Part shown: positions 1 to 64,000 of the stretch, one piece after another
How positions within the stretch are numbered: the first letter of the stretch is position 1
Layout: each line of letters starts with the position of its first letter
Source of the DNA: a virus
Taxonomy: Duplodnaviria > Heunggongvirae > Uroviricota > Caudoviricetes
IMG/VR virus record: IMGVR_UViG_3300037280_000066
Span: 118,061-182,060 of that record
Length of the DNA: 64,000 nucleotides
Reading direction: 5' to 3' (one strand)
Notes under the pieces: generated by a model
Databases searched by the model: none
Seen by the model: only the letters and a program-made list of their open reading frames with translations
Told to the model about the DNA's origin: nothing
Translations under genes and position numbers: made by a program

Positions 1-753
1 ATGTTGTGAATAAACACTACAATCACAATAAAGAGTAAATCCTGCATCTTTTACAGTTCTTGAGAAAGGTTCATCCTCTCCCTGTTTATTCCATGAATAC
101 TTTGCAACCCTACATACATCTAAGGAAGCTAAAAATACAGCTCCTGTAAAATCTGTCTCTACCAATGTTCCCACTGGATTAAGGTTTGGGTTTTTTACTT
201 TATAATTAACAATATGGGTATATCCATCCCTTACATTACCCTTTAATATATTAGGGTATTTGTAGGCATTAGCAACTGTGTCATAATTGCTAGAAGCATC
301 AAAAGGTCTAAACAAGTAACCATTATATATCAATCCTGCCACGAATGGCTTTTCATGCTCTAATAATCTTTTTAAGATATTAGGAGAAACTAAAATATCA
401 GAATCACAACTAAACAAATAATCATAACCCTTACTATAACACTCTTTCAACATTTTATTTCTTAATTCACTCAACCAATCATAGGTGTGTTTTTCTCTAA
501 TTTCTGTTACTCTCTCGTCCTTAAATTTGTTCCTGCTATTATATACTTCAATCTTTATACCACCATATTCTGCTTCATGATTAGCCTTAAATTCTTTTAA
601 GATTTCATGAGAATTATCAGTTGTATTGTTGATTATAAAATAAAAACATATCAAATCTTTTGGATAATCTATTTTTAAAATGTGATTTAAATAATGAGAA
701 AGTACCCATTCCCTGTTAGATACTGGACAGGCTATCAAAATCTTTTTATCCAT
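1..753 (-). CDS. glycosyltransferase-like protein, distal part outside window
   Basis: Minus-strand open frame from ATG 751-753 (AAAGGAG 8 nt upstream) to window edge without stop; DxD-like CDSDIL motif; absent from ORF track because unterminated. Confidence 0.45.
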   Translation of the reverse strand, partial: MDKKILIACPVSNREWVLSHYLNHILKIDYPKDLICFYFIINNTTDNSHEILKEFKANHEAEYGGIKIEVYNSRNKFKDERVTEIREKHTYDWLSELRNKMLKECYSKGYDYLFSCDSDILVSPNILKRLLEHEKPFVAGLIYNGYLFRPFDASSNYDTVANAYKYPNILKGNVRDGYTHIVNYKVKNPNLNPVGTLVETDFTGAVFLASLDVCRVAKYSWNKQGEDEPFSRTVKDAGFTLYCDCSVYSQH

Positions 754-838
754 CTTAAGCTCCTTTTATTCGTTTTATTAAAAAAAATAGAGGGGAATTA
801 CACCCCTCCATATATGAATCTTTAAAACTATGCAATTA

Positions 839-1648
839 TTACACTAATTCAAACATCTTCATGTAAACTTTGTCAGTTCCACCTGCTCCATCAGATTGTG
901 ATTCTGGATAAATATCAAATTCAATACTTAACTTAGTTGCTTCTGTTGGGGCCATTGTTAATGTCCAGTTGTTCTTTGGTTTAGCTTTGAAAATTTTGAA
1001 GATAGTTGGATAGTTGTTACCATCAACTTCATCAGAAATTATTCCATAACCATTCATAGAAACATATTTACAGAATTTGTCTGCTACCATTGTAATAGTT
1101 CTTGTTAATGCTGATACAGTAGTATAATTATAACTTACAACAAGTACTGTTCCTGCTGGTGCAGTAGTAGTATTTAATGTAATGATGTTATTTGCAATAC
1201 TGTATGTATTTGGTGTAGAACCAGGTGTACCAAGAGTTTGTTCTACTCCATTATCTCTATCTCCAACTAATAAGAACACTCTTAAAGCTCCTGCTGTTCC
1301 TGCTAATGGTGTAGCTGATAATGTTAAAGTAGGTGTTGCTCCCACTGTAGTAACAATTTCTCTTTTTGGCACTGTTACTGCACCAACTGCTAATGGTTTT
1401 CCTGATAAATAAGCAATGAATTCAAGGTCAACGATAGGTAATTCACATTTCATTGTCATGTTTTTTGTGTGGTCAAAACTCATGATTTTATAGTTACCTT
1501 GTCCCCCTCTTAAATCAAGTCTATCTGCTGTTGAGTCAATTGTTGTGTTTGTTGCATAATCTGCAAAAAACATTTGCTTACCAGTTACATAATCCATGAT
1601 TTCAAGATTAAGTACTTCTTTTATACCTAACTGTTTTGAAGCTGCCAT
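839..1648 (-). CDS. phage structural protein (possible major tail/tube protein)
   Basis: Track ORF 839-1666; start moved to ATG at 1648 (MAASKQ) behind GGAGGA; T/A/G/V-rich beta-type composition; lies downstream of head genes. Confidence 0.45.
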   Translation of the reverse strand: MAASKQLGIKEVLNLEIMDYVTGKQMFFADYATNTTIDSTADRLDLRGGQGNYKIMSFDHTKNMTMKCELPIVDLEFIAYLSGKPLAVGAVTVPKREIVTTVGATPTLTLSATPLAGTAGALRVFLLVGDRDNGVEQTLGTPGSTPNTYSIANNIITLNTTTAPAGTVLVVSYNYTTVSALTRTITMVADKFCKYVSMNGYGIISDEVDGNNYPTIFKIFKAKPKNNWTLTMAPTEATKLSIEFDIYPESQSDGAGGTDKVYMKMFELV

Positions 1649-1679
1649 ATTTCTTTCCTCCTTCAATTTTTATTATTGT

Positions 1680-2429
1680 TTATTTTTGTTTTGAAGACCA
1701 ATGAGATAGTTTAACTTCCTCACTAGAAGCACCATGCAATAAACTTTCTATATTGATAAAATATTCATCTATAGCATTTAGTCTTTTATATTGGTCAATC
1801 AATTGATATATTGATAAACTCCCAACATTAAATAAATTAATGGAAGGATGTTTAGCACTCACAGAAGATACTATATCTGACATATCTGTATCTTGTTTGT
1901 TATACTTAGCTCTGGCTTTATTTAATTGCCTATACATATCTTTTTCAGCTTCATTCTTTGGCTTTCTACGCTTATTAGTAGGCTTTTGTGGAATACAATT
2001 TTGCTCTTTTAATAAATCAATAAAGAAACTAAAATTAGCAATATGTATAAATCTACCCTCATTTATATCATGCACATAAAAATATCCACCTTTACAATAT
2101 TCATCTTCCATTATTTTGAAAAAATGAACATCTTCTTCAAGGAAAAATGATAAAGCTTGTTCCATTTTTATTTTAAAGTCTTCATTATTAACACAATTAC
2201 TTAAGATAAAATCAAATGGATTAATATCTTGAAAATCATCATTCATATCTAATATTTCATAAATATCATCAGATGTAAGACATAACATACTTAAATATTG
2301 ATTATATATATCAAAACCAATTTCTAGAAGACTATTAATAGTTTTAGGCTTTAAAACTCCAATCGTTGACAATTCAATAGGTTCACCTAACATCATTTTC
2401 ATGTTAACATCTTGTTCATTAAATATCAT
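1680..2429 (-). CDS. hypothetical protein (late operon)
   Basis: Track ORF 249 aa; AGGTGA-type RBS; tightly packed in leftward late operon. Confidence 0.55.
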   Translation of the reverse strand: MIFNEQDVNMKMMLGEPIELSTIGVLKPKTINSLLEIGFDIYNQYLSMLCLTSDDIYEILDMNDDFQDINPFDFILSNCVNNEDFKIKMEQALSFFLEEDVHFFKIMEDEYCKGGYFYVHDINEGRFIHIANFSFFIDLLKEQNCIPQKPTNKRRKPKNEAEKDMYRQLNKARAKYNKQDTDMSDIVSSVSAKHPSINLFNVGSLSIYQLIDQYKRLNAIDEYFINIESLLHGASSEEVKLSHWSSKQK

Positions 2430-2439
2430 GTTATATCAC

Positions 2440-2949
2440 CTACCTACTCTGCAATGGAAAATCTTTTGCTTCTAAGCAATATGAATATCCCCAAAAGTAA
2501 TCATTAAACTTTTGAAGTCTTCCACTTTTAAAATTGTTCTTACCTATACCAACAGTAGCTTTCCTTTTAAACGTTTTACTTAGTTCATCCCATATTCCAT
2601 TTACTCTTAGTTTTACCTCATTAGAACCATCATCTAGTTCCCATAATCTCACATTGCAAGCAATGATAAACTCAACAGTCATATCTTCATAATATTTTGT
2701 ATCACTATCTAGTTGAAAATCATTAATCATGATTGTTAAAGTTGTCTTTGTTTTATCTGTCACATCAACTGTAAATGGTGTAATGAAAATTTTTTGATTG
2801 TCTTTATCATCTTTTAAAACTTTTGTGTTTGCAATAGTTGCTTGTGCTAATGGATTTCTCACATCATAAAACAAATATTTGCATAAGTTTTGGTTTGCAT
2901 AAATTTTTGTTAAAATATCATTTAGATATTTATCAATACCTTCTGCCAT
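2440..2949 (-). CDS. hypothetical protein (late operon)
   Basis: Track ORF 169 aa; AAGGAGG RBS. Confidence 0.55.
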   Translation of the reverse strand: MAEGIDKYLNDILTKIYANQNLCKYLFYDVRNPLAQATIANTKVLKDDKDNQKIFITPFTVDVTDKTKTTLTIMINDFQLDSDTKYYEDMTVEFIIACNVRLWELDDGSNEVKLRVNGIWDELSKTFKRKATVGIGKNNFKSGRLQKFNDYFWGYSYCLEAKDFPLQSR

Positions 2950-2968
2950 AACTTACCTCCTTTAATCC

Positions 2969-3745
2969 TTAAAAATACTCTTGCCAAGCAATTCCATTAA
3001 CTAAATCATCCATACCTGTGTTGATTTCACTTAATTCTAATTGTAACTTAATAATACCACTATTCTCACTAGCTAAATTGTTATTAGTAGTTCTATTCAT
3101 AGTAATATTATCGAAAGATGTAGTTTTCCAGTTTTGGAATGGATTCCCCAATAAGAATCTAGTACCACCTCTGTCTGTATACTTTATTTTTCTACCATTT
3201 ATATCATTTGGAATTTGTACATTCAATTTGTTTTCTGGTAAAATAATAAACTGTTCTTCTTTTAAACCACGCATAATATATTTATTAGCACACCCATCAA
3301 CTTCAATAATGTTTGTGTTTAAAGGAGTACTTGTGGTAAATCTTAATTTAGCATTACATCTTTGAACTAGTACAGAGTTTGTTATAGAACTTATTTTGGA
3401 AGTATTTATAACCAACCATCTGTAATTTTGGAATTCAAAAACATCACCTAAATATACTTGATAATTAAAGTCTTTAAAGATTATATGAAAGAAATCATCT
3501 TTAATCATTGAAAGTTGTTTAATTTCAAATGGAACAACTAATCTAGCTCTTATATCTGTCCATTGCTCATGACTAGATGAATATTCATCAGTCAATTTTG
3601 TCCTGTGTTTTACTGTATAAATGTTACTTGATATCTCAAACACACTATCTGCTATAGCCTGTAAATGCCCCTGAAAGTATTCAACTGGACTAGATGATAT
3701 CAATGTATTGTAGGTTAAATAAGCATTATAAGATTCAAATCCCAT
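2969..3745 (-). CDS. hypothetical structural protein
   Basis: Track ORF 258 aa; GGAGGG RBS. Confidence 0.55.
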   Translation of the reverse strand: MGFESYNAYLTYNTLISSSPVEYFQGHLQAIADSVFEISSNIYTVKHRTKLTDEYSSSHEQWTDIRARLVVPFEIKQLSMIKDDFFHIIFKDFNYQVYLGDVFEFQNYRWLVINTSKISSITNSVLVQRCNAKLRFTTSTPLNTNIIEVDGCANKYIMRGLKEEQFIILPENKLNVQIPNDINGRKIKYTDRGGTRFLLGNPFQNWKTTSFDNITMNRTTNNNLASENSGIIKLQLELSEINTGMDDLVNGIAWQEYF

Positions 3746-3747
3746 AC

Positions 3748-4065
3748 TTATCCCTCCAATTCAAGTTCTAGTTTTTTAATTACTTTCTGACATATCGAAA
3801 TATTTTCCTTTATTATTGAATTGTGCAATGTGATATCATTAATTTCAAATAATGATTCAAGATTGAATATGATTTCAATAAATAAACTGTCAGATATTAT
3901 TAACCTATTCCCACCATGTAATTGTTGTATTAGTTTCATTAAATATCTATCATAAGTAGAATCTTTGTTTTCTTTCATAGGCATAAGCTTATATGATTGA
4001 TTAACAAGTCTCTTAAAATATAGTATTAAATCACTATTTGGTAATTCTCCATATTTAGTTTCCAT
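3748..4065 (-). CDS. hypothetical protein
   Basis: Track ORF 105 aa; GGGGGGAG RBS; 2-nt gap to neighbours. Confidence 0.5.
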   Translation of the reverse strand: METKYGELPNSDLILYFKRLVNQSYKLMPMKENKDSTYDRYLMKLIQQLHGGNRLIISDSLFIEIIFNLESLFEINDITLHNSIIKENISICQKVIKKLELELEG

Positions 4066-4068
4066 AAC

Positions 4069-4515
4069 TTAACTCCCCCCTAATAGTGAGAAATCAAGCG
4101 TAGCATATCCATATTGAGTTATGAGCTTGTCTGTTGATTCTCTTGTAGTTATCAATAAATCTTTTTTCTCACGCAAATTCTGTGATTCTGAGAACATTTT
4201 AAAATCAGTATCATTTAAAAATCTACGCAATTCCATAATACTATGTACCTCTTTTGAACACCACTCTACAACCATCATACTAGCTAATATTTCTTGTTCT
4301 AAATCTGTTAGAACAATATTAAACACTTGAGTGGTATCATCTCTTTGTGATAATTTTTGGTTACATTGTGTGAATTTAGGTATAGCACTCACTAAAAACC
4401 CTTTTACATAATTGTTATATGCAGGTGTGGATGCTAAATAAATCTTATCTAAGTTAAAATCAGTTACTTTCATGCTGAATCTTGAATATACATCGGTGAA
4501 AAGAGTGTTATTCAT
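4069..4515 (-). CDS. hypothetical protein
   Basis: Track ORF 148 aa; GGGACGGTGA RBS. Confidence 0.55.
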   Translation of the reverse strand: MNNTLFTDVYSRFSMKVTDFNLDKIYLASTPAYNNYVKGFLVSAIPKFTQCNQKLSQRDDTTQVFNIVLTDLEQEILASMMVVEWCSKEVHSIMELRRFLNDTDFKMFSESQNLREKKDLLITTRESTDKLITQYGYATLDFSLLGGS

Positions 4516-4530
4516 TTGCCATCACCGTCC

Positions 4531-5187
4531 CTACTTTATATCATATTCTTTTAAGTTTTTAGCCATAACGTCTAAATCTTTTCCGTAAATTTTACTAATG
4601 AAATCAATCTTATTTCTATCTTGATATGCAGGTTTATTTGCTTGAATACCTCTTACGATTATATCTACAATACTAACCTTGATATTCTTAGCAACTTTGT
4701 TATATATTTCTTCGATTTTCTCTTTTGGTAAACTGATTATATTTTCAATTTTCTTTGCATCTATAATCTTTTCATAAGCTTCGCTTAAATATAAAAGCTT
4801 AATGGCATTTTCACTATGAATGTAAAAATAACCTTCTTCTGCAAATGTCCTAGCATTAGAACATGCATGATTTAAATCTTCAAAAGTTATAGGCATTGTT
4901 TGTCCAAATCTTTCAAATCTAATAACTTTCCCTTGAGAACCTATTAAACTTAATCCACCAGTAAACAAAGATGTTACATTGATTAAGTGTTGTGGAGATA
5001 CCTGTACCTCTTCTACTTCATCAAATTGCGTATCTTTTTCTTCTTCTACAACTGATTTACCTGATGTTGTTTCCTGTGATTTTTGTTGGTTTTGACCCTG
5101 CAAAAATTGCATCATCATTGCCTTTAAATCATTTACATCATTTTTTAATTGCTCTTGCTCTACTTGTGCTTTTGTTTTTACTGCCAT
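4531..5187 (-). CDS. hypothetical protein
   Basis: Track ORF 218 aa; AAAGGGGGAA RBS. Confidence 0.55.
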   Translation of the reverse strand: MAVKTKAQVEQEQLKNDVNDLKAMMMQFLQGQNQQKSQETTSGKSVVEEEKDTQFDEVEEVQVSPQHLINVTSLFTGGLSLIGSQGKVIRFERFGQTMPITFEDLNHACSNARTFAEEGYFYIHSENAIKLLYLSEAYEKIIDAKKIENIISLPKEKIEEIYNKVAKNIKVSIVDIIVRGIQANKPAYQDRNKIDFISKIYGKDLDVMAKNLKEYDIK

Positions 5188-5229
5188 TTGTGTTTCCCCC
5201 TTTTATTCGCTTCAATTATGGTTTACCTA

Positions 5230-5266
5230 ATAAAAAAATAGGGGATAAGTCTAAGACCTATCCCCT
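5230..5266 (-). terminator. Rho-independent terminator after putative capsid gene
   Basis: Hairpin AGGGGATA...TATCCCCT at 5240-5266; plus-strand A-run 5231-5239 gives a U-run on the minus transcript. Confidence 0.6.
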
Positions 5267-5295
5267 AAATATAAAACAAAAAACCTATGGTAAGA

Positions 5296-6390
5296 TTAAA
5301 CTTTCATAATACCATATCTTGCAGATGTTGCAACTTTAACATCATATCTTTTTGAGATAGTGTAGTTGTAAGTTAAGTCAGCATTTCCTGCGAAATCTGT
5401 TACTTGATTTACTAAAGTTTCACCTTCGAAACCAATTTTAACTGGTTTATCTAATCCCATAGAGAAGAAATAAAGTGTGTTATCATCAATTCCAAATGTT
5501 AATGTGTTAGGAGCAATTTTTTGTGGAATTTCTAACAAATCAATACCCATGTAGTTTCCTAAGTGTCCTAATTTGTTATATTCTTCTCCAAGAGGGAATT
5601 TGAAGTAGTTGTCAGAAGGAATAACTCCTGCTAAAGCAGCTTTTGTTCCCATAACGTATACTTTTGTTCCTCTGTTTAATGCTTCAACTCTTGCAGCTAA
5701 TTTAACGAAAGTTGTTTGTGTGAATGAAGCTTCTTTTAAGTTAGTGTCTAATGCACCATATGTGTTGAAAATTGCGTTGTAAACATCAATAGAAATTTGT
5801 GTTTCTAATGATTGTGCAACTCTTGCGATTAACATACCCCAATCAACTTTACCTGCGATGATTCTGTAGAAATCTTCTTCAATTGTAATCATTCTAGTTT
5901 CTGGTAATAATACCATATCTGCTTCATACAATCTTTGTGGTTCATTTTGTCTAACTCCATTACTAACTTTAGACACAACAAATAATGAAGGGTTTGGGAT
6001 AGTGAACTTTAAGCTATCTCCCCATGCAATGTTTCTTGTTTCAGCAAGTCTGTAAAAATCAGTTAAAACTGTGTTTGGAACTATTACATCTAAAACTTCT
6101 GATACAAGTGCGAAAACTTCTTCTCTTACAGATGTTTTTGCAAATGCTTTTGCATCAGTTGCCTTTGAAGCAGGAAGACCTGCGTTTGTTACTGCTTGAA
6201 GCATAATTGCTTTATTAAATTTTTCATGTTTTGATTCATAACCTTCACCAGTTGCGAATTCTGCGTATCCTTGTCTTCCTTGATTATGTAAATAGTGTTT
6301 GTAAAGCTCAACACCTGCTTTTACAACATCTTTGTCCTCAGCAGAAAAGCTTCTGTATCTTGGTGTATCTAAAACTTCCATCTTAACCAT
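5296..6390 (-). CDS. putative major capsid protein
   Basis: 364 aa; AAGGAGG RBS; directly downstream (in transcription) of the scaffold-like gene; terminator follows; the capsid assignment rests on position and size only. Confidence 0.5.
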   Translation of the reverse strand: MVKMEVLDTPRYRSFSAEDKDVVKAGVELYKHYLHNQGRQGYAEFATGEGYESKHEKFNKAIMLQAVTNAGLPASKATDAKAFAKTSVREEVFALVSEVLDVIVPNTVLTDFYRLAETRNIAWGDSLKFTIPNPSLFVVSKVSNGVRQNEPQRLYEADMVLLPETRMITIEEDFYRIIAGKVDWGMLIARVAQSLETQISIDVYNAIFNTYGALDTNLKEASFTQTTFVKLAARVEALNRGTKVYVMGTKAALAGVIPSDNYFKFPLGEEYNKLGHLGNYMGIDLLEIPQKIAPNTLTFGIDDNTLYFFSMGLDKPVKIGFEGETLVNQVTDFAGNADLTYNYTISKRYDVKVATSARYGIMKV

Positions 6391-6458
6391 GTTTATTTCC
6401 TCCTTATCGAGTTTTTGAATAATTGTTATAGTACTTGTATTACATTGTTAAACTAAGA

Positions 6459-6980
6459 TTATACTGCTGTTTGAACTTCTAATCTCCATCCTGCAACTTG
6501 TTCTGTTCCTACAAAGAATAAATCAGACGCAATAACGTTGAATATAATCTTAGAACCTGTTGCTGATGCTGATGGTGTTAACTTGAATGAACCTGCTGTT
6601 GGAATTGCGTATTGTCCTGCTGTAGGTGCTGATACGAATCCAGTTGTTGATAGGTAGCAAGAATCTCCATGTAAAAGTTTTCTAGCTCTTGCAATTCTTC
6701 CTACTGGAACATAGAATTCTCTTGGGTCTACTACATCAATAGCATATGCTCCACCAATTAAGTTTCTGATAGGTTCGTCAATTACAAAAACCTCTTGTGC
6801 TGATGGTGTTGCAGGTGTTGAACAAATCCAAAGGTCACCTTGGTTAGCTACTAAACCATTTAAAACTACAAAACTACCATTGTCCATATCTACTGCGTTA
6901 TTGATTACATTTTTTAAGTAAGAATCAATGTGCTTAGATACCATTTGTCCTGCTTGAAAAAGAACGTGAGTTGTTGCCAT
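6459..6980 (-). CDS. hypothetical head-associated protein
   Basis: Track ORF 173 aa; AAGGAGG RBS; lies between scaffold-like and capsid-like genes. Confidence 0.55.
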   Translation of the reverse strand: MATTHVLFQAGQMVSKHIDSYLKNVINNAVDMDNGSFVVLNGLVANQGDLWICSTPATPSAQEVFVIDEPIRNLIGGAYAIDVVDPREFYVPVGRIARARKLLHGDSCYLSTTGFVSAPTAGQYAIPTAGSFKLTPSASATGSKIIFNVIASDLFFVGTEQVAGWRLEVQTAV

Positions 6981-7026
6981 AATTATTTCCTCCTTATACG
7001 TTTCTAATATTTGTTATTATATGTTA

Positions 7027-8622
7027 TTATTTAGATACTCTTTTTGTAATACGAGTCCATAAATTATCTTCTGTAGACTCTAATTCATCTGTAGCATCTA
7101 GATTTACTGCCATACTGCTAAACTGTTTTGCACTTGTAACATTTTTAGATTTTAAAAGTTTATCACATGCAAATGCCTTGATATCAGTCTCAAATACTTT
7201 TACATCTTGGTATTGTTCAGACTTAACTTTCCATTCATCAATTTCTTCTTTTGATAAAACATTAGTTAAAATTGAGAAAGTATCTTTTAGTTTTTCAGCC
7301 TTTTCTATCTTTTCAATATCAGCTTTGTAAGTTTGCAAAGTATCTAATTCCTTAGAAAATTTATCTTTTGCTTCATTTGCTGACATTAATTCAGAATTCA
7401 ATGATAATAGAGCTGTGTCTTTTTCAGCCATTTGTGCTTGAAGTGCTTCAAATTTTGCAAATAAATCTGCATATTTTGCTTTGAAATCTTCATCATCAAA
7501 TTTTTCTTCTTCATCTGATTTAGCCATTTTGTCCTTACCACAAGACATATCTTCTTCATCATCAGCAGACATTTTTTCTTTATCATCTTCCTTGGCTTCT
7601 TCCTCAGATGTTTCCTTCTTTTCTTCTTTAGGGTCTTCTTTAGCTTCTGCATCATCTGTTTTAGCCATTTCTTCCTTAGAAGCATCTTTATCAGCATTTT
7701 TTAAGTCTTTATCATCTGGAATCTCTTTAGCCATCTTATCTTTTTCATCTACTTCTTCCTCAGTCTTTTTGTTATCATTTACTGCCATTTCCTGTACCTC
7801 CTTCATAAAGTTTTCTATTTCCATATATTCAGATTTTGAAAAACCTAAAATGGAAAAATTATCTTGCGAAAGTTTTAATTCTTCATATTGCATCTTTATA
7901 TGAGAAACAGTTTCCTCTGAGATATTATTAATATCCTTTTGGGCTGTTTTAACCTCCTGAATAAACTGTCTATTCACTTTGTTTGTGTTTGATTTTCTGC
8001 TGTTTAATCTTTCAGAGCTAGATATTTTTTTATCTTTATCATTATGATTAATGAATGTACTCCACTCTTTATCTAATATATCAAGTGTCTTTTCTTTACT
8101 AAACTCAACAACTTGTGCTGTAGTTCTATACATTCCAGTTTCATATCTGCTTCCAAGTAAACATACTGCTAAATAAGCATAACTATCCAATTGGATAAAA
8201 TTATCTTCTTCACGTTTATGTTCCTCAAACACTTGTATTTCCATGCTTATTCCTTTGGTATTATCTCTTTCAAATATCTCTAACGTAGCACTACTATAAT
8301 ATTTCCATATAATTGCATCTACTACAAGATAGTTTCTACCACTGATTTCCTCATAATGAATATTGCTTCCTTCTTTAGGTATAAATCCTACAGGAATAAC
8401 ATCAGGTTCATGTTCTTCAAAATCAGTGCCAAACTTATTAAGTTTCATAATAATAGGTTTATTCCATAATGTATCTTCTGCCATTTTCATGCTATCTAGA
8501 GATATGTAAGACCCATTTTTATTATCTAAGTCATGACATACATAAAGTCTTAATTTGGCAAATTGACTATTATTAATCTCTTCTAATTCGTATTTGTCAA
8601 TTGAGAAGGATAACTTTTTCAC
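7027..8622 (-). CDS. scaffold-like protein with acidic coiled-coil tail (possible prohead protease-scaffold fusion)
   Basis: 531 aa; GTG start 8 nt after AAGGAGG; C-terminal 200 aa extremely E/D/K-rich with heptad-like repeats; located between portal and capsid. Confidence 0.55.
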   Translation of the reverse strand: MKKLSFSIDKYELEEINNSQFAKLRLYVCHDLDNKNGSYISLDSMKMAEDTLWNKPIIMKLNKFGTDFEEHEPDVIPVGFIPKEGSNIHYEEISGRNYLVVDAIIWKYYSSATLEIFERDNTKGISMEIQVFEEHKREEDNFIQLDSYAYLAVCLLGSRYETGMYRTTAQVVEFSKEKTLDILDKEWSTFINHNDKDKKISSSERLNSRKSNTNKVNRQFIQEVKTAQKDINNISEETVSHIKMQYEELKLSQDNFSILGFSKSEYMEIENFMKEVQEMAVNDNKKTEEEVDEKDKMAKEIPDDKDLKNADKDASKEEMAKTDDAEAKEDPKEEKKETSEEEAKEDDKEKMSADDEEDMSCGKDKMAKSDEEEKFDDEDFKAKYADLFAKFEALQAQMAEKDTALLSLNSELMSANEAKDKFSKELDTLQTYKADIEKIEKAEKLKDTFSILTNVLSKEEIDEWKVKSEQYQDVKVFETDIKAFACDKLLKSKNVTSAKQFSSMAVNLDATDELESTEDNLWTRITKRVSK

Positions 8623-8641
8623 CTTTTCACCTCCTTATACT

Positions 8642-8863
8642 TTACTTAAATGCTAATGTTCCATTTTGTTTATTATCTGACCACTCTGTTAAAGCTTTGT
8701 CTAACAAGGGTGTCTTCAAGAATATCCATACAAATTTAAAGTCTTGTTTCTTTTTATTTACATAAGATATACCATGATTTTCTGTTAGGAAAACTTTTAA
8801 TTTAGGACTCTTACAATAAAATAACTTTTCTTCCATCATTTTTTCTACATTTCTTATAAACAT
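8642..8863 (-). CDS. hypothetical protein
   Basis: Track ORF 73 aa; GAGGGTGG RBS. Confidence 0.45.
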   Translation of the reverse strand: MFIRNVEKMMEEKLFYCKSPKLKVFLTENHGISYVNKKKQDFKFVWIFLKTPLLDKALTEWSDNKQNGTLAFK

Positions 8864-8874
8864 TTATCCACCCT

Positions 8875-9363
8875 CTATAATGAAAAAGTATTATCATATA
8901 GTTGAATCATTATCATGCTGTCACCAACATTTGTTAATTGGTCAACTAATGTCTGAGCTACATTTTCCTCTTCAATTTGTTCTACAATTAAATCTTTCAT
9001 TAACCATTCATATGTTAATAAATCACCATCTGCCCATGCTTGTTGAACCATCTCTTTAAGCATTGAAGTTGTTTTTTGCTCTACAGATAACACTGCTTGT
9101 GCAATATCTAAAATATTATTATATTGGAGATTAACACTTTCAACTTGAATAAAGTCAACATCAATATTCCTATCTTCACAATAAGAAACTAACTTCTCAT
9201 GGTGTCCCACTTCACCATCAGCTTGACTTTTCATGAAAGCACCAAGTTTATTTAATCCAATATTAGATAATCTATTTCCAAAATATCTATATATTTGATG
9301 ATTATGCATCTCATGGGAGATTTGTCTTTCGAATAAAGTTTTCATTGTTTCGCTAATATTCAT
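8875..9363 (-). CDS. hypothetical protein with two ExxH pairs (ferritin-like?)
   Basis: Track ORF 162 aa; AAGGAG RBS; EMHNH and GHHEK motifs. Confidence 0.5.
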   Translation of the reverse strand: MNISETMKTLFERQISHEMHNHQIYRYFGNRLSNIGLNKLGAFMKSQADGEVGHHEKLVSYCEDRNIDVDFIQVESVNLQYNNILDIAQAVLSVEQKTTSMLKEMVQQAWADGDLLTYEWLMKDLIVEQIEEENVAQTLVDQLTNVGDSMIMIQLYDNTFSL

Positions 9364-9366
9364 ACT

Positions 9367-10998
9367 TTAATCTCCTTCATCACCATCATCACTTGCATCA
9401 CGACTAGTTTCACCAGAACCTGTTAACTCACTAGTTGGTTTCTTAGGTCTGCCATTAGCCCCTGCTCCTGCATCACCAGTTTGGAATGCAGACTGAATTG
9501 GTACAAGTTTTTCGGGCCATCCTTTTGCGTGTGAAGATGCTAATAATCTTTCCATTTGCCTTGCATTAAGACCTCTTGCAGAAGCTATTAAATCAATAGA
9601 TACAACCCCTATACTTGCTAAGTTTTGGGCATCTTGTTTTCTTTCTTCCTTATCAAAAATAGTACCTTGGAATTTTAGCATCATTTTATATTTAGGAGAA
9701 ACATTTTTAGCTAACAAGAGATTAATAATACCCTCTGCTTGTGCATACATATGAATAACAAAACTTTCATCAACTATTTGATTTGATTTTACACTTGATG
9801 CATTAGGTTTTTCATTTACACTTATTACCTGACTAGAACCAGAATTGTTTAAAAAATTCTTTAAAGCCACTCCTGTTACAGAGTTTTTAGTGTCAGCATT
9901 TTCAAAGTTAAAAGCTTCAACCTTTTCAAATGGTGTTACTTTAAAGTCTACACCAGAAGGTAATGCTCCTTTTAATAAAGCTGCGAATTTGGCAACTGTT
10001 GGTGCTGTTATCGCAAAATCATCTGACTTAGTTCCACTCTTAGTCTCTTTGTTTCTTGGAACTGTTCCTATTAATAATTTATAAGCATCTAAAGCACTCT
10101 TAGTCTTTTGTAAGCTTCTAAACTGTTCAATATTTACTGCATCCAAAAACAATCCTAATAATGGAGGGGTTAACCCTGCCACAATATTATTGAATTTAAA
10201 TGTAAATGCCTTATTAGGGTCTAACTGTCTCCAATAAAACCATTGACCTTCTTTTATTTCTACAATTACATCAGAAGTTTTTGTTCCACCCTTAGTTCTA
10301 TCATAGTTCATCATGTCCATATAATAATCTGTAAACTCTGGTGGATACTGGTCTAGACGAGTCCCTGGTCTAAAGAAATAAGTCATATTGAAAGATATCT
10401 CATAAGATATTTCATTCTTACCTGTAATTAGACAATAATCACTAGGTAGTTCTTGAAAAGTAGTACCATATTCACTATCTCTTAAATAATGAAATTTAGT
10501 ATCTTCCAATATAGAACCTTGCATCATTTCAGTAAACATTTTCTTAATATTCATTCCTTCAAGGAAATCATATACCTTGTTTTCAGCTTTCTTATATGCA
10601 GAACTTTTTAAATCTTTTTCTTCTACTTGAGGAATCAATACATAATCCCATGTAAGTATCTTTGCATAATAATCAATCATTCTCTTTATAGGAGCAATTG
10701 TATTTGCTAAATATTGAGATAACTGTCTAAGTGCTTTTTCATTATGTTTTGGGTCACGCAACAGTTTTTCAACTGTTTCATAATCCCTATATGCAGGATT
10801 CATATTGATATCTTTTAATATTTCACTTTGCAGAATTGGATGATACATTAAAGGATTATTTATCATGTTCAGCATTTCTCTCGCAAAAGTGTTAACATAG
10901 TCCATATCTTTTGAACTTAACGCAGATGTAGCTATTGTCTCATTTAGTAAAGCTTCTTGCTTATTTTTAGTACTTGTTCTCCTTGGCAAAAATATCAC
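9367..10998 (-). CDS. portal protein (putative)
   Basis: 543 aa ORF immediately downstream of large terminase; acidic Gly-rich C-terminus; start uncertain (GTG at 10998 or an internal ATG). Confidence 0.6.
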   Translation of the reverse strand: MIFLPRRTSTKNKQEALLNETIATSALSSKDMDYVNTFAREMLNMINNPLMYHPILQSEILKDINMNPAYRDYETVEKLLRDPKHNEKALRQLSQYLANTIAPIKRMIDYYAKILTWDYVLIPQVEEKDLKSSAYKKAENKVYDFLEGMNIKKMFTEMMQGSILEDTKFHYLRDSEYGTTFQELPSDYCLITGKNEISYEISFNMTYFFRPGTRLDQYPPEFTDYYMDMMNYDRTKGGTKTSDVIVEIKEGQWFYWRQLDPNKAFTFKFNNIVAGLTPPLLGLFLDAVNIEQFRSLQKTKSALDAYKLLIGTVPRNKETKSGTKSDDFAITAPTVAKFAALLKGALPSGVDFKVTPFEKVEAFNFENADTKNSVTGVALKNFLNNSGSSQVISVNEKPNASSVKSNQIVDESFVIHMYAQAEGIINLLLAKNVSPKYKMMLKFQGTIFDKEERKQDAQNLASIGVVSIDLIASARGLNARQMERLLASSHAKGWPEKLVPIQSAFQTGDAGAGANGRPKKPTSELTGSGETSRDASDDGDEGD

Positions 10999-11019
10999 CC
11001 ACTTCCTGTATTATTCATA

Positions 11020-12753
11020 TTATACGATTAGATAGCCAAATATGCTATCATCATCCTCTTCTTGATATGCTACATCTTCAAACATCTTAATATACCATAT
11101 GGCATATGATGTAGCTGAATATCTATCTTTGTTATACTTTTTAATAACTTTTTCAACTGTGTATTTACCACTTGGCAATTGCTTTAATTTTAAATTAGCA
11201 ACTTCCTCAATGAAAAAGTCTGTGTTTACAAATGGAAGTCTTTGCAGACTAACATCTTTATCTGTTATATCATAATCAGTAAAATGTCTCTTTTCCAATA
11301 CATGTAATTGATTACTTTCTACAGCATCAATAAATTTAACTATAATATCACTATTAGCAGACTGAGGTTTTAAATCATATACACATGTCTCGAATTCTTC
11401 CATCTCTGGTTCTTGTTCTGTGTTAAATGTTCCCCAACATCCTAAACTGTCACCAGTTATAGGGTCTATTGTGTCTTCTAATAATTTGTCTAATAATCCT
11501 TTACCAATACCATTTGAGTCAATTATTACTGCCTTTGCATTGTATAAATGCTTAGTTCTTTTTACCTCTACTGCTTGAGCAGAGAAGTTTAAAGCATTAG
11601 ATACATTTATTATGTTAACCAAGGACATGGTAGAAATTCTTCCACCTTTAACCCTCTTTATTTTAACCACTGCAATACTCGTTTGATTGTTACTTGTATC
11701 CTCAGAACGAGCAACGTCAACGCCCAATACGTATTCAGACTTACCATCACCTTTCAATTCTGATTTCACTAAGATTCTAGTATTCATTAATCTATTAATG
11801 TCTACCAATTGATTATCTACACTTCCAACCCATTTACTACCATAGTTCATAGCAAAGAATACTGGTGATAGTTTAGCTTTTTTATCTAATATTTGAGACT
11901 TGGTTTCACCTCTGCCATAAGCACAAGCTAATTGCCAATCTGCCCCAATTACTATTTTGCCTTTTAACTCTGCCATTTCATCTATCATTTTGATGTTTCT
12001 AGCAAATTCATCACTACCTTTGAAACCAGAAGTAGTAAAGAAATTCACCTGACCATTAAGTTCTTCTGGATTAACAACTGCTTGTTTACCAATTGTTCTT
12101 CTAGGAACATTAACTATAGGTTCTAATACATCTTGGAATAAATCATTATTCAACAATGCACTTTCTTCTATATTTATTCTCTTACGTCTAGCACCTTTAC
12201 TAGATTGATGATTTGCCATAATATCACATCTGCTTCCAGATACAAATATTACTTCTGCTGTGTCTTTTGAGAAGCTATATTTTGTAATTTCATTTGCAAT
12301 TAAAGGATAAAATTTAACAATTTCTCTATGTTTTTCTTCCATAAGTTTGGAAGCATTCTCTCTTGTTTGTGCTGTCATTGTTAATTCAATATCAGGAAAG
12401 AATATTGCAACTAAATACATTGCTAATATCTCAACAAATGTTTTACCATATCCTCTAGGAAATACTCCATATACAGATACAAATCTTACTGCACATCTTA
12501 AGAATACTCTTTGGTCTAAGTCAAGTCTAATTCCACCTGTTTCAGGAGTTATTAGGTCTAGAAATAAGTCAGGATAAAACCTTGCCCAACTAATAAAATC
12601 TATCCATTTAGGTAGATTCTTAGTGAAACTATCCATTTCATTATTACCTCTGACTTGTACTGACTGATTAAACTCTGGATTATAAATATCTGTTTGAGAT
12701 TCTTTTGTTGTATACTTCTTACCATCTGTCTGAAAATTTTGTCTGGATGCCAT
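11020..12753 (-). CDS. terL: terminase large subunit
   Basis: 577 aa; Walker A PRGYGKTF; nuclease-domain-like VDVARSED...IAVV; AGGAAGGGTGA RBS. Confidence 0.85.
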   Translation of the reverse strand: MASRQNFQTDGKKYTTKESQTDIYNPEFNQSVQVRGNNEMDSFTKNLPKWIDFISWARFYPDLFLDLITPETGGIRLDLDQRVFLRCAVRFVSVYGVFPRGYGKTFVEILAMYLVAIFFPDIELTMTAQTRENASKLMEEKHREIVKFYPLIANEITKYSFSKDTAEVIFVSGSRCDIMANHQSSKGARRKRINIEESALLNNDLFQDVLEPIVNVPRRTIGKQAVVNPEELNGQVNFFTTSGFKGSDEFARNIKMIDEMAELKGKIVIGADWQLACAYGRGETKSQILDKKAKLSPVFFAMNYGSKWVGSVDNQLVDINRLMNTRILVKSELKGDGKSEYVLGVDVARSEDTSNNQTSIAVVKIKRVKGGRISTMSLVNIINVSNALNFSAQAVEVKRTKHLYNAKAVIIDSNGIGKGLLDKLLEDTIDPITGDSLGCWGTFNTEQEPEMEEFETCVYDLKPQSANSDIIVKFIDAVESNQLHVLEKRHFTDYDITDKDVSLQRLPFVNTDFFIEEVANLKLKQLPSGKYTVEKVIKKYNKDRYSATSYAIWYIKMFEDVAYQEEDDDSIFGYLIV

Positions 12754-12759
12754 AATTTA

Positions 12760-13704
12760 TCACCCTTCCTCTTCTTCTGACTCTGATTCATCATCATGTT
12801 TTAATAAATTAGCCATTCTGTTTTCATAATCTTTCTTTCTTTGTTCATAAAACATATAAATATCCTCATATTCACAAGGAGGTAAATCTTTCATATCTCT
12901 AATGTAATTAATGAAACACCAAAGTGTAAAGTCTGGTTCATCTTGTGGTTGTTTCTTAAATTTTGGTAATATAGGAATAACATCTACTGCTTGCTCTACT
13001 ACCCTTGATAACTGTCCAAATGTTGTTAAACCATCTTGTAAGTCTGCCTTTGCTAACTGATTAGGATTTATCCTAGCTGCGGTTGCCGCATCCTTGGCTA
13101 AAGCTCCCCAAGACTTAGCATCTGCTACATTATTACCTGCTGTTGATAATTCTTCTTTTACGCTATACCTTATATACTTTAACAGGGCTTCTGTATGCAT
13201 AGAAGTCTTTTCTGGATAGTTGTTCTTAAGTAACTCATACTTTCTTTCAAAAGATTCATACTCTTCAAGCTTATATCCTGCTCCCCACTTACAAACAATT
13301 GCTTCTGTTATTTCAAAGTTTTTAGATGCAGAAAAAAATGTATCATAGTTTAACTTAGATACATTGTGTGATTCCAATTGTGAGTTTTCCCATGTTAGTA
13401 ATCTGTTGTGTTGTAATGAAAGATTTTTCATATAGTTCCCAAAAACATCCCCTCCACCATCAAGTGAAGTTTTCCATAAATCATATAAGAAAGGTCTGTT
13501 TATTAATTGCATTGTTTGCTTTAACTTATCCATTGAAACACTACCATTGTCATTACATATCATTAGCTTTAAACAATTTTTGCAATATGGAATTTTTCCA
13601 GATGAATGAAATTTATTATAGCTTATGTAAAAATCTTTATCTTTCCTCTTCATTTTTCCACATTGACCTGCACATTGCAATGTGTTATTTAGTTTTTCTA
13701 CCAA
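12760..13704 (-). CDS. terminase small subunit (putative)
   Basis: 314 aa directly upstream of terL; TTG start after AAAGGGGAGGA; N-terminal CxxC...CxxC zinc-ribbon-like cluster; acidic C-terminus. Confidence 0.5.
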   Translation of the reverse strand: MVEKLNNTLQCAGQCGKMKRKDKDFYISYNKFHSSGKIPYCKNCLKLMICNDNGSVSMDKLKQTMQLINRPFLYDLWKTSLDGGGDVFGNYMKNLSLQHNRLLTWENSQLESHNVSKLNYDTFFSASKNFEITEAIVCKWGAGYKLEEYESFERKYELLKNNYPEKTSMHTEALLKYIRYSVKEELSTAGNNVADAKSWGALAKDAATAARINPNQLAKADLQDGLTTFGQLSRVVEQAVDVIPILPKFKKQPQDEPDFTLWCFINYIRDMKDLPPCEYEDIYMFYEQRKKDYENRMANLLKHDDESESEEEEG

Positions 13705-13727
13705 TTAAATCCTCCCCTTTTATTCAC

Positions 13728-14039
13728 TTACTTTTTGAGTTTCAATAAACTTCTCAGCTTACCATCCAACAACATAATATGTGATGTTTCTAATTGAGAA
13801 TTTAAGTAGTCAAGTAATTCTTCACTTGCTTCCATCCATTCTCCATTTATTCGCTTGTAATGAGTATGTATATGATGTTCTAATGCTCTGTCACCTTCAA
13901 AATATCCAAGTAAATACAAAATAGCTGAATTACCAGTGTTTAACTGTTTCAGTCTTTTCTTTGGGTGTTTTGATATCCCAATCTTTATATTCTTGCCATC
14001 TGTTAATGCGTATACATATTCCACTTTAATCATCCTCAT
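13728..14039 (-). CDS. T5orf172/GIY-YIG-like domain protein
   Basis: 103 aa; VYALTDGKNIKIGISKHPKKRLKQLNTG matches the T5orf172-type GIY-YIG-like signature. Confidence 0.6.
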   Translation of the reverse strand: MRMIKVEYVYALTDGKNIKIGISKHPKKRLKQLNTGNSAILYLLGYFEGDRALEHHIHTHYKRINGEWMEASEELLDYLNSQLETSHIMLLDGKLRSLLKLKK

Positions 14040-14097
14040 TTTTTATTTTTAATACACAAGAATGTTCACTACTATTTCAAGTGAACATTGTTTTATA

Positions 14098-14505
14098 CTA
14101 AAATCCTATTTTTTTAATCTTATTTTTTATATATGTTTTCTTTTTACCCATAACCTTATTTTTAAAGAAGAAATACAAATTTCTTTTATCTACTTTTTTT
14201 GATTTATCCTCTTCTTCATCAGGCTCTAGTTCATCTGGTTCTTCATCTTCAAATTCATCTTCGTAAATTTCTTCTTCATTTGGTTCGAAATGAAATCCTA
14301 TTTTGGGACTATTATCTGGCATTCCTGCTTCTACTTCTTTTTTAAACTTAAATTGTTCTCTTTGTGTGTTAATTACTATTTTACTGGCAAATCCACCAAT
14401 CCAATAGCTTACAAGTTCTAATGTTACATCCAAAATTGGCATTAAGTACCTTACAATTACTCCACCTACAATAACTAACAATAAATATACAAATTCCATA
14501 GACAT
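14098..14505 (-). CDS. membrane protein with acidic tail
   Basis: 135 aa; hydrophobic N-terminus then DEEPDELEPDEEED run; AGGGGGT RBS. Confidence 0.5.
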   Translation of the reverse strand: MSMEFVYLLLVIVGGVIVRYLMPILDVTLELVSYWIGGFASKIVINTQREQFKFKKEVEAGMPDNSPKIGFHFEPNEEEIYEDEFEDEEPDELEPDEEEDKSKKVDKRNLYFFFKNKVMGKKKTYIKNKIKKIGF

Positions 14506-14526
14506 TACCCCCTAATGGTGTTTCTA

Positions 14527-15687
14527 TTAATTTAGCACAATATTGAAGCTACAAACCTTCCCATGTTTATCATAAATACATAATGTCTGGCAAGCATTCC
14601 CAATACGTCTAATATCTCTAGCATAATCATCTGTTCCAATTAAACTCCCTGACATTATTACATTTACTCCTTGAATTGTGTCTTCTGCATAATGATGTAA
14701 ATGACCTAAGAAACAAGATGTTGGTATCTCTCCAACCATCATAGTAAGATTCTGAACAACATTGGCAATTTTGTCTTTATCTCCATGGCTACCAAATATA
14801 GTATGTCCTTTAACCTTTGCTACAATAATATCTTTATCAATCTTGTTATCATGAATAGTCACATTAGTAACACCTTTTAATCTTGCTTTTAAATACCAAC
14901 TAATTAAATGTTCAAAATTTTCTCCTGTTATGGAATCTTCTTTTGATGCTGTAACTCTTCCATGATTACCTGTTGCTGAATAATAATCCACCACATCAAA
15001 CTCTTGTGACAATGCATGTAATGCTAATCCTATGTATTCTGCCACATCTTGTGTTTGTTTGATTATGTCTTCTGCGTTTGCAACTCTTAATGATACATGT
15101 ATGTTTCCAGAAACCACATCCCCCAAATTCATGACAACTATTCTTCTTACACCAAATTGTCTGCCAATTTCAATAACTTTTCCTATATATTTTGTTAATC
15201 TCTCAACAAATATATTGCTATCAAATTCATTCCAGTGATTACGCACAAATAAACCATAGTGGAAGTCACTAAAGCAAACTACCATCTCATGGTCTGAATC
15301 ATTCATAAATATTCTGTTTGTTCTATGTATTTTCAATTCAGCCAAGTTGCTTTCTTTAATTGCTTTTGTTATTTCCTCAATTATATTTTCATACCTTGCT
15401 GTCTCTCTTATCTTTTTGTTAAAAGCTGTTCTCTGGTCTTGTAATCTAACCTTTTCCTTCTTCAATTCAATTTTCTGCAAATCAAGTTCTTCAAGTTGTT
15501 CCTCTATATCAGCAGATATATTGTCATTTCGTGAAGGTAAAAGTCCAAGATTTTTTCGATATGCTTTATATGCACATCTTAAAGATTCTCCCTTACTATA
15601 ACCATTCTTTTGTGCTATGTAATCCCACGTTAAAGATATTTCTTTTTTAACCTTTTGTTCACATAACTCTAACAGTTTATTGTCCAC
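14527..15687 (-). CDS. calcineurin-like metallophosphoesterase
   Basis: Motifs CFSDFHYG, VMNLGDVV, GNHG, GHLHH; start set to GTG at 15685-15687 behind AAGGGGGA (the track ATG at 15720 has no RBS). Confidence 0.7.
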   Translation of the reverse strand: MDNKLLELCEQKVKKEISLTWDYIAQKNGYSKGESLRCAYKAYRKNLGLLPSRNDNISADIEEQLEELDLQKIELKKEKVRLQDQRTAFNKKIRETARYENIIEEITKAIKESNLAELKIHRTNRIFMNDSDHEMVVCFSDFHYGLFVRNHWNEFDSNIFVERLTKYIGKVIEIGRQFGVRRIVVMNLGDVVSGNIHVSLRVANAEDIIKQTQDVAEYIGLALHALSQEFDVVDYYSATGNHGRVTASKEDSITGENFEHLISWYLKARLKGVTNVTIHDNKIDKDIIVAKVKGHTIFGSHGDKDKIANVVQNLTMMVGEIPTSCFLGHLHHYAEDTIQGVNVIMSGSLIGTDDYARDIRRIGNACQTLCIYDKHGKVCSFNIVLN

Positions 15688-15729
15688 GCAAATCCCCCTT
15701 TTCCTCGTACTGCCTTGCATTTGTTACAA

Positions 15730-15801
15730 CATGCCATGAAGGAATCGAACCTTCTCTAATAGTTTTGGAGACTATTTTGCTAACCATTACAATAATGACA
15801 T
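15730..15801 (-). tRNA. tRNA-Trp (anticodon CCA)
   Basis: Cloverleaf folded by hand: T-arm GAAGG/AATCGAA/CCTTC (plus-strand view), anticodon loop CTCCAAA, D-loop with GG, U8 present, acceptor with one G-U. Confidence 0.7.
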
Positions 15802-15920
15802 ATATTTGTCTGGATATAGGGGAATCCAACCCCTATGTAAATTCAATACACTCTAGAATGCATTTGCCTTAAGACACAGAATTCAGTGACCAGAGTATAA
15901 TACTCTTCGCAGTATCCTTA

Positions 15921-15993
15921 TTGCGTAGGTGGGAATCGAACCCACTATTTTTAGGTTATGAGCCTAACGAGATAGCCATTTCTCTACATCGCA
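15921..15993 (-). tRNA. tRNA-Met/fMet/Ile2 (anticodon CAT), acceptor stem with 2 mismatches
   Basis: T-arm GTGGG/AATCGAA/CCCAC, anticodon arm TTAGG-TTATGAG-CCTAA, D-arm GAGA..TCTC; positions 5:68 and 6:67 unpaired. Confidence 0.55.
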
Positions 15994-15995
15994 AA

Positions 15996-16068
15996 TAGCA
16001 CTAGCAGGACTCGAACCTGCAACTTACACCTTATGAGGATGCCACTCTACCACTTGAGTTATAATGCT
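15996..16068 (-). tRNA. tRNA-Met/fMet/Ile2 (anticodon CAT)
   Basis: T-arm GCAGG/ACTCGAA/CCTGC, anticodon loop CTCATAA, D-arm ACTC..GAGT, full acceptor pairing with one G-U. Confidence 0.7.
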
Positions 16069-16090
16069 AAACGTATTACTAAGTTATTAA

Positions 16091-16162
16091 TAGTTGATAT
16101 TGGGATTGAACCAATGACCTACTGCGTGTAAAGCAGTTGCTCTCCCACTGAGCTAATCAACC
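16091..16162 (-). tRNA. tRNA-Val (anticodon TAC)
   Basis: T-arm ATTGG/GATTGAA/CCAAT, anticodon arm ACTGC-GTGTAAA-GCAGT, D-arm GCTC..GAGC. Confidence 0.75.
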
Positions 16163-16166
16163 AAAG

Positions 16167-16238
16167 GGTGAATAATGAAAATCGAATTCATGCTAAAGGG
16201 GTCACAGTCCTGTGTGCTACCACTACACCATACTCACC
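16167..16238 (-). tRNA. tRNA-His-like (anticodon GTG, encoded G-1), weak anticodon stem
   Basis: T-arm ATGAA/AATCGAA/TTCAT; acceptor GTGAGTA/TATTCAC with an extra 5' G opposite discriminator C (His hallmark); loop CTGTGAC; anticodon stem only 3 bp; possibly degenerate. Confidence 0.4.
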
Positions 16239-16259
16239 ATATATTATTTTGTTGCTAAG

Positions 16260-16333
16260 TACTCATAGGAAGATTCGAACTTCCCACCTACTGCGTATCA
16301 GACAGTTGCTCTAACCAAATGAGCTATATGAGC
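16260..16333 (-). tRNA. tRNA-Ile (anticodon GAT)
   Basis: T-arm GGAAG/ATTCGAA/CTTCC, anticodon loop CTGATAC, D-arm GCTC..GAGC. Confidence 0.75.
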
Positions 16334-16453
16334 ATATGAATTTGTGGCAGTAGGGCTTAACAGTCTCATTGGATAAACTATTCCTACTAGTATTGTGTGA
16401 ATATCCTCACCTATAATTACCTCTCTATTAAGCAGAGCTTGTACACCACAAAA

Positions 16454-16525
16454 TCTGAATGGCAGGACTCGAACCTGCAACAACGTGAACCCAAATCACG
16501 CAATCTACCATTGAAATACATCCAG
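16454..16525 (-). tRNA. tRNA-Pro (anticodon TGG)
   Basis: T-arm GCAGG/ACTCGAA/CCTGC, anticodon arm CGTGA-ACCCAAA-TCACG (G37), weak 2-bp D-stem. Confidence 0.6.
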
Positions 16526-16535
16526 TTATTACTAA

Positions 16536-16608
16536 TCTAAAGGGTGGGATTTGAACCCACAACCTCTTGCATCCAAAGCAAGCCATCCCCCAATTGAATT
16601 ACCTCTAG
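16536..16608 (-). tRNA. tRNA with anticodon TGG (second Pro-type copy, A37)
   Basis: T-arm GTGGG/ATTTGAA/CCCAC, anticodon arm CTTGC-ATCCAAA-GCAAG, weak D-stem. Confidence 0.55.
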
Positions 16609-16619
16609 TTTTATTGCTA

Positions 16620-16692
16620 TACTCCTACTAGGAATCGAACCTAGATTAACGAATTAGAAGTCCGTTGTACTGTTCCGTTGTACGATAAGAGC
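16620..16692 (-). tRNA. tRNA-Arg (anticodon TCT)
   Basis: T-arm CTAGG/AATCGAA/CCTAG, anticodon loop CTTCTAA, D-stem GTAC/GTAC. Confidence 0.7.
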
Positions 16693-16714
16693 AAATTTTG
16701 TCTTATATCTTCAA

Positions 16715-16786
16715 TGGACTTAGCAAGAATCGAACTTGCATCTTTGCATTCGTAGTGCGAAATTCTGTCCATTGAAATATAAGTCC
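16715..16786 (-). tRNA. tRNA-Arg (anticodon ACG)
   Basis: T-arm GCAAG/AATCGAA/CTTGC, perfect acceptor GGACTTA/TAAGTCC, loop CTACGAA, one C:A mismatch in anticodon stem. Confidence 0.6.
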
Positions 16787-16867
16787 TAGTGAAGAATTTT
16801 TTTGTACTGATACATCTTCATCATCAGCAGAGAACTTAATCTCAAGACAGAGAATTTAATCTCTAAA

Positions 16868-16940
16868 CTGGCAAGGCAGGACTCGAACCTGCAACCTTCT
16901 AGTTAACAGCTAGTTGCTCTACCTGTTGAGCTACAAACCA
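16868..16940 (-). tRNA. tRNA-Asn (anticodon GTT), acceptor stem with 2 U:U mismatches
   Basis: T-arm GCAGG/ACTCGAA/CCTGC, anticodon arm TCTAG-TTAACAG-CTAGT, D-arm GCTC..GAGC. Confidence 0.55.
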
Positions 16941-16957
16941 ATATATTTATTACCAAG

Positions 16958-17031
16958 TGAACCTAGACAGACTTGAACTGTCAACCTACGAGTTAAAAGC
17001 TCGTTGCTCTAGCCAGTTGAGCTATAAGTTC
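16958..17031 (-). tRNA. tRNA-Lys (anticodon TTT)
   Basis: T-arm GACAG/ACTTGAA/CTGTC, anticodon arm ACGAG-TTAAAAG-CTCGT, D-arm GCTC..GAGC. Confidence 0.75.
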
Positions 17032-17115
17032 ATATTTTAAATTAGGCTGAACTCCATGGTTTTTAATTTAACAGTTTACCATCTTTTTGACCACTGACCT
17101 AATTCTTTTACTACA

Positions 17116-17188
17116 TCCTCCATATTGGAATCGAACCAATGACCACTCGCATATAAGGCGAGAACTCTAACCACTGAGTTAATGGAGA
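17116..17188 (-). tRNA. tRNA-Ile (anticodon TAT, AUA-reading)
   Basis: T-arm ATTGG/AATCGAA/CCAAT, anticodon arm CTCGC-ATATAAG-GCGAG, D-arm ACTC..GAGT. Confidence 0.65.
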
Positions 17189-17195
17189 CTAGGAA

Positions 17196-17279
17196 CGGTA
17201 GATATGTGACTCGAACACATGAGGCTTTTACACCCACTTGTTTAGCAAACAAGCTCCTTACCAACTAGAATAATCTACC
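17196..17279 (-). tRNA. tRNA-Ser (anticodon GCT), long variable arm
   Basis: T-arm ATGTG/ACTCGAA/CACAT, perfect acceptor GGTAGAT/ATCTACC, anticodon arm CTTGT-TTGCTAA-ACAAG, 3-bp D-stem, 84 nt. Confidence 0.7.
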
Positions 17280-17283
17280 ATGA

Positions 17284-17371
17284 CGGAAGATATAGGATTC
17301 GAACCCATGATACCCTTTCAGATATGCTAGTTTTCAAGACTAGTGCAATAATCCATCTCTGCCAATCTTCC
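17284..17371 (-). tRNA. tRNA-Ser (anticodon TGA), long variable arm
   Basis: T-arm with G-U, perfect acceptor GGAAGAT/ATCTTCC, anticodon arm CTAGT-CTTGAAA-ACTAG, variable-arm stem ATATC/GGTAT, 88 nt. Confidence 0.7.
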
Positions 17372-17507
17372 ATTTTTATTACTGTTTTGTTCTTTGGTGT
17401 GCTATAATGCCAAAGTCATTATGATACGTCTATTGTTCACTGTACATTATGATTTTACGTTTACCAAACTTCACTCCTTAGATGATGGACACCTTCAATC
17501 CTACATT

Positions 17508-17555
17508 CCAAAAAACAAAAACTAAGTAGACCTACATTGAAGTAAGTCTACTTAA
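17508..17555 (-). terminator. Rho-independent terminator after HU gene (hairpin also followed by a T-run on the plus strand)
   Basis: 9-bp stem TAAGTAGAC/GTCTACTTA at 17524-17555; minus transcript continues into a U-run (plus-strand A-run 17509-17523). Confidence 0.6.
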
Positions 17556-17579
17556 TCTTTTTTATGTACTGGTTTGCGA

Positions 17580-17861
17580 TTAAGCGTTTACTTCTTCTTT
17601 TACACTCTTTGAGAATGTGAATACTGGTTTAACTCCTGCTGGTACTGCTACTGGCTCGCCAGTTCTTGGATTTCTAGCTGTTCTAGCATTTGTTGCTCTT
17701 ACTTTGAATGTTCCAAAGCCTGAAAGTGTTACCTTTTCTCCATTAGCAAGTGCTGTTTGGATGCTTGAGATTACTGCTTCTAATGCAATTTTGGAATCTT
17801 TCTTTGTAAATCCTGTAAGGCTTGCGATTGATGCTACTAAATTTTCTTTGTTTGTTTTCAT
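17580..17861 (-). CDS. HU/IHF-family histone-like DNA-binding protein
   Basis: 93 aa; GFGTFKVRATNARTARNPRTGEPV arm motif; GGGAGA RBS. Confidence 0.85.
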   Translation of the reverse strand: MKTNKENLVASIASLTGFTKKDSKIALEAVISSIQTALANGEKVTLSGFGTFKVRATNARTARNPRTGEPVAVPAGVKPVFTFSKSVKEEVNA

Positions 17862-18082
17862 TTTTAATTTCTCCCTTTTATTCGTTTATTTTTTATTTAT
17901 AAAGTGTTCAACCACCTTATATACTTATCTTACCACACTCTTTTTGATTTGTCAAGCTTTTTCAATACTTTTTTATTTTGTATTTTTATTTCGTTTGTTT
18001 CCTTCAAATTATAGCTACCACGCTTAATGGTAGCCATGTTTAGAAAGGAGGTTTATATGAAACAAAAATTTTATTGACTCTT

Positions 18083-18262
18083 TTATTCTGATACTTCATT
18101 CTTTAAACTGATAGTAATTTTTACATTCTCACCATCAAATTTCTCTAACAATTCTTTCAAAGGTTTTACTCCAATTTCATCAAATTCCATTGTCATACCA
18201 TCAACATTCAGAATCCCTGATAAAACTTTGCTGTGGCTCTCTGTTATAGGTGCTTTAGCCAT
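18083..18262 (-). CDS. small hypothetical protein (59 aa)
   Basis: Not in ORF track; ATG 18260-18262 behind AAAGGAGG; MAKAPITESHSKVL... Confidence 0.35.
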   Translation of the reverse strand: MAKAPITESHSKVLSGILNVDGMTMEFDEIGVKPLKELLEKFDGENVKITISLKNEVSE

Positions 18263-18277
18263 TATGTATTCCTCCTT

Positions 18278-18447
18278 TTATTCTTTAATTACCTTTACCT
18301 TGCTTTTACTGAACGCATTCATCAAAGCAACATATTGTTCTGGTTTACTTGCCCATAGGTAATCTCCTATAGTGTTTTTCCATTCATCCTGCTTAACTTC
18401 TTCCACTTTAGGTGCTACTTTCTTGTTGTTACTTACAAGCTGTGCCA
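18278..18447 (-). CDS. small hypothetical protein (56 aa)
   Basis: Track ORF trimmed to ATG 18447 (MAQLVSNNKK) behind AAAGGAG; the longer track version would overlap tRNA-Gln. Confidence 0.45.
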
Positions 18448-18489
18448 TAATCAATAATCTCCTTTTATCCATTTTATTTTTATTGCAAA

Positions 18490-18563
18490 CTACCAAGGTA
18501 GGATTCGAACCCACAAGCATCTAGAGTCAAAGTCTAGCGTTCCACCATTTGAACTACTTGGTA
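18490..18563 (-). tRNA. tRNA-Gln (anticodon TTG)
   Basis: T-arm GTAGG/ATTCGAA/CCCAC (G-U), perfect acceptor, anticodon arm CTAGA-GTCAAAG-TCTAG, D-arm GTTC..GAAC. Confidence 0.7.
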
Positions 18564-18757
18564 TTATACTCTTAGGAAGTGCCTAATTAAGCCGAGGTAA
18601 GCAAAGGCACTATTTTACATTCAACGGAGAATCACTCTTTAACCTATCTTGGAAACTTGTATGACGAGTTCTTTTTGTTTGTGAATCCTCTTGTCATACT
18701 CTAAAACCAACCTGAGATTTTAATTTTAACGCTGAATAACCTAAAAAACTTTCTGAG

Positions 18758-18831
18758 TGGACAGGATTGGAATTGAACCAACGAACACTTAGGTTTTCAG
18801 CCTAATGCTCTACCGACTGAGCTACCTGTCC
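18758..18831 (-). tRNA. tRNA-Phe (anticodon GAA)
   Basis: T-arm ATTGG/AATTGAA/CCAAC, perfect acceptor GGACAGG/CCTGTCC, anticodon arm TTAGG-TTTTCAG-CCTAA, D-arm GCTC..GAGC. Confidence 0.7.
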
Positions 18832-18844
18832 ATATTTATTACTA

Positions 18845-18916
18845 TAGCGAATACCAGAATCGAACTGGTGTTTCAGGGATGAAAACCCTGCTTCCTGACC
18901 ACTAAAAGAATTCGCC
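18845..18916 (-). tRNA. tRNA-Glu (anticodon TTC)
   Basis: T-arm ACCAG/AATCGAA/CTGGT, anticodon arm CAGGG-ATGAAAA-CCCTG, D-stem with G-U pairs. Confidence 0.65.
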
Positions 18917-18934
18917 ATTTATTACTTTGTTACA

Positions 18935-19007
<73 letters not shown>

Positions 19008-19014
19008 ATTGGTA

Positions 19015-19087
19015 CGACTCTGGTGGGAAGTTGAACCCACATCGCTTGCGTGACAGGCAAGAATAATAGCCTTTATACCACAGAGCC
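19015..19087 (-). tRNA. tRNA-Asp (anticodon GTC), 8-nt T-loop
   Basis: T-stem GTGGG/CCCAC around loop AAGTTGAA, anticodon arm CTTGC-GTGACAG-GCAAG, weak D-stem. Confidence 0.55.
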
Positions 19088-19101
19088 ATATTGTATTACT
19101 A

Positions 19102-19175
19102 AGCGAATAGTGGGATTCGAACCCACAACACCCTGCTTGGAAGGCAGGAACTCTAGCCAATTGAGTTATATTCGC
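19102..19175 (-). tRNA. tRNA-Gly (anticodon TCC)
   Basis: T-arm GTGGG/ATTCGAA/CCCAC, perfect acceptor GCGAATA/TATTCGC, anticodon arm CCTGC-TTGGAAG-GCAGG, D-arm ACTC..GAGT. Confidence 0.75.
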
Positions 19176-19298
19176 ATTTTGTATGGTGGAATTAATCTCA
19201 ATGATACCACTCCACCACACTGCAAGCCCACAAGTCATGCTTTATCAGCTTTTTCTGTTGTCTGTCAACGGTAAGCCCATACGTCTTACATTATATTG

Positions 19299-19814
19299 TC
19301 AAGGTTTTTTTCCATTTATCAAATCATATATCGTTAACCCATTCGTCCACTCAAAGTGTGATGAATCTACAAAAGATTTAAAATGTCCACCCCATGTCAA
19401 TCCTATTAATTTTTCTCCTATTGCTCCTACACTCTGGATAAGTCTTTCATCATACTTATCATAACCCTTCATGTTGATACAGAAATCAAATGCTAAACCC
19501 CAATTATGTTTACTATACCCTGCTCTAGTCATTGTTACTACTTGAGATTGGTCAATGATGTTTCCATCTTCATCCCTACCTCTTTGATATAGCTCTTTCT
19601 GTTCTTCACTACTTCTGTAACCTGACACAATTTGTAAAGTAATACCTTGTCTTCTGCATTCATTTACTAGCTGAATACACATCTTCCTTACTTTAGGATT
19701 CAATGAATTGATGATATCCCAATCCTGCTTTGTTAAAAAGTCAGGAATCTGCATCTGTACAATAGCAGGTGGTGGTGTTGCATAACCAAATATCTTTTTT
19801 ATGTATCTTAGCAT
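19299..19814 (-). CDS. peptidase M15 (VanY/L-Ala-D-Glu peptidase-like) cell-wall hydrolase
   Basis: 171 aa; SGYRS...ELY and HNWGLAFDF...SHFEW zinc-peptidase motifs; AGAGGTGA RBS. Confidence 0.7.
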   Translation of the reverse strand: MLRYIKKIFGYATPPPAIVQMQIPDFLTKQDWDIINSLNPKVRKMCIQLVNECRRQGITLQIVSGYRSSEEQKELYQRGRDEDGNIIDQSQVVTMTRAGYSKHNWGLAFDFCINMKGYDKYDERLIQSVGAIGEKLIGLTWGGHFKSFVDSSHFEWTNGLTIYDLINGKKP

Positions 19815-19844
19815 ATGTAGTCACCTCTGTTGCATAAACTTATG

Positions 19845-20027
19845 TTAGAATTTGTACCCACAATGGTTTACAAGATAATCAATTGCTGACAACTTCTTTA
19901 AACCAGTTGCTCCTGTCTCTGCTTTACCTTTAACCTTTGGTTTCTTGATAAACTTGCCAAGTGCTTCAAATCCATCATTATGTATTGTTGCTAAAGCATC
20001 TTTTTCAGTCCATTTTCTCATATACAA
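19845..20027 (-). CDS. hypothetical protein (60 aa)
   Basis: Track ORF; AAGGAGG RBS. Confidence 0.45.
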   Translation of the reverse strand: MYMRKWTEKDALATIHNDGFEALGKFIKKPKVKGKAETGATGLKKLSAIDYLVNHCGYKF

Positions 20028-20064
20028 TTCCTCCTTTTATTCATGTTACATTTTTTGTTGCTAG

Positions 20065-20138
20065 TACGAGTAAGAGGACTTGAACCTCCAAATTCTTGCT
20101 TCTAAGGCAAGTTCCTATGCCAATTCGGATATACTCGC
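20065..20138 (-). tRNA. class-I tRNA with Leu anticodon TAG (atypical)
   Basis: T-arm AGAGG/ACTTGAA/CCTCC, acceptor with one G-U, anticodon arm CTTGC-TTCTAAG-GCAAG, Leu-like 3-bp D-stem with GAATTGGCATA loop, but only a 5-nt variable region; A73. Confidence 0.55.
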
Positions 20139-20144
20139 ATATGA

Positions 20145-20218
20145 TGGGTCAAGAGGGATTCGAACCCTCACTGAACGGATTTTAAGTCCGTTTCCTCTGC
20201 CAGTTGGGATACTGACCC
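20145..20218 (-). tRNA. class-I tRNA with Leu anticodon TAA (atypical)
   Basis: T-arm GAGGG/ATTCGAA/CCCTC, acceptor GGGTCAG/TTGACCC, anticodon arm ACGGA-TTTTAAG-TCCGT, 5-nt variable region, poor D-stem; A73. Confidence 0.5.
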
Positions 20219-20237
20219 AATTCCTTACTACTCTCTT

Positions 20238-20266
20238 ATCTTACCACATACTCTTTAATTTGTCAA
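20238..20266 (-). promoter_or_regulatory. sigma-A-type promoter (TTGACA-17-TGgTAAGAT) driving the tRNA array
   Basis: Minus-strand read: TTGACAAATTAAAGAGTATGTGGTAAGAT. Confidence 0.6.
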
Positions 20267-20634
20267 CACATTTCTTTCATTTCTTTTTCTAATTGTTTTC
20301 GCATTTTCTTTTTTCCACATCTTCTATTCTTTTTACTAGCTTTACCTGTCTTTCCATGGTTAAAGTCTGAATAAAAATACTGATACTTCATTATAAATGC
20401 TCTTTGCTTTCGTTTTGCCATTGCAATCACCTCTTATTAGAAGACAATCACCTCTTTCTATGGTTGTTATTAAAAAGCATCTGTCTCTCCAGAATGTCAC
20501 CTTTATAAAACTTAGTCAAGTAATGGACAGTAAAGGTCTTCCCCTCGTCAACGCTTGATTCGCCCCTATCTCTTAATAGCACCTACATCGAGATAAAATT
20601 CTTCCTACCATTTCTGGCGAGTGCTTAAAATGAG

Positions 20635-20706
20635 TGGAGCTATAGGGACTCGAACCCTAAACCCTCTGCTTGCAAAGCAGATGCTCTCCCTTTGAGCTAT
20701 AGCCCC
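20635..20706 (-). tRNA. tRNA-Ala (anticodon TGC)
   Basis: T-arm TAGGG/ACTCGAA/CCCTA, anticodon arm TCTGC-TTGCAAA-GCAGA, D-arm GCTC..GAGC. Confidence 0.7.
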
Positions 20707-20906
20707 ATTTGTCGAAATTGTAAGGACTCGAACCTCCACCAATAAAATTACTTAGTATACTTTCATTTTATCAATCCGTAGCTTTCTCATTGAATTACTC
20801 ATATCTTGTTTATCTAGAAAACCTGATATTTTCACGCTACACCAATTCCATATGTAAAACTTTTTTGTTAGGCTTTAGTTCACTAAGAATTCCTAAAGCT
20901 CATTCA

Positions 20907-20978
20907 AGGTCAATATCTGAATCGAACAGATGATAACTTGGGTTGCAACCAAGAGCCTTACCACTTGGCTAATTGACC
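20907..20978 (-). tRNA. tRNA-Cys (anticodon GCA)
   Basis: T-arm ATCTG/AATCGAA/CAGAT, perfect acceptor GGTCAAT/ATTGACC, anticodon arm CTTGG-GTTGCAA-CCAAG. Confidence 0.75.
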
Positions 20979-21016
20979 ATTTGACTATTGTAATAGTCAG
21001 AACCTAACTCTCTAAA

Positions 21017-21100
21017 TGGGCAAGGTGTGATTCGAACACACAATGTTTCTTATGTCACAGTTTTACAGACTGCTTGCTTCACCAATTTGCATACCTACCC
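21017..21100 (-). tRNA. tRNA-Tyr (anticodon GTA), long variable region
   Basis: T-arm GTGTG/ATTCGAA/CACAC, acceptor with two G-U, anticodon loop CTGTAAA, 3-bp D-stem TGC/GCA, 84 nt; variable-arm stem poor. Confidence 0.55.
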
Positions 21101-21173
21101 TTATTTTTAAGATGTTGGTGATGGTCACACCCTTCGTTTAAGGCTTTTTGAGTCACCAACATCTTATGTATTT

Positions 21174-21202
21174 ATAATATCATGAATCTCTATCTTTGTC
21201 AA
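21174..21202 (-). promoter_or_regulatory. sigma-A-type promoter (TTGACA-17-TATTAT), leftward
   Basis: Minus-strand read: TTGACAAAGATAGAGATTCATGATATTATAAAT; the transcript would enter a 13-bp hairpin (21129-21168) and then the tRNA array. Confidence 0.5.
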
Positions 21203-21224
21203 CACTTTTTTAAAACTTTTTTAT

Positions 21225-22427
21225 TTAATCTAAAAGGTCTGATAAAGCGGCAGTATCACTACGTTCTACCTTATCTAACTTAACAAATCCAAATAACTTA
21301 TTTCCTGAAAGTCTATCAATAATTGCATTCAAACCACTATTGCTTGCAAAAATATGTTCATCTGTTTGCTTGAAATCTCCATTGAAGTAAATTATAGAAC
21401 CTTCTCCAACTCTTCCTATTAATAACTGAATATGCTCTTTTGTAAAGTTTTCAGCTTCTGAACAGTATATGATTGAGTTCTTTATGTCCCTTCCTCTTAT
21501 GAATCCAAAATGCTGTAACTCTATCTTCCTAGCATCTATCATCATCTTTAATCCCATTTCACCACCTAAATGGTCACTCATAGGACTTGCAAAAGGCATT
21601 AATTTCTCGTTGGCAGTTCCTGGCAAAAATCCGATATCCTTACTATTTCTAACCTGTACAGGGTTTCTTACCCATATTAATTTTTGATATTTCTCAGACT
21701 CTACTAAATTTAAAGCATGAGCTAACATACAAAAGTCTTTACCTGTTCCAAATTTACCTGTACATACTTTGATTGTTGTTTCTTTATCTTGCAACATATC
21801 AAATAATAATTCTTGATGTGGATTGATTGGTTTAATCTTTCCTACTGCCTTGCTAGATACTGGTGAGTACTTTATCATTACTAAACCATTATCTTCTGTC
21901 CATTTATATTTATCAATAATTTCTTGTGTGTCTGCATCTTTTATAAGTAGATATTGGTTGTGAACCATATCATAATCAACTTTTTCAATATTCTCATAGA
22001 ACCACGCTTGCTCTATATGATTTAACTCAACCTCTATGTAGCCTGTGTATTCTGTCTTCTTTTCCTTGGTATACTTCTCAGCATCAACACCTAAGATTTT
22101 AGCTTTAATTCTTACATTTAAATCATTACTAAATAACTTGGCTTGATTTTCTACTGCTGTAAGTATTATCTTATTGTCTCTTAAATCTGGATTCCATCCT
22201 GTTGGTACATTCTCATAAATGTCTTTTACAACAAACTCTACATTGGGGGAATTTTCAATTTTATGCGAAGCTCTTCTAGCTTTCCATCCAATTTCGTCAC
22301 TCTTCTTTAAACCATCAAGTTCTTCAATAACAGCTATAGGAAGAATGAAACTATAATCCAAATCTAAAACCTCTGGACTTTCTAATAATACATTTGTGTC
22401 AATAACACATTTTCCTAATTTCCCCAT
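21225..22427 (-). CDS. PIN-domain/PhoH-like ATPase (YlaK/PhoH2-type)
   Basis: N-terminal VIDTNVLL PIN signature; Walker A CTGKFGTGKDF; start set to the third ATG (MGKLGK), 9 nt after AAAGGG. Confidence 0.7.
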   Translation of the reverse strand: MGKLGKCVIDTNVLLESPEVLDLDYSFILPIAVIEELDGLKKSDEIGWKARRASHKIENSPNVEFVVKDIYENVPTGWNPDLRDNKIILTAVENQAKLFSNDLNVRIKAKILGVDAEKYTKEKKTEYTGYIEVELNHIEQAWFYENIEKVDYDMVHNQYLLIKDADTQEIIDKYKWTEDNGLVMIKYSPVSSKAVGKIKPINPHQELLFDMLQDKETTIKVCTGKFGTGKDFCMLAHALNLVESEKYQKLIWVRNPVQVRNSKDIGFLPGTANEKLMPFASPMSDHLGGEMGLKMMIDARKIELQHFGFIRGRDIKNSIIYCSEAENFTKEHIQLLIGRVGEGSIIYFNGDFKQTDEHIFASNSGLNAIIDRLSGNKLFGFVKLDKVERSDTAALSDLLD

Positions 22428-22464
22428 ATACATCATCCCTTTTCTGTTTATTCTTAAGCTCGAC

Positions 22465-22770
22465 CTACTTCTGTCTGTTTCTTAAATAATAAGCATAACT
22501 GTCTTCTACAAAGTAAGTTTTGCTTCTTGACATGTGTTCTTTATTACACACTACCAAGCCTACAAATCTTCCCTTAATATTTTTGATGTATCCCTTGCTG
22601 ATAAGCCAGTTCTTTTCATCTTGATTAATTCTAATCAAATAAATCTTCCTCTCGATTTTAAATTTTTTTATTTTCGACCTTGCATCGTTAAACTTCGACT
22701 TTAGGTATATTATGTAAATCAATAATCCACTTTTTGAGGTGGAGGAAATGTTGGTTATAATATATCTCAA
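22465..22770 (-). CDS. hypothetical protein
   Basis: Track ORF 101 aa. Confidence 0.4.
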   Translation of the reverse strand: MRYIITNISSTSKSGLLIYIIYLKSKFNDARSKIKKFKIERKIYLIRINQDEKNWLISKGYIKNIKGRFVGLVVCNKEHMSRSKTYFVEDSYAYYLRNRQK

Positions 22771-22771
22771 T

Positions 22772-23491
22772 CTAACAAGAATAATTTTTTATGTACCTTT
22801 TAAAAAACACACTAGAATCAAACTTATATTCATTAATACATATTTTGTAAATATTTATAAAGTGTTCTTCTAAACTTTCTGTATCTCCTACTGTATAAAT
22901 TACCTTTCTCACTTTAGGTAAATTTAACTTATATTTGTTAGGATGTTTATACACAACACCTTTGCTAAATGGATTATCACGCAATATCTTTTTTATCTGA
23001 TTTCTAGATATTATATCAATAAATTTACTTTCTTCTAATTTATTGATAACTCTCTCAATTTGCATCTCTTGCATTCCACTCAACTTCTCTAAAGACTTAT
23101 ATCTACAATAAAAGATACCCTCTTTATTAGCATATATTTTACTCAAAAACAATAAACAAAATGCTATCTTCCTCTCACCTTTTGTTACTAATTTATTTAT
23201 TGCTCTCATTTCTTCTAAGTATATCTTAACATTAACATCATCAATAAATTTGTAACTTCTATTGTATATAATATGTACAACCTCTATAACTTCCTCAATT
23301 ACTTCATTATATGGTGAGTCAATTTTTTGTGTTGTTAACCAACTCAATATATTATGAATACAACCTTCTTCTGTAGTATTAATATATTTATAATACTTGG
23401 ATAAAAGGGAGATGTTATACCCAAAAGTTAAATTTGGGTATAATCCATCTTTCAACATCTTTACTGCCCTATCCTTCTCACTAAACATCAA
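22772..23491 (-). CDS. hypothetical protein
   Basis: Track ORF 239 aa; overlaps the upstream gene by 11 nt. Confidence 0.5.
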   Translation of the reverse strand: MMFSEKDRAVKMLKDGLYPNLTFGYNISLLSKYYKYINTTEEGCIHNILSWLTTQKIDSPYNEVIEEVIEVVHIIYNRSYKFIDDVNVKIYLEEMRAINKLVTKGERKIAFCLLFLSKIYANKEGIFYCRYKSLEKLSGMQEMQIERVINKLEESKFIDIISRNQIKKILRDNPFSKGVVYKHPNKYKLNLPKVRKVIYTVGDTESLEEHFINIYKICINEYKFDSSVFFKRYIKNYSC

Positions 23492-25985
23492 ACAATTCCT
23501 CCATTCGATAATAATGACCTAAATACTCAGTATCATTCCTATCAAATGTCTCAGCAGGAAACATTATATTCATCTCCCTATTCTTCTCCAAATTCAAGAA
23601 TAAACCTTCCTCAGTTATTACCCAACAAAAGTTCTTAGCCTTACTTGGATACTTAATATAAGATAAATGTACTGCATAATTAGCTAATTCACTTGGGTTT
23701 GGAACAATAGCTTGTACAATAGCCTTATATTTCTCATATACAATATCCCAATTCACATCAGTACTTTGTATCTCTGCTTTACTATAACCCTCAAAAAATG
23801 ACTTGTATTGACTATAATTCTCAGCCATCCTGCTCTGCTTACCTAACTCTACCATCTCTTTATTGAATGCTATAAAAACTTTTTCAACTTCCTTATAAAG
23901 CCCATCATCCCAATCTTGACTTTTATCAATCATATATTCACTAGTGTCAGGACTCTTTCTTTTAAATCTTATACCCTTCTGCCATTTTTCAACATCCCAA
24001 CATAAATGATTAAGATTACAATTTGCCTTGGAAAACATCTTTAACTTGGAATAATAATATCCTGCATACTTCATGAAGTAAGGTAATGGTCTAGCATACT
24101 TAGCAATATGATAAGGTACTAACCATCTCATTCCTGTCTTAGCATAATCTATCTCCTTACCATTTATAACAGAAAGCAAGCAAACATAATCATTAAATCT
24201 TTCCTTAGTCTTTTCATCCTTGGTCTGCTTATTAAGGTAACAAGTGGCAACATTACTTATCTCACCAATCCTAGAATCAAGAGACATAAGCATATAATTG
24301 ATAACACCTTCTTTGTTATATTGAACATCTAACGCTGTTATCTTATCATCTACATCTATTACTATTGGTAGGTCACGCTGAACACCTTTACGCATTATCT
24401 CATTATTAGTAACAAATACAAGGTCACCATCTGTGTCTGCTCCATTTAATCTCTTAGTTGTTATGTCATAACTATTCAACATACAGACATTCTCTAAGTG
24501 ACTCAAGTAATCCCTTATCTGTGGACTAGATGTTTTAGCTAAAATAGTATGCTCAGATGGACATATGTGTGGATTCCTATCAATAAGATATTCTCCATTC
24601 TGCAATCCATAAGCATAAAACTCACCTTCTCCTAAACACCCTACTACTGGAAGTCCCCCTGCTGATTCCATCATCATAATAACATCAGGTATCAATATCT
24701 TGAAACAACCCTTTACCCACAACTTACCCATTTTGAATTCATCCATGTACTTCTTCAATAATGAGAATAGATACTCTTTAACCTTAAAATCTTGCAACAT
24801 TCCACTATGTAAAGTAATGGCTTTCATATATTTATTACTTGGATTGTTACCACCATTCTCCATGCCAAGAAATTTGTAAGTGTAAATAGGGTCACCTGTT
24901 ATTATATTCTCAGCCCACCTTTTACTATATTCTCCAAGTTCTATCATATCCTCTTTTTCAATCTTTAATGTTTGAAGATATTGATAATTTACTCTTGTGT
25001 ATAGAGGTTCTTCCTCAGTTAAGAAATTCCATTTAGCTATTCCTAAACAATGATTATGCTTATAAAATTTTGCTAAGTAGTTTTCCCAATCACTATAAGT
25101 ACCTGTCTTCTTGAAATACTTAACACCTTTATACATTGATTTAGTCCAAATGCATTCTACTTCATCAACACTATGTTCAACTCCCCATATATCCTTAATA
25201 TGAGTAATACCTTTGTTTCTGTAGAATCTTCTAAAATCAACCTCTATAGTTAATCCCTTTACAAAAGGCATTCTACACATAAATACACTTGGGTGTGTTG
25301 TTATACCTATTGCATCTGCCCACTTTTTTGACAATTCTGGTATATGCATTCCACTACCATCAGCAGGTGTTACTGGCACATCTTGATATCCCTCAAATAC
25401 ATTCTTAGTCTTACCATACTTAATCTCACCTGTTACTTTATCAACCCATGATGTATCTTCTTCTCTTACAGACTTAATGTGTTGGTTAGGTATCACTCTT
25501 TCAAAATCATCCACCACTATTATATAAGGAAGCTTTCCCTCAATGAAGAAACATGAGCTAAACATTAACCCTCTATATGCTGTATATTTGCTAATTACAG
25601 TTTTGTCAATCTCCAAGTCCATAGTGATTCTTTCATTTAATTTACCTTCAATCTCTTCATCAATAAATCCAATAATGGCATTTCTACACATTGATGCTGA
25701 CCTTTCAGTAAAAATAAACTTCTTACCATTTATACTAAACCCATCAGTCAATAACTTTCTCATGATATCAGTTTCATTTTGAAATCCCTTACAATCTATA
25801 AATACTATATAAGGATTAAATTCATTATCATAATCAGTAATTAACCTTATCTGCCTGAACATCATATTATCTTGTTGTTTTATGTAAAACATCTTCTCTT
25901 GTTCAAGGTTTAACTTCATTTTGTATTCTTGATTTAATACATCCCTTAACTTGAATTTTCTAATTATATATAACGTAGGAGACAT
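23481..25985 (-). CDS. large protein with NGADTDGD motif: candidate YonO-like single-subunit RNA polymerase (alternatively a primase/polymerase)
   Basis: 834 aa ORF; NGADTDGDLVFV resembles the NADFDGD Mg-binding motif of the multisubunit-RNAP beta-prime double-psi beta-barrel and of SPbeta YonO (about 839 aa); no polymerase-B or SF helicase motifs seen. Confidence 0.4.
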   Translation of the reverse strand: MSPTLYIIRKFKLRDVLNQEYKMKLNLEQEKMFYIKQQDNMMFRQIRLITDYDNEFNPYIVFIDCKGFQNETDIMRKLLTDGFSINGKKFIFTERSASMCRNAIIGFIDEEIEGKLNERITMDLEIDKTVISKYTAYRGLMFSSCFFIEGKLPYIIVVDDFERVIPNQHIKSVREEDTSWVDKVTGEIKYGKTKNVFEGYQDVPVTPADGSGMHIPELSKKWADAIGITTHPSVFMCRMPFVKGLTIEVDFRRFYRNKGITHIKDIWGVEHSVDEVECIWTKSMYKGVKYFKKTGTYSDWENYLAKFYKHNHCLGIAKWNFLTEEEPLYTRVNYQYLQTLKIEKEDMIELGEYSKRWAENIITGDPIYTYKFLGMENGGNNPSNKYMKAITLHSGMLQDFKVKEYLFSLLKKYMDEFKMGKLWVKGCFKILIPDVIMMMESAGGLPVVGCLGEGEFYAYGLQNGEYLIDRNPHICPSEHTILAKTSSPQIRDYLSHLENVCMLNSYDITTKRLNGADTDGDLVFVTNNEIMRKGVQRDLPIVIDVDDKITALDVQYNKEGVINYMLMSLDSRIGEISNVATCYLNKQTKDEKTKERFNDYVCLLSVINGKEIDYAKTGMRWLVPYHIAKYARPLPYFMKYAGYYYSKLKMFSKANCNLNHLCWDVEKWQKGIRFKRKSPDTSEYMIDKSQDWDDGLYKEVEKVFIAFNKEMVELGKQSRMAENYSQYKSFFEGYSKAEIQSTDVNWDIVYEKYKAIVQAIVPNPSELANYAVHLSYIKYPSKAKNFCWVITEEGLFLNLEKNREMNIMFPAETFDRNDTEYLGHYYRMEELFDV

Positions 25986-26368
25986 TAATTATCCTCCTTT
26001 TCACCTTCACAATATTTACTGAAATCTACATCCTCAATCTCAATAATGGCTTTCTTATCTATATTATTAAATATTACTGTTCCTAAATCATGTTTTCCAA
26101 CAAACCAATCATATACACCATTTGTCTTCATTTTTAATAACTCACCTTTACTAGAAAACACAGATACATAGTCTTCACTCTTATTGTTATAAACATATAA
26201 GTTTACATCAACATTACATGATGGTGACTGTTTATATATATTCTCCAAAACCTCTGTAATACTTAATAACTCAATATATGATGTTTTATTACTAAACACA
26301 CAATACTCAAATCTGTTAACTGGTATTACTAATTGCCCCTCAAGCGTATGTATTTTTGAATTTGACAT
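25985..26368 (-). CDS. hypothetical protein
   Basis: 127 aa; AAGGAGGG RBS. Confidence 0.55.
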   Translation of the reverse strand: MSNSKIHTLEGQLVIPVNRFEYCVFSNKTSYIELLSITEVLENIYKQSPSCNVDVNLYVYNNKSEDYVSVFSSKGELLKMKTNGVYDWFVGKHDLGTVIFNNIDKKAIIEIEDVDFSKYCEGEKEDN

Positions 26369-26458
26369 AATGCCTTTCCCTCCTTATATGAAAAAAATTG
26401 CAGAGGTAAAATTACCTCTGCAATCATTATATCATAGTCTACATAAATCTGTCAACAA

Positions 26459-28432
26459 CTATTTTTTCTTTTCTGCAACAACTTTATTTTCATCTTTTAT
26501 CTTTAAACTATCTCTCTTCTTCTTTATCTTTTCATCAATCATATTTTTGTCAAATATATCATACAAAAACTCACTTGGTATTGTGTCTCTTCTATTATAT
26601 AGGAGAGTGCTAGATAGGTGTAAAATTTTCTCAGCCCTAGTACATAACACATATAAAAGCCTACGTTCTTCCCCTGTTTCTCTTGCCCTGTAATGTGGGA
26701 ATAGCCCCCCATTGATACTAATACCAAACACATACTTGAATTCTAATCCTTTTGATTTATGCCCTGTCATTAACTGAACACTATTAATCTTATCATAATT
26801 CTTTCTGTCTTGTTGCTTCTCTTCTTTAGCCATGATAATCTTTTCAATGTCCTCTAGAAATTTCTCAGCATCAACATAATGACTAGCTTGCTCACATAAC
26901 ATCTCTAAATTTTCAACCTTTTCACAACTTCCTTCTTCTCCTGCCACTTCCTTGCTTATGTAAGAATCATAACCTGTCATTTCTCTAATGGTTCTTAGGA
27001 TATCTCCTATATTACATTTACCTAGCATTTGACTAATTTTACGATGTATATTCTCTAAATCTGCAATTCCACTCCTGTATTTATAAGCTATCTTTGTGTC
27101 AAGGTTTTTTATGGAATCAAAGCAATTAGTATTATTAGTATTGGCTATTTGTGCAACCTCTTCTAAGAAAGCTTTTCCTAACCACCTTGGAGGAACACAA
27201 TATATCCTTTCAAATGCACTATCATCTTTTTTCATTCCTAACTTTAAAAATGCTAATATATCTTGTATCTCCTTTGCTTCAAAGAATGACCTTGCTCCAC
27301 CATAAATAACATAAGGTATTCCCATTTCACTAAATACTCTCTCCAAAGAACATGTTTGTGCATTCACTCTATATATGATTGCTATGTCCTTCCATTGCAA
27401 TTTCTTATCTCCTGCCATTAATTCCTGTATCCTAGTTCCAATTTGTTCAGCTTCTTCCATACCATCTAAATATATCTTAAACTCAGGCTCATGCTCATAT
27501 GTACTATGTGCTTCTGCATCTGTATAATACTTATGACTCTTTTCCTCTGACTTCTCCAATAATTTATTACTGATATCCACAATACTCTTGGAACATCTAT
27601 AGTTTGTTTTCATATGTATAATCTTGGCATCTTTAAATATCTTTTCAAAGTTCATAATAAACTTTGGTGAACTTCCTCTAAACGCATATATAGACTGTCT
27701 GAAATCTCCTACCCAAAACATCTGTTCATGACTGTTTAACATCTTCAAGAAATCAATCTGGTTTTCATTTGTATCTTGACCTTCATCAACTAATATGTAT
27801 TTGTACTGATTTCTATACTTCTCAAGTACTCTTGGTTTAGCCTTTAACATCCTTACACAATAATACTGCATATCATCAAAATCTAAATAACCTTGACGTA
27901 TCTTATCTAATTCATACTCCCTGTAAATTTCTCTCATTACTTCCATTGTGAAAGGCTGTTCCTCTACAAATAGCAAATCCTTATCAGTATAATACTTCAT
28001 ATTTGCTTTCTGTATACTGATGAAGTTTAGAATGTTGGGAACATCTACATCTGAATCTTTCGTCAAAATACGCAATGACCTTACAACAATATCACATATA
28101 AACTTCTTCTTCACATAATCTTTCATTATCTTTGCTTTAGAAAAGAATGCATCTTCATTCTTCAATATGTTGTAGCAGACACTATGGAATGTACCAATGT
28201 TTACATCATTCTCTCCAATAGCTTCAAATAACTTCTTAGTCATATTATCTGTTGCTTTTCTAGAAAATGTAATTAGTAAAATATTGTCCTGATTAACTCC
28301 ACTATCTGTTAAATCTTCTGTCCTACCAATCAATAAGGTGGTTTTACCAGAACCTGCACTAGCTAAAACACAAACATTTCCTCTTGATTTGATAGCTTCT
28401 ATTTGTACTTTACTATATTTCTTTAAATCCAC
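26459..28432 (-). CDS. UvrD/PcrA/Rep-family SF1 DNA helicase
   Basis: 657 aa; ASAGSGKT Walker A, LVDEGQDTN, VGDFRQSIYAFRG, TNYRCS, LMTGHKSKGLEFKYVF, LLYVLCTRAEK; GTG start after AGGAG. Confidence 0.85.
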   Translation of the reverse strand: MDLKKYSKVQIEAIKSRGNVCVLASAGSGKTTLLIGRTEDLTDSGVNQDNILLITFSRKATDNMTKKLFEAIGENDVNIGTFHSVCYNILKNEDAFFSKAKIMKDYVKKKFICDIVVRSLRILTKDSDVDVPNILNFISIQKANMKYYTDKDLLFVEEQPFTMEVMREIYREYELDKIRQGYLDFDDMQYYCVRMLKAKPRVLEKYRNQYKYILVDEGQDTNENQIDFLKMLNSHEQMFWVGDFRQSIYAFRGSSPKFIMNFEKIFKDAKIIHMKTNYRCSKSIVDISNKLLEKSEEKSHKYYTDAEAHSTYEHEPEFKIYLDGMEEAEQIGTRIQELMAGDKKLQWKDIAIIYRVNAQTCSLERVFSEMGIPYVIYGGARSFFEAKEIQDILAFLKLGMKKDDSAFERIYCVPPRWLGKAFLEEVAQIANTNNTNCFDSIKNLDTKIAYKYRSGIADLENIHRKISQMLGKCNIGDILRTIREMTGYDSYISKEVAGEEGSCEKVENLEMLCEQASHYVDAEKFLEDIEKIIMAKEEKQQDRKNYDKINSVQLMTGHKSKGLEFKYVFGISINGGLFPHYRARETGEERRLLYVLCTRAEKILHLSSTLLYNRRDTIPSEFLYDIFDKNMIDEKIKKKRDSLKIKDENKVVAEKKK

Positions 28433-28500
28433 AATAACATCTCCTATCCTTATTATTTTATCATCATTATATTGGTAAAACTCATTCTTACCACCTTATT

Positions 28501-28529
28501 ATTATACAACATAACGGTATTCTTGTCAA
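28501..28529 (-). promoter_or_regulatory. consensus sigma-70/sigma-A promoter (TTGACA-17-TATAAT) for the helicase operon
   Basis: Minus-strand read: TTGACAAGAATACCGTTATGTTGTATAAT. Confidence 0.65.
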
Positions 28530-28578
28530 TAACTTTTTAAGTTTATTCCAAATTTTAGTCCATTTTTTCTCGTGTACG

Positions 28579-28625
28579 GATTTTTTAAAAAAAAGTCGTT
28601 TTTTCCGTACACGAGTGTTTTGTTA
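28579..28625. repeat. hairpin repeat copy 1 (CTCGTGTACGG-A/T loop-CCGTACACGAG)
   Basis: 11-bp inverted arms around ATTTTTTAAAAAAAAGTCGTTTTTT; repeated at 28690-28732; related GTACGGATTTT..AAAAAA units at 60971-61122. Confidence 0.7.
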
Positions 28626-28689
28626 CCTAGAGCCATTTTAAGCCTTTTTTGACCAAATTTTCGTCCGAATTTCTTACCTCTCGTGTACG

Positions 28690-28732
28690 GATTTTTTAAA
28701 AAAAAGTCGTTTTTTCCGTACATAGATATATA
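28690..28732. repeat. hairpin repeat copy 2
   Basis: Near-identical to 28579-28625 with a shorter stem (TGTACGG/CCGTACA). Confidence 0.7.
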
Positions 28733-28842
28733 TAATACGACAGTCGGTAGAGCCGTATAATATAGATAACACCACAGGTTTAGCCCCCTACGGGTGCTGA
28801 ACACTGCTAACAATCACAAAAACCAAATAATCACGTTTGAAA

Positions 28843-29892
28843 TTAACGGTATATTGCGAACTGCTCAATTTGGTACATGTACTTATCCCTATCTTTAGTG
28901 TTCAGATTATCTCTGTATTGCTCCAATATCTGCATGTAATATTCCATTATGTAAAGATAGTTTTTGTTATGTAGTAAAGATTGATTGCTACTATATGCTA
29001 TCTTCTCAAATCCACCAATACTGTTAATATAATCTCTATACTTATACTGTTCCTCATTTAAATGCAGATATATATTATGATACACCCACTCTATACGTTC
29101 TAATATAGGTATACGGTATCTATTATTCCCACCTCTAATATATTTGTCACCATGAAATACTGCATCTGTATGTATTATTTTAATCAGATTGTATTTGTGT
29201 TCACCTAACTCTTTTATTGTTAAGTTTATAGTTTCTTTATTGATGCCAAGACTTTCTCCTATTTGTCTTTGCGTTGGATAAGCATAATGTTCCCTATAGT
29301 AATGATAGATAGGTTCTCCTGTCTCTGCATCAGGTGTTGTCCATACTCCAAAAAAAGAATAATTAACCAACATCATTGAATAAACTGCCCACTGTGTACT
29401 GCTTAACATTGGTAAGATATTCTTTAAAAATTCTACAGGCATTGCTATGTAACCATTACCCTCTTTTACTGTTGTGTTGAGATAATTACAGTCTGAATTA
29501 TACAATATACATACATTCAATGGTGTGTTGTTCTTAATGTCATTTACCGTACCATCTTCTGATACAATGCATATTACACCCTTGTTATGTAACAATAATA
29601 GTATATCTTTTACTTTTGTTGCCCTGATTCCAGTGAATTCAGTTATCATATTGATTGTTGTGGTTGCATAATAAGCATTATTGCTACTGCTCATAAGCCA
29701 GAATAACACATACCACCCATCTACAGTATATAAATCTCTAATAAAATTCTTATTTATACTGTCATATTTGATTTTCAAGAACTTTTTGTAATCTATCCCC
29801 TTATTATCCATCTCTTTATCCCTGTAAATGTAATTAGGTTCTTTCTTACCATATAAATCCATGATATCCTCCACACTTCCGATTTTGTTCAC
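28843..29892 (-). CDS. HTH-containing protein, paralog of 59836-60864 (candidate replication initiator or regulator)
   Basis: 349 aa; GTG start behind AGGAGGG; aligns over its full length (about one-third identity by eye) with the 342-aa protein encoded in opposite orientation at 59836; HTH-like YAYPTQRQIGESLGINKETINLTIKEL. Confidence 0.7.
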   Translation of the reverse strand: MNKIGSVEDIMDLYGKKEPNYIYRDKEMDNKGIDYKKFLKIKYDSINKNFIRDLYTVDGWYVLFWLMSSSNNAYYATTTINMITEFTGIRATKVKDILLLLHNKGVICIVSEDGTVNDIKNNTPLNVCILYNSDCNYLNTTVKEGNGYIAMPVEFLKNILPMLSSTQWAVYSMMLVNYSFFGVWTTPDAETGEPIYHYYREHYAYPTQRQIGESLGINKETINLTIKELGEHKYNLIKIIHTDAVFHGDKYIRGGNNRYRIPILERIEWVYHNIYLHLNEEQYKYRDYINSIGGFEKIAYSSNQSLLHNKNYLYIMEYYMQILEQYRDNLNTKDRDKYMYQIEQFAIYR

Positions 29893-29953
29893 TTCTTACA
29901 TCCCTCCTATTTCTTGTCTATGTTTGTATATTATACTACACCCTACCTTCTTC

Positions 29954-29984
29954 ATTATACTACCTATATTGTCCATTTGTCAAG
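29954..29984 (-). promoter_or_regulatory. sigma-A-type promoter (TTGACA-18/19-TATAAT) for paralog 1
   Basis: Minus-strand read: TTGACAAATGGACAATATAGGTAGTATAAT. Confidence 0.45.
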
Positions 29985-30128
29985 TTGTTGTTATAAATTT
30001 GCCTTAAATCAACACCATTATTAATAATAACCGATAATATGATGAAAAGTGTTGAAAAATAATGAAAAACTACTAATAATAATCAAAAAACATACAAAAA
30101 TCATTGAAAAATATTTCTTGACTTTCTA

Positions 30129-30157
30129 TTATTGGCATGATATAATTGATTTGTATA
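30129..30157 (+). promoter_or_regulatory. sigma-70-type promoter (TTGACT-17-TATAAT) of the SIR2 cassette
   Basis: TTGACTTTCTATTATTGGCATGATATAAT, then AAGGAGGG RBS. Confidence 0.6.
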
Positions 30158-30179
30158 AGATAACTTAAGGAGGGAAAAG

Positions 30180-31007
30180 ATGTTACCTAGTGAAGCGTTA
30201 AATAAATTTGCTATAAAAGATATACAATCAGTGAGTATTAAAAATATGACTACTGGTGAGACAGTTATGCACTTTGACTACCCTTATGATAAGAATGATA
30301 ACTTGACTGATACTATTATTAAACAAAGTATTAATACATATGTTAGGAGAATTGTTAATGATGGTATTTCTGATACATCTATTCTAAAAGGGGTAGTAGA
30401 GGATGGCTATCATGATAACTATATTGACCAACAAAGAGTTTATAAATTTTCTACTAATGATAGTAATAGAAAGTTTGCTATTGCTATCCCTATACCTCAC
30501 AGCTTCTCTCCCCATATTAGAAATACCTTTGGTGAGATTATGGTAAATGCAGAGAGATATAATATTCCTACATTTAAATCTAGAATGCAAGAGGAAGAAT
30601 ATAAACAAAATAACTATAAAATAATTACTGATTATATTAAGTTTCAACAAAAATGTGAAGAGGGAATGTCACAACTTAGAAATAAACCCATACCTCCTTT
30701 TCCTATACCTCTTGATAATGTTATTATTCATGAGAGGTTTGAATTACCTAAAGTACTTAATAACATATTGCCTAAGTGTAAGTTCTGTGGCAAGAGACAT
30801 TTCTTCTGGATGAATGGTTACAAAAATAATATTGATGAAACTTGCTTATGTAAGAAATGTTGTGTATCATATGGTATCACTGGCAGTAAACAATATAAAG
30901 AAAATAGATTCTATGCCATTGAGAAAATTAGACAACATGTGAAAGACCATGTAAAAGATGATTTTCCTAGCAGTAAACTAATTAATTTTGAAGAGGATGG
31001 AGAATAA
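30180..31007 (+). CDS. hypothetical protein with C-terminal Cys cluster (cassette gene 1)
   Basis: 275 aa; AAGGAGGG RBS; CKFCGKRH...CLCKKCC. Confidence 0.65.
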   Translation: MLPSEALNKFAIKDIQSVSIKNMTTGETVMHFDYPYDKNDNLTDTIIKQSINTYVRRIVNDGISDTSILKGVVEDGYHDNYIDQQRVYKFSTNDSNRKFAIAIPIPHSFSPHIRNTFGEIMVNAERYNIPTFKSRMQEEEYKQNNYKIITDYIKFQQKCEEGMSQLRNKPIPPFPIPLDNVIIHERFELPKVLNNILPKCKFCGKRHFFWMNGYKNNIDETCLCKKCCVSYGITGSKQYKENRFYAIEKIRQHVKDHVKDDFPSSKLINFEEDGE

Positions 31008-31008
31008 A

Positions 31009-31335
31009 ATGGATGCCAAACAGTTAAGTGAATTACAAGAAAAGTTAAAGGAAGCAGAAAAGATAAAAGGCATAATTAATAAGATTCAACAAGTGAAAGA
31101 GATTTACACTAAGAGAGATTTAGATGTAGGTAATATACAACTTACATATGATGTTTCTGAATCATCAGGTTGGGGCAGTGATGAATATGAAAAAGATGTT
31201 TCTCATTTATTTAACTTCAATGCTACACAACTTGGCATAAGTCAACAAGAATTCACTGAGTTATATAAAACAGTTATAATGCTCACATTGAAAGAATTTG
31301 AAAAAAGATTGATTGCTTACTATGATACTATTTAA
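31009..31335 (+). CDS. hypothetical coiled-coil protein (cassette gene 2)
   Basis: Track ORF trimmed to ATG 31009 (MDAKQLSELQEK), 6 nt after GGAG; immediately after the stop of gene 1. Confidence 0.55.
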   Translation: MDAKQLSELQEKLKEAEKIKGIINKIQQVKEIYTKRDLDVGNIQLTYDVSESSGWGSDEYEKDVSHLFNFNATQLGISQQEFTELYKTVIMLTLKEFEKRLIAYYDTI

Positions 31336-31365
31336 GATAGGATGGAGAAAGGGAAGGGATAAGAA

Positions 31366-32037
31366 ATGAAAACTGGATACAGTGGTATGACTAAATCAGA
31401 AACTAGAGAGTGGAGAAATAACCTTACATATAAAGAACAATTACAGTTTGATATGGACAACATAGATACAGACTCAGAGCCATTACCTCAACACCACAGA
31501 CTGATATGTTTAACAGGGGCAGGTATTAGTAAGGAATCTGGAATTAATACTTTTGAAGAATTCCCTGAGTTGAGAGATAAACTCCATAGACATTATGCTT
31601 ATACTCATAAGGAAGATTATGAGAAAACTATTCAAGAATTCATGAAGATGATAGAAGGAAAAGAACCAAACTCTGCTCACTATGCTATGGCTCAATCTCC
31701 TTTTCAGCAAGTACCAATCATTACCCAAAATGTTGATGGACTCCATCAATTGGCAGGGAGTGAAAATGTTATAGAACTACATGGTAGACTGCCTGATACC
31801 ATAGTCCTTTATGGAGACTCAGCCCCCATGTATCAAGTTGCTATTGATTGTGTTAAAGACCTTAAGTATAATGATTCATACTTTGTTATTGTGGGAACTT
31901 CATTTACAACAACCATTGCTTCTGACTTACTGAAAATTGCTAAACAGAAAAAAGCTAAAGTATTTGTGATTAATGATAACGCAGGTGAGAGAGTACCAAA
32001 AATATTAAGTAACATTAGGCATGAATTGGGATGGTAG
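31366..32037 (+). CDS. SIR2-like (sirtuin-fold) NAD-binding protein, minimal form without Zn module
   Basis: 223 aa; LTGAGISKESGINTF, ITQNVDGLH and VIELHG motifs; no CxxC..CxxC insertion between the last two. Confidence 0.7.
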   Translation: MKTGYSGMTKSETREWRNNLTYKEQLQFDMDNIDTDSEPLPQHHRLICLTGAGISKESGINTFEEFPELRDKLHRHYAYTHKEDYEKTIQEFMKMIEGKEPNSAHYAMAQSPFQQVPIITQNVDGLHQLAGSENVIELHGRLPDTIVLYGDSAPMYQVAIDCVKDLKYNDSYFVIVGTSFTTTIASDLLKIAKQKKAKVFVINDNAGERVPKILSNIRHELGW

Positions 32038-32039
32038 TG

Positions 32040-32335
32040 AATATAATAAAAGGGTAGGTGAAGTGGGTATGGTATGGGTGTTAGCGTTAGTAGGGGCTGT
32101 TAGTGTTGTGGGTGCATTGAGTTACTATGGGTTGCTAGATGTTTGTGACTTGATTGAAGCATTGTGTGATGTGCTGAGTGAAATTGATTTTGATTAATGG
32201 TTGGAGGATGGAGTTAGGTAGGTGAAGTTTTTATGTGGTATGTTTTATTGTTTGTGCTTTTATTGTTTGATGAATAGGTAAGTGGTAAGTAGGGGCATGA
32301 TTTTTCAGGGCTAGAAATGGAAGTACCATGGTGGG
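32040..32335 (+). other. C-depleted (G+T+A) strand-skewed segment
   Basis: About 300 nt with only a few C on the plus strand; mirror counterpart (G-depleted) at 36520-36840. Confidence 0.6.
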
Positions 32336-32340
32336 GCGTT

Positions 32341-32572
32341 GGGAAATTATGTCACCTAATTATGTAAACCAGGGGCTACCATATTATGTAAACAATTTTC
32401 TTCCATATTATGTAAACCAAATATTATGTAAACAATTTCCATAAAATTATGTCAACTTTATTATGTAAACTTTATCCATTTATTATGTAACCCATATTAT
32501 GTAAACTAAAAAATAGACAAAAAAAAGAGGTATTATGTCACCCCTTTTAATTTTATTATGTCAAGTATTATG
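32341..32572 (+). repeat. iteron cluster 1: about 11 direct copies of ATTATGTAAAC (variants GTCAAC/GTCACC)
   Basis: Copies at about 32345, 32361, 32385, 32409, 32425, 32447, 32462, 32483, 32497, 32533 and 32556 with irregular 4-25 nt spacers. Confidence 0.8.
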
Positions 32573-32789
32573 GTAAATTATTTATGAAATCAAATATTTC
32601 TGTATAATGTTTTAATCTGTTAATATCATCCAAAAATAGATGTTTTTTCCTTCTCTTTTCAGCTTCCTTTAATTTGTTTTCTATTTCCTCTATCTGTATT
32701 AAAAGGTAATTTTTAACAGTGTTAATAGTTGCCATATATTGTAAACCTCCATTGTAAATTATTGTTAATAGTAGAATGTCAATAGCTAA

Positions 32790-33683
32790 TTAATGAATTT
32801 TACATAAATGGATTTTACCTTTATTAGTGTAGCAATTACGGCACTTCTTACACTTGCCAGCACAATTGACTATATCGTCAACACTTAAATTATGTTTACT
32901 AATAAATGTTAATACATCATCATAATTAGAATACGTTAAATAGATGTTAACATTTCCCTTTTTTAATAGGTCTTTTGGTATCTCATAACTACATAATGCA
33001 TCGAATGAAAGTTGTAAAGTAAAGTTTTTTGGTAACTTCTTTATGTCTTCAAACAATTCAAATTGTTTTGTATAGCTGTAAAATGTAACATTCTTATTAT
33101 CTTTAATTACTTTTAACCATTGGTTTAAATACTCTTTATTAAAGAAGTCCCCTTCTGTATGAATTCGTATTAAGTCGATATCATCGTGTAATATTTGCGT
33201 GTTTATTCTGGTAAAAAATTTGTTGCTATCTGTCAAGTATGAAAGTAAAACATTAAACCGACTTGACATATTATTTTTATAAAATTTGGACTTTTCACAG
33301 TAACAATATTTAGAGCATACCGAACAACGTTCTTTATGGCAGATATTGTTATTTTTGGTAAAATCTGATAATAGTTGAATCTCACTATTAACGTTGTCAT
33401 TAGTTAACATAAATTCATTGAATGCAGTAATACTGTTAATATTTGGAATAAAGAAGTAATAAGATTCCATTTTTTTATTCATTCCATTTTTTAGGATATC
33501 AAGTTTAGGATTATATTTCATTAACATAATTTCTTTACTTAATTTGTCTACTAATACACTTTGTTTTTGTTCTTCTGTTTTGGCAATGTATCCAGTTGTT
33601 ACCTTCTTTGTTACTACCTTTGTTGTTACTGTTTTTGTTGTTACTACCTTTGTTGTTTTAGTTGACATTGTTTTAGTTGACAT
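32790..33683 (-). CDS. Cys-rich protein with N-terminal T/K/V repeats (putative Fe-S or Zn protein)
   Basis: 297 aa; GAAGGAG RBS; MSTKT x2 then TKVVTTKTVTTKVVTKKVTT; clusters CHKERCSVCSKYCYC and CAGKCKKCRNC. Confidence 0.6.
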   Translation of the reverse strand: MSTKTMSTKTTKVVTTKTVTTKVVTKKVTTGYIAKTEEQKQSVLVDKLSKEIMLMKYNPKLDILKNGMNKKMESYYFFIPNINSITAFNEFMLTNDNVNSEIQLLSDFTKNNNICHKERCSVCSKYCYCEKSKFYKNNMSSRFNVLLSYLTDSNKFFTRINTQILHDDIDLIRIHTEGDFFNKEYLNQWLKVIKDNKNVTFYSYTKQFELFEDIKKLPKNFTLQLSFDALCSYEIPKDLLKKGNVNIYLTYSNYDDVLTFISKHNLSVDDIVNCAGKCKKCRNCYTNKGKIHLCKIH

Positions 33684-33773
33684 AATATCTCCTTCTGGGT
33701 AAACCTGTTACCCTTGCCACGTTGGGCATTATTTTTTATTTTATGTTAATGTTATATTGTTACTTCTTTATGT

Positions 33774-34307
33774 TTACCAACAACACCTTTGCAAGTTGGC
33801 ACGTTTGGCACGTTCACGAATTGCGTTATAAGAATAATGATTTTCCCATACACTGGAATTTAATCCATAATCAATAATTACATAATTTCCCTTTTTATTA
33901 AGTCCCCAACTTCTAGCACATTTTATGTCACCCTCTAATAAATCATAGTTGGTTTTCATATCCTGTAAAAAATCGGTAAAATATCTTTCAATTTCCTTTT
34001 TTGTGAGATTTGTTTCATTATCAACATTGAATGCAACATAATTTTTTATTGCGTTGATACCTTTGACCTTTTCGCAATGTTCACATATAACATAAGTGTA
34101 ACATGATGATATTTCAATTACTGGGTTCAAATATTTGCTTTCACCTGATAACGTGTATTCGGTTTGGTTTTGGTCATAACCTTTATTGTTAAACGCTACT
34201 TTACAAACTAAACCAGATTTTAAAAGATATACTTTTCTAGATGTTCCCTTTCCTATCAATAACCCTTCTTTGATTTCATCAACGATATTATCCAAATTAT
34301 AACCCAT
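33774..34307 (-). CDS. small protein-kinase-like protein
   Basis: Start at the second ATG (MGYNLDN) behind AAAGGAG; glycine-rich loop IGKGTSRKVY plus VCKV lysine; YVIIDYG DFG-like motif. Confidence 0.5.
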   Translation of the reverse strand: MGYNLDNIVDEIKEGLLIGKGTSRKVYLLKSGLVCKVAFNNKGYDQNQTEYTLSGESKYLNPVIEISSCYTYVICEHCEKVKGINAIKNYVAFNVDNETNLTKKEIERYFTDFLQDMKTNYDLLEGDIKCARSWGLNKKGNYVIIDYGLNSSVWENHYSYNAIRERAKRANLQRCCW

Positions 34308-34362
34308 TGTTTTATTCTCCTTTGTATGTTGCACCTAGCAACGTTTATTATTGTTTAACTTG

Positions 34363-34425
34363 TTACCCTCTATATATCGACAAACTTTTTAAATACCTTA
34401 ATACTTTTTTTAAAAATTATTCACT
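34363..34425 (-). promoter_or_regulatory. upstream element copy 1 (ATATATCGACAAACTT...AATACTTTTTT...) for the kinase-like gene
   Basis: About 60-nt motif repeated at 34935-35000 upstream of the methyltransferase gene; no TTGACA/TATAAT on the minus strand. Confidence 0.45.
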
Positions 34426-34429
34426 ATTT

Positions 34430-34912
34430 TTATAAAATTAAATAACCCCCATTTATTAAGCCCTTTTGTATTTTTGCAGTTGGGAAAAATTGTAAATATT
34501 CCTTTGTTAATTCGTTTCTTTGATAGCAATCTTTTTTACTTTGTTTTCCTTTGTTGGTTTTGTCCCCTTCATAGACTTGTACAATATAGGGAACGTTAAA
34601 ACTTGTTATCAGGTGGGCAATGTCTTTTATTGTGTCGGTGGAATCAATAACATTTAAAACATTATTACAAATAATCAAAGAAGGTTCACAATGTAAAGCC
34701 CTTTGATTGTCTTCATTGGTTCGATTAAATTTGTCATAAATGAATAAATCAATGTTGTATTCCTGTTTTAAAAAGTCTTTTAAATTGTCGAATTTTCCCC
34801 CTCCAATGTCGAGAACCTTTGAACCCTGAAAAGCATAAAAAGGAATTTTTTTCGTTGATGCAGGTAACTTGTTTTTGTTTATTGATGTTGTGGCACTTGT
34901 TAATATTTGCAT
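34430..34912 (-). CDS. SAM-dependent methyltransferase (small)
   Basis: 160 aa; motif I VLDIGGGKF; GGAGGG RBS. Confidence 0.65.
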   Translation of the reverse strand: MQILTSATTSINKNKLPASTKKIPFYAFQGSKVLDIGGGKFDNLKDFLKQEYNIDLFIYDKFNRTNEDNQRALHCEPSLIICNNVLNVIDSTDTIKDIAHLITSFNVPYIVQVYEGDKTNKGKQSKKDCYQRNELTKEYLQFFPTAKIQKGLINGGYLIL

Positions 34913-34934
34913 TGTTTAACCCTCCATATAATAA

Positions 34935-35000
34935 TTTTTTTGTTCTCTTAATATATCGGCAAACTTAATAAATACATTAATACTTTTTAAAAAATATTCA
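34935..35000 (-). promoter_or_regulatory. upstream element copy 2 (ATATATCGGCAAACTT...AATACTTTTTAAAAAA)
   Basis: Shares about 45 of 60 nt with 34363-34425. Confidence 0.45.
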
Positions 35001-35077
35001 TGTTTCTAAAATATTTTTTAGTATTCCATATACTTATTATTAACTAATATAATATAATTATGTTAACCAATAATTCC

Positions 35078-35232
35078 CTGTCATGACATGTTTTAACATG
35101 TTATTTTTTGTCATGACATATTCACCCATATAAAATTTTAAAATGTTTTCAATTGCGTATTTCTGTAAAGCCTTGATACTGTCAAAAAAATGATACCCCT
35201 ATAATATATCATTATCATGACATCATGACAAG
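35078..35232. promoter_or_regulatory. operator-like palindromes TGTCATGACA (x2) and TCATGACATCATGACA
   Basis: Perfect 10-bp palindromes at 35080-35089 and 35110-35119; tandem half-sites at 35213-35229; intergenic between the leftward cassette and the rightward RHH gene. Confidence 0.55.
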
Positions 35233-35369
35233 CTTTATTTTTTCAACTTTTTAAATTTTATACATGATTTTAATATTTATTTTTTCATTTATTAGTAGAG
35301 AAATAATATACATTTTTTCCCTATCATGATATAATGATTTATAAAATTTTATAGTGAGGTGTTTTTTAT

Positions 35370-35555
35370 ATGGAAACAATGGAAATGTCAAAAGGTCAAG
35401 ATGAAAAAATGAAAAAATATCAATTTTACTTATTGCCAACAACTGTAAAAACCTTGAAAAATTTACTAGTATTCAAAGAAGAGGACACAAAGGAAACAAT
35501 GACAGATTTTGTAAGAATTGCCATTGAAAGGGAAATACAAAACAGAAACAATTGA
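35370..35555 (+). CDS. ribbon-helix-helix (CopG/Arc-like) DNA-binding protein
   Basis: 61 aa; KKYQFYLLPTTVKTLKNL...DFVRIAIEREI has an RHH-like pattern; GTGAGGTG RBS; extended -10 TGATATAAT at 35326. Confidence 0.5.
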   Translation: METMEMSKGQDEKMKKYQFYLLPTTVKTLKNLLVFKEEDTKETMTDFVRIAIEREIQNRNN

Positions 35556-35922
35556 TAATATATTTTTTACTTTTATTCCCTTATTTAAATAACCTTCAAA
35601 AGGTTATTTTTTATTTATGCTCATTTTATATTATTGTAAACTTTTTATGCTCTTTAAATATTAAATCATAATAGCATAAAGTCATTTAATATTTAAATCA
35701 TATTATATCAAATACCCTAAAATATTTAGGTAAAAAGGCAATATTGCATCAAATCAATTTTTATTGATATAGTAGTATAATAACACCCCTTTAATATTAA
35801 CGTGCCTTAAATAGCTTCTAGTAAGCGAATAATGGCAGGTAAACGAATTATGTTAACTAGTTGATTCCCTTATTATTCCATGCTATAATTATCATGATAG
35901 ATTTTATTAGGAGGTGTTAAAA

Positions 35923-36096
35923 AATGGAAAAGGAAAAAATTGACAATGAGTATAGAAGTTACGAACAAATGTTTAACTTCCTTATGTATACTGATTTTGT
36001 CAACTTGAAAGATGATAAAAAAATGAAAGTCATTAAAGAGATTCAAAATATTAAAATGGAAAAATTGCAATTGATACCACATAATAAGAATACATA
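35923..36096 (+). CDS. small hypothetical protein (57 aa)
   Basis: Not in track; TTAGGAGGTG RBS; TTGATT-17-TATAAT promoter at 35863-35891; supersedes the antisense track ORF 35873-36130. Confidence 0.45.
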
Positions 36097-36182
36097 ATAA
36101 AGGGGAAAAATACAAATGAGCATAAAACAAACAAACGAAAAAAACATGGTTATAATTTACAAGTTTATCAGGTTTTTAATAA

Positions 36183-36207
36183 AAAGGGTAACAAACCCTT
36201 TTTTTAT
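36183..36207 (+). terminator. Rho-independent terminator
   Basis: AAGGGTAACAAACCCTT hairpin followed by TTTTTTAT. Confidence 0.5.
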
Positions 36208-36214
36208 ATCGTAA

Positions 36215-36445
36215 AGTTATTATGTAAACTGATAAGTGTAGAGGGATTATGTAAACTCATTATGTTAAGTTATTATGTAAAGTGATTATGTCAACTCATT
36301 ATGGAAATTTTTTATGTCAACCCCTGGCTAGGTGGCTCATAGTGCGAATTCTATGTCTTATTTACAGCAACTACAAAAACAAGCATGAGGTAAAATGGAT
36401 TCCCTACGTTTTGAAGAGGGATTATGTAAATTAAAATCCTATGTT
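36215..36445 (+). repeat. iteron cluster 2: about 7 copies of ATTATGTAAAC-type repeats plus 2 copies of TATGTYWTATTTACAGCAA
   Basis: Copies at about 36219, 36248, 36263, 36275, 36288, 36316 and 36422; secondary repeat at 36352 and 36437. Confidence 0.75.
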
Positions 36446-36519
36446 ATATTTACAGCAAGCGTTTTGTAAACCACACAAATAAATAATTTACATAACTCGC
36501 AGGGGTAACAGAATTTACC

Positions 36520-36840
36520 AAGGGAGCGTGTTTCAAAATAAAATAACCAAAACCAAATTAAACAAACACCTTATTCCCCTCACCTCTAATTACCTTTACA
36601 CACCAACAAATAACTCCACTCTTCTCTTAATCCACACCCACAATTTTCCTCTCTATAATTTCCACTCCCTCCCTCTTCCCTCACACTTCAACATGAACAC
36701 ATATAAACTCATTCTACACAACACTTTCCTTATCTTAATCACCTCCAAAAATAACAAATACTCACCTATGCTTCGCCACATTTTTATCCTCTCTCAGACC
36801 TCTGTATATCCATATAATAAGCCAAACTAAAAACTACATT
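36520..36840 (+). other. G-depleted (C+A+T) strand-skewed segment
   Basis: About 320 nt nearly devoid of G on the plus strand; inverse composition to 32040-32335. Confidence 0.6.
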
Positions 36841-36934
36841 TCATATATAAAATAATGATAACTCACGAAGATTACAATTGACTACATCTAACATTACAAA
36901 TAAAAACTAAAAAAGTAAAATAGTAAAATAGGTA

Positions 36935-36964
36935 TTGACAATGTTATTATAGGCATGATACAAT
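36935..36964 (+). promoter_or_regulatory. early promoter (TTGACA-N18-TGATACAAT)
   Basis: GTATTGACAATGTTATTATAGGCATGATACAAT. Confidence 0.55.
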
Positions 36965-36994
36965 TAACACAATAAACTTAAGGAGGTTGAGTGT

Positions 36995-37216
36995 ATGTTG
37001 AATCATAGAGAGATAAGTAAAGGACTGGTCTTATATATTAATGATGAAAGGTTGCATTTGAGGGACAATGGCACACAGATAGAGGACACAACAACTGATA
37101 AATTGTTTGTATCATTTGCTCAATGGTTAGAAGAGTGTTTTAATATAAGTCTAGAAGCGTATAATGAAACACTTAAGCTATATAATATAATAGAGAATGA
37201 GGTGCGTAAGGTATGA
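36995..37216 (+). CDS. hypothetical early protein
   Basis: 73 aa; AAGGAGG RBS. Confidence 0.6.
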   Translation: MLNHREISKGLVLYINDERLHLRDNGTQIEDTTTDKLFVSFAQWLEECFNISLEAYNETLKLYNIIENEVRKV

Positions 37217-37614
37217 GTGAAAGAGGTATGAGAGAGTTAGTTGCTATAGGCAAGATGGAAGAAGTGTTTAAGATAGGTAATATAGTAACTCTAAGGTGTC
37301 CTAACACTATAGGTTATTTACAGTATGAAGGTGAGAGAATTTTTACTGGACTTGTTTTTGACTCTGGAATAATTACAACAACAGGACGTATATATTGGTT
37401 TAACCATGATATAGAAAAGTTAACACAAAATGAGTATGGTTGTACTATTCCATATTCAGTAATAGAAGCAGTATCATTTTTGTTAAATGATACAAAGAAT
37501 AATAAGTTTAGTAATATGTGTTCTATTGCATCATGGACAAGAGCATTATCTATAGGCATAGAGACAGCACATGATGCAGGGAAGTTAATGGATTATAAAA
37601 AAATAGAACTATAA
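37213..37614 (+). CDS. hypothetical early protein
   Basis: 133 aa; ATGA start/stop overlap with the upstream gene. Confidence 0.55.
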   Translation: MSERGMRELVAIGKMEEVFKIGNIVTLRCPNTIGYLQYEGERIFTGLVFDSGIITTTGRIYWFNHDIEKLTQNEYGCTIPYSVIEAVSFLLNDTKNNKFSNMCSIASWTRALSIGIETAHDAGKLMDYKKIEL

Positions 37615-37640
37615 TAATATAAGAAAGGAGGACAGCACTT

Positions 37641-37892
37641 ATGGGTATAATATTAAGCAGTCAGATATTAGAGGTAGAAGAAATAGTAAAGAAGACACAG
37701 GCAAAAATGTTTAAAAGTTTGAAAGTAGGCAATAAAATAGTAATAACTATTCCTATAATGAGAGATGCAGGGAGAAGGGGAGTAACAGCTAGTTACTTGA
37801 CAGCCACAAACTTAATAACATATGAGGAAAATGTTTCATCATTCAAACAGATGGATACCATATTACAATGTTTTAAGTTTAAGGCAGTATAA
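37641..37892 (+). CDS. hypothetical early protein
   Basis: 83 aa; AAGGAGG RBS. Confidence 0.6.
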   Translation: MGIILSSQILEVEEIVKKTQAKMFKSLKVGNKIVITIPIMRDAGRRGVTASYLTATNLITYEENVSSFKQMDTILQCFKFKAV

Positions 37893-37922
37893 TAAACTTA
37901 TACATACACATACTTATTCAAA

Positions 37923-37950
37923 CCTCTCATTCTGAGAGGTTTGTTTTTTA
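37923..37950 (+). terminator. Rho-independent terminator
   Basis: CCTCTCATTCTGAGAGG hairpin followed by TTTGTTTTTT. Confidence 0.7.
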
Positions 37951-37972
37951 TGTTTAAAATTGAATAAAAGTA

Positions 37973-38001
37973 TTGACAATATCAAACAATAAGAGTAAGA
38001 T
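37973..38001 (+). promoter_or_regulatory. early promoter (TTGACA-17-TAAGAT)
   Basis: TTGACAATATCAAACAATAAGAGTAAGAT. Confidence 0.55.
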
Positions 38002-38037
38002 GTATATATGATGATTAATATTAAATTGGAGGAATTG

Positions 38038-38430
38038 AGTATGATAAGATTTTGGAGTATGGGAGGTATCCTTATAGTTAAGGGTACAATACATTTTATA
38101 ACAGTAATGGAAAGTGGTTTTGATAATATAACTAAGATATCAGCAGGTAAATGTGGCTCTTTAACTGATATATTAGAAGTTAACCATAATACTAAGTGCA
38201 TCACAGCAATATACAATTATCCATCATCATTAGAGTATATAGCAGATTGGGCTAAAAATCTTTACCATGAATACCTACAAGCAGATGATAAGGTTGTGCA
38301 TAATGGTTTTGGAGTAGGTAAGATTGAGTGTTTCCATAAGACAAAAGCATATGTAGAGTTTAGTAAGATAGGTAAGGAGCGTAATGTCTCTTTATGGATT
38401 GAATCAAGTGAATTAACAAAAATGAGATAG
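38038..38430 (+). CDS. hypothetical early protein
   Basis: Track ORF trimmed to ATG 38038 (MIRFWSMGG), 7 nt after GGAGGA. Confidence 0.55.
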   Translation, partial: SMIRFWSMGGILIVKGTIHFITVMESGFDNITKISAGKCGSLTDILEVNHNTKCITAIYNYPSSLEYIADWAKNLYHEYLQADDKVVHNGFGVGKIECFHKTKAYVEFSKIGKERNVSLWIESSELTKMR

Positions 38431-38449
38431 TATAAGGAGGATAAGTAAA

Positions 38450-39043
38450 ATGTGTACAGCCAGATGCAATAACTGTAATATTGAGGAAGGTGAAGAATGT
38501 ACAAGGTTATTCAAACATATAAATGATTGTGATGAATGTCCATTTCAAGATGATAGAGAATATTGTAGTCATTCCCCTGATGGATATCATCCATGTGAGT
38601 TTAGAGAGGACTTTGGAGAGAAGACAGTAGAAGAGGTTCAGAGTCATATATCTAGTGGGATAAGAGCCTATGAAGAGCATGAGGATAGAATGTATGAGAA
38701 GGAACAGGAGAAAAAGAGAAAGGATAAGGAAGCAAAAGAGAAGAGAGACAGAACAAGGTGGGATAACTACCTATTAAATAAAGAGTTAACAAAGTTAAAA
38801 AAGGCAATAAGAAATAAGAAACAGTTTTTGAGTAGATTATCTGCCTTTAGTTCAGCAGTAGCCATAACAAATCATATGTTTAGTATGAATGATACAGAGA
38901 TAAGTATACCAGAACCAAAAGCAAAACATCCATTTGAGATTCAAATTGAGCAACATAATGAGCGTATACTTGAGATAAACAAAGAGAAGAAAGAGAAAGC
39001 AAAACAAAGAAGGATAAAAAATAAGGAGGGCAAAGAAAAATGA
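38450..39043 (+). CDS. Cys-rich N-terminus plus K/E-rich coiled-coil protein
   Basis: 197 aa; AAGGAGG RBS; CTARCNNCN...CTRLFKHINDCDECPF...CSHSPDGYHPC. Confidence 0.6.
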   Translation: MCTARCNNCNIEEGEECTRLFKHINDCDECPFQDDREYCSHSPDGYHPCEFREDFGEKTVEEVQSHISSGIRAYEEHEDRMYEKEQEKKRKDKEAKEKRDRTRWDNYLLNKELTKLKKAIRNKKQFLSRLSAFSSAVAITNHMFSMNDTEISIPEPKAKHPFEIQIEQHNERILEINKEKKEKAKQRRIKNKEGKEK

Positions 39044-39447
39044 ACAATAACTTTAAGGCATGGGATAAGGTTAACAAAAAAATTGAGGACATAGATGGTT
39101 GTCATTTGTACTTAGCAGATGGAAAGGTGTATGAGGTATATGAACAAGGTGGATGGTCAAGTTATATGGAGAAACGTAACATGGAAGACAGATACATCCC
39201 TCTTCAAGGGCTTGACATATGCGACATAACAGGACAGTTATTGTTTGAAGGTTATACTGTTAGATGCATACAGACAGGGCATGTAGGCAAGATAGCATTT
39301 AGGAAATACTATTGGACAGTCAAAGGTTATAAGAATTCAAACTTTGATATACCATTCATGGCATTTTCAGAAGATGAAACATTTGAAATAGTAAGTACTG
39401 ATATTGATTATGATATAGAGGGAGGAAAACATAATGTTTCTGAATAG
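39040..39447 (+). CDS. hypothetical early protein
   Basis: 135 aa; AAGGAGGG RBS; start overlaps the upstream stop. Confidence 0.55.
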   Translation: MNNNFKAWDKVNKKIEDIDGCHLYLADGKVYEVYEQGGWSSYMEKRNMEDRYIPLQGLDICDITGQLLFEGYTVRCIQTGHVGKIAFRKYYWTVKGYKNSNFDIPFMAFSEDETFEIVSTDIDYDIEGGKHNVSE

Positions 39448-39724
39448 TTATGATATAGTTTTACAGGCTAATGGCATGTATGGAATAGTTATAGCCAATG
39501 AAATATTTTGTTTAGATGGTCAGCATTATGAACTTAAGAACTTTAGGCAGAACCTAACATTTAAAGGCAGTCAAATATGTAATATAGTAGCCATTTACAA
39601 AGCCAGAGAACAATATGCACCTAGTCAATTAGCAATGTCAATTTACAGGAATTTTAATCCTGTAAGAGAGATAGAAAGGTGTTATGATAAGTTCTTAACT
39701 GGTAATGATGGCAATAACAGTTAA
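39434..39724 (+). CDS. hypothetical early protein
   Basis: 96 aa; GAGGGAGG RBS. Confidence 0.5.
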   Translation: MFLNSYDIVLQANGMYGIVIANEIFCLDGQHYELKNFRQNLTFKGSQICNIVAIYKAREQYAPSQLAMSIYRNFNPVREIERCYDKFLTGNDGNNS

Positions 39725-39751
39725 AATAAAAATTTAATTTAACGAATAGTA

Positions 39752-39780
39752 TTGACAGTATTGCGAAATACTGTTATTAT
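39752..39780 (+). promoter_or_regulatory. early promoter (TTGACA-17-TATTAT)
   Basis: AATAGTATTGACAGTATTGCGAAATACTGTTATTAT. Confidence 0.55.
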
Positions 39781-39813
39781 TATATTATCAAATAAATTGT
39801 GGAGGTTATGAAT

Positions 39814-40008
39814 ATGTTGAAAGAGATTAATAGAACAATGCATGTGTGTAGATTACCAGAAAAAGCACAAGAGAAAATTGCTAGGTATTTAATGGATATG
39901 CCAGAAACAACTATTCATGGACTTAATAATATGATGGATGGACGTATCTGTGATATGGAAGAGGTTGTAAGTTTTTCTAAAATTTTGGAATTAATAAAGG
40001 AGGTTTAA
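39814..40008 (+). CDS. hypothetical early protein
   Basis: Track ORF trimmed to ATG 39814 (MLKEINRT), 8 nt after GGAGG. Confidence 0.5.
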   Translation: MLKEINRTMHVCRLPEKAQEKIARYLMDMPETTIHGLNNMMDGRICDMEEVVSFSKILELIKEV

Positions 40009-40015
40009 GTATTTC

Positions 40016-40258
40016 ATGAACAAGTCAATAGGTGTTAAGTGTGTGTTAGGTGATTTAGTAAAAGTTGTAGGAGGAAGGAACAAAGGCAAGTTAGGTTATG
40101 TAGTAGGTATTAGTGTTGTAGAATGTGAGGGAGCAAATATCCTTGACCAGAAGATAACCTATACTGTTGATGCATATGTAGACATGAGAGGATTTATCAA
40201 GAAGAAGATAAAAGTTGTTGAAGATAACCTGATGGACTTAGGTGGGAGTAGTATATGA
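40016..40258 (+). CDS. hypothetical protein with KOW-like motif
   Basis: 80 aa; AAGGAGG RBS; GDLVKVVGGRNKGKLGYVVGI. Confidence 0.55.
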   Translation: MNKSIGVKCVLGDLVKVVGGRNKGKLGYVVGISVVECEGANILDQKITYTVDAYVDMRGFIKKKIKVVEDNLMDLGGSSI

Positions 40259-40464
40259 AATTTTTTGTAGAAGTTTATGTAAAGAGTGCCAAAAAAGGTG
40301 TTATATTTGAATGGAGGAAGGTAAGACCATCATTACAGGAAGAACCTTATGAGTTTGACACTGTAAAAAAAGCTGTAGACATGGTTGAGAGATGTTATCC
40401 TGAACCTTGTGGTAAGGTAAGAATTGTTGATTCAAATGGTGAGGAATGGAAACATTTTCTTTAA
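40255..40464 (+). CDS. hypothetical early protein
   Basis: 69 aa; GGTGGGAG RBS; 4-nt overlap with the upstream gene. Confidence 0.5.
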   Translation: MKFFVEVYVKSAKKGVIFEWRKVRPSLQEEPYEFDTVKKAVDMVERCYPEPCGKVRIVDSNGEEWKHFL

Positions 40465-40484
40465 AATAAATTTGAAAAATAGTA

Positions 40485-40514
40485 TTGACAGTATTATTAT
40501 TTTTATGATAAGAT
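40485..40514 (+). promoter_or_regulatory. early promoter (TTGACA-18-TGATAAGAT)
   Basis: AATAGTATTGACAGTATTATTATTTTTATGATAAGAT. Confidence 0.6.
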
Positions 40515-40555
40515 ATAGAGGTAGCAAACAAACTAACTAATAGGAGCGTGTGAGT

Positions 40556-40771
40556 ATGATTAAAATTGAGATAACTAGTGCATCAAAAGAAGATTTACAG
40601 GCAGTTTATGATTTTCTAAATAACCTTGATGGTCTTGTGTGGGAAAGTGATGATAGCGAAGGTATAGTAACAATAGAGTTAGATGATGATACAATGATGC
40701 ATTGTGACTTTTGTGATTTCACTGAATTGCTTAATGATTTAGATATAGAGTGGGAGGAATTGGAAAACTAA
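40556..40771 (+). CDS. small highly acidic protein (possible DNA mimic)
   Basis: Start at ATG 40556 (MIKIEITS) after GGAGCGTG; about 30 percent D/E residues. Confidence 0.5.
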   Translation: MIKIEITSASKEDLQAVYDFLNNLDGLVWESDDSEGIVTIELDDDTMMHCDFCDFTELLNDLDIEWEELEN

Positions 40772-40835
40772 GATACATAGAAAGGAGGAATATTTTACTT
40801 CACTACACACTACATTATATAGGAGGTTTATAGAT

Positions 40836-41141
40836 ATGGACAATTTGAATTTTAAAAGAACAGAGCATTTACTAAAAACAGTATTGCAACAGATTAATGA
40901 GATTCAGGAACTAACCAAGAGTATTGAGAGTAAGAGCATAGCCAACAGAATAGCTGAGATGGATGTAGAAGCAGGGGATATAGTAATTGTAGCACCAACA
41001 GGCAACAGAGAGGAAGATTTCAAGGCAACATTTGTTGCATGGGATAATGAGGATAAGACAAAGCCAATTGATACAGGTGTTTGTATGGATGAAAAAGGTG
41101 GATTAATATATGTACATGTATGGAGCTTAACCAAGGCTTAA
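40836..41141 (+). CDS. hypothetical early protein
   Basis: 101 aa; TAGGAGG RBS. Confidence 0.6.
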   Translation: MDNLNFKRTEHLLKTVLQQINEIQELTKSIESKSIANRIAEMDVEAGDIVIVAPTGNREEDFKATFVAWDNEDKTKPIDTGVCMDEKGGLIYVHVWSLTKA

Positions 41142-41169
41142 TAAGATAAATATAATATAAGGATATAAA

Positions 41170-41203
41170 AGATAGTGGGTAAATTGCCTACTATCTTTTT
41201 TGC
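41170..41203 (+). terminator. Rho-independent terminator (loop GGGTAAATTGCC, shared with the 46030 terminator)
   Basis: AGATAGT...ACTATCT stem followed by TTTTTTGC. Confidence 0.6.
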
Positions 41204-41337
41204 ATATTGTGTTGACAGGGCTTAATATGTATGATAGAATAAAGAAAGAGACTCACGCAAGGAGAATGTTGGGGGAGAAACACTCAACTTGCACTTTTTT
41301 AAAAAGAGGTTAAAAAATTAAAGATGAATAAATGATA

Positions 41338-41367
41338 TTGACAATACATATAATACTATGGTAAGAT
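41338..41367 (+). promoter_or_regulatory. early promoter (TTGACA-18-TGGTAAGAT)
   Basis: GATATTGACAATACATATAATACTATGGTAAGAT. Confidence 0.6.
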
Positions 41368-41408
41368 ATAAGAGTAGAAAATATCAAATGAGCGAAGGAG
41401 TGTTGAAT

Positions 41409-41711
41409 ATGTTATTATCAACTAAATTAGCAAATAAGCTTAAGGCTTTATCAGGTGACTTAGACATTCAGTTAAAGAACATTAGAATAAATGGTGAAGC
41501 AAGAGGTTGTAGTGGTTTTGTAACTTGCAAATTAACAGGTAACATTGTCTATGTTAATACCGAAAAGTCATGTTACAGTCCACTTGCACATAAGAATTTG
41601 TATAGGTCAGCAAAAAACACTAAAGACTATACAGGTGGCATAAATCAATTTGCTACTGATGAAGATATTGCAGAATCAATTATCAAATGGTTAAAGAGAG
41701 GTTATATTTAA
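41409..41711 (+). CDS. hypothetical early protein
   Basis: Track ORF started inside the -10 box; trimmed to ATG 41409 (MLLSTK) behind GAAGGAG. Confidence 0.55.
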   Translation: MLLSTKLANKLKALSGDLDIQLKNIRINGEARGCSGFVTCKLTGNIVYVNTEKSCYSPLAHKNLYRSAKNTKDYTGGINQFATDEDIAESIIKWLKRGYI

Positions 41712-41725
41712 AGGAGGTAGTAATA

Positions 41726-41851
41726 TGTGTAATTGTTCAGATATGTACAATTGTTGTGATTGTGGAGGTAATGGCTGTGGTTGTCCTTATTGTTGGAGTT
41801 GTAATGCATGTGAGGAATGTTTAGAAGAAGAAGAAAAAGAAAATAAATAAA
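41726..41851 (+). CDS. 41-aa Cys-rich peptide (MCNCSDMYNCCDCGGNGCGCPYCWSCNACEEC...)
   Basis: Not in track; AAAGGAGG RBS 7 nt upstream; 13 Cys; acidic tail. Confidence 0.5.
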
Positions 41852-41867
41852 AAATGAATAATAATAT

Positions 41868-41896
41868 TGACAATATCATATAATAAGCGTATACTT
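41868..41896 (+). promoter_or_regulatory. early promoter (TTGACA-17-TATACT)
   Basis: AATAATATTGACAATATCATATAATAAGCGTATACT. Confidence 0.5.
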
Positions 41897-41902
41897 AAAG
41901 AG

Positions 41903-41952
41903 TGGTCAGGCAAGCGTAAATCCTTCCTTGCAAGTGTAGTTGCCTGACTACA
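41903..41952 (+). promoter_or_regulatory. conserved 5'-leader hairpin element, copy A
   Basis: GTGGTCAGGCAAG-CGTAAATCCTTCC-TTGCAAGTGTAGTTGCCTGAC: covarying stem, conserved loop; starts at the predicted +1. Confidence 0.6.
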
Positions 41953-41983
41953 ACAAAATAAAAATCACATGGAGGTCATGTAT

Positions 41984-42544
41984 ATGTTGACAAGAGAAGA
42001 TTTAACCAGAGGTATTAAGAACTTAGAGAACTACTTAGCAACAGGCAAGGATGGTAAGGCAATAGTAGTAGGTACAGAAGAGCATGTTAACATGAACAAA
42101 GCAATTGATGTACTTGCAAATCTACTTAAGGATATGGATGTAGCAGAAGTAATAGTGCCAGTTCTTCCAGTACCAGCAGTAGAGAAAGTTAAGAAGGAAA
42201 GAAAACCAAGAGCTAAAAAAGTAAAGCCAGAGTTGAAATGGAACAAAGACAACATAAAGGATTTACTTTCCAAGTATAACACAATGGTAGAGAGGTCAAT
42301 AGTTCAGTTGTATGAGAGACAAACAGCAGATGAAAAGCAGACTGCAAGTACAAATCATGAGAATGGAATAGGTTTTAATGGTTCAGATGCACCTATTATG
42401 TCAAGTTTTGCTAAACAGGTAATGAGAGGTGTTGTTCTTTCCCCTAAACAATTGGATATAGCTAGACCAAAGATAATGAAGTATGCAGGGCAGTTAGCAC
42501 ATATAGGCAATGAGATAGAAGCTACAAAGGCAAAAGGGCAATAA
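41984..42544 (+). CDS. hypothetical early protein
   Basis: Start ATG 41984 (MLTREDL), 8 nt after GGAGG in the CATGGAGGTCATGTATATG context. Confidence 0.6.
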   Translation: MLTREDLTRGIKNLENYLATGKDGKAIVVGTEEHVNMNKAIDVLANLLKDMDVAEVIVPVLPVPAVEKVKKERKPRAKKVKPELKWNKDNIKDLLSKYNTMVERSIVQLYERQTADEKQTASTNHENGIGFNGSDAPIMSSFAKQVMRGVVLSPKQLDIARPKIMKYAGQLAHIGNEIEATKAKGQ

Positions 42545-42576
42545 GCCCTTCCCTGCATTAATAGGAGGAAGAGAGT

Positions 42577-42897
42577 ATGAGATTAAATGTTACACAAATA
42601 ACACAAGAAGTAAAGAACACATTTTGTTTAATGTTAGGAGAACAGGAAATATTAGAACTAAAAGAGATGGAGAAAGAATATATCCCTTTGAAATTCAGCG
42701 TATATGTGTGTAGACAGAAAGCAGAATGGGTGTATTATTTTATCATCAAAGGATATAAACAAGAGTTTGAGACTGACTTAGGCATTGAAACTTTGTATGA
42801 TGGTTTAATTCAGGAAACAAATAAATTCAATACAGTTAAAGAAATGGTGTTACATATCATTAATAACTGTGATTCATTAAGTATATCACCACTATAA
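42577..42897 (+). CDS. hypothetical early protein
   Basis: 106 aa; TAGGAGG RBS. Confidence 0.6.
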   Translation: MRLNVTQITQEVKNTFCLMLGEQEILELKEMEKEYIPLKFSVYVCRQKAEWVYYFIIKGYKQEFETDLGIETLYDGLIQETNKFNTVKEMVLHIINNCDSLSISPL

Positions 42898-42913
42898 AAG
42901 GAGGAATGTTATT

Positions 42914-43237
42914 GTGTTAGATACAGTTGATAAGGTTGTTACTAAGATTGAACTTTCACCATATGTAAAGGAAAGAATCAAGGCAAAGTTAGAATTGATT
43001 GAGAGCAAAAATGTTGTACCTATGGAGCAGTTAAGGCAGTTGTTGAACTTTGTATGTCCTAATGTGGTTAAGTTGATTAAACCACCAAATAGGTTTCAAT
43101 ATGGCTCAACAGATGAAGCAATTGTTTTATATATGAAAGCTTCTAGTGAGTGCATGTTTGAGAATTCACAGTTTAATTTTCCATATACTAATGAAAGTCT
43201 AGAGCAGTTGAAAAAGTATATAAAAGAAATTAAGTAA
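42914..43237 (+). CDS. hypothetical early protein
   Basis: 107 aa; GTG start 9 nt after AAAGGAGG. Confidence 0.5.
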   Translation: MLDTVDKVVTKIELSPYVKERIKAKLELIESKNVVPMEQLRQLLNFVCPNVVKLIKPPNRFQYGSTDEAIVLYMKASSECMFENSQFNFPYTNESLEQLKKYIKEIK

Positions 43238-43243
43238 ATAGTA

Positions 43244-43273
43244 TTGACAGTATTACTATTTATATGGTAGAAT
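43244..43273 (+). promoter_or_regulatory. early promoter (TTGACA-18-TGGTAGAAT)
   Basis: AATAGTATTGACAGTATTACTATTTATATGGTAGAAT. Confidence 0.6.
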
Positions 43274-43279
43274 GTATTT

Positions 43280-43334
43280 GTGGTCAGGACAACGTAATTT
43301 ATTCCTTCCTCGTAAGTGTTGTTATCCTGACTGC
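43280..43334 (+). promoter_or_regulatory. conserved 5'-leader hairpin element, copy B
   Basis: GTGGTCAGGACAA-CGTAATTTATTCCTTCC-TCGTAAGTGTTGTTATCCTGAC. Confidence 0.6.
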
Positions 43335-43370
43335 AAACAAACAAAAATAAAAACATGGAGGTCATGTATT

Positions 43371-43811
43371 ATGATGGATAAGAATGGTATTGAGTTGAAA
43401 GTGGGACAGATAGTTAAAATTGAAGGTGGATTTTTCAAGGCTGATAATGGTTTATTTAGAATTTCACATGCACCTGAAAATGAAAATTGGAGTGGTACAG
43501 ACTACTGTTTGAAAAAGGTTAACAAGGATTTTTCAGATAGCAAGAGCAAGTATAGCACAGCGTTTTTTCCTTTAATGGTTACAGTTAGCAAGAGAGAGAC
43601 AAGATTACAAGCTAGAGAACACAACAAGACCAATGCTACAATAGAAGTTGTTGGTAGTGTTAAGATATATAAAATCAAAGAAACTCATGATACATGGAGT
43701 GTAAGAGATAATATTGATTATGTAACAGAATCAGAACTTGAAGAGTGCAAAAAGAGTTCCAGATTTGAGTTTGAACTATTGGAAATATTAAATTGTGAAG
43801 TTGAAAAATAG
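43371..43811 (+). CDS. hypothetical early protein
   Basis: Track ORF began in the promoter; trimmed to ATG 43371 (MMDKNGIELK), 9 nt after GGAGG. Confidence 0.6.
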   Translation: MMDKNGIELKVGQIVKIEGGFFKADNGLFRISHAPENENWSGTDYCLKKVNKDFSDSKSKYSTAFFPLMVTVSKRETRLQAREHNKTNATIEVVGSVKIYKIKETHDTWSVRDNIDYVTESELEECKKSSRFEFELLEILNCEVEK

Positions 43812-43813
43812 TA

Positions 43814-43842
43814 TTGACAGTATCATGGTAGTGTGGTAATAT
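43814..43842 (+). promoter_or_regulatory. early promoter (TTGACA-17-TGGTAATAT)
   Basis: AATAGTATTGACAGTATCATGGTAGTGTGGTAATAT. Confidence 0.55.
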
Positions 43843-43879
43843 AAGAGGGTAGACAAAATAAAACTGTGGAGGTCACATT

Positions 43880-44386
43880 ATGAAGAAGAGTGAAATTTTA
43901 AAGGCTGAACTTGCAACATTGAATGCAGACAATGAAAAGGCAATGCAGGAAATTAGAAGCTTAGTACCTAACCATACAGCTAAGTATAATGAGTATTGGA
44001 ATGGCAAGGGCAAGAATTATTTTCAAAGGGAAAGAGAATTGAAAGATGGAATAATCAGAGAGGAAAGAAGAGAAGTTGAAGTTGGAGATGGTGTTACAGT
44101 TTGTTTGTATAGTGATAGACATGCAGGGACAGTTATAAAGAGGACTAAATGTACTATCACAGTACAGAGGGACAAAGCTACACTTAATCCTGATTTCAAG
44201 CCAGAGGTAGTTGCAGGGGGTTTTGCAGGACATTGTACAAATCAGGATGAACAGACATACACCTATGAGAGAGATTCAAAGGGTAGTATTGAAACATATA
44301 GATGGTCAGAAAAGCGTGGTATATTTCAGAATGACAGTATCAAAGTAATAAATGGTAGAAGAGAGTTTTATGATTACAATTTTTAA
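43880..44386 (+). CDS. hypothetical early protein
   Basis: 168 aa; TGGAGGTCACATTATG start context. Confidence 0.6.
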   Translation: MKKSEILKAELATLNADNEKAMQEIRSLVPNHTAKYNEYWNGKGKNYFQRERELKDGIIREERREVEVGDGVTVCLYSDRHAGTVIKRTKCTITVQRDKATLNPDFKPEVVAGGFAGHCTNQDEQTYTYERDSKGSIETYRWSEKRGIFQNDSIKVINGRREFYDYNF

Positions 44387-44399
44387 TTTGCAAATAGTA

Positions 44400-44429
44400 T
44401 TGACAGTATTAAGCTTTATGTGGTAAGAT
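44400..44429 (+). promoter_or_regulatory. early promoter (TTGACA-18-TGGTAAGAT)
   Basis: AATAGTATTGACAGTATTAAGCTTTATGTGGTAAGAT. Confidence 0.6.
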
Positions 44430-44435
44430 GTACTT

Positions 44436-44492
44436 GTGGTTAAGAGATAACGTAAATAAATCCTTCCCTGAAAGTGTTGTTATCTCTTCACC
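44436..44492 (+). promoter_or_regulatory. conserved 5'-leader hairpin element, copy C
   Basis: GTGGTTAAGAGATAA-CGTAAATAAATCCTTCCCTGAAAGTGTTGT-TATCTCTTCACC. Confidence 0.6.
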
Positions 44493-44531
44493 TAAGACTT
44501 GAAAGAAAATAATGAAATGATGAATAAATGA

Positions 44532-44560
44532 TTGACAAATGAGGTAAACTAAGGTAAGAT
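44532..44560 (+). promoter_or_regulatory. early promoter (TTGACA-17-TAAGAT), tandem to the 44400 promoter
   Basis: ATTGACAAATGAGGTAAACTAAGGTAAGAT. Confidence 0.5.
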
Positions 44561-44611
44561 AAGGATAACAACTAACAACAAATTTTAAATTAAAAAAGGA
44601 GAATGATTATT

Positions 44612-45763
44612 ATGTTTAAGAAGACACAGCTTTCAATGAATTATTTAGGTTTGGTTAAGAAGGTAGTATCAGGAGCAGTAAGGTTTGATTTGGAAATACA
44701 AAGAAGAGCAGTATGGACAGAGAAACAGAAGCAAGACCTGATTGACTCATTAATTTTTGATTTCCCTGTTCCTCCATTGTACTTTGTAGATTTGAAAGAT
44801 GATTTCAAATGGGCATTAGATGGACAGCAAAGGTCAAGAGCTATGACAGAATTCTTCCAAGGCAAGTTTGTTTTGAGTGATGAACTTGACAACTATGTTG
44901 ATGATGATGGAGCAGAATACATGGTGGCAGGATTGAGCTATGCAGAACTTCCACAAACTGTACAAACTAAGTTGAATAGTACAAACGTTAACACATACAC
45001 ATTCTCTGATATATCAGAAGACGAAATAACCATTATGTTCCAAAGATTGAATGCAGGAACAGCCTTTAAGAAGATTGAGCTTATCAGAATTGACATGCCT
45101 ACAGCGTTTACAGCATTCATTAATGAAGTATCAAGAGATTCCTTCTTTGCTGATAAGGTGGCTATAAGTGACAAAGCAAGGGTACATTTTTCAGACCAAG
45201 AACTTATCCTTCAAACACTTATTATGTTCTCTAATGCTGATTCAGGCTTTACAGGTAAAGAGATTCAAGATTTTGTATCATATTACACATTGGAAGATGA
45301 TGTAAAGGACAGATTCAGAGAAGTTTTAACTTACCTTAACAAAGCATTTGTATTGAGTGAGAAGCTACTTAAAAAGACTGCTGTGCCTGTAATATTCAAG
45401 GTAGCAGAAATAGCAATAATTGAAAAAGTACAGCCAGAAGAGTTCTATACATGGACAGTTGACTTCTTCAAAGCTCAAAAAACTGGTGGCGAATATGGAA
45501 GAACAGTAAGTGCAGGAAGTGCAAGAAAAGAAAATGTAAAGAGAAGACTTGAAGTTTTACGCAATGCATTTACAAAGGAAGTTCCTGAACTCAAAAAGAT
45601 TCAAGTAATTAGAGAAAAGGCAGAAGCAAAAGCAAGAGCAGAAGCCATCAAGAACCCTCCTGTAGTAGCACCTGTAGTATCTGACATAATAACAGACCTT
45701 GCAGACGATAAGGACGTAATATTGCCAGTAGTAGCAGGACAAACTCAACAGGCACAGGTGTAA
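44612..45763 (+). CDS. DUF262/ParB-like nuclease-domain protein
   Basis: Start ATG 44612 (MFKKTQ), 10 nt after AAGGAG; LEIQRRAVWTEKQKQDLIDSLIFDFPVPPLYF...LDGQQRSRAM matches the DUF262 (GmrSD N-terminal/ParB-like) signature. Confidence 0.6.
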   Translation: MFKKTQLSMNYLGLVKKVVSGAVRFDLEIQRRAVWTEKQKQDLIDSLIFDFPVPPLYFVDLKDDFKWALDGQQRSRAMTEFFQGKFVLSDELDNYVDDDGAEYMVAGLSYAELPQTVQTKLNSTNVNTYTFSDISEDEITIMFQRLNAGTAFKKIELIRIDMPTAFTAFINEVSRDSFFADKVAISDKARVHFSDQELILQTLIMFSNADSGFTGKEIQDFVSYYTLEDDVKDRFREVLTYLNKAFVLSEKLLKKTAVPVIFKVAEIAIIEKVQPEEFYTWTVDFFKAQKTGGEYGRTVSAGSARKENVKRRLEVLRNAFTKEVPELKKIQVIREKAEAKARAEAIKNPPVVAPVVSDIITDLADDKDVILPVVAGQTQQAQV

Positions 45764-45764
45764 T

Positions 45765-46004
45765 ATGCCAAAACCAAAAGTATTTCAAATAAACTTTGAT
45801 TCCACAAGTACTTATGGCATTGATGTAGTTGTTTGTGAGAAACAAGAACAAATACAAAGTGTTATGGAGTCTAGAGGTTATACAAAGGTAGTAGTTGAAG
45901 AGGTTAAAGAGTTATCCTTGCAACAAATCAAGGTAGAACATTTAACAGTAGGTGACTTACTTAAGCTTATACAAGCAATGAACAGGCATGAGATAACACC
46001 ATAG
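45765..46004 (+). CDS. hypothetical early protein
   Basis: 79 aa; begins 1 nt after the upstream stop. Confidence 0.5.
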   Translation: MPKPKVFQINFDSTSTYGIDVVVCEKQEQIQSVMESRGYTKVVVEEVKELSLQQIKVEHLTVGDLLKLIQAMNRHEITP

Positions 46005-46029
46005 TAATATAAAATATATGAAACTAAGA

Positions 46030-46066
46030 AAAACAGAGGGTAAATTGCCTTCTGTTTTTTTATTTT
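46030..46066 (+). terminator. Rho-independent terminator (loop GGGTAAATTGCC)
   Basis: ACAGAGGGTAAATTGCCTTCTGT followed by TTTTTTTATTTTC. Confidence 0.55.
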
Positions 46067-46086
46067 CAAAAAGTGAATAAATGATA

Positions 46087-46116
46087 TTGACAATACATAT
46101 ACTATCATGGTAAGAT
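46087..46116 (+). promoter_or_regulatory. early promoter (TTGACA-18-TGGTAAGAT)
   Basis: GATATTGACAATACATATACTATCATGGTAAGAT. Confidence 0.6.
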
Positions 46117-46163
46117 ATAAGAGTGGAAAGCACACAATAATGAATAACGTGGAGGTCACGCAT

Positions 46164-47393
46164 ATGATGAATCAAGAATTGAGCAAATTGCCAGAGGTTA
46201 GTGAAGTAGTAGAGGTAGTAGCACCAAGAGTTAACTTTACAATTTATAGTGAGAACCTAGAGAAGTTTGAAAGTAAAATGAAAATGCTTACAAAGAAGTC
46301 AGTAAAGATAGGCAATGGCAACATAGGTTACAAGGTTACTGATGAAGAGTTTGTTAAGATAGATGATATATGGCACAAAATGATTCACATAGAAATTACT
46401 GGTTCAGAAGTACCTAGAATCAATGGTTGGGAGTTTGTAGCAACAATAGACCACATGAGTCTTGATAATGGAAACATCATAAACAAGATTCCAACATTTG
46501 AAGGTGAGATACCTGAAAGATTCAGAACAACAGGTCAGTATTGCGAACATTGCAACAGCTACAGAAGAAGGAATGATACTTATATCCTCTTCAATGAAAG
46601 CACAGGAGAGTTTAAGCAGATAGGGAAAAATTGTTTGAAGGATTTCTTAGGACATAACAGCCCTGAACACTACGCTAGATACGCTGAATACTTAATGGAG
46701 ATGAAAGAACAGGAAGAAGAGTTATGCAGGGGATTGAGTAATATACCAAAGTACACATTGTTGATAGATTGGGTAGCACAAAGTCAGTCAGTAATTCGCA
46801 CTATGGGTTATGTATCAAGAAGCAATGCAGAAGAATTTGGCAAGAGAGCAACAACTGATGAAGTGTACGAACAGATGTTTGAACAAGAGGGCATGAAAGA
46901 AAAGGATATAATAGCTGTAACACAGGAAGACAAAGACCTTGCAGTTAAAGTAATAGAGTACATCAAAGGTATAGAAACAAAAACAGATTATGAGGAAAAT
47001 TTGAAACTTATTTCTATAAGTGAATGTATAGCATTGAGGGTAAAGGGGTATGCTACTAGCATGATACCTTACTACATGAAAGCAATGGAGCTTTTGAAAG
47101 TAAAAGAAGTAGAGATACCATCGAAGCATATAGGTACAGTAGGACAAAAGATAGAAGTTGAATTAACAGTTGAAAAAGTTGTAGTATGGGAAAATGCATT
47201 TGGAGTTGTAAGGCTTCACCTGATGAAAGATAAGGAAGGGAATGTCTTTACATGGAAGACTTCATCAAAGTCTCTTATGGAGGGTTCAGAGGTCAAATTG
47301 AAGGGTACAATTCAGGAACATACAGAGTACTATGGTGCTAATAGGTCAAACTTGACATTACAAACACAATTGACTAGATGTAAAGTACTTTAA
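46164..47393 (+). CDS. hypothetical protein with internal CxxC zinc-finger-like motif
   Basis: Trimmed to ATG 46164 (MMNQELSKL) after GGAGGTCACGCAT; 409 aa; CEHCNSYRRRND. Confidence 0.6.
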   Translation: MMNQELSKLPEVSEVVEVVAPRVNFTIYSENLEKFESKMKMLTKKSVKIGNGNIGYKVTDEEFVKIDDIWHKMIHIEITGSEVPRINGWEFVATIDHMSLDNGNIINKIPTFEGEIPERFRTTGQYCEHCNSYRRRNDTYILFNESTGEFKQIGKNCLKDFLGHNSPEHYARYAEYLMEMKEQEEELCRGLSNIPKYTLLIDWVAQSQSVIRTMGYVSRSNAEEFGKRATTDEVYEQMFEQEGMKEKDIIAVTQEDKDLAVKVIEYIKGIETKTDYEENLKLISISECIALRVKGYATSMIPYYMKAMELLKVKEVEIPSKHIGTVGQKIEVELTVEKVVVWENAFGVVRLHLMKDKEGNVFTWKTSSKSLMEGSEVKLKGTIQEHTEYYGANRSNLTLQTQLTRCKVL

Positions 47394-47630
47394 TTCAAAT
47401 AGGTTGGCAGTGAGCCATAAACTGCCCTCTAAGGAGGTTTTATATTTGTATATCAAAGAGTAATTGGACAGCCTTACACACGCACTAGCAACGTAATAAA
47501 GACCAGTAAGGCATTGGAGGTAGGAAAGTTTACAACATATCATCAACATGGAATAAACAGGGCAAGGGTAGATAGGTGTGTATTCTGTCCTAAAGAGTTT
47601 AAAGTTTTTATAACAATTTCAAGATAGATG

Positions 47631-47660
47631 TTGACAGCATTATTCTTTTCATGATAGACT
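47631..47660 (+). promoter_or_regulatory. early promoter (TTGACA-18-TGATAGACT)
   Basis: GTTGACAGCATTATTCTTTTCATGATAGACT. Confidence 0.5.
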
Positions 47661-47690
47661 GTAATAGTAGAAAATATTTAGGAGGAAACC

Positions 47691-48023
47691 ATGTCACAAA
47701 CAGATAAAGTATTCAATGAACTATATAATGAAGGTATTAAGTCAGGTATTGATGGCAGGACAGCTTCTATTCATGCATTATGTAAGTTGTATAGCCTGAA
47801 AGCAGAAACACTTAAGAAAACAGTTGAGCTTGCTATGGAAAAGGCTAAGATATATGGTAGTAAGAAGAGTAAGGCAACAGTAGCATTTGTTATAACAAAT
47901 GACCAGACAGCGTATGATAAGAATATGGTTATGATTGATGAAAAGTATAATCTCTTAGCTTCTGAATGGTTTATATTAAAAAAGTTCAATGAAACAATTC
48001 AATATATCAGTTTTATAAAATAG
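47691..48023 (+). CDS. hypothetical early protein
   Basis: 110 aa; TAGGAGG RBS. Confidence 0.6.
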   Translation: MSQTDKVFNELYNEGIKSGIDGRTASIHALCKLYSLKAETLKKTVELAMEKAKIYGSKKSKATVAFVITNDQTAYDKNMVMIDEKYNLLASEWFILKKFNETIQYISFIK

Positions 48024-48045
48024 ATAAAAAACTTTTCAAATAGTA

Positions 48046-48075
48046 TTGACAGTATCATTATTTTCATGGTAAGAT
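48046..48075 (+). promoter_or_regulatory. early promoter (TTGACA-18-TGGTAAGAT)
   Basis: AATAGTATTGACAGTATCATTATTTTCATGGTAAGAT. Confidence 0.6.
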
Positions 48076-48129
48076 GTAAGAGTGCTAGAGACACTAACAC
48101 AAATCATACAAAACAGGAGCGTGTTTATT

Positions 48130-48690
48130 ATGTGGAATAGAAGAATAGCAGGTCTAAAGACTAGGTATATACCTACAGGAGCAGTTGAGAAGTTATATCC
48201 AGAAGTTAATGCAGTAGTATATCTTACTGGTGAAAAAGGTGCAATTGGCTATACTGGTAAAGCTAACACACACAGTTTTCATTATGGTTTTCAAACTCCT
48301 GCCAGAAGAGATGAATACATTGCAAATTGGATGGAAGGATTGAAGAAGAAACAGGTAACAAAGGCACAAAAGCAAGAAGAAAGAAAACTGCCACATACAC
48401 TTGTTGTTGGTGATATAATGGTGTACAGTTGGGGATATGACCAGACCAACATAGATTTCTATCAGGTTATCTCTGTGACACCAAAGACAGTAAAGGTACA
48501 AAAGATATATGGACAGGCAGTAGATGGCTCAGAAGGGTTTATGTGTTGCAATGTTGTACCTGTAAAGAGTAAGTTTATAAGTAAAGAGGTATTGACTAAG
48601 AAAGTTGATAAGAATGGTTATGCTTCAATGTCTTTTGGATGCATGAGCAAATGGGATGGCAGACCTAGATATCAAAGTTGGTACGCTTAA
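48130..48690 (+). CDS. hypothetical early protein
   Basis: Trimmed to ATG 48130 (MWNRRIAG) after CAGGAGCGTG. Confidence 0.55.
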   Translation: MWNRRIAGLKTRYIPTGAVEKLYPEVNAVVYLTGEKGAIGYTGKANTHSFHYGFQTPARRDEYIANWMEGLKKKQVTKAQKQEERKLPHTLVVGDIMVYSWGYDQTNIDFYQVISVTPKTVKVQKIYGQAVDGSEGFMCCNVVPVKSKFISKEVLTKKVDKNGYASMSFGCMSKWDGRPRYQSWYA

Positions 48691-48730
48691 TATACAGTAG
48701 GGCAAATAAGCAGGAAGGGAGGTATTCTTG

Positions 48731-48910
48731 ATGCAAATAGTACTTATGAAACTGATATCTAATTCTGATGGAGTACAATTCTATAATCAGTTAAACAGTA
48801 CAATCATAAATTTCCAGAATCAGGGAGCAATTTTAGAAATACAATATTCTTATACTGGACATTACTTTACAGCATTGGTTCTAGGAAGAAAACCAGAAGA
48901 AAAAGCCTAA
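48731..48910 (+). CDS. hypothetical early protein
   Basis: ATG 48731, 8 nt after GGGAGG. Confidence 0.4.
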   Translation: MQIVLMKLISNSDGVQFYNQLNSTIINFQNQGAILEIQYSYTGHYFTALVLGRKPEEKA

Positions 48911-49064
48911 CATATCTCAAAATAAATCAGAAAGGGGATAATACATATATCAACTAAAAATCAAGAATTAGCTAATGGACTTAAGAAAGCAGGGCTTCCA
49001 GTAAAGACAGAAGGAAATAGAATAATCATTAACCCACAGCCTAAAAAATAATTTGCAAATAGTA

Positions 49065-49094
49065 TTGACAGTATTAATGATTGTATGGTAAGAT
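49065..49094 (+). promoter_or_regulatory. early promoter (TTGACA-18-TGGTAAGAT)
   Basis: AATAGTATTGACAGTATTAATGATTGTATGGTAAGAT. Confidence 0.6.
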
Positions 49095-49100
49095 ATAAGA

Positions 49101-49153
49101 GTGGTCAGGGCAACGTAAATAAATCCTTCGTTGAAAGTGTTGTTCTCCTGACC
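49101..49153 (+). promoter_or_regulatory. conserved 5'-leader hairpin element, copy D
   Basis: GTGGTCAGGGCAA-CGTAAATAAATCCTTCGTTGAAAGTGTTGTT-CTCCTGACC. Confidence 0.6.
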
Positions 49154-49185
49154 TACATATTCTAAATAAAATAAAAAATAGGAGC

Positions 49186-49878
49186 GTGTATAGTATGTGT
49201 AAAGTTTATGATGTAGTTAAGTACAAGACAACAAGAGTAGGTTTAGTATCAACAGTATGGGCAATAGTTAAAGGTGAACAGAATGATACAGGAGCTGTAG
49301 CAATTGGCTACCTAGACATAGCACCTAGCAAGAGAGAAGTAAAGGCTATATTAGATGGTGGCGAACTTGTTTGTAAAGTTGGCACATGTACAGATGCAAA
49401 GTCAAGATTGATAGCTCAGTTTGAAAAGATGCAGAAAGAAACAAAAGAAATTTCCGAAAAAATGAAAAATGATATTGACAATACAATCAATAAGGACTAT
49501 AATAAAGAGGTAGCAAACAAACAAAATAAAAATGAAAAGGGGAACGAGACTATGAAAAAGACTTCAACAGCAGGTAAAGGTAAGACTTCAACAGCAGGTA
49601 ATGTTAAGATTGTTAGCAAGGTAGATGCATTCTCTAAGACAAGAGAAACAGAAGAACAGATGAAAGTTGTTATGCAACCAACGTATGCAGAAGTTGTCTC
49701 AGGCTCTGGCAGTAAATACATTGTAACAAGAGAGTCTTGCACATGTTCAGACCACTTTTTCAGAGGTCATGACAGAGAAGACAAGAATGGTAATTTTGTC
49801 CAAGGTACAGTTTGCAGACACAGAACAGCAGTAGCCGATGTAGTCAAGGCTATTAACAATAGTGCTAAATACTGGTAA
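49186..49878 (+). CDS. hypothetical protein with C-terminal CxC...CxH (SWIM-like) zinc finger
   Basis: 230 aa; TAGGAGCGTG RBS; CTCSDHFFRG...CRHRTAV. Confidence 0.6.
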   Translation: MYSMCKVYDVVKYKTTRVGLVSTVWAIVKGEQNDTGAVAIGYLDIAPSKREVKAILDGGELVCKVGTCTDAKSRLIAQFEKMQKETKEISEKMKNDIDNTINKDYNKEVANKQNKNEKGNETMKKTSTAGKGKTSTAGNVKIVSKVDAFSKTRETEEQMKVVMQPTYAEVVSGSGSKYIVTRESCTCSDHFFRGHDREDKNGNFVQGTVCRHRTAVADVVKAINNSAKYW

Positions 49879-49950
49879 GACTGTTTCAAAAATACAATAC
49901 AGCAGACCATAAAAAAATCAAGTGGTCTGCTGTGAGAGGGAGAATAAACC

Positions 49951-50199
49951 ATGACTAAACAAGAGTTTAAGAGGATATACACTACATCACAGGAACAGCA
50001 AGTCCTGTCACCAGAAGAGCAAGAACAGGCAATTGTGGCTCTAGGAGGAATTGCTTATGGTACAGATAGAAGACTTGCAACAACTAAACAATGTGCGTGG
50101 TGGGTTAGATATCATTGCTTATTCATTAATGGTTCATGGGATATGCAGGAGCTAGAGAACCACCAGATTTACTTTAGGAAAGTTGACTTGTTAGATTAA
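49951..50199 (+). CDS. hypothetical early protein
   Basis: 82 aa; GAGGGAG RBS. Confidence 0.5.
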   Translation: MTKQEFKRIYTTSQEQQVLSPEEQEQAIVALGGIAYGTDRRLATTKQCAWWVRYHCLFINGSWDMQELENHQIYFRKVDLLD

Positions 50200-50217
50200 A
50201 ATTTGATGGAGGTAATT

Positions 50218-50424
50218 ATGTATACAGCAACTAATTTTAAAACCAAGAAAGCTTTTAAAGAAGCAGTAGCAAAAGGGGAACAAGTAACGCTTTACTCCCC
50301 TTGTGGACTTGGAGAACCACCAGTAAATGGTAAATGTTGTGTAGAAGGCCCACACTACCCAAAACCTCACACATGGTATGCAGAGGTAGTTGTAGCGAAT
50401 GGTGTTGTCACTAAAGTAAGCTAG
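50218..50424 (+). CDS. hypothetical early protein
   Basis: Trimmed to ATG 50218 (MYTATNFK), 5 nt after GGAGG. Confidence 0.55.
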   Translation: MYTATNFKTKKAFKEAVAKGEQVTLYSPCGLGEPPVNGKCCVEGPHYPKPHTWYAEVVVANGVVTKVS

Positions 50425-50437
50425 GAGGTGTATTAAG

Positions 50438-50605
50438 GTGGAAGATGATAACAAAGTTGTGTTACCTTGCCCTGTATGTGGCAGGAAGTTTAGAGTAATA
50501 AACCCAAATGGTATGGTTAATGTTATAAACTTAGCAGTAATTGACTGTGATTGTGGTGTAATGCTTGAATATGTACAAGCAACAGGAACACTAGAAAAAG
50601 TATAG
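50438..50605 (+). CDS. 55-aa zinc-ribbon protein (CPVCG...CDCG)
   Basis: Not in track; GTG start 8 nt after AGGAGG. Confidence 0.4.
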   Translation: MEDDNKVVLPCPVCGRKFRVINPNGMVNVINLAVIDCDCGVMLEYVQATGTLEKV

Positions 50606-50616
50606 GAGGTCTGGTT

Positions 50617-50817
50617 ATGGATTTGTCAAAGCTTAGTTATTGGCAGTTATGGGTATTAGAGAAGCAAGTAGGGTTTGAGATGTGGAGAAGGGCATGGATG
50701 ATGTTACTGTTTATTATCGCAATACTTGTTGTTATAATTACAGTAATTGCTTTTAAGGAAGTATTAATCAAAGAAGTAAAAAGGAGGTTTAGAGCAAATG
50801 GAACTAACAAACGTTAA
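50617..50817 (+). CDS. small membrane protein (single TM, basic tail)
   Basis: 66 aa; TAGGAGG RBS. Confidence 0.55.
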   Translation: MDLSKLSYWQLWVLEKQVGFEMWRRAWMMLLFIIAILVVIITVIAFKEVLIKEVKRRFRANGTNKR

Positions 50818-51313
50818 TCTATATGCAGAAGGTCATTATTCACATAAAGTGAAAGAGGAAAATGTCTTCATTACTACTGAAAGCTTTTTAAAGATGGAAA
50901 ATAATATCAATGGAATAGTAGTCCACTTCCATGAATTAGATGGCAAGCATTCATGTACAGAGGGTGACGTAAGTGCCACATCATATACAGAAGAGGAATT
51001 GCTTGTAATGAATATTGAAGAAGACTTCAAATCTAATTGTGATAGGTTAGAAGAAGTGCTTGAAGAGATATTTGATGAACATGAGTTAGATTTCAAGGCA
51101 GAAAAAGAGAAGGTTAAGGAATATTTAGCCACCTTAGATAACATAGTTGAAGTAAGTGTAAAACTTAAGAAGTCACAGCTTACTGAAATTCAGACACTTA
51201 CAACAGACCTTGATACTTTACTTAAAGAATATGTTGCATTGAAGGAAAACGCTTCTAGGGACGAATGCCATGATTGTGAATATAAATATAGATTGACTAA
51301 TGGTGAAGGATAG
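50798..51313 (+). CDS. acidic hypothetical protein
   Basis: 171 aa; AAAGGAGG RBS. Confidence 0.6.
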   Translation: MELTNVNLYAEGHYSHKVKEENVFITTESFLKMENNINGIVVHFHELDGKHSCTEGDVSATSYTEEELLVMNIEEDFKSNCDRLEEVLEEIFDEHELDFKAEKEKVKEYLATLDNIVEVSVKLKKSQLTEIQTLTTDLDTLLKEYVALKENASRDECHDCEYKYRLTNGEG

Positions 51314-51435
51314 TATAATATGTAGGAGTAAGGGGAGGGTAACCTTCCCTGAAAGTACTTTGGTAATATGACTTGATGTTTCAATGCTTGAAATATCAAT
51401 TGATGTTATTAAAAAAATATTAGGAGGAAAAAGTA

Positions 51436-51729
51436 ATGCATAATTTAATTGTTTCAGTAATTTCAGTAGGAGTTTTGTTGGTTTTATTTGTGTGGGTTGG
51501 TAACATGGGAAAAAGAAAGGCTGAAATAGACCATAAAGAAAGAGAACAAGCCATAATATCAACATCACAGGCTATTCTAGATGAATTTGAGGACTTGTTA
51601 GAGGAACATAATATAACAATTCCTGATGAATTCAGGACAGGAGAAGAAAGCGAAGCAAGGCTATTTGGAGATGGTTATGTTACCCTTGAATGTAAGATTG
51701 TAGAACTACTAAAAAGATTAGATACATAG
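51436..51729 (+). CDS. small membrane-anchored protein
   Basis: 97 aa; TTAGGAGG RBS; N-terminal TM helix. Confidence 0.6.
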   Translation: MHNLIVSVISVGVLLVLFVWVGNMGKRKAEIDHKEREQAIISTSQAILDEFEDLLEEHNITIPDEFRTGEESEARLFGDGYVTLECKIVELLKRLDT

Positions 51730-51740
51730 GAGGTGTAGTT

Positions 51741-52055
51741 ATGCATACAGGTATGACAGAAACACAGATAGATGTGTTCAAGAGAGCAAACAGTAAAAAC
51801 CTTAATTTCATGACAGCACATTACAATGAAAGAGTAAGTGGTTTAAGAAGTTTTGAAAGGTTTGATGTTGTAGAGTTAATCTTGAAGTTTGAAAGAAAAG
51901 GCTATTTGTTAGGTGATTATCTAGTAATGGCTGATGTAAAGTCCTTGTATTATAGGTTTGATATACTTATCTTGCTTAATGAGATTAGTGAGACACAATG
52001 GGAAGTAAGAATGCCAGACTTAAGAGAGATTAGGCTAATTAAGAAGACCTATTGA
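51741..52055 (+). CDS. hypothetical early protein
   Basis: 104 aa; TAGGAGGTG RBS. Confidence 0.6.
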   Translation: MHTGMTETQIDVFKRANSKNLNFMTAHYNERVSGLRSFERFDVVELILKFERKGYLLGDYLVMADVKSLYYRFDILILLNEISETQWEVRMPDLREIRLIKKTY

Positions 52056-52107
52056 AGTCATAGATAAAATGGATTATATTAACAACAAACAATATTTGAA
52101 AAAAGTA

Positions 52108-52136
52108 TTGACAGTATAATCATTTTCCTATATAAT
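52108..52136 (+). promoter_or_regulatory. early promoter (TTGACA-17-TATAAT)
   Basis: AAAAGTATTGACAGTATAATCATTTTCCTATATAAT. Confidence 0.55.
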
Positions 52137-52192
52137 TATAAATGTGGGCAAGAGATAATGCCTAACACATTAAACCATGGAGGGTTATATTA

Positions 52193-52345
52193 TGTTGAAA
52201 ATTGGAAGTGTTATTAAGTTGAATGGCAAAAATGGAACTGTATTGACTGTAGGGACTGACGAAGTGTTAGTATTAAAAGAAGGTACAAAACAGCCAGAAT
52301 GGATGAAGCTAGACTACTTAAGGATATTCAACAAAGGGATTTAAC
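52193..52345 (+). CDS. 50-aa hypothetical protein
   Basis: Not in track; GGAGGG RBS; MLKIGSVIKLNGKNGTVLTVG... Confidence 0.4.
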
Positions 52346-52387
52346 ACAATATAACTATTCACATTAAATTATGAAAAGGAGAATGAT

Positions 52388-52855
52388 ATGTCTAAGAAAT
52401 TTCAAGTAGGTATGGTGTTGTTAATGGTAGTTTTGTTTATGAATTTACTTCTTGCACTTAACAGTACAGCTTGTACGGACGAGATTAAGGTAGTGTACAA
52501 TAACAAAGCAGTCCAGTTTAAAAATGGTTATCCTATTATCTATAAGGGCAGAATGTTCCTTGGATTGAGAGCAACAGGGGAGATGTTGGGACTAGATGTA
52601 TCATGGGACAAAGAGAATCAGATAGCATTTGTTCATAATGCAGACCGTACAACAGAAATTCGTATACAGATGAAGCAAGGACAATCATATGTAAATGATG
52701 AACTTGCATATTCACCAGAAGCAATGATGATAGATAATCGAATATTTGTTCCTGTCAGGTTCATTGCAGAAGTATTTAGTAAGAAGGTAGTATATGTGCC
52801 AGAGACAAGGATAGTACACATTAACGATACTGATATGAATCAGCAGTTGTGGTAG
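52388..52855 (+). CDS. secreted protein with copper-amine-oxidase-N-terminal-like (stalk) domain repeats
   Basis: 155 aa; signal peptide/lipobox-like MSKKFQVGMVLLMVVLFMNLLLALNSTAC; RMFLGLRATGEMLGLDVSWD and IFVPVRFIAEVFSKKVVYV motifs. Confidence 0.6.
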   Translation: MSKKFQVGMVLLMVVLFMNLLLALNSTACTDEIKVVYNNKAVQFKNGYPIIYKGRMFLGLRATGEMLGLDVSWDKENQIAFVHNADRTTEIRIQMKQGQSYVNDELAYSPEAMMIDNRIFVPVRFIAEVFSKKVVYVPETRIVHINDTDMNQQLW

Positions 52856-52866
52856 GAGGGAATGAG

Positions 52867-53076
52867 TTGACAATAAGTGATGGAGAAACAATCGTTTACC
52901 AGATAAAAGAAATAGAGGAATGGGCAAAAGGCTTTGCTGTAAGGTTAGAAGAAGAATTTACTACTGCAAATGGTTATGACAAGAGAATGTTTGACCAAGT
53001 GAGTGAGGTATTGAAAAATTACAAATGGGCTTTACAAGCAAAAATAGGTAATGCCAAGGATAAAACAGAGATATAG
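52867..53076 (+). CDS. hypothetical early protein (start uncertain, TTG)
   Basis: Track ORF; TTG 8 nt after GGAGGG. Confidence 0.35.
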   Translation: MTISDGETIVYQIKEIEEWAKGFAVRLEEEFTTANGYDKRMFDQVSEVLKNYKWALQAKIGNAKDKTEI

Positions 53077-53087
53077 GAGGTGTTGAG

Positions 53088-53180
53088 ATGCAGATAGAAG
53101 TTGGAGATAATGTTGCAGGATTAATTGCTTTAGCTCTTACATTTGCGTTTTTAATAGTAGTATATGTAAAAAGAAAATAG
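53088..53180 (+). CDS. 30-aa hydrophobic peptide
   Basis: Not in track; TAGGAGGTG RBS; MQIEVGDNVAGLIALALTFAFLIVVYVKRK. Confidence 0.35.
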   Translation: MQIEVGDNVAGLIALALTFAFLIVVYVKRK

Positions 53181-53191
53181 GAGGTGTTGAA

Positions 53192-53407
53192 ATGCAGTTA
53201 ACAGCTAAACAGATAAGAGAGTTAGTAACTATCATGGAAGGTGAAATAAGGTTTACAAAGCAAAACTTAGAAAATCCTACAAATCTTGATTATTTTAGCT
53301 CTGAGAGATACATAAAAGGAGCTAATAGAAAGATAGAAGCATTTCAAGCGTTTGTAGATGAAGCAAAACAAGAGACAGAGATGATTCAGGTAAAGATTAT
53401 AAGATAG
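53192..53407 (+). CDS. hypothetical early protein
   Basis: 71 aa; TAGGAGGTG RBS. Confidence 0.55.
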   Translation: MQLTAKQIRELVTIMEGEIRFTKQNLENPTNLDYFSSERYIKGANRKIEAFQAFVDEAKQETEMIQVKIIR

Positions 53408-53420
53408 AAAGGATGGTTTA

Positions 53421-53633
53421 ATGAATCCATTTGGAAGGGTAATAAAAGAAACTACAGTAAAAACCAATTTAGAATTCATTTTAAATAGGTTGACAAAATT
53501 TGAAGATGAACAGATACAAGCATTGAATCAAATGTTAAAAGATGGACATGTGATAACTGGTTTTCATCAATACAGTTCAGAACCTAACATACTCCATATA
53601 AATTTGCAGTATGATAAAAAGGAAGATAATTAA
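53421..53633 (+). CDS. hypothetical early protein
   Basis: 70 aa; AAAGGATGG RBS. Confidence 0.45.
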   Translation: MNPFGRVIKETTVKTNLEFILNRLTKFEDEQIQALNQMLKDGHVITGFHQYSSEPNILHINLQYDKKEDN

Positions 53634-53653
53634 AATTGAAAAACGTATAAGGT

Positions 53654-53706
53654 AGAAAACCAGAGTATGAGGGAGCTAATCTCTCTAAATCGACTCTGGT
53701 TTTCTT
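53654..53706 (+). terminator. Rho-independent terminator
   Basis: 10-bp stem AAACCAGAGT/ACTCTGGTTT followed by TCTTG. Confidence 0.6.
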
Positions 53707-53740
53707 GTAAAATATTGCTTTCATGGGATTAAAAATAATA

Positions 53741-53769
53741 TTGACAGTATTCAAATTCTGTGGTAACAT
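53741..53769 (+). promoter_or_regulatory. early promoter (TTGACA-17-TGGTAACAT)
   Basis: AATAATATTGACAGTATTCAAATTCTGTGGTAACAT. Confidence 0.55.
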
Positions 53770-53789
53770 ATAGGTATGGAGGTGATGGC

Positions 53790-53981
53790 ATGAGCCACAA
53801 CAAATATCAAACAGGAGAAGGTCAGCCTGAAAGATGGACTATCGACAGAGAGTTCTTAAGGAAATGTGTTAGAAGTAAATGCCCTCACATGTCTTGGGGA
53901 ACTTGCCTGAAACCTAAATGTGTCCTATTCCCTAAAGAAGAGAAATCTAAATGTCAAATAATAGAATTTAAAAGGAGGTAG
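53790..53981 (+). CDS. small Cys-containing basic protein
   Basis: Trimmed to ATG 53790 (MSHNKYQ), 8 nt after GGAGG. Confidence 0.5.
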   Translation: MSHNKYQTGEGQPERWTIDREFLRKCVRSKCPHMSWGTCLKPKCVLFPKEEKSKCQIIEFKRR

Positions 53982-53984
53982 CAA

Positions 53985-54236
53985 GTGAAGAGTGCAAATA
54001 AAATCATGTCTGAAACAAATAGTAATGAGCTAGGTTTGGCATTAATATACATTGAGTATGAAAGACAAATGTGTACTTGTATGAGACACAATGACCACGC
54101 TGAAACTGCAAGACTAGAAGGATTAATGCAAGGTATTTTAATTGCCACAAAGCTTTTAGGCATTAAAGACTTCTATGGAACTACAATAAGTAATTTACGT
54201 TACGCAATTCAAGAAGAGAGGAAGGAAAAAGAATAA
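53985..54236 (+). CDS. hypothetical early protein
   Basis: 83 aa; GTG start 6 nt after AAAGGAGG. Confidence 0.5.
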   Translation: MKSANKIMSETNSNELGLALIYIEYERQMCTCMRHNDHAETARLEGLMQGILIATKLLGIKDFYGTTISNLRYAIQEERKEKE

Positions 54237-54829
54237 TGCCAATAGGAGTTTTTTTAGCAAGAATGCAACCAATGCATAATGCACATCTCTATGTTGTAGA
54301 GAAAATGTGTAAAGAGAATCGTAGAGCAATAATTATTTTAGGAAGTTCTAATAAAGAAAGTATGTTGAGAAACCCTTTCCCCATAGAACTTAGAATCAAG
54401 TTCCTAAAAGAAGCCATTACAACCAATATAGGCAAACAGTATGCAGATAAGATTGAGGTGTATGAACTGCCAGATTGGACTCAAGAAGGTGATATTCAAA
54501 ATGTTAAGGAATGGGGAAAATACCTTTACTATAACATTGTAAGCAGGATTAAGTCAAAAAAGTTTGGTATGTATTTTAGTGATACACCAGAAATTATGTT
54601 AAACTGGTTTGATGCTGATATTCAGGCAAGAATTGACTTCATTTTTATGGAAAGAAGCACTATTTTTGAAGGTCTAAGTGCTACTAAAATCAGACAGGCT
54701 TTTGAAGACAATGACTTAGATTACATAAAAAAGTACTGTCCACCAGTTATTGTAGATGCATTTCCAAGTCTTAGAAACGCTTGGCTTAGAGTTTTAAAGT
54801 ATCCAATAAATGATTTTAGTATGAGTTAG
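54236..54829 (+). CDS. NMN/NaMN adenylyltransferase-like nucleotidyltransferase (cytidylyltransferase fold)
   Basis: 197 aa; GVFLARMQPMHNAHL resembles the GxFxGRFQPxHxGH motif (HNAH in place of HxGH); LSATKIR resembles ISSTxIR; start overlaps the upstream stop. Confidence 0.6.
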   Translation: MPIGVFLARMQPMHNAHLYVVEKMCKENRRAIIILGSSNKESMLRNPFPIELRIKFLKEAITTNIGKQYADKIEVYELPDWTQEGDIQNVKEWGKYLYYNIVSRIKSKKFGMYFSDTPEIMLNWFDADIQARIDFIFMERSTIFEGLSATKIRQAFEDNDLDYIKKYCPPVIVDAFPSLRNAWLRVLKYPINDFSMS

Positions 54830-54840
54830 GAGGAAGAAAG

Positions 54841-55191
54841 ATGAATAACTGTTTTGATTGTAAATATAAACAAGTAGTATTTACAGATTCAAATGAGGAA
54901 GAAATAATGACTGCTCAGATAAATAAATTCAGGAGTCAGGGCATGGAAGAAATAAATGAGGTGTTGTTTGGACACCTTATGTTTGGTAAGTGTTTAATAG
55001 GACATACAAGGGTTTTTATTGAGTTTTATAAGCAAAGAGGTAAATTACCTAAGACTGAATCAGAAACACTTAAATTATCCTGCTATGAGCCTACAGAGGG
55101 TATGAAGAAAATAGATGATTTAATATCTCAAATAGATAATATGTTAGATAAAAGGGATAATGCGAAATCAGATATACAAAAAAATCAATGA
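54841..55191 (+). CDS. hypothetical protein, frame-0 product upstream of an A7 slippery run
   Basis: 116 aa; TTAGGAGG RBS; ends CAAAAAAATCAATGA. Confidence 0.55.
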   Translation: MNNCFDCKYKQVVFTDSNEEEIMTAQINKFRSQGMEEINEVLFGHLMFGKCLIGHTRVFIEFYKQRGKLPKTESETLKLSCYEPTEGMKKIDDLISQIDNMLDKRDNAKSDIQKNQ

Positions 55192-55585
55192 GCTTAGAGT
55201 TAGAACAGGCTGTAGCTTAATGGAATGTAAAAGGGCTATAAATATATGTCAAGGTGATGTTGCTGTGGCATATGAGTTTGTTAAAATGAAAGGTCAGGCA
55301 GTATTTAGACGTAGAACAGATGGTCAACAATGGACAGATGATGATTACTTAGCAGAAGCTACTAAAATTGCTAAACCTTACCTTGACTACTCTAAATTTA
55401 TATGTAAGTGTAGTTCTAATGGTGCTAATGACTGTGAGGAAAACATAGAAAAAGTATGTTGTATGTCCTGTACTTCATATAAGTCATGTGTAGAAAAAAG
55501 ATGGACTTGCGTTCACCTTGACAAAAAAGATTATCCTCAGAACTGCAAAGAATTATATCTTAAGAATAGGGAGGTAACAGAATAA
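55160..55585 (+). CDS. EF-Ts-N-terminal (UBA-like) domain plus Cys-rich region; +1-frame ORF probably expressed by recoding from 54841
   Basis: KINELRVRTGCSLMECKRAIN resembles the EF-Ts N-terminal motif ([20 protein letters not shown]); its own ATG lacks an RBS; overlaps the upstream gene by 32 nt. Confidence 0.45.
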   Translation: MRNQIYKKINELRVRTGCSLMECKRAINICQGDVAVAYEFVKMKGQAVFRRRTDGQQWTDDDYLAEATKIAKPYLDYSKFICKCSSNGANDCEENIEKVCCMSCTSYKSCVEKRWTCVHLDKKDYPQNCKELYLKNREVTE

Positions 55586-56310
55586 TGTGTGTTACAGTTA
55601 ATGGCGTAGAATGTGAATATGAGCAAAGTGTTTTATCTCAGAACTCAGTTTGTCTTCATTGTATTGATTGTCATTTGTTTACACCTAAGACACCAGTAAA
55701 GATTAAGAAATTTCCACCAAGACCAGTAGGTGAAATTAATCAACAAGTCATAAAGGTGTCAGGGAAACCATTTAAGTCTGGCAATACTGTTAATACCATT
55801 AAAGGATATATGGAACATCCTCAAATACCTAATGAAAAAGCGTATACTTTTTATGAAGATGATTCATATGTAGAGGTAAGAAGATGTTTAATACTAAGTA
55901 CTGCCAAAACTTTATCATTCAATGTTGAAGATAAAGACCTTGCATATCTAAAAAATATGATGAAAGAAATTGATGATTTAAAGCAATTAGTTAGTAAACA
56001 AATTATGAAACTATGTGAGTTAGGCAGTTTTCAGGAAAGGTTTGACAACTGGTTAGAGTTTGCAATTAAAGAAGACCTTCCTTGGCTTCAATCAGCAGGA
56101 GAAAAAGTTAGATACTTATTAGTAGAAGAACGTGATTACAATAGGTGTGAAACTATTGATATCACAACAATTATGGATTGGATTTATGATGATGAATCTT
56201 ACTGTACATGGGACGAAGAAGGTAAGGTATCCACATTTACACAAAAAGGTATTGATATTGCATCAGACCTTATGGAATATAATCTTGGTTCAATAACTAT
56301 TGATTGGTAA
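55585..56310 (+). CDS. hypothetical early protein
   Basis: 241 aa; start overlaps the upstream stop (TAATG). Confidence 0.55.
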   Translation: MCVTVNGVECEYEQSVLSQNSVCLHCIDCHLFTPKTPVKIKKFPPRPVGEINQQVIKVSGKPFKSGNTVNTIKGYMEHPQIPNEKAYTFYEDDSYVEVRRCLILSTAKTLSFNVEDKDLAYLKNMMKEIDDLKQLVSKQIMKLCELGSFQERFDNWLEFAIKEDLPWLQSAGEKVRYLLVEERDYNRCETIDITTIMDWIYDDESYCTWDEEGKVSTFTQKGIDIASDLMEYNLGSITIDW

Positions 56311-56369
56311 TTCACTATATAACAGAAAAAGACAAATCATTACTGGTTTGTCTTTTTCTGTTATATAGT
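56311..56369 (+). terminator. 25-bp perfect inverted repeat (bidirectional terminator or site)
   Basis: TTCACTATATAACAGAAAAAGACAAA-tcattactgg-TTTGTCTTTTTCTGTTATATAGTGAA. Confidence 0.6.
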
Positions 56370-56401
56370 GAATAATATTAATAAAAACGATAATAATAAT
56401 A

Positions 56402-56431
56402 TTGACAACACTATCTTACCTGTGATACAAT
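56402..56431 (+). promoter_or_regulatory. early promoter (TTGACA-18-TGATACAAT)
   Basis: AATAATATTGACAACACTATCTTACCTGTGATACAAT. Confidence 0.55.
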
Positions 56432-56472
56432 GTATTTAGGTTCACAAAACAAATTCACAGGAGGTTATGGTT

Positions 56473-56616
56473 ATGGCAAAGAAAGTAGCATATTGTGTAG
56501 AATGTGGAAAGGTTGATAAGTGTTTAGAAGATAAGAAGTGTCAACTGCCAAACTGTAAGACAGGTAAAGCCAAGAAGTGTTTGTCAAATAATGACTGTAA
56601 AAAATGTGTTCATTAA
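56473..56616 (+). CDS. 47-aa Cys/Lys-rich peptide
   Basis: Not in track; AGGAGG 8 nt upstream; CVECGKVDKC...CQLPNCKTGKAKKC...CKKC. Confidence 0.45.
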   Translation: MAKKVAYCVECGKVDKCLEDKKCQLPNCKTGKAKKCLSNNDCKKCVH

Positions 56617-56627
56617 GGAGGAAGCTA

Positions 56628-56756
56628 TGAAAAATTTAAGATTTAACAAGAAAAAGTTTTTTGATAACGTAGGATTTCCTTTGATTGTAGGTGTCTTGTT
56701 GGCTTTAGTTTTATGGTATATTGCTGAACATCCTGAAATATATTTGTTATATTAAG
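56628..56756 (+). CDS. 42-aa membrane peptide
   Basis: Not in track; TAAGGAGG RBS. Confidence 0.4.
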
Positions 56757-56767
56757 GAAGGTGTAGG

Positions 56768-56914
56768 ATGAATAAGTGGTGGGTTATATTCTTAGCAGAT
56801 GGAACTTACATACAAGTACAGGCAGAAGATAAGGATGAAGCCAAAAGGCTTGCTTGGGAAAATTTTAATATCCCATGGTATAACATGGTTAAGTTTGAAC
56901 TATACTATAAATAG
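56768..56914 (+). CDS. 48-aa hypothetical protein
   Basis: Not in track; AAGGAAGGTG RBS. Confidence 0.4.
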   Translation: MNKWWVIFLADGTYIQVQAEDKDEAKRLAWENFNIPWYNMVKFELYYK

Positions 56915-56925
56915 GAGGTTAATAT

Positions 56926-57066
56926 ATGTTAAGGTGGAAAGTAATTTTAGATAATGGAAGTGAGTACATAGTATCTGCAACTGATAAGTCAGGGGCAATA
57001 CATGAAGCAATAAGAGTATATCATATTCTTTTAAAAGAAGTTGATAAAGTAAATCAAATAACTTAG
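56926..57066 (+). CDS. 46-aa hypothetical protein
   Basis: Not in track; TAGGAGG RBS. Confidence 0.4.
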   Translation: MLRWKVILDNGSEYIVSATDKSGAIHEAIRVYHILLKEVDKVNQIT

Positions 57067-57090
57067 GAGTTGAAAGGGGAAAGGGTAAGT

Positions 57091-57537
57091 ATGCAAAACA
57101 GCAATTTGTTAGAAGTATTAACAAAGTATAAACAAACAGATATGAAGGTGATGAAAACAAATCTAAAAAATGCATGTAAGGGACTGCTTCAAGAGTATGG
57201 CACTAGACAAGATATTGCTGATTTAGTGGGAATGGAGATTAATTCTTTTCAGAGTTGTTTAAATGTCTCTCATGCATCAGTATTAACATTTGAAAACTTA
57301 GTTAAAATGTGTGGGGTTTTGAACTTAGACATTAATGATATGTTTAAAGACACACAAGTTATAACTAAAAGCACCAGAGCAAAAAAGATATGGACTGTTG
57401 AAAACAAAAGGGATTTACTGGATAGGTTTAGTAATGGTGGTGTTGATTTAGTACAGAAGAAATATGACTTAAGCAAAAAAACAATACTGCATTACTATAA
57501 TTTATTCAGTAGGGAGCTTGTAAAAAATAATATGTGA
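57091..57537 (+). CDS. XRE-family HTH protein
   Basis: Trimmed to ATG 57091 (MQNSNLL); TRQDIADLVGMEINSFQSCLN helix-turn-helix. Confidence 0.55.
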   Translation: MQNSNLLEVLTKYKQTDMKVMKTNLKNACKGLLQEYGTRQDIADLVGMEINSFQSCLNVSHASVLTFENLVKMCGVLNLDINDMFKDTQVITKSTRAKKIWTVENKRDLLDRFSNGGVDLVQKKYDLSKKTILHYYNLFSRELVKNNM

Positions 57538-57544
57538 AATAATA

Positions 57545-57573
57545 TTGACAACATCATCTATAAGTGATAAGAT
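57545..57573 (+). promoter_or_regulatory. early promoter (TTGACA-17-TGATAAGAT)
   Basis: AATATTGACAACATCATCTATAAGTGATAAGAT. Confidence 0.6.
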
Positions 57574-57611
57574 ATAAGAGTGGTCAAACAAATTAGATGA
57601 TGGAGGTCAAT

Positions 57612-58124
57612 ATGACAATTACCCAATTGACAAGAAAATGTAAAGAGTTTGCACTAAAGAATTGGAACATGGAATTCAACTTACCTGTAGAGATAAGTAC
57701 TAAGATGTTCAAAAAACTAGGATATTATCAATACAGAAAGGATGTAAATGTTGGAATCAAAATGGTATTTGCCCAATTACTTTTTTCAGGATATTACAAA
57801 GAGGAAACTATTGATAGCGTAATACATCATGAACTTACACATTGGGCATTACATATTATGGAGAAACCTTTTAAAGATAAACATCCAGTATTTGAAGCTG
57901 AATTAAGAAGGGTTGGTGGTTCATCAACAAAGACAATAAAAATTGCAGGTAAGTTACATAATATAGTGTGTTGCAGATGTGGTGAAACAATTGCTTTTAC
58001 AACAGAAACAGGAGCAAGAAACATGTTAAAAAGAATTGATAAAGATGTTACAATTTGTTGTAGGGCTAGATATAAACACGCAGGAATTGTTGAAGTAGAA
58101 GATACTTATGAGTTAAGGAGGTAA
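57612..58124 (+). CDS. SprT-like zinc metalloprotease-domain protein
   Basis: Trimmed to ATG 57612 (MTITQLTRK), 6 nt after GGAGG; HHELTHWALH HExxH motif; C-terminal CCRCGE...CCRARYKH zinc ribbon. Confidence 0.65.
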   Translation: MTITQLTRKCKEFALKNWNMEFNLPVEISTKMFKKLGYYQYRKDVNVGIKMVFAQLLFSGYYKEETIDSVIHHELTHWALHIMEKPFKDKHPVFEAELRRVGGSSTKTIKIAGKLHNIVCCRCGETIAFTTETGARNMLKRIDKDVTICCRARYKHAGIVEVEDTYELRR

Positions 58125-58129
58125 TGGCT

Positions 58130-58285
58130 ATGTTTACAATTTACGCTAAAGTTCAACAGGATGATGGAAGTTATGCAGATGTTGTTAGAAGTATCCCTGC
58201 AAGCTCAAAGGAAGAAGCAAAGAATGTTTTTGCTACACAGTTCATAGGCAGAAAGTATTCAATTTACAATGTTGTTAAGGTATAG
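58130..58285 (+). CDS. 51-aa hypothetical protein
   Basis: Not in track; AAGGAGG 8 nt upstream. Confidence 0.4.
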   Translation: MFTIYAKVQQDDGSYADVVRSIPASSKEEAKNVFATQFIGRKYSIYNVVKV

Positions 58286-58294
58286 GAGGTAGTC

Positions 58295-58441
58295 ATGATT
58301 CAATGCAATTTAACAGAGTCAGAAATTGAACAGATAATTGATGCATTGAAAAATAATAAGGAGTCTTCACAATATAATAGAACACTTCTTAATTATTTTG
58401 AGAACAAACTTAAAGCTTTAAAGTGTTATAAGAGTGAATAG
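58295..58441 (+). CDS. 48-aa hypothetical protein
   Basis: Not in track; TAGGAGG RBS. Confidence 0.4.
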   Translation: MIQCNLTESEIEQIIDALKNNKESSQYNRTLLNYFENKLKALKCYKSE

Positions 58442-58450
58442 GAGGTAACC

Positions 58451-58639
58451 ATGGTAAGAAAGAAAAATGGTAAGAAGAAGCTCAAAAAGAAGGTACTATC
58501 CTCATATGAGATATCGAAGACAGTCAGAGGTAGTTGGCATGGAGTAGTGCCTGTTACAAAGGTGGAGCAAGATGAAAGACTTGACACTACAAAACGTAGA
58601 CAGGCTGAGAAAAAGCTAATACAGCACACACAAGAATAA
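58451..58639 (+). CDS. small basic protein
   Basis: 62 aa; TAGGAGG RBS; KKNGKKKLKKK. Confidence 0.5.
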   Translation: MVRKKNGKKKLKKKVLSSYEISKTVRGSWHGVVPVTKVEQDERLDTTKRRQAEKKLIQHTQE

Positions 58640-58657
58640 TCGAGAGGTGAATGTAAA

Positions 58658-59038
58658 ATGATACCAAATCTTAGACAGCTTATACCACAGAAAAGGGTTA
58701 GTAGTGATAATATGTTTATCAGTGTGTTATCTACTGCCTTTACCACATTTGTTGTTGTTATAATTATAGGTGCTATATTTGTATGGGCAGGAATGACAGA
58801 TATTTATAATAAACAACACATGCAAACTCAAACACTTAACATAACATATCAACATGACAATAATAAAGAAAATTGGCAAAAGTTTCCTGATATCAAATGT
58901 GAATATCAGGGAAAAATCTATACAACATGTATATTTCATGGTTATATGGACTTATCTAAGAACAAGGCAAAGTTCAACATTTATTCTGATACTGAAAGAG
59001 GTGTATATAAAGTAGAATTTGGCAGTTATGAAAACTAA
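58658..59038 (+). CDS. membrane protein (single TM)
   Basis: 126 aa; GAGAGGTGA RBS. Confidence 0.55.
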   Translation: MIPNLRQLIPQKRVSSDNMFISVLSTAFTTFVVVIIIGAIFVWAGMTDIYNKQHMQTQTLNITYQHDNNKENWQKFPDIKCEYQGKIYTTCIFHGYMDLSKNKAKFNIYSDTERGVYKVEFGSYEN

Positions 59039-59052
59039 GGAGATGATTAGTT

Positions 59053-59328
59053 ATGATGATATTAGTGATAATAGGTGTTTGTGATGGGAAGATGATAAGA
59101 CCAAGAACATTTACAGATGAAAATGTGGCTATGACTGAATTAAGAAACATGTATGCTAAGAAATTAGCTGAATATGTTGATATGGTAAAAGATAATGATA
59201 GTTATATCCAACATTCAGGAATAACTGATGATAGAGCTTTCATTGGTTCAGGATTTACCACTATTGGAGAAGGATTTACTAGGGAGCATTACTATGAAAT
59301 ACAATTACATACTACCATGGTAAGATAG
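59053..59328 (+). CDS. hypothetical early protein
   Basis: 91 aa; AAGGAG 9 nt upstream. Confidence 0.5.
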   Translation: MMILVIIGVCDGKMIRPRTFTDENVAMTELRNMYAKKLAEYVDMVKDNDSYIQHSGITDDRAFIGSGFTTIGEGFTREHYYEIQLHTTMVR

Positions 59329-59338
59329 GAGCAGGATT

Positions 59339-59632
59339 ATGAGTGTAAAGGTTAAGATTGAAGTATTAACAGCAGACATAAAGAAACAAATCAATAATGG
59401 TATTGACCAGTTATTTGAGAAAAAGATAAAAGAATTAGAGATAGATTCCTGTCCTCCTGATGTATTTTTTGAGATTCTAAAAGACAAAGGTATTGATATT
59501 GATAGTGATGAATGGGACACAAATGGATGGCAGTATGACTACTGGCAAAATTTCACTCACAATGATATTAAATATCAGGTAAGTGGTGGTGGATACTATG
59601 GAAAATTATCCCTAACAGAATATAGAGATTAA
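59339..59632 (+). CDS. hypothetical early protein
   Basis: 97 aa; TAGGAGCAGG RBS. Confidence 0.5.
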   Translation: MSVKVKIEVLTADIKKQINNGIDQLFEKKIKELEIDSCPPDVFFEILKDKGIDIDSDEWDTNGWQYDYWQNFTHNDIKYQVSGGGYYGKLSLTEYRD

Positions 59633-59635
59633 AAC

Positions 59636-59664
59636 TTGACAAACTATTCAAGGTGTGGTAAGAT
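59636..59664 (+). promoter_or_regulatory. promoter (TTGACA-17-TGGTAAGAT) for a short non-coding transcript
   Basis: AAACTTGACAAACTATTCAAGGTGTGGTAAGAT. Confidence 0.55.
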
Positions 59665-59665
59665 G

Positions 59666-59773
59666 AAAATGTACATTAATTCGTGTACAAACTTCTTTGA
59701 GTAATAAAACTATTTTTCTTATTTATTTTATGTCAAATCCCTTGTCTATGTAGGTAGGCAAGGTTCTTTTTTT
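59666..59773 (+). ncRNA. candidate small RNA (promoter-to-terminator unit without ORF)
   Basis: About 105 nt between the 59636 promoter +1 and the CCTTG...CAAGG-TTCTTTTTTT terminator (59740-59773); no RBS or ORF; contains GTACATTAATTCGTGTAC. Confidence 0.4.
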
Positions 59774-59776
59774 AAC

Positions 59777-59805
59777 TTGACAGTAAAAAATTGATATGGT
59801 ATGAT
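59777..59805 (+). promoter_or_regulatory. promoter (TTGACA-17-TGGTATGAT) for paralog 2
   Basis: ACTTGACAGTAAAAAATTGATATGGTATGAT. Confidence 0.55.
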
Positions 59806-59835
59806 AAATATAATCTGTACTAGAAGGAGTTATTT

Positions 59836-60864
59836 ATGAAGGAATTCAAATCACTACAAGACATTCATACATATTTTAGCCATAAATCAGCTAAATACAT
59901 ATTCAAAGACAAAGTGTTTGATTCTAGAGGGATTACCTATAGTCAATTTGTCAAGTTAAAATATGACAGCATCAACAATTCGTTGGTCAGGGACTACTAT
60001 ACTTTCGATGGATGGTATATTATGTTCTGGCTTATGACAAAAACAAATAATCCATATTTCATTACAACAAATATCAATTTAATATCGGATAGTGTTAACA
60101 TAAGACCTGCCAAGATAAAAGAGGTTTTACTGCATTTACACTCTAATCATATCATTTCTATTGAACATAATGAGGAAGATATTAAGGGTTCTACAACACT
60201 TAATATTGCCATCATCTACAATACAAACTATAGTGAGGAAGAACAAGGCTACATCTCTTTACCTTTAGAGTTTATTAGGATTATCCTACCAGACTTAAAG
60301 CCTAATGAATGGGCTATATATTGTTATGTGTTAGTAAGGTATTCATATTTTACAGTATCTAATGAAGAAGATGATTCAGGTAACATAATATATAAATATA
60401 TGCGTACTCATTATGCTTTTCCTACATATGACCAGATAGCAGATAAATTAAGAATGTCAAAAGAAACTATTAGTCAGGCTTTCAATGCTTTAATAGATAG
60501 TAAATATAAGCTCTTAGATAAGGTTACATCTGATAAGGTGTTTACAACGCTTGATAATGGTAAATCGAGTTATGCTTCTGGTGGTAATAATAGATATAAA
60601 ATACCTATTATGGAGCATATTGAGTATGTTTATCATAACATATATAAGCCTATTACAGATAAGAAACGTCAAGAATATGCTGATATAAAACAAATCGGTT
60701 TTGAGAATATAGCAAGAAGCCCACAACAAAGGATATTAACAGGAAAGAAGTATTTGTACATATTAGAGTATTATGAAGACCTGATGTTGAAATATGAGAA
60801 ATGTCTACAGACCAAGGATGTTGAAGGTTATAATTATTTGAAGGATGAAAGAATCACGTTTTAA
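59836..60864 (+). CDS. HTH-containing protein, paralog of 28843-29892
   Basis: 342 aa; GAAGGAG RBS; full-length alignable with the leftward 349-aa protein; HTH-like YAFPTYDQIADKLRMSKETISQAFNAL. Confidence 0.7.
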   Translation: MKEFKSLQDIHTYFSHKSAKYIFKDKVFDSRGITYSQFVKLKYDSINNSLVRDYYTFDGWYIMFWLMTKTNNPYFITTNINLISDSVNIRPAKIKEVLLHLHSNHIISIEHNEEDIKGSTTLNIAIIYNTNYSEEEQGYISLPLEFIRIILPDLKPNEWAIYCYVLVRYSYFTVSNEEDDSGNIIYKYMRTHYAFPTYDQIADKLRMSKETISQAFNALIDSKYKLLDKVTSDKVFTTLDNGKSSYASGGNNRYKIPIMEHIEYVYHNIYKPITDKKRQEYADIKQIGFENIARSPQQRILTGKKYLYILEYYEDLMLKYEKCLQTKDVEGYNYLKDERITF

Positions 60865-60970
60865 TTCCTCTCAGGTGTCCCACACCTAAAACTGTTGAGT
60901 TATGATTTCTTTAAAACTGTTGTATTATATATATTTATGGAAGTTGCAATATAATATCTTTATAGTACTC

Positions 60971-61122
60971 CTTTCGTCAGTTTTTTGAAAAATCCGTACC
61001 GTTGACTACCTCACGTTTTTTGCAAAAACCGTACTGTTGACTCCCACTTTTTACTTTTTGAGTCGAGTTTTAAAACCTGAAAACACAGTCTAGGAAATGA
61101 TTTTTCAATAGTACGGATTTTG
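60971..61122. repeat. repeat group TTTTTTGAAAAATCCGTACCGTTGACT / TTTTTTGCAAAAACCGTACTGTTGACT / inverted TAGTACGGATTTTGCAAAAAACG
   Basis: Two direct 27-30 nt copies (60971-61000, 61005-61034) and one inverted copy (61100-61122); share the GTACGG-ATTTTT-AAAAAA core with the 28579-28732 repeats. Confidence 0.65.
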
Positions 61123-61245
61123 CAAAAAACGTTATTTTTAAGAGTAGTAAAACTTCATTTGAGGGGTGTTAAGGTGTTTAAAAGTCCTATTCATGCCAAA
61201 TGTATATCGTTTCACTATATTATACATAAAAATAAAAGAAATGTA

Positions 61246-61273
61246 TTGACAATTAGTTTGAAAGTGATATAAT
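61246..61273 (+). promoter_or_regulatory. promoter (TTGACA-16-TGATATAAT)
   Basis: GTATTGACAATTAGTTTGAAAGTGATATAAT. Confidence 0.5.
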
Positions 61274-61313
61274 GAAACTGTTAGAAGATTTCACAGAGAA
61301 AGGAGATATTAAA

Positions 61314-61472
61314 ATGCCATTAACGTTTGTAGTGTTATTTGTTTTGATAATCTTCGTATTTATTTTAATCTGGTGGATATGTGCAGGAATCTTTAGATGG
61401 CTTGGTAAGATATTTAATGATGATGTACAAAAATTCAAAAAAAATTGGAACGAAGAAAAGGAGAGCGAATAA
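61314..61472 (+). CDS. 52-aa membrane protein
   Basis: Trimmed to ATG 61314 (MPLTFVVLFV) behind AAAGGAG. Confidence 0.5.
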   Translation: MPLTFVVLFVLIIFVFILIWWICAGIFRWLGKIFNDDVQKFKKNWNEEKESE

Positions 61473-61474
61473 TT

Positions 61475-62362
61475 ATGTTTAAAACAGGTGGATATTTAGT
61501 AGGTGCAATATTGATTTTGATATTTATTACATGTTGCATGTGTCTCACAACAATAGGTGCAGGATATGTAGGTGTAGTTTATAACACAAATGGTGGAGTT
61601 GAAGAAAAAACTCTTAGTCAAGGATGGCATATAATGTCACCATGGCAACATGTTACTGAGTATCCTGTAAGTACTGAAACAGTTTATTTGTCAAAGGACA
61701 CAAAAGAAGGTAGTAAAGAAGATGATTCAATTAATGTTGGTACAGCAGATGGTAAGCCAGTAAGTGTAGATGTTTCGTATACATATCATTTTGAACCTAC
61801 TAAATTGCAACATGTCTTCAATAAATTTAGAGGACAAGAAGCAAAAGCAATTGCAGATACATATATTAGAAGGTTTGTAAAAGATAATATGAATGCAGTA
61901 AGCACACAGTATGGTATCTTTGATATCTATGGTGGTAAAAGACCAGAAGTAGCAATGAAAGCTTATAAGATGTTGTCTGAGTCATTATTACCAGATGGAA
62001 TATTAATTGAAGGTTTAAGTATTGTTGATGTTAGACCTGATGAAGCAACAAAACAAGCAATACAGGCTAAAGTAAATGCTATACAAGGCTTACAACAGAT
62101 TGAAGTTGAAAAGTCAAGGTCAGTAATTGAAGCTGAGAAGAAAAAGATTGATGCAGATGGAGAAGCAACAAAGAAAAGAATTGAAGCAGATGCAGTAGCT
62201 TATTCAAACGCTAAGATTCAAGCATCAGCTACAACACAAGTTATTGCATTAGAATGGATTAAGAAATGGGATGGTAAGGTTTCTGCTGTACAAAGTGGAA
62301 ATGGAAATAGTATGGTTCAAATCCCACCAGAAGTACTTAATGCATTATCTCCTGCTAAATAA
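61475..62362 (+). CDS. SPFH/band-7 (prohibitin/HflK-like) membrane protein
   Basis: Trimmed to ATG 61475 (MFKTGGYL) behind AAAGGAGAG; TM helix then GYVGVVYNTNGGVEEKTLSQGWHIMSPW...; coiled-coil tail. Confidence 0.7.
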   Translation: MFKTGGYLVGAILILIFITCCMCLTTIGAGYVGVVYNTNGGVEEKTLSQGWHIMSPWQHVTEYPVSTETVYLSKDTKEGSKEDDSINVGTADGKPVSVDVSYTYHFEPTKLQHVFNKFRGQEAKAIADTYIRRFVKDNMNAVSTQYGIFDIYGGKRPEVAMKAYKMLSESLLPDGILIEGLSIVDVRPDEATKQAIQAKVNAIQGLQQIEVEKSRSVIEAEKKKIDADGEATKKRIEADAVAYSNAKIQASATTQVIALEWIKKWDGKVSAVQSGNGNSMVQIPPEVLNALSPAK

Positions 62363-62395
62363 TAACAAAATGGCTCTAGAAATAACATATTCACC

Positions 62396-62426
62396 GAGTA
62401 GACAAATACTGTCTACTCTTTTTTTT
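62396..62426 (+). terminator. Rho-independent terminator
   Basis: GTAGACA-aatac-TGTCTAC followed by TCTTTTTTTTAT. Confidence 0.7.
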
Positions 62427-62448
62427 ATGCTGTTTTTGGCAAAATATA

Positions 62449-62477
62449 TTGACAATACTTTATTCATAGTGTACAAT
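62449..62477 (+). promoter_or_regulatory. promoter (TTGACA-17-TGTTACAAT)
   Basis: ATATATTGACAATACTTTATTCATAGTGTACAAT. Confidence 0.55.
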
Positions 62478-62508
62478 GAATAGGTAACCAAAAATAAGGA
62501 GGTAGAAC

Positions 62509-62886
62509 ATGTTAAAGAAGATATTAAGTATAGGGTTGCTAAGTGCTTTTATATTAGGTAATTCTATATTTGTAAGGGCTGAACAGAGTTTTACAGCTAC
62601 AGTTACAGCGTATACCCTAGCTTTTAGTGAATGTGGTAAGTTGCCAAGTGATAAAGGCTATGGCATTACCACAAGTGGTAGGAGGGCAGTAGAGGGAACT
62701 ACTATTGCAATGGATAGAAAGTACAAGTTTGGAACTAAAGTAAGGATAGAGGGTTTCAAATACATATTTACTGTACAGGATAGGGGTGGAGCTATTGTAG
62801 GTAACCGAATTGATATTTATATGAATAACAGAAAGGTTGCCTTGAAGTTCGGAAAGCAAAAATTGAAAGTCACCATTTTAGATTAA
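62509..62886 (+). CDS. secreted 3D-domain (YocH/MltA-C-terminal-like) cell-wall-binding protein
   Basis: 125 aa; signal peptide; TAYTLAFSECGKLPSDKGYGITTSG...VQDRGGAIVGNRIDIYM has three conserved Asp in 3D-domain-like spacing; AAGGAGG RBS. Confidence 0.7.
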   Translation: MLKKILSIGLLSAFILGNSIFVRAEQSFTATVTAYTLAFSECGKLPSDKGYGITTSGRRAVEGTTIAMDRKYKFGTKVRIEGFKYIFTVQDRGGAIVGNRIDIYMNNRKVALKFGKQKLKVTILD

Positions 62887-62904
62887 AAGAAATAAGAAAA
62901 AGTG

Positions 62905-62933
62905 TTGACATTCAAAAGCTTATGTGGTAAGAT
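62905..62933 (+). promoter_or_regulatory. promoter (TTGACA-17-TGGTAAGAT)
   Basis: AAAAGTGTTGACATTCAAAAGCTTATGTGGTAAGAT. Confidence 0.6.
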
Positions 62934-62940
62934 AGTAAAT

Positions 62941-63000
62941 GTAGACAGGGCAAGCGTAAAAATTATTTCCCTTCTTTGAAAGTGTTGTTGCCTTGGATAC
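62941..63000 (+). promoter_or_regulatory. conserved 5'-leader hairpin element, copy E (no downstream ORF within about 1 kb)
   Basis: GTAGACAGGGCAAG-CGTAAAAATTATTTCCCTTCTTTGAAAGTGTTGTT-GCCTTGGATAC. Confidence 0.55.
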
Positions 63001-63031
63001 AGTGACTAAAGTACATAAGCAAGAAAAAAGC

Positions 63032-63060
63032 TTGACAAAAGAAATAAGGTATGGTAAGAT
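63032..63060 (+). promoter_or_regulatory. promoter (TTGACA-17-TGGTAAGAT)
   Basis: AAGCTTGACAAAAGAAATAAGGTATGGTAAGAT. Confidence 0.55.
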
Positions 63061-63125
63061 AAAAGAGTACTAAGCAATGCAACTTATAACCAAAAAATAT
63101 ACAAACAGAAGAGTATAAAAAAGTG

Positions 63126-63154
63126 TTGACAAGTACAAAATGATATGGTAAGAT
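63126..63154 (+). promoter_or_regulatory. promoter (TTGACA-17-TGGTAAGAT)
   Basis: AAAGTGTTGACAAGTACAAAATGATATGGTAAGAT. Confidence 0.55.
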
Positions 63155-63822
63155 AAGAGAGTGGAAATGAACTTTGAAAAATTAATATTTGCTAAATTAA
63201 GTATCTTGAGACTGCGAGTTTGAAATTGTCGAATTTGAGTTATGAGAATACTTAAATAATACTTATTGATGTTTGATTCTTATGTTAATATGCTAATACA
63301 TAAGTTAATAAAAATAAGAGAGATTAAGCTCCCTGCATAGCCAAAAAGAGTGAACAGACCTATACCTAACGCATATTATGTATAATAAAGTTCTGCAAGG
63401 TATTTAATTTAGCGAATATTAGTGAGCAAAGAGTACTATGACCTTTGAAAATTTAATATAGTGTGTTATAATATGCGAGTGGTCAATCACAAAAAGTTCA
63501 TCAGCATAGCAATAGGGATAAATACCTATACTATATAAATGGAGAGGATTATCTTACCTTGTGTAATTGATAAATACCCATTAGTCAATGGACGCATTAT
63601 CTGAGCTTTGCCCTTACTTTATTTGTCAAGCCCACTCCCATATTATAACACATTAAAATAAGATAGAGTAGTGTAGTCAAGAGTTACTTCAAATTATTGT
63701 AAAAATTTAGGTCTTGGTTCGAATCCGAGTGTGGTGGATAAAACCATCATATGGTGTAATGGTAGCAAAAACTGACTCTTAGCGTTTTTCTCTCTAATCT
63801 TATAAAAAAGAAAAATAAAATG

Positions 63823-63851
63823 TTGACAAACAAAACAGTACATGATATACT
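63823..63851 (+). promoter_or_regulatory. promoter (TTGACA-17-TGATATACT)
   Basis: AAATGTTGACAAACAAAACAGTACATGATATACT. Confidence 0.5.
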
Positions 63852-63970
63852 AAGTAAGTAGTTAACGAACATTGAAAATTCAGTAAACAAGGGATAGTGC
63901 AGAATAGAAGTTCTTCACTTTTAATGACGAGGTTGTGGGTTCGAGTCCCATCATGACAGGCTTTACGCTT

Positions 63971-64000
63971 GTTGTGTAACTCAATTGGCAGAGTACGATA
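63971..64000 (+). tRNA. 5' part of a plus-strand tRNA, truncated by the window end
   Basis: TGTTGTG-TA-ACTC-AATTGGCA-GAGT-A-CGATA: acceptor 5' strand, U8, perfect D-arm with GG; the rest lies outside the window. Confidence 0.4.

Follow-up and report, generated by a model that had tools for sequence, protein, structure and literature searches.

What does the long ORF on the minus strand at 23481..25985 of the 64,000-nt stretch of DNA analysed here (the window) encode, and which genes does its product serve? The preliminary description had read the 834-aa product as a possible YonO-type single-subunit RNA polymerase. Direct homology to YonO, the catalytic motifs, the predicted fold and the position at a late module all agree with that reading, and the ORF is likely to encode a YonO-like single-polypeptide two-barrel RNA polymerase that transcribes the adjacent late module. 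The polymerase belongs to a tailed phage of ~182 kb with relatives in Clostridia. The 834-aa ORF is a real gene. It starts at an ATG that overlaps the stop codon of an upstream 127-aa ORF by 1 nt (TAATG), with AAGGAGGA just 5′ of it, and the N-terminus MSPTLYIIRKF fits the family consensus MFSPxLYxVRKF of a 71-sequence alignment. The ATG start is thus well supported. A homology search returned 406 proteins at E ≤ 1e-3. The top 120 of them share 41–100% identity with the polymerase and, four fragments excepted, cover at least 94% of the query; at 50% identity the family comprises 1282 representatives. The family is already known and widespread, and the window itself has no near-DNA match among deposited phages. 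As the 834-aa protein adds one more member, its direct value lies mainly in correct annotation. The comparative data are more useful; the order from polymerase to late module is kept across ~80 phage contigs. The eukaryotic RNA-silencing polymerases arose from the same lineage as YonO, which serves as a model for a minimal ancestor of all cellular RNA polymerases.

The reading had been based on the NGADTDGD loop, described as the only strongly conserved-looking motif in the protein. The loop is translated from 24411–24446 (minus strand) as NGADTDGDLVFV (residues 514–525), and D517, D519, G520 and D521 are invariant in the 71 homologues. It forms the metal-binding DxDGD loop of the beta-prime-like barrel and aligns with DNDGD in YonO and DLDGD in RDR2. 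It is not alone, however. Conservation is just as strong in four further catalytic motifs, namely D209-G210-x-G212, R238-x4-K243-G244, R470-N-P-H473, and K610-x-I-D613-x-x-K616-x-G618. The third of these lies in RNPHI (24564..24578, minus), the equivalent of Qde1 R962/P964 and Rpb1 R446/P448; R470 and P472 are invariant in the 71 homologues, and RNPH aligns with RSPH of YonO. Basic residues of the second barrel, which the preliminary description had suggested looking for as conserved lysines, are present as R238 and K243 in RMPFVK (25257..25274, minus), which aligns with RLPWVK of YonO and RYGGYK of RDR2. This pair in the beta-like barrel is invariant in the 71 homologues and is equivalent to Qde1 R738/K743, with the same 5-residue spacing; the reference residues are R738/K743 in Qde1 and K979/K987 in Rpb2 (PMC2919709). 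PADGSGM (25347..25367, minus) supplies D209 of the same barrel, equivalent to Qde1 D709 and Rpb2 D837. G210 and G212 are invariant, and the distance from D209 to R238 is 29 residues, as between D709 and R738 of Qde1. All eight invariant residues listed for two-barrel polymerases (PMC2919709) are found in the polymerase, seven of them invariant among the homologues and D209 kept in at least 90%. A single chain builds the active site from two barrels, the beta-like barrel contributing D209 and R238/K243 and the beta-prime-like barrel R470/P472 and the Mg-binding loop D517-x-D519-G-D521. Beta/beta-prime of the cellular multisubunit RNAPs share these eight active-site residues, and the DPBB cores, with the polymerase. 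Those RNAPs, however, have separate beta and beta-prime subunits with a flap/SBHM insert, clamp, bridge helix and trigger loop, and the polymerase falls outside that class.

The protein is directly related in sequence to YonO of the Bacillus subtilis prophage SPbeta, in which this kind of polymerase was first shown. The SPbeta-group yonO was matched by tblastn at E ~1e-25, together with ORF099 of 0305phi8-36. BLASTP against YonO gave E 2e-31 over residues 53–627, with every catalytic motif in register, and the 71-sequence profile matched YonO at E 1.2e-51, covering YonO residues 122–792. Like the polymerase, YonO (Forrest et al. 2017, PMC5467207) is a single chain of ~835 aa with both barrels, and the eight catalytic invariants of the two proteins align. 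The homology is near full length, yet the identity is only 26%. The two proteins also differ at the C-terminus, where YonO has a C4 zinc ribbon and basic tail (792–839) and the polymerase instead has a 27-residue beta-strand end. Neither the polymerase nor any of the 53 distinct relatives that we checked has the YonO-type zinc ribbon, which is a feature of YonO itself rather than an established criterion of the family. The Pfam RdRP model (PF05183), on the other hand, reaches the polymerase (56.9 bits, cutoff 23.8; residues 74–641) but not YonO. Among cultured phages, homologues were found in the Thomasclavelia phages TR-TP1/TP2 (gp3, annotated as RNA-dependent RNA polymerase), Enterocloster phages, Clostridium phage D-1873 and Bacillus phage 0305phi8-36 (ORF099). 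TR-TP1 gp3 is 36% identical to the polymerase over its full length. At about 182 kb, the present genome exceeds those of these cultured relatives in size, and it has a large set of tRNA genes. An earlier paper (PMC7824862) already mentions YonO-like enzymes in two jumbo phages, 0305phi8-36 and Clostridium phage c-st.

The AF2 model of the polymerase (pLDDT 91.7, pTM 0.86) was compared with solved structures using Foldseek. RDR2 and QDE-1 were matched with E values between 1e-21 and 1e-23, and one P23-45-type phage RNAP with E 1e-6. The defining feature of the fold, two DPBB domains making one active site, is predicted for the polymerase, and the matches were to QDE-1/RDR2 and phage two-barrel RNAPs, with no primase, helicase or other fold among them. 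The P23-45/P74-26 gp62/gp64 family, P23-45 gp96 and phi14:2 gp66 of the crAss-like group have no detectable sequence similarity to the polymerase; their architectures are different (tape-measure fusion or virion-packaged), and they serve early rather than late genes. The solved structures nearest to the model are those of RNA-dependent polymerases, and no solved YonO structure was among the matches of our PDB searches.

We then consider the genes around the polymerase. The window is collinear with yonO-yonN-yonK-yonJ-yonG-yonF-yonE of SPbeta and with phage TR-TP1, in which the order is also polymerase, partner, HU-like, exonuclease, terminase, portal. Downstream of the polymerase and in the same orientation (all on the minus strand) are a YonK-like small protein of 59 aa (18083..18262; Pfam YonK E 9e-5, 23 bits against a cutoff of 25, and a faint precomputed match), an HU/IHF-type DNA-binding protein (17580..17861; Bac_DNA_binding E 1.5e-29), a YonJ-like exonuclease (14527..15720; PHROG 284 E 6.9e-74), a YonG-like protein (12760..13704), the terminase large subunit (11020..12753) and the portal protein (9367..10998). 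The HU-type protein is the positional equivalent of YonN, a DNA-binding protein according to the SPBc2 annotation. The conserved protein genes of the late module begin with the YonJ-like gene, which matches SPbeta yonJ by tblastn at E 2.8e-25 and has a precomputed YonJ_CC match. The YonG-like gene matches yonG (tblastn E 1.5e-15; precomputed YonG_N match), and the terminase, equivalent to YonF, matches PHROG 2 and 15503 and yonF (tblastn E 1.3e-20). The portal was assigned by PHROG 2739 (E 4.3e-77) and by tblastn against the TR-TP1 portal (E 8.7e-46). Of the 83 related loci, 70 have a YonJ-like gene on the same strand downstream of the polymerase, 50 have a terminase there and 57 a portal. As in SPbeta, the polymerase gene is upstream of the homologous late module, co-oriented with it and preceded by a sigma-A-type promoter. 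The preliminary description had placed the polymerase next to the late operon, with PhoH and a helicase as neighbours. The neighbours are indeed there, as a PhoH with an N-terminal PIN domain (21225–22436) and a UvrD-type helicase (26459–28432), and the adjoining morphogenesis module is homologous to that of SPbeta.

The arrangement is not identical to that of SPbeta. The YonK-like and HU genes are swapped in order, and between polymerase and late genes the window has PhoH, an endolysin-like gene and 26 tRNA genes, where SPbeta has a ~1.2-kb non-coding leader. Fifteen of the tRNA genes form a block right before the YonJ-like gene (15729..17372, minus). Between one and three tRNAs occur in the same interval in each of the relatives L015, L016 and L020, and most related loci have none. 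A large structured RNA in the gap of the tRNA array (17373–18489) was considered and rejected, as Rfam returned only tRNAs; the gap is occupied by small protein genes (YonK-like, HU and a 56-aa ORF). The 15-tRNA block is possibly the 5′ part of a polymerase-specific late transcription unit, and such units possibly open with structured non-coding RNA, namely 15 tRNAs here and a ~1.2-kb ncRNA in SPbeta.

Characterisation of YonO suggests how the polymerase may act. YonO is a processive DNA-dependent RNAP with an essential aspartate triad; 37 late SPbeta genes need it, and their start site sits between yonN and yonK (PMC5467207). The infection steps proposed for the present phage draw on homology to YonO, conserved gene order and a promoter scan. 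Host polymerase would read the polymerase operon early or in mid-infection from a putative sigma-A-type promoter (26426..26455, minus; TTGACA-18-TATAAT, with TG) that matches the consensus at 12 of 12 positions. A 13-bp hairpin with a T-run (26396..26425, minus) begins 1 nt past its −10 box; this hairpin would block read-through out of the helicase gene, and transcripts from the promoter would begin within its 5′ arm. The operon opens with the poorly conserved 127-aa ORF (25985..26368, minus), for which we found no Pfam, PHROG or PADLOC match; a homologue is present in only 2 of 83 related loci, L006 and L009, which are one and the same contig. PADLOC defence-system models likewise matched neither the polymerase nor the 238-aa partner encoded after it. 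By analogy with YonO, the phage polymerase would then synthesize RNA on phage dsDNA, with the late module (YonJ exonuclease, YonG, terminase, portal, head and tail genes; ~15.7 kb to 1) as its presumed template; the 15-tRNA block ahead of the module may belong to the same transcription.

Initiation would take place somewhere past the strong intrinsic terminator 3′ of the HU gene (17517..17560, minus; 19-bp stem and T-run). The candidate late-promoter region is the interval 17373..17516 (minus) between this terminator and the tRNA/late block, which would be analogous in position to P_YonO of SPbeta, between yonN and yonK. The sigma-A scan found no site with two or fewer mismatches between the HU promoter (17927–17955, minus) and YonJ; promoters similar to that of the polymerase operon stand before the HU gene as well as before the earlier tRNA blocks. 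The best sigma-A-like site in the candidate region is TGTACA-17-CATAAT, with 9 of 12 matches, so that the host polymerase may itself transcribe the tRNA block and the late genes. A candidate word T[GA]TA[GT]GA[AT][AT]G was found by eye and by Gibbs sampler. As ATGTAGGATTG it is exact at 17496–17506 (minus) in the window and in L025, and similar words are present in L006, TR-TP1 and SPbeta. The information content of the motif was 7.7 bits, where shuffles reached no more than 6.4, but six related loci had inflated this value. Once the set was dereplicated, the top motif of the sampler was an RBS, at 7.18 against up to 7.04 in shuffles, which is not significant. A k-mer search (k = 9–11, 1 mismatch) over 27 non-redundant polymerase-to-YonJ intervals returned just coding-bias and RBS words.

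Could the polymerase instead copy RNA? The Pfam family that it matches bears the name RdRP, homologues in GenBank phages and NCBI genomes are labelled 'RNA-dependent RNA polymerase', and the top structural matches, RDR2 and QDE-1, are eukaryotic RdRPs, all of which would suit an enzyme that copies phage or host RNA, for instance into dsRNA or antisense RNA, rather than one transcribing DNA. The label, however, stems from the family name with no assay behind it, and YonO, the sole characterised relative among bacteria and phages, strongly prefers DNA templates (PMC5467207). In the profile comparison, too, YonO lies much nearer to the polymerase, as RDR2 was matched at just E 0.006 and QDE-1 at E 0.9; identity to these two is 13–18%. 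RDR2 and QDE-1 act in RNA silencing on RNA templates, QDE-1 also on ssDNA, and PMC9508822 attributes both DNA- and RNA-templated activities to QDE-1. No silencing context emerged around the polymerase: a scan of ~55 ORFs in the window revealed no RNAi-type partner, and the conserved place at the head of the late module suits a transcriptase. We consider an RNA-copying role highly unlikely, and the public name is probably misleading. A DNA-dependent RNAP with another job, such as supplying the neighbouring helicase and initiator genes with replication primers or R-loops, or transcribing only the tRNA array or middle genes, is a somewhat less remote alternative, but still an improbable one. It would fit the UvrD helicase and the DnaD/Rep-like HTH_36 proteins that flank the polymerase in the window, the weak matches of the 238-aa partner to 'replication initiation protein' PHROGs, and the 26 tRNA genes downstream. 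These replication-type neighbours are not conserved, however, the upstream UvrD helicase being kept in just 3 of 83 loci as opposed to 70 of 83 for the late module, and the tRNAs are missing from most relatives. Moreover, the genes that fall silent in SPbeta when yonO is deleted are precisely those for late structural proteins and lysis (PMC5467207).

Where this module lies also bears on two elements at 34363 and 34935, which the preliminary description had named, along with the structural operon, as possible targets of the polymerase. Since the module downstream of the polymerase is collinear with the SPbeta late operon, the late genes are those on the minus strand at ~1–15.7 kb and not the plus-strand region. 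The plus-strand block at 36–64 kb, rejected as the structural operon, contains just GmrSD_N-like, DnaD_N-like, Band_7 and cytidylyltransferase-like genes and unknown PHROGs. The two elements are real and have ~50 nt in common (TGAATA..AAAAAGTATTAAKGTATTTAWWAAGTTTGYCGATATAT). As had been stated, they depart from the sigma-A consensus, but they form a two-copy local repeat that nothing links to the polymerase or the late module. Their 16-nt core, AAGTTTGYCGATATAT, has just two exact copies in 64 kb, and with three or fewer mismatches 4 matches were found against 2.5 expected by chance, none of them close to the late module. Both exact copies sit before small minus-strand genes of unknown function instead of the late module, and no sequence resembling them was found between the polymerase gene and YonJ. 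It is therefore very doubtful that they are promoters of the polymerase. One of the two genes behind them has only a sub-threshold methyltransferase match.

The gene after the polymerase encodes the 238-aa partner (22772..23488, minus) and overlaps the polymerase stop by 8 nt. A partner gene is present at nearly every polymerase locus in the ~80 phage contigs compared; family A, with 32 loci, lies directly 3′ of the polymerase gene in all but two. The partner is a fast-evolving protein of DNA-binding type. It has a weak winged-helix/HTH signal (HTH_36, E 2.9e-5, 24.2 bits, slightly below the cutoff of 25), a match that Pfam returned, weakly, in only 2 of 22 members. Searched against the PDB, the partner profile gave nothing significant, the best match being at E 0.38 and an IclR-type wHTH at E 0.74. 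A second family, BC, carries a C-terminal zinc ribbon in 17 of 17 full-length members and 17 of 18 second-half members, as do 2 of 27 distinct members of family A (L018 and L019). The families showed no homology in hhalign (probability <1%) and are joined only via L018 and L019, which match both models. The zinc-ribbon tail of the partners is of the type that YonO carries fused at its own C-terminus, and SPbeta has no counterpart of the partner in the 46 kb searched. We infer that the 238-aa protein is a candidate accessory or specificity factor, a DNA- or promoter-binding helper. It is conceivable, if rather speculative, that most YonO-type polymerases are not truly single-subunit and that the partner is an accessory or promoter-specificity subunit whose zinc-ribbon tail became fused to YonO in SPbeta. 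The conserved order, the near-universal partner and the zinc ribbon fused to YonO point to a candidate for the missing initiation factor of this class of polymerases.

The polymerase is encoded by a single ORF of 834 aa with an ATG start (23481..25985, minus strand, in the ORF listing of the window), whose first codon shares one nucleotide with the stop codon of the 127-aa ORF in front of it (TAATG) and is preceded by a strong ribosome-binding site. The N-terminus agrees with the family consensus, and residues 514-525 are NGADTDGDLVFV (translation of 24411-24446, minus strand). At E≤1e-3 the polymerase has 406 homologues in a database search, among which the top 120 share 41-100% identity with it and, four fragments aside, cover at least 94% of the query; a protein identical to it is encoded on a contig of ~182 kb. 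When 1.84 billion cluster representatives were searched exhaustively, 1282 relatives passed E≤1e-3, of which 900 reached ≤1e-10 and 229 reached ≤1e-30. The gene is real and its family is large; the ORF and the catalytic-loop motif of the preliminary description are thus confirmed.

The same description had proposed a YonO-type single-subunit polymerase, and the comparisons agree with it. With YonO, the single-chain RNA polymerase of Bacillus prophage SPbeta (839 aa), BLASTP aligned residues 53-627 at 26% identity (E 2e-31), and a profile from 71 family members aligned to YonO residues 122-792 (E 1.2e-51), showing that the two are homologous over almost their whole length. Ruprich-Robert and Thuriaux listed eight residues invariant in all two-barrel polymerases, which in Qde1 are D709, R738, K743, R962, P964, D1007, D1009 and D1011 (PMC2919709). 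Their equivalents here are D209, R238, K243, R470, P472, D517, D519 and D521. The 71-sequence alignment shows no exception at seven of them, and at least 90% of the sequences retain D209. These catalytic residues align with the corresponding residues of YonO and with the maize RDR2 motifs DGIG, RYGGYKG, KNP, DLDGD and DFAKTG. The basic residues sought for a second barrel are present as R238 and K243, and the spacings D209-R238 (29 residues) and R238-K243 (5 residues) are those of Qde1. An AlphaFold2 model built on the alignment (pLDDT 91.7, pTM 0.86) matched RDR2 and QDE-1 in the PDB at E 1e-21 to 7e-23 (Foldseek, TM about 0.5), followed by a P23-45-type phage RNAP (1e-6) and the largest subunits of cellular RNAPs (~1e-2). 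No competing primase, helicase or other fold, the alternative raised for the motif, came up in this search, and no YonO structure was among the matches in the PDB searches. Unlike YonO, which ends in a zinc-ribbon tail and is only 26% identical, the window polymerase has no such tail. Judged by sequence, predicted fold and gene context, the polymerase shows every testable feature that marks the YonO-like branch within the two-barrel superfamily, and it is predicted to work like YonO.

Firmicute phages were already known to carry YonO-like enzymes, the jumbo phages 0305phi8-36 and Clostridium phage c-st among them (PMC2919709; PMC7824862), and close relatives are already in Pfam, PHROGs and GenBank records; the polymerase therefore adds to a known family and will not surprise a specialist. 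Pfam PF05183 ('RdRP') matches it with 56.9 bits (cutoff 23.8), as does an uncharacterised PHROG with E 1.6e-76. Among deposited phage genomes, a translated search picked out relatives over the full length in the Thomasclavelia phages TR-TP1/TP2 (36%; the annotation there is RNA-dependent RNA polymerase) and a human-gut contig (39%), together with yonO of SPbeta, phi3T and Goe phages and ORF099 of Bacillus phage 0305phi8-36 (E 1e-23 to 1e-27). YonO itself has no match in a Pfam search, so the 'RdRP' label on relatives of the window polymerase is a family name and not evidence about the template. That these phage genes are probably mislabelled by the common annotation 'RNA-dependent RNA polymerase' is the main practical point of this work.

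The 64 kb analysed here, of a genome of ~182 kb, carry genes on the minus strand from 1 to ~30 kb and mostly on the plus strand from there to 64 kb. In transcription order, the minus strand begins with a DnaD/Rep-like HTH protein (28843-29892) and a UvrD-type helicase (26459-28432), followed by a consensus sigma-A promoter overlapping a terminator hairpin (TTGACA-18-TATAAT, 26455-26426), the 127-aa ORF, the polymerase, a 238-aa partner gene overlapping the polymerase stop (22772-23488), a 101-aa ORF and a PhoH-like ATPase with an N-terminal PIN_4 nuclease domain (21225-22436). Next come 11 tRNA genes (18490-21100) that enclose a VanY-type endolysin-like gene (19299-19814), a 56-aa ORF beside a YonK-like 59-aa ORF (18083-18262), an HU-type protein with a sigma-A-like promoter in front (17580-17861), a strong terminator (17560-17517) and 15 tRNA genes (17372-15729). 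The late module then runs from a YonJ-like exonuclease (15720-14527) through a YonG-like protein (13704-12760), the terminase large subunit (12753-11020) and the portal (10998-9367) to further virion-type genes. The gap between the YonJ-like gene and the YonG-like gene holds a small ORF of MUG113/T5orf172 (GIY-YIG-like) type (13728-14039, minus strand), and the late modules of two related loci (L007, L008) carry LAGLIDADG or HNH insertions.

By tblastn, the window is collinear with yonO, yonJ, yonG and yonF of SPbeta and with the polymerase, exonuclease, gp10, terminase, portal, gp15 and gp17 of TR-TP1. Of 83 related loci drawn from public assemblies and IMG/VR, 70 have a YonJ-like gene downstream of the polymerase on the same strand, 50 a terminase and 57 a portal, whereas only three retain the helicase. 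The conserved companion of the polymerase gene is therefore the late module and not the upstream replication genes; the helicase and PhoH neighbours previously cited are both present in the window, but the helicase is not a general one. Nor does the plus-strand block beyond 36 kb, apparently read as the structural operon, contain virion genes recognisable in domain scans of the window; it encodes GmrSD_N-like, DnaD_N-like, Band_7 and cytidylyltransferase-like genes and many unknowns.

The only domain signal of the 238-aa partner is a weak match to the winged-helix model HTH_36 (24.2 bits; cutoff 25), and the partner's profile gave no significant match in the PDB. Iterated HMM searches placed its family, A, in 32 loci, directly after the polymerase gene in all except two. 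Another family, BC (264-312 aa, or split as 152 + 111 aa), lies in the polymerase-YonJ interval of 52 related phage loci, and only two loci, short or truncated, have neither. A C4 zinc ribbon and basic tail ends 17 of 17 distinct full-length and 17 of 18 second-half BC members and two of 27 distinct A members (L018, L019). The tail of the L018 protein (encoded at L018:12433-13275), CAICGMPIKQTSNRRKYCSSCWKD, is nearly identical to the extreme C-terminus of YonO (residues 792-839; HMM 22 bits), and such a tail is absent from all 53 other distinct polymerases checked. This suggests domain fusion or fission between polymerase and neighbour. That the ribbon is fused to the polymerase in one phage and carried by a neighbouring protein elsewhere hints that polymerase and partner act together; as the tail match is short and the window's own partner has no ribbon, we regard this reading as a tentative lead, less likely than not. 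The partner families are a lead on the missing initiation factor of YonO-type polymerases.

YonO is a strictly DNA-dependent, highly processive RNA polymerase with an essential aspartate triad; it is induced together with the prophage, and both the formation of plaques and 37 late genes (structural and lysis) depend on it. These genes form one transcription unit starting between yonN and yonK (PMC5467207). From homology and conserved gene order, we infer a similar cascade in the window: host RNA polymerase would read the perfect sigma-A promoter at 26455-26426 to make the phage polymerase, which would then transcribe the late module from a specific start somewhere in 17373-17516. In a scan of the window, promoters close to the sigma-A consensus were located in front of the polymerase operon, of the earlier tRNA blocks and of the HU gene. 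From the HU terminator to the YonJ gene there is none with two or fewer mismatches, which makes 17373-17516 the natural place for such a start. This candidate region corresponds in position to P_YonO of SPbeta (placed at L002:11006-11198 from published primers) and contains a site that weakly resembles a sigma-A promoter (9/12). The head of the late module carries an identical word, ATGTAGGATTG, in the window (17496-17506, minus strand) and in a distant relative (L025:13402-13412), and a similar word directly precedes YonJ in a third locus (L006:9766-9776); as a family-wide motif it has no statistical support after dereplication of related loci. At the polymerase operon, the perfect promoter and, directly behind it, a 13-bp terminator hairpin together occupy 26396-26455 (minus strand), and the start site is likely to lie inside the hairpin's 5' arm. 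The pair would stop transcripts that run on from the helicase gene and start transcription afresh for the polymerase operon.

The 26 tRNA genes form three blocks (15729-21100, minus strand) and cover all 20 amino acids, the last 15 lying between the strong terminator and the first late gene. In the equivalent position SPbeta has a ~1.2-kb unannotated non-coding RNA, and three relatives (L015, L016, L020) carry 1-3 tRNAs on the same strand in the polymerase-YonJ interval. Anti-defence-type genes occur between the polymerase and late genes of two relatives, an Acb2/Tad1-hairpin gene (L006:8538-8903) and a Tad2-like gene (L007:16260-16472), and cargo genes seem to gather in this interval.

The elements at 34363 and 34935, previously proposed as polymerase targets, are real and not sigma-A-like. 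They span 34335-34425 and 34913-35000 (minus strand), have ~50 nt in common (...AAAAAGTATTAAKGTATTTAWWAAGTTTGYCGATATAT) and precede two adjacent small minus-strand genes (33774-34334 and 34430-34912). The target role was rejected as unsupported: the core has no further copies in the 64-kb window, nothing similar lies near the late module, and nothing links the two copies to the polymerase.

Nearby, repeated palindromic boxes (TGTCATGACA, ATCATGA) at 35063-35122, 35200-35228 and 35306-35337 (plus strand), in front of a small plus-strand ORF that begins at 35372, look like putative operators for a repressor-type regulator. A non-coding stretch at 36210-36315 (plus strand) holds 5-6 iteron-like direct repeats of 13-nt period (TTATGTAAAnnnA), with one outlying copy at 36412-36430; the array resembles a putative origin or partition/regulator binding array. 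The plus strand also carries accessory genes of Sir2-like (31366-32037), GmrSD_N-like (44603-45763; PADLOC NsnA, E 9e-27), cytidylyltransferase-like (54236-54829) and SPFH/Band 7 (61445-62362) type.

What the first reader, a model, noticed from the sequence alone, without database searches (positions are those of the whole stretch)
28579..61122. 30-kb early region bracketed by inverted, diverged paralogous HTH-protein genes, each followed by related GTACGG-A/T hairpin repeats
Genes 28843-29892 (minus strand) and 59836-60864 (plus strand) encode full-length alignable paralogs. Their 3' ends face outward. Each is followed within 100-250 bp by copies of a GTACGGATTTTT..AAAAAA(CG) unit: two long hairpins at 28579-28732, and two direct plus one inverted copy at 60971-61122. 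The pair encloses the SIR2 cassette, the iteron island and all small early genes. Possible roles include duplicated initiator/origin modules, recombination or inversion boundaries of a mobile early-region cassette, or terminal-repeat-associated functions.
Basis: seen in the sequence. Interest (0 to 1): 0.65.

Follow-up and report, generated by a model that had tools for sequence, protein, structure and literature searches.

The report
Two phage initiator-like genes with origin-like repeats
A 182-kb phage of a low-GC bacterium carries two diverged copies of a self-contained cassette, made of a DNA-binding protein shaped like a plasmid replication initiator followed by its own array of repeated binding sites; these are most likely two replication-origin modules, not the borders of an invertible or mobile block.

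Summary
Genes 28843-29892 (-) and 59836-60864 (+) are paralogs (43% identity, E 5e-97). GTACGGWTTTT occurs exactly five times in 64 kb, all just downstream of these two genes.

The "bracket" reading does not hold. Each gene plus its downstream repeats is one copy of a cassette found across a small phage-only protein family (about 65 clusters in 1.8 billion proteins). In every locus I inspected in detail, including members only 22-30% identical, the gene is followed by 2-3 short AT-rich repeats. These are followed by 20-45 nt units in direct and inverted orientation, whose GC-rich core differs between lineages.

A high-confidence model (pLDDT 94) shows two winged-helix domains. Its best two-domain structural matches are iteron-binding plasmid initiators (Pi, RepE, RctB), although the scores are modest.

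In relatives the cassette usually sits like copy A: at a strand switch, followed by a helicase and a YonO-like RNA polymerase.

No long inverted repeat, recombinase, terminator signature or assembly variant supports inversion or mobility.

Best reading: two initiator-plus-origin modules sharing one iteron core (confidence about 0.55). This is a new variant of a known kind, of moderate interest.

The parts
28843..29892 (-). Gene A: 349-aa tandem winged-helix protein, the copy in the position usual for the family
   Evidence: ORF. 43% identical to B. HTH_36 hit E 1.6e-6. It is the first gene of the leftward arm, where the GC skew flips. Relatives L007, L009 and L035 sit in the same position.
29954..29983 (-). 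Consensus sigma-70-type promoter of gene A (TTGACA-18-TATAAT)
   Evidence: 12 of 12 match.
28766..28783 (-). Short AT-rich repeat 1 after A (CTAAACCTGTGGTGTTAT)
   Evidence: Read. Aligns with B's TAAAACTGTTGAGTTAT.
28721..28744 (-). Short AT-rich repeat 2 after A (ACTGTCGTATTATATATATCTATG), ending in a TA tract
   Evidence: 22 of 24 identical to 60916-60939. The same motif occurs in L035.
28679..28722 (-). Iteron-like unit A1 (gene-proximal): GTACGGAAAAAACGACTTTTTTTTAAAAAATCCGTAC
   Evidence: Perfect 44-nt direct repeat. Carries the GTACGGATTTT motif.
28568..28615 (-). Iteron-like unit A2, with a 12-bp palindromic extension
   Evidence: Hairpin -19 kcal/mol, z -4.7.
28501..28529 (-). Consensus promoter of the next gene, the UvrD-type helicase at 26459-28432
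   Evidence: UvrD domains E 2e-55.
59836..60864 (+). Gene B: 342-aa paralog of A
   Evidence: ORF.. DnaD_N 29.6 bits and HTH_36. AlphaFold2 model pLDDT 93.9.
59777..59805 (+). Promoter of gene B (TTGACA-17-TATGAT, with TG extension), preceded by a terminator-like hairpin at 59740-59763
60887..60939 (+). Two short AT-rich repeats after B (period 25 nt), the second ending in a TA tract
60978..61045 (+). Two direct iteron-like units B1 and B2 (TTTTTTG(C)AAAAA(T)CCGTAC-YGTTGAC), 35 nt apart
61105..61132 (-). Inverted iteron-like unit B3, 64 nt from B2
   Evidence: 93% complementary to 61013-61040.
61246..61273 (+). Consensus promoter of the next transcription unit (66-aa ORF, then the SPFH/Band 7 gene)

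Best explanation
A and B are two copies of a self-contained cassette. Each has a host-type promoter, a tandem winged-helix DNA-binding protein of a phage-only family, and an array of the protein's own binding sites immediately 3' of the gene.

The array has two parts. First come 2-3 short AT-rich repeats that are similar across the family and end in a TA tract. Then come 2-3 longer units, each a T-run/A-run followed by a lineage-specific GC-rich core, arranged in direct and inverted orientation.

Proposed mechanism:
- The cassette is a replication initiator plus its cognate origin (inferred).
- The protein binds the iteron-like units through its two winged-helix domains, as Pi and RepE do, and distorts or opens the adjacent AT-rich repeats (inferred).
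- It then recruits a helicase, which in the usual genomic position is encoded by the next gene or one close by (inferred).

This phage has two such modules 32 kb apart in opposite orientation. They share the core AAWCCGTAC but have different flanks: ACGAGA at A and YRTTGA at B. They are therefore either two origins, or one origin plus a second array that cross-talks with it by titration or pairing.

Shown: the paralogy, the non-random repeats, the conservation of the cassette across the family, the tandem winged-helix fold, and the synteny with a helicase. Inferred: protein binding to the repeats, and origin function.
For: 1. Family and cassette.
- A profile search of 1.84 billion cluster representatives finds only 65 members. 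None were found in 185,579 bacterial or archaeal genomes, in plasmids or in cultured phages.
- Every locus inspected in detail has the same layout downstream of the stop codon. These are L001, L002, L004-L009, L012, L031, L035, L039 and L041, and they include members only 22-30% identical to B (L037 was less clear).
- In the systematic test, most non-redundant loci score above all 30 shuffles for an inverted repeat, a direct repeat or both.
- In eight loci where I read the positions off, the iterons start 116-157 nt after the stop codon. The distance from the last iteron to the next gene varies more (about 50-465 nt). The array is therefore tied to the upstream gene (my reading).

2. The cores change with the protein lineage: CCGTAC (window), GAACTG (L035), GGAGTG (L001), CAGTCA (L002), CAGACCACGG (L012), TTAGGCATAC and TTCGGTGT (IMG/VR clades).

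3. Fold.
- The AlphaFold2 model built on 40 sequences has pLDDT 93.9 and pTM 0.91.
- The top Foldseek PDB hit is also 2nra, followed by many RepE54 and Rep-iteron-DUE complexes.
- The viral structure library returns proteins named replication protein O, replication initiator and replisome organizer, E down to 5e-6.
- Weak sequence hits point the same way: DnaD_N, RepL, Phage_rep_O and PHROG replication-initiation families.

4. Context.
- A sits at the strand switch and GC-skew minimum.
- A is followed by a UvrD helicase. A UvrD-type helicase lies a few genes downstream in L009 and L002, and an SF2 helicase follows directly in L007.

5. Precedent. SaPI origins are iterons immediately 3' of rep, pointing in opposite directions (PMC9371898). 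SPP1 has two distant origins made of repeats (PMC6316719).
Against: - No curated replication-initiator family is matched above its threshold, apart from a marginal DnaD_N hit for B.
- There is no clear DNA-unwinding element. The TA tracts are not the least stable windows in their loci. The spacer between facing units is not AT-rich; it is 29-42% GC, against locus averages of 24-32%.
- DnaA boxes are not enriched.
- Unit spacings of 25, 33, 35 and 41-45 nt are not whole numbers of helical turns.
- A separate iteron-like island (ATTATGTAAAC, 13 copies at 32.4 and 36.3 kb) could be the real origin.
- There is no direct evidence that the protein binds the repeats.
Confidence: 0.55

Rival explanations
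1. A transcription factor with an operator array. The winged-helix protein binds the downstream repeats to activate, repress or insulate the next transcription unit: helicase and RNA polymerase after A, SPFH and Ro60 region after B.
Against: The distance from array to next promoter or gene varies from about 40 to more than 330 nt, while the distance from the stop codon to the array is fixed. The downstream genes differ between loci: helicase, ParB_N, GIY-YIG, Ro60, SPFH. Structural matches that span both domains are replication initiators, not regulators. Arrays of 150-250 bp in two site classes are larger than typical operators.
Confidence: 0.22
2. A partition module. The protein is a centromere-binding protein and the repeats are a centromere, as in a plasmid-prophage.
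For: The first winged-helix domain gives a weak profile hit to TubR (4asn, E 0.004). A ParB_N protein follows the array in L002 and lies close downstream in L035. The YonO-like polymerase has distant relatives in Clostridium botulinum plasmid-prophages.
Against: No ParA, ParM or TubZ NTPase lies next to A, B or the relatives scanned. Neither window copy has a ParB_N neighbour. At about 350 aa with two winged-helix domains and a helical C-terminal domain, the protein is much larger than known centromere-binding proteins.
Confidence: 0.07
3. Boundaries of an invertible, excisable or mobile 30-kb early-region cassette, or terminal-repeat-associated sites.
For: The two cassettes are inverted relative to each other and share a 24-nt element (22 of 24) and the 11-nt GTACGGATTTT core. 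One public contig ends inside the A repeats.
Against: The longest inverted match is 24 nt. No recombinase was found among the neighbours scanned. Plus-strand genes run on past B. The Logan contig is collinear with the window over the full A-B interval: A at 151-1200 and B at 31144-32172, the same 30,993-nt offset. That contig's end is a break in a perfect 44-nt repeat. The cassette occurs as the only detected copy in relatives.
Confidence: 0.04
4. Ordinary intrinsic terminators or chance repeats.
For: The first A unit folds well (-19 kcal/mol, z -4.7). The repeats lie just 3' of genes.
Against: The terminator scan finds none at the units. The loops are 23 nt and no U-run follows on the transcribed strand. 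The second A unit and all B units have no significant fold. The layout recurs family-wide with different sequences. The motif count is far above chance.
Confidence: 0.02

Closest known systems
Iteron-binding plasmid initiators with tandem winged-helix domains (R6K Pi, F RepE, P1 RepA, Vibrio RctB domains 2-3)
   Different: No sequence-level membership. There is an additional N-terminal segment and a roughly 80-aa helical C-terminal domain. Units are spaced 35-45 nt apart, not about 22. There are two classes of repeat. DnaA boxes are not enriched. The family is phage-only.
SaPI (staphylococcal pathogenicity island) rep-ori modules
   Same: Iterons lie immediately downstream of the initiator ORF, with copies pointing in opposite directions, and specificity differs between elements (PMC9371898).
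   Different: SaPI Rep is a self-loading helicase with a C-terminal winged helix; the proteins here have no ATPase domain. The SaPI ori has a central AT-rich region; here the spacer between facing units is not AT-rich.
Bacillus phage SPP1 oriL / oriR with gp38
   Same: One phage genome carries two distant origin-like repeat arrays with similar organisation (PMC6316719).
   Different: SPP1 uses a single initiator for both origins, and oriL lies inside gene 38. Here each array follows its own paralog (43% identical), and the arrays are intergenic.
DnaD-like phage replisome organizers / lambda O-like initiators
   Different: No DnaB_2/DnaD C-terminal domain was detected. The lambda origin lies inside the O gene.

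Membership tests
Iteron-type replication initiators (Pi / RepE / RepA, Pfam Rep_3-like) | Tandem WH1-WH2 winged-helix fold | tested here: met
Iteron-type replication initiators (Pi / RepE / RepA, Pfam Rep_3-like) | Sequence match to a curated initiator family above its threshold | tested here: not met
   Across 40 members only HTH_36 (31), DnaD_N (13), RepL (4) and Phage_rep_O (1) are hit, mostly below the cut-offs. NCBIfam gives nothing with E < 0.01.
Iteron-type replication initiators (Pi / RepE / RepA, Pfam Rep_3-like) | Array of repeated cognate sites (iterons) next to the gene, differing between lineages | tested here: met
Iteron-type replication initiators (Pi / RepE / RepA, Pfam Rep_3-like) | Adjacent AT-rich DNA-unwinding element | tested here: inconclusive
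   TA tracts sit beside the units in the window, L035 and L002. They are not the least stable windows of their loci. The spacers between facing units are not AT-rich.
Iteron-type replication initiators (Pi / RepE / RepA, Pfam Rep_3-like) | Protein binds the repeats and the array supports replication | not testable with these tools
   Needs EMSA or footprinting and an origin-activity assay.
DnaD-like replisome organizer | DnaD_N domain together with a DnaB_2/DnaD C-terminal domain | tested here: not met
   DnaD_N is marginal for B (29.6 against cut-off 27) and below cut-off for A (15.4). No C-terminal DnaB_2 hit in any of 40 members.
SaPI-type rep-ori module | Iterons immediately 3' of the initiator ORF, in opposite orientations | tested here: met
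   The definition comes from PMC9371898.
SaPI-type rep-ori module | The initiator is a helicase (ATPase core plus C-terminal winged helix) | tested here: not met
   No ATPase or helicase domain in Pfam or in the model.
Site-specific inversion or mobile cassette | Recombinase gene, inverted crossover sites at both ends, and alternative orientations | tested here: not met
   No recombinase among the neighbours scanned. The longest inverted match is 24 nt. The Logan contig is collinear with the window. Read-level variants could not be tested.
Intrinsic terminator | Short GC-rich stem, small loop, U-run on the transcribed strand | tested here: not met
Partition centromere plus centromere-binding protein (TubR / ParR type) | Adjacent partition NTPase (TubZ / ParM / ParA) | tested here: not met
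   Neighbours in the window and in eight relative loci show none. The TubR hit is weak (E 0.004).

The most novel reading that the evidence does not exclude
The phage runs a two-initiator system on one shared iteron core. The two paralogs are only 43% identical, yet both arrays keep AAWCCGTAC, while the three closest relatives each use a different core.

The two arrays, 32 kb apart and inverted, could then communicate. They might pair or titrate initiator, as at P1 incA or F incC, or loop as in R6K. That could set the timing or mode of replication. Alternatively the two modules could serve two replicons, plasmid-like maintenance and lytic growth, as repA and repL do in P1.

More broadly, the family would be a previously undescribed class of phage origin cassette that travels as a unit in large phages encoding a YonO-type RNA polymerase.
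Probability: 0.2. Interest if true: 0.6.

Novelty: new variant of a known kind. Interest (0 to 1): 0.42.

Why it matters
Replication origins and initiators are unknown for most large uncultured phages of Firmicutes, including the group that carries YonO-type single-subunit RNA polymerases.

This family offers a compact, recognisable gene-plus-site cassette that predicts where such genomes start replication. It also gives about ten natural protein/site pairs with different cores, which is useful for studying how winged-helix initiators change specificity.

The presence of two diverged initiators with one shared core in a single genome is a direct, testable case of origin cross-talk or dual replicons in a phage.

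If the cassette turns out to be regulatory instead, it is still an unannotated, conserved cis/trans pair at the main strand-switch of these genomes.

Tried and rejected
- DNA (blastn) and protein (tblastn) searches of cultured phages with A, B and the locus found nothing. Plasmids gave nothing, nor did 185,579 prokaryotic genomes.
- A single-protein scan of IMG/VR found nothing. The 40-sequence alignment was too diverse for pattern scanning.
- A second word-indexed protein search with the 40-sequence profile returned only 3 proteins and added nothing.
- The first AlphaFold2 run, on 4 sequences, was unusable (pLDDT 52). The afdb50 fold library was unavailable.
- The profile search against PDB sequences gave only weak single winged-helix hits to MarR and TubR.
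- The 239-aa HTH_36 protein at 22772-23491 is not a third paralog.
- The helix-stability profile did not single out an unwinding element. Spacer GC content and DnaA boxes were uninformative.
- Scanning IMG/VR for the B-type iteron found one chance hit in an unrelated coding region.
- Scans for a second, more divergent family member in the large relative contigs found none, but the patterns were narrow.
- I considered the units as promoters for the phage RNA polymerase. I rejected this because the motif is absent from the structural and late gene region within the window.


Full report
**Setting.** The window is part of a roughly 182-kb, 32% GC phage-like genome; public contigs of 181,836 and 182,060 bp carry the same genes.
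- The genome encodes 26 tRNAs, a YonO-like single-subunit RNA polymerase at 23481-25985, and terminase, portal and virion genes on the minus strand at 1-13 kb.
- GC skew and gene orientation flip at about 30 kb.
- Gene A (28843-29892, -) is the first gene of the leftward arm. Gene B (59836-60864, +) lies 30 kb into the rightward arm, and plus-strand genes continue for at least 10 kb beyond it.

- A and B align end to end at 43% identity, E 5e-97.
- After A lie two perfect 44-nt copies, at 28568-28611 and 28679-28722. Each contains inverted GTACGGA half-sites.
- After B lie two direct units at 60980-61045 and one inverted unit at 61105-61132.
- GTACGGWTTTT matches exactly only at these five places in 64 kb. 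With one mismatch allowed there are 6 hits against 1.28 expected.
- The similarity extends beyond the GTACGG units. Both genes are followed first by two short AT-rich repeats: CTAAACCTGTGGTGTTAT and ACTGTCGTATTATATATATCTATG after A, and TAAAACTGTTGAGTTAT and ACTGTTGTATTATATATATTTATG after B.
- The A region is the best match in the whole window to the B region. The whole unit, gene plus cis region, is therefore duplicated.

**The cassette is a property of a protein family, not of this genome.**
- An exhaustive profile search of 1.84 billion representatives finds 65 members, about 50 of them full length.
- The word-indexed search had found only four.
- None occur in bacterial or archaeal genomes, plasmids or cultured phages.
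- I fetched 30 or more loci from IMG/VR, JGI, ENA and Logan.
- The loci I inspected in detail show the same order after the stop codon, although L037 was less clear. First come 2-3 short AT-rich repeats with a period of 18-33 nt and motifs such as TTGTAGAATT, TGTAGTAAT or CTGTCGTACTAT. Then come 2-3 units of 20-45 nt in direct (35 or 41-46 nt apart) and inverted arrangement, sometimes palindromic or duplicated with a 111-120 nt period as at A.
- This layout holds even for members 22-30% identical to B, such as those in L039 and L041.
- In a systematic test, most non-redundant loci exceeded all 30 shuffles for an inverted repeat, a direct repeat or both.
- The GC-rich core of the long units differs by lineage (CCGTAC, GAACTG, GGAGTG, CAGTCA, CAGACCACGG, TTAGGCATAC, TTCGGTGT), while the short repeats stay similar. 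A protein evolving together with its own binding sites would give this pattern.
- In eight loci where I read the positions off, the array starts 116-157 nt after the stop codon. Its distance to the next gene or promoter varies widely. The array therefore belongs to the upstream gene.

**What the protein looks like.**
- Sequence searches give only helix-turn-helix level hits: HTH_36 in 31 of 40 members, DnaD_N in 13, RepL in 4 and Phage_rep_O in 1. There are also weak PHROG hits to DnaD-like loader and O-like initiator families.
- With a 40-sequence alignment AlphaFold2 gives a confident model, pLDDT 93.9 and pTM 0.91. It has an N-terminal segment, a winged helix at about residues 57-126, a second winged helix at about 144-255 with a long beta-hairpin insert, and a helical C-terminal domain at 257-335.
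- The scores are modest, and single-domain regulators score nearly as well. However, the only matches that span both domains are replication initiators.
- In the viral structure library the best hits (E down to 5e-6) include proteins named replication protein O, replication initiator and replisome organizer.

**Genomic context.**
- A and B each have their own consensus host-type promoter (29983-29954 and 59777-59805). Another consensus promoter follows each array.
- A is followed by a UvrD helicase, a 127-aa protein, the YonO-like polymerase and PhoH.
- In L007 and L035 the family member sits at a strand switch and is followed by homologues of the same genes. L009 also sits at a strand switch. 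It has a UvrD-type helicase three genes downstream.
- An SF2 helicase follows directly in L007, and a UvrD-like gene lies nearby in L002.
- A is thus the copy in the usual position.
- B resembles the L039 member in being followed by a non-coding stretch and a Ro60/TROVE gene. The cassette evidently relocates as a unit.
- In a neighbour-joining tree, A, B, P0003 and P0005 form one subclade at 43-51% mutual identity, with B nearer to P0005 than to A. The two copies are therefore an old duplication or an acquisition, not a recent in-genome copy.
- Both arrays nevertheless keep the same core, whereas P0003, P0004 and P0005 have three other cores. The flanks differ (ACGAGA at A, YRTTGA at B), which argues against recent gene conversion and for selection on a shared core.

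**Interpretation.** The most economical reading is an initiator-plus-origin cassette, present twice. It fits four things:
- the fold;
- the iteron-like, lineage-specific sites;
- the position 3' of the gene, as in SaPI rep-ori (PMC9371898) and the incC and incA arrays of F and P1 (textbook knowledge);
- the neighbouring helicase and the strand-switch location.

SPP1 shows that a phage can have two distant origin arrays (PMC6316719).

**Weaknesses of this reading.**
- No clear unwinding element: the TA tracts are not stability minima and the spacer between facing units is not AT-rich.
- No enrichment of DnaA boxes.
- Modest structural scores.
- No curated initiator-family membership.
- A competing iteron-like island (ATTATGTAAAC x13) at 32.4 and 36.3 kb.

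I put origin function at about 0.55. The weaker claim, that this is a cognate DNA-binding protein with its own site array, I put at about 0.85.

**The bracket idea.** Nothing supports inversion, excision or terminal-repeat roles.
- The longest inverted DNA match between the loci is 24 nt.
- No recombinase was seen nearby.
- The Logan contig is collinear with the window over the whole interval.
- Its end inside the 44-nt unit is an assembly break at a perfect repeat.
- The units are not terminators: large loops, no U-run, and only one of five folds significantly.
- Each large relative contig (146-181 kb) yielded a single family member. Scans for divergent second copies had limited sensitivity.

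**Verdict.** This is a new, phage-only variant of the iteron-initiator theme, of moderate interest. The shared-core, two-paralog arrangement is the part most worth an experiment.

Noticed in passing
window 32359-32506 and 36219-36431: Two arrays of the 11-mer ATTATGTAAAC (8 and 5 copies, same orientation; 25 hits with one mismatch allowed against 5 expected). They flank a three-gene minus-strand cassette (GP88-like 32790-33683, 33774-34334, 34430-34912) set inside the plus-strand early arm. They could be another origin or a regulator's sites.
   Followed up: partly
window 62886-64000 and beyond (L003 13051-16053, about window 62.9-65.9 kb): About 3 kb without ORFs lies upstream of a TROVE/Ro60 + vWA gene. 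It contains two sub-threshold YrlA (Y RNA-like) matches (34 and 29 bits, E 5e-5 and 1.6e-3) and three tRNA-like elements. Relative L039 has a similar non-coding stretch with promoters and repeated elements before its TROVE/Ro60 gene. This looks like a phage-encoded Ro60/Y-RNA module.
   Followed up: partly
window 23481-25985 (-): An 834-aa protein matches Pfam RdRP (E 2e-15). It is 26% identical to SPbeta YonO and 36-39% identical to proteins of Thomasclavelia phages TR-TP1 and TR-TP2 and of a human-gut phage contig. It is a YonO-type single-subunit RNA polymerase, and it recurs a few kb downstream of the family member in two relatives (L007, L035).
   Followed up: partly
window 15729-21100 (-): A block of 26 tRNA genes covering most amino acids lies between PhoH and an SbcD-like exonuclease.
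   Followed up: no
window 22772-23491 (-): A second, unrelated HTH_36 protein (239 aa) lies next to the RNA polymerase. It gives weak PHROG 'replication initiation protein' hits and is not a paralog of A or B.
   Followed up: partly
window 31366-32037 (+) and 44603-45763 (+): A SIR2-family protein and a GmrSD_N (type IV restriction-like) protein are encoded in the early arm. The GmrSD_N gene is 55% identical to one in relative L039. These may be defence or counter-defence genes.
   Followed up: no
window 56310-56373: A near-perfect 30-nt palindrome (97% complementary, 4-nt loop) lies just after the gene ending at 56310. It is the longest inverted repeat in the 28-62 kb region and is probably a terminator.
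   Followed up: no
L036 end / window about 28693: The Logan contig SRR11847931_1200889 starts inside the 44-nt repeat, and the window continues to its left. The genome therefore assembles as a circle or a circular permutation.
   Followed up: yes

What the first reader, a model, noticed from the sequence alone, without database searches (positions are those of the whole stretch)
30129..32037. Promoter-driven three-gene cassette ending in a minimal SIR2-like protein: candidate defence or NAD-directed module with two undescribed partner genes
A near-consensus promoter (TTGACT-17-TATAAT) drives 30180-31007 (275 aa, no domain I can recognise, C-terminal Cys cluster), 31009-31335 (108 aa, coiled-coil-like) and 31366-32037 (223 aa). 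The last protein carries the sirtuin NAD-pocket motifs GAGIS..SGI.TF, TQNVDGLH and IELHG. It appears to lack the Zn-binding insertion between the last two motifs. That shape matches SIR2 NADase effector domains of anti-phage systems (ThsA, DSR, SIR2-HerA) better than housekeeping CobB deacetylases. The cassette sits in an accessory position, between an inverted-paralog boundary and an iteron block. The same phage also encodes an NMNAT-like enzyme at 54236, which suggests NAD metabolism may be contested.
Basis: partly seen in the sequence, partly recalled or inferred. Interest (0 to 1): 0.75.

Follow-up and report, generated by a model that had tools for sequence, protein, structure and literature searches.

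The report
Phage mini-sirtuin lacking its zinc module
The three genes are real, but only the last is recognisable: a stripped-down ordinary-type sirtuin (an NAD-using enzyme) that this large phage gained as a separate insertion, not a three-gene anti-phage defence system.

Summary
The promoter (30118-30146), the three ORFs, the sirtuin motifs and the missing Zn module are all present.

The interpretation mostly fails.
- **Lineage.** The 223-aa protein groups by sequence and by predicted fold with canonical sirtuins (Pfam SIR2 PF02146; Sir2Af2, Sir2Tm, CobB, SIRT5). It hits no defence model in PADLOC and not SIR2_2.
- **Family.** It belongs to an uncharacterised clade of about 190-aa "mini-sirtuins". 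In these the roughly 40-residue Zn module is reduced to a 9-24-residue Cys-free linker. The clade occurs on large gut and rumen phage contigs and in some Bacillota chromosomes.
- **No conserved cassette.** A related phage carries gene 1 and gene 2 followed directly by the iteron block, with no SIR2. SIR2 plus a G-rich tail (about 975 bp) is therefore an indel. Gene 1 (a near-orphan Zn-ribbon protein) and gene 2 have almost no relatives, and gene 1 relatives sit upstream of unrelated cargo elsewhere.
- **Contexts of clade members elsewhere.** These include phage NAD salvage genes (PncA, PncB, NadD, NadE, PARG), RNA-repair genes, and ordinary chromosomal genes.

Best reading: an early-expressed, NAD-consuming accessory sirtuin, most likely a deacylase or ADP-ribosyl transferase acting on host or phage targets. 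The activity is inferred, not shown.

The parts
30118..30146 (+). Sigma-70-like promoter TTGACT-17-TATAAT with an extended -10 TG, upstream of gene 1. A divergent 12/12 promoter for the 349-aa DnaD/HTH_36-like gene lies at 29983-29954 on the - strand.
   Evidence: 11 of 12 match; sequence. Consensus match only; function not shown.
30180..31007 (+). Gene 1, 275 aa. It is a near-orphan protein with a conserved N-terminal block (aa ~45-95) and a C-terminal Zn-ribbon-like CxxC...CxxCC block (aa ~170-260). The middle ~70 aa are unique to this copy.
   Evidence: No Pfam, PHROG, PADLOC or NCBIfam family. Only itself in 5.8e9 clusters. Six remote relatives among 1.84e9 representatives. Alignment A2. 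Single-sequence AF2 model unusable, pLDDT 34.
31009..31335 (+). Gene 2, 108 aa, function unknown. Its start lies 1 nt after the gene 1 stop codon.
   Evidence: No family hit. Only relatives found: 62% identity in L005/L006 and 36% in L002/L003.
31366..32037 (+). Mini-sirtuin, 223 aa: a canonical-lineage SIR2 domain (Rossmann fold plus helical module) with the Zn module replaced by a short linker, and a ~42-aa N-terminal extension shared only with its closest relative (P0002).
   Evidence: PF02146 2.4e-16; phrog_2162 2.6e-22; PDB hits; clade alignment A1 with invariant N122, D124, H139; AF2 pLDDT 86.8; Foldseek.
31336..32309 (+). An indel of about 975 bp relative to a related phage. It contains the SIR2 RBS and gene plus a G-rich tail. 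In L005 the same interval is 34 bp.
   Evidence: Window 31009-31327 matches L005 162-479, and window 32310-32375 matches L005 522-587.
32021..32197 (+). Possible 58-aa ORF with one hydrophobic, TM-like segment, overlapping the SIR2 stop by 17 nt. Whether it is a real gene is uncertain. It lies in a G-rich, C-poor tract (32040-32300, GC skew up to +0.78).
   Evidence: No homolog in the loci fetched up to and no family.
32347..32542 (+). Iteron block, 10 copies of TTATGTMAMC. It forms the downstream boundary of the indel and is not part of the cassette.
   Evidence: 16 matches in the window against 1.14 expected; 4 more at 36220-36321. The motif is also present in L005.

Best explanation
The 223-aa gene encodes a streamlined member of the canonical sirtuin lineage. 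The NAD-binding Rossmann domain and the helical module are kept, and the Zn-binding module has been excised. It belongs to an uncharacterised clade of about 190-aa mini-sirtuins shared by gut and rumen Bacillota and their large phages.

In this ~182-kb phage it is a discrete insertion of about 975 bp placed behind two lineage-restricted genes of unknown function. It is probably read from their host-type early promoter.

Inferred mechanism: the enzyme binds NAD+, cleaves off nicotinamide and transfers the ADP-ribosyl moiety to an acceptor. The most likely acceptor is an acyl-lysine on a host or phage protein, which would make it a deacylase and an auxiliary gene that reprogrammes the infected cell. 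Genes 1 and 2 are not obligate partners of the sirtuin.

Shown: the fold and lineage, intact N/D/H catalytic residues, loss of the Zn module, indel status, and the lack of conserved partners. Inferred: catalytic activity, substrate and timing of expression.
For: **Lineage**
- Pfam PF02146 only; PHROG 2162 'Sir2 (NAD-dependent deacetylase)'.
- The best NCBIfam models are all CobB-type deacylases.
- The PDB sequence hits listed and the Foldseek top 50 are all canonical deacylases.

**Catalytic machinery under selection**
- Across 35 clade members the following are invariant: GAGIS, S58-G59, T62-F63, N122, D124, H127, H139-G140, L148-Y149-x-D151 (the counterpart of the substrate-binding FGE loop) and G177-T178-S179.

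**Clade**
- All 120 top clusters are 155-243 aa long with a Cys-free 9-24-residue linker after HG.

**Cellular copies in housekeeping contexts**
- L178 lies between sporulation, transporter and two-component genes.
- L091, in an Erysipelothrix MAG, is followed by an ORF whose N-terminus reads like the tRNA-modification GTPase MnmE. That is my reading of the sequence, not a profile hit.
- These contexts fit a host-derived enzyme with an ordinary cellular role.

**Phage copies**
- About 17 IMG/VR loci with at least 38% identity lie on contigs of 23-250 kb.

**Link to NAD turnover**
- PncA, PncB, NadD and NadE, plus PARG, lie within 10 kb upstream of the sirtuin in several phage lineages. These are L007/L011, L012-L018/L026/L031, and more divergently L040/L056/L058.
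- The same link between a phage sirtuin and NAD salvage was noted for KVP40-like Vibrio phages (PMC5107563).

**Independence from genes 1 and 2**
-.
Against: - No biochemical data exist for any member of this clade.
- The literature states that the Zn module is required for deacetylation by canonical sirtuins (PMC12700824). A deacylase role is therefore not secure.
- The invariant Arg of the canonical 'FR' cosubstrate-loop motif is replaced by E here and by Q/E/D across the clade.
- All NCBIfam CobB equivalog cut-offs are missed by a wide margin, for example 97.9 bits against 243.
- One clade member (L177) sits next to RNA-repair-type genes, which points to a different acceptor.
- The promoter is only a consensus match in AT-rich DNA.
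Confidence: 0.55

Rival explanations
1. NADase effector. The Zn-less sirtuin would hydrolyse NAD+ as a phage-borne superinfection-exclusion or abortive-infection module, possibly sensed or regulated by genes 1 and 2 or by the overlapping 58-aa membrane ORF.
For: - The Zn module is absent, as in SIR2_2 NADases (PMC12700824).
- The gene is an accessory indel.
- Small hydrophobic ORFs follow SIR2 in the window, in L002 and in L007.
Against: - No hit to any PADLOC defence model, and no SIR2_2 hit.
- No defence sirtuin appears among the top 50 structural neighbours.
- It is a single-domain protein with no sensor domain, and genes 1 and 2 are not conserved partners.
- Clade members occur as stand-alone chromosomal genes in housekeeping contexts.
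- The small downstream ORFs are unrelated in sequence and absent from most lineages.
Confidence: 0.12
2. KptA-like RNA-repair enzyme. The sirtuin would use NAD+ to remove 2'-phosphates from cleaved RNA ends, as Iyer et al. predicted for the main clade of viral sirtuins.
For: - The prediction in PMC9503650.
- In L177 a mini-sirtuin with 51% identity is followed by RlaP, a CCA-adding/PolyA_pol-HD enzyme and an AAA_33 kinase.
- Loss of the Zn module would open up the active-site cleft.
Against: - No RNA ligase, 2H, Nudix or kinase gene lies next to the window gene, or next to its closest relatives in L002 and L004.
- The published prediction concerns a proteobacterial phage clade that is at most 31% identical to this protein.
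- The FGE-like peptide-binding loop is conserved across the clade.
Confidence: 0.15
3. Protein or nucleic-acid ADP-ribosyltransferase, working like a SirTM, used for host takeover or to inactivate a host defence protein.
For: - Zn-less sirtuins are reported as poor deacetylases, and sirtuin ADP-ribosyl transfer is an established activity.
- PARG lies in the same gene block in L007.
- In L171, a Macro-domain gene occupies the equivalent position two genes downstream of a gene 1 relative.
- The gene sits in an early-gene position.
Against: - The catalytic His is retained. From my own knowledge, not tested here, SirTMs diverge at that position.
- No Macro or ARH gene was found among the window ORFs that were scanned. 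Not every window ORF was scanned.
- The Macro observation rests on a single locus.
Confidence: 0.12
4. The three genes form a new obligate functional system that simply has very few sequenced relatives.
For: The genes are tightly spaced, lie on the same strand behind one strong promoter-like site, and have no internal terminator.
Against: - Genes 1 and 2 exist without SIR2 in L005/L006.
- SIR2 together with a gene 2 relative exists without gene 1, and the two are not adjacent, in L002.
- Gene 1 relatives exist without gene 2 or SIR2 in L171, L173 and L175.
Confidence: 0.05

Closest known systems
Canonical class U/III sirtuin deacylases (Sir2Af2 1ma3, Sir2Af1, Sir2Tm, E. coli CobB, SIRT5)
   Same: Best sequence and structural matches. 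Shares the GAGIS, TQNxD and HG motifs, the FGE-like loop, the GTS motif, and the Rossmann-plus-helical-module architecture.
   Different: - The roughly 40-residue four-Cys Zn module is replaced by a linker in which only about 5 residues separate HG from the VLYGD loop.
- FR is changed to FE.
- The catalytic core is only about 180 aa.
- All CobB equivalog cut-offs are missed.
Phage-encoded Sir2/CobB homologs (PHROG 2162; KVP40, phiSt2, T5-like phages, GAP32, My1)
   Same: - Phage-borne, single-domain and of unknown function.
- Hits phrog_2162 at 2.6e-22.
- The KVP40-type proteins also lack Zn ligands and co-occur with NAD salvage genes.
   Different: - At most 31% identity to any deposited phage sequence.
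- Those proteins keep the finger module without its cysteines, whereas here the module itself is deleted.
- Different hosts, here Bacillota-type, and different gene neighbourhoods.
Defence sirtuins of the SIR2_2/SIRim group (ThsA, DSR1/2, SIR2-HerA, SIR2-pAgo)
   Same: No Zn module, use of NAD+, and an accessory genomic position.
   Different: No profile match. Not among the structural neighbours. No fused or adjacent sensor or partner.
Phage NAD+ reconstitution pathways (NARP1-3)
   Same: Mini-sirtuins in other phages sit next to NAD salvage genes. The window encodes a NadM-like NMNAT 22 kb away.
   Different: - The window has no Nampt, PncA, PncB, NadE, PnuC or NadR homolog within 64 kb.
- A sirtuin consumes NAD+ rather than rebuilding it.
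- NARP3 is PnuC plus NadR.

Membership tests
Canonical sirtuin (Pfam SIR2 PF02146) | Profile match above the gathering threshold | tested here: met
   60.6 bits against a cut-off of 24, E 2.4e-16
Canonical sirtuin (Pfam SIR2 PF02146) | NAD-pocket and catalytic residues: GAGxS, N and D of TQNxD, and the catalytic His of HG | tested here: met
   G51-S55, N122, D124 and H139 are invariant in the 35-sequence clade alignment
Canonical sirtuin (Pfam SIR2 PF02146) | Zn-binding module with four Cys between HG and the FGE loop | tested here: not met
   About 38 residues are deleted relative to 1ma3. The linker has no Cys in any of the 120 top relatives. The AF2 model has no beta-module there.
Canonical sirtuin (Pfam SIR2 PF02146) | Conserved Arg of the cosubstrate-loop 'FR' motif | tested here: not met
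   The window has F63-E64; the clade has Q, E or D at that position
CobB-type protein deacylase (NCBIfam equivalogs) | Score above the curated equivalog cut-off | tested here: not met
   Best scores are 97.9 bits against 243 and 94.1 bits against 320
CobB-type protein deacylase (NCBIfam equivalogs) | NAD-dependent lysine deacylase activity | not testable with these tools
   Requires an enzyme assay
Defence SIR2 (SIR2_2/SIRim; ThsA, DSR, SIR2-HerA, SPARSA) | Match to SIR2_2 or PADLOC defence models | tested here: not met
   No SIR2_2 hit at E<=1. No PADLOC hit at E<=0.1.
Defence SIR2 (SIR2_2/SIRim; ThsA, DSR, SIR2-HerA, SPARSA) | Structural similarity closest to defence sirtuins | tested here: not met
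   The top 50 Foldseek PDB hits are all canonical sirtuins
Defence SIR2 (SIR2_2/SIRim; ThsA, DSR, SIR2-HerA, SPARSA) | Fused or conserved adjacent sensor or partner (SLOG, HerA, TIR, pAgo, large CTD) | tested here: not met
   Single-domain 223-aa protein. Its neighbours have no such domains and are not conserved with SIR2.
Defence SIR2 (SIR2_2/SIRim; ThsA, DSR, SIR2-HerA, SPARSA) | Protection against phage, or NAD+ depletion on infection | not testable with these tools
   Requires plaque assays and NAD+ measurements
Phage sirtuins (PHROG 2162) | Profile match, and encoded on a phage genome | tested here: met
   phrog_2162 at 2.6e-22. The window carries the phage family GP88 and a dense run of small unannotated genes. 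From my own knowledge, its RdRP-family 834-aa protein resembles the YonO-type phage RNA polymerase. The genome is about 182 kb.
Macrodomain-linked sirtuins (SirTM) | Adjacent Macro-domain gene | tested here: not met
   No Macro domain among the cassette neighbours or the other window ORFs scanned. A Macro gene follows a gene 1 relative only in L171.

The most novel reading that the evidence does not exclude
The roughly 190-aa Zn-module-less mini-sirtuins could be a distinct, biochemically new branch of the canonical sirtuin lineage that Bacillota phages deploy in the NAD+/ADP-ribose conflict. They might ADP-ribosylate or de-modify a host immune or metabolic target, or act on an NAD-derived signal. 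In this reading, loss of the Zn module and the FR->FQ/FE change mark a switch of acceptor. The position behind gene 1-family genes would be a hotspot for NAD/ADPr cargo: SIR2 in the window and Macro in L171.
Probability: 0.18. Interest if true: 0.65.

Novelty: new variant of a known kind. Interest (0 to 1): 0.36.

Why it matters
- Phage sirtuins have been annotated since KVP40 and T5, but their role is still called enigmatic (PMC5107563).
- This clade is a natural minimal version of a canonical sirtuin, with a core of about 180 aa, that has dispensed with a module reported to be required for deacetylation. Determining its activity would show what the Zn module is actually needed for.
- It would also show whether large gut phages use sirtuins to rewire host acylation, to repair RNA, or to fight NAD-based immunity.
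- For the scan itself, the result is a caution. 'SIR2 without Zn' does not by itself indicate a defence NADase, and tight gene spacing behind one promoter does not make a system.

Tried and rejected
- **Megablast of the region against GenBank phages.** No match. Gene 1 tblastn against phages also gave no match.
- **Family scans of genes 1 and 2.** PADLOC, PHROGs, Pfam and NCBIfam gave only sub-threshold noise: Longin_2, Kri1 and Lar at E 0.098. I treat these as chance.
- **Single-sequence AF2 model of gene 1.** pLDDT 34, unusable, so no fold search was attempted.
- **L004 216-aa gene.** I tested whether this gene, just downstream of SIR2 in L004, is an NMNAT like window 54236. It is not.
- **Small membrane ORF as a conserved partner of SIR2.** Rejected: sequences are unrelated and most lineages lack one.
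- **Rfam on 29800-32800.** Nothing credible.
- **Inverted repeats around the cassette.** None of 30 nt or more.
- **afdb50 fold search.** Library unavailable.
- **'Phage-only clade' idea.** I first read the GTDB scan as showing the clade is almost absent from cellular genomes.
Full report
**1. What is in the sequence**

The three + strand ORFs are at the coordinates given: 30180-31007 (275 aa), 31009-31335 (108 aa) and 31366-32037 (223 aa). Gene calls on an independent assembly of the same genome agree. That genome is about 182 kb.

The three genes form a short + strand island. A - strand replication-type block lies to the left and includes a UvrD helicase and a 349-aa HTH_36/RepL-like protein. 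More - strand genes lie to the right, including a GP88-family gene.

TTGACT-17-TATAAT with an upstream TG lies at 30118-30146 and matches 11 of 12 positions. A perfect divergent promoter for the 349-aa gene lies at 29983-29954. Promoter-like matches are frequent in this AT-rich DNA (40 found against about 30 expected). The site is therefore plausible but unproven.

Gene 1 and gene 2 are 1 nt apart. Gene 2 and SIR2 are 30 nt apart, with a purine-rich RBS-like stretch in the spacer. No + strand terminator intervenes.

**2. The sirtuin**

The 223-aa protein matches Pfam SIR2 (PF02146, 2.4e-16) and nothing else of note. It matches PHROG 2162, 'Sir2 (NAD-dependent deacetylase)'. It matches several NCBIfam CobB-type deacylase models, all far below their equivalog cut-offs. 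It matches no PADLOC defence model at E<=0.1.

Its PDB sequence matches are Sir2Af2, Sir2Af1, Sir2Tm, CobB and SIRT5. The alignment to 1ma3 jumps from query 143/chain 122 to query 145/chain 161, which means the Zn module is missing.

An AF2 model built on a 35-sequence alignment is confident (pLDDT 86.8). It shows a Rossmann fold plus a helical module, with only a short loop after the catalytic HG. The 50 best Foldseek PDB hits are all canonical sirtuins, and no ThsA, DSR2 or SIR2-HerA chain is among them. BFVD holds only five significant viral matches, all known viral sirtuins at 24% identity or less.

The inference that it therefore resembles defence NADases more than CobB-type enzymes is not.

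**3. The clade it belongs to**

A search of 5.8e9 protein clusters returned thousands of hits. The best 120 (E <= 3e-42, 46-62% identity; one 155-aa cluster identical to part of the query) are 155-243 aa long, mostly 192 aa. After HG, all of them have a Cys-free linker of 9-24 residues in place of the canonical module of about 42 residues. The window protein belongs to the shortest-linker subgroup, together with P0002-P0004 and P0112.

Across the clade the NAD-pocket and catalytic residues are invariant. So is an LYGD loop that corresponds to the canonical FGE substrate loop. The canonical 'FR' arginine is replaced by Q, E or D.

The clade is found in two settings:
- On IMG/VR viral contigs of 23-250 kb.
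- In clearly cellular contexts. L178 lies among sporulation, transporter and two-component genes. L091, from an Erysipelothrix MAG, is followed by an ORF whose N-terminus I read as MnmE-like. L010 is probably cellular as well.

No deposited phage genome has a relative above 31% identity. Many canonical-length sirtuins from phages and Bacteroidota keep the module but lack its four cysteines. The same was reported for KVP40-type phage sirtuins (PMC5107563). Loss of Zn is therefore a graded and recurrent theme, and this clade is its extreme.

**4. Is it a three-gene system?**

No.
- **Gene 1.** Only itself was found among 5.8e9 clusters, and six remote relatives among 1.84e9 representatives. They share an N-terminal block and a CxxC...CxxCC Zn-ribbon-like block.
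- **Gene 2.** One 62% relative and one 36% relative were found.
- **Related phage L005/L006.** A gene 1-like ORF and gene 2 are followed, after 34 bp, by the same iteron-bearing intergenic DNA, the 55-aa gene and the GP88 gene as in the window. SIR2 and the G-rich tail (window 31336-32309) are simply absent.
- **L002/L003.** The closest SIR2 (62% identity) has a gene 2 relative 1.7 kb upstream with five other genes between them, and no gene 1.
- **Other gene 1 relatives.** They are followed by unrelated genes. In L171 these are a 95-aa gene and then a Macro-domain protein (29.6 bits). In L173 there are three small ORFs. In L175 the gene 1 relative sits next to a tyrosine integrase.
- **Other mini-sirtuin loci.** Apart from L002/L003, none of those fetched contains a gene 1 or gene 2 homolog.

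**5. What the neighbours of clade members say**
- In several phage lineages the sirtuin lies within 10 kb downstream of a Preiss-Handler set: PncA nicotinamidase, PncB, NadD and NadE. In L007/L011 a PARG is present too.
- In L177 it is followed by RlaP, a CCA-adding/HD enzyme and an AAA_33 kinase, which is an RNA-repair-type context. This echoes the prediction by Iyer et al. that many viral sirtuins act like KptA (PMC9503650).
- In its closest relatives (L002, L004) and in the window, the neighbours are uninformative ORFans.
- The window encodes a weakly NadM-like NMNAT at 54236. No Nampt, PncA, PncB or NadE homolog was found within the 64 kb.

**6. Most likely function**

*Shown.* The protein is a canonical-lineage sirtuin fold with intact N/D/H residues. 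It lacks the Zn module. It is an independently inserted accessory gene. It has no conserved partner.

*Inferred.* It binds and cleaves NAD+ and transfers ADP-ribose to an acceptor.

I favour an acyl-lysine acceptor, which would make it a deacylase used as an auxiliary metabolic or regulatory gene early in infection. Three points support this:
- The nearest characterised relatives are deacylases.
- The peptide-binding FGE-like loop is invariant across the clade.
- Cellular copies look like ordinary stand-alone genes.

Confidence is limited. The Zn module is reported to be required for canonical deacetylation (PMC12700824), and the FR arginine is lost. Three rivals remain open, each at roughly 0.1-0.15: ADP-ribosyltransferase, KptA-like RNA repair, and plain NADase.

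**7. Novelty and score**

Phage sirtuins are a known but unexplained kind, and this is a new structural variant within it. The defence-system reading, which drove the original 0.75 score, is not supported. The most interesting remainder is the mini-sirtuin clade itself, together with the hint that NAD/ADPr cargo (SIR2 here, Macro in L171) sits behind gene 1-family genes. That hint rests on two loci only.

Noticed in passing
window 23481-25985 (-): An 834-aa protein matching Pfam RdRP PF05183 (2e-15). From my own knowledge this family includes the YonO-type single-subunit RNA polymerase of SPbeta-like phages, so the phage may transcribe its later genes itself.
   Followed up: no
window 28843-29892 (-) and 59836-60864 (+); also 22772-23491 (-): Two inverted paralogs, 44% identical over 340 aa, of an HTH_36/DnaD_N/RepL-like putative replication initiator lie about 30 kb apart. 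A third, shorter HTH_36 protein is also present.
   Followed up: partly
window 32347-32542 and 36220-36321: Iterons TTATGTMAMC: 10 same-strand copies in one block and 4 in a second block 3.7 kb away, with 16 matches in the window against 1.1 expected. The motif is conserved in the related phage L005. It could be a candidate origin or a regulator-binding array.
   Followed up: partly
window 32040-32300: A strongly G-rich, C-poor tract (GC skew up to +0.78) downstream of SIR2 and inside the indel. It contains a 58-aa ORF with a TM-like segment that overlaps the SIR2 stop. No Rfam match and no homolog. Unexplained.
   Followed up: partly
L007/L008/L011 about 735-6732; L026 and L031; more divergent in L040, L056, L058: Large phage contigs (up to 206 kb) encode a full Preiss-Handler NAD salvage set: PncA, PncB, NadD and NadE. 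L007 also has PARG and DUF5662. The set lies just upstream of a mini-sirtuin. It differs from the published NARP1-3 pathways as summarised in PMC13464706.
   Followed up: partly
L177 8001-11579: A mini-sirtuin with 51% identity is followed by RlaP, a PolyA_pol/HD CCA-adding-type enzyme and an AAA_33 kinase on a 199-kb phage-like contig. This is an RNA-repair-type neighbourhood.
   Followed up: no
L171 408-1773: A gene 1 relative (182 aa) is followed by a 95-aa ORF and a Macro-domain protein (PF01661, 29.6 bits). This is the same relative position that SIR2 occupies in the window. An integrase-like ORF starts downstream.
   Followed up: partly
window 54236-55191 and 57597-58124; L004 11275-11583 and 13693-14274: The NadM-like NMNAT at 54236 is followed by an Imm3-like 116-aa gene. 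Homologs of that gene and of the window's SprT-like gene lie just downstream of the mini-sirtuin in L004. This suggests shared accessory cargo between otherwise unrelated phages.
   Followed up: partly
window 44603-45763 (+), 21225-22436 (-), 61445-62362 (+): The phage carries a GmrSD_N-domain protein (a type IV restriction-like N-terminal domain), a PIN-PhoH fusion, and an SPFH/Band 7 protein.
   Followed up: no
L049-L053, L057, L069, L129, L144 and others: Many canonical-length sirtuins on viral and Bacteroidota contigs keep the ~42-residue module between HG and FGE but have none of the four Zn cysteines.
   Followed up: no
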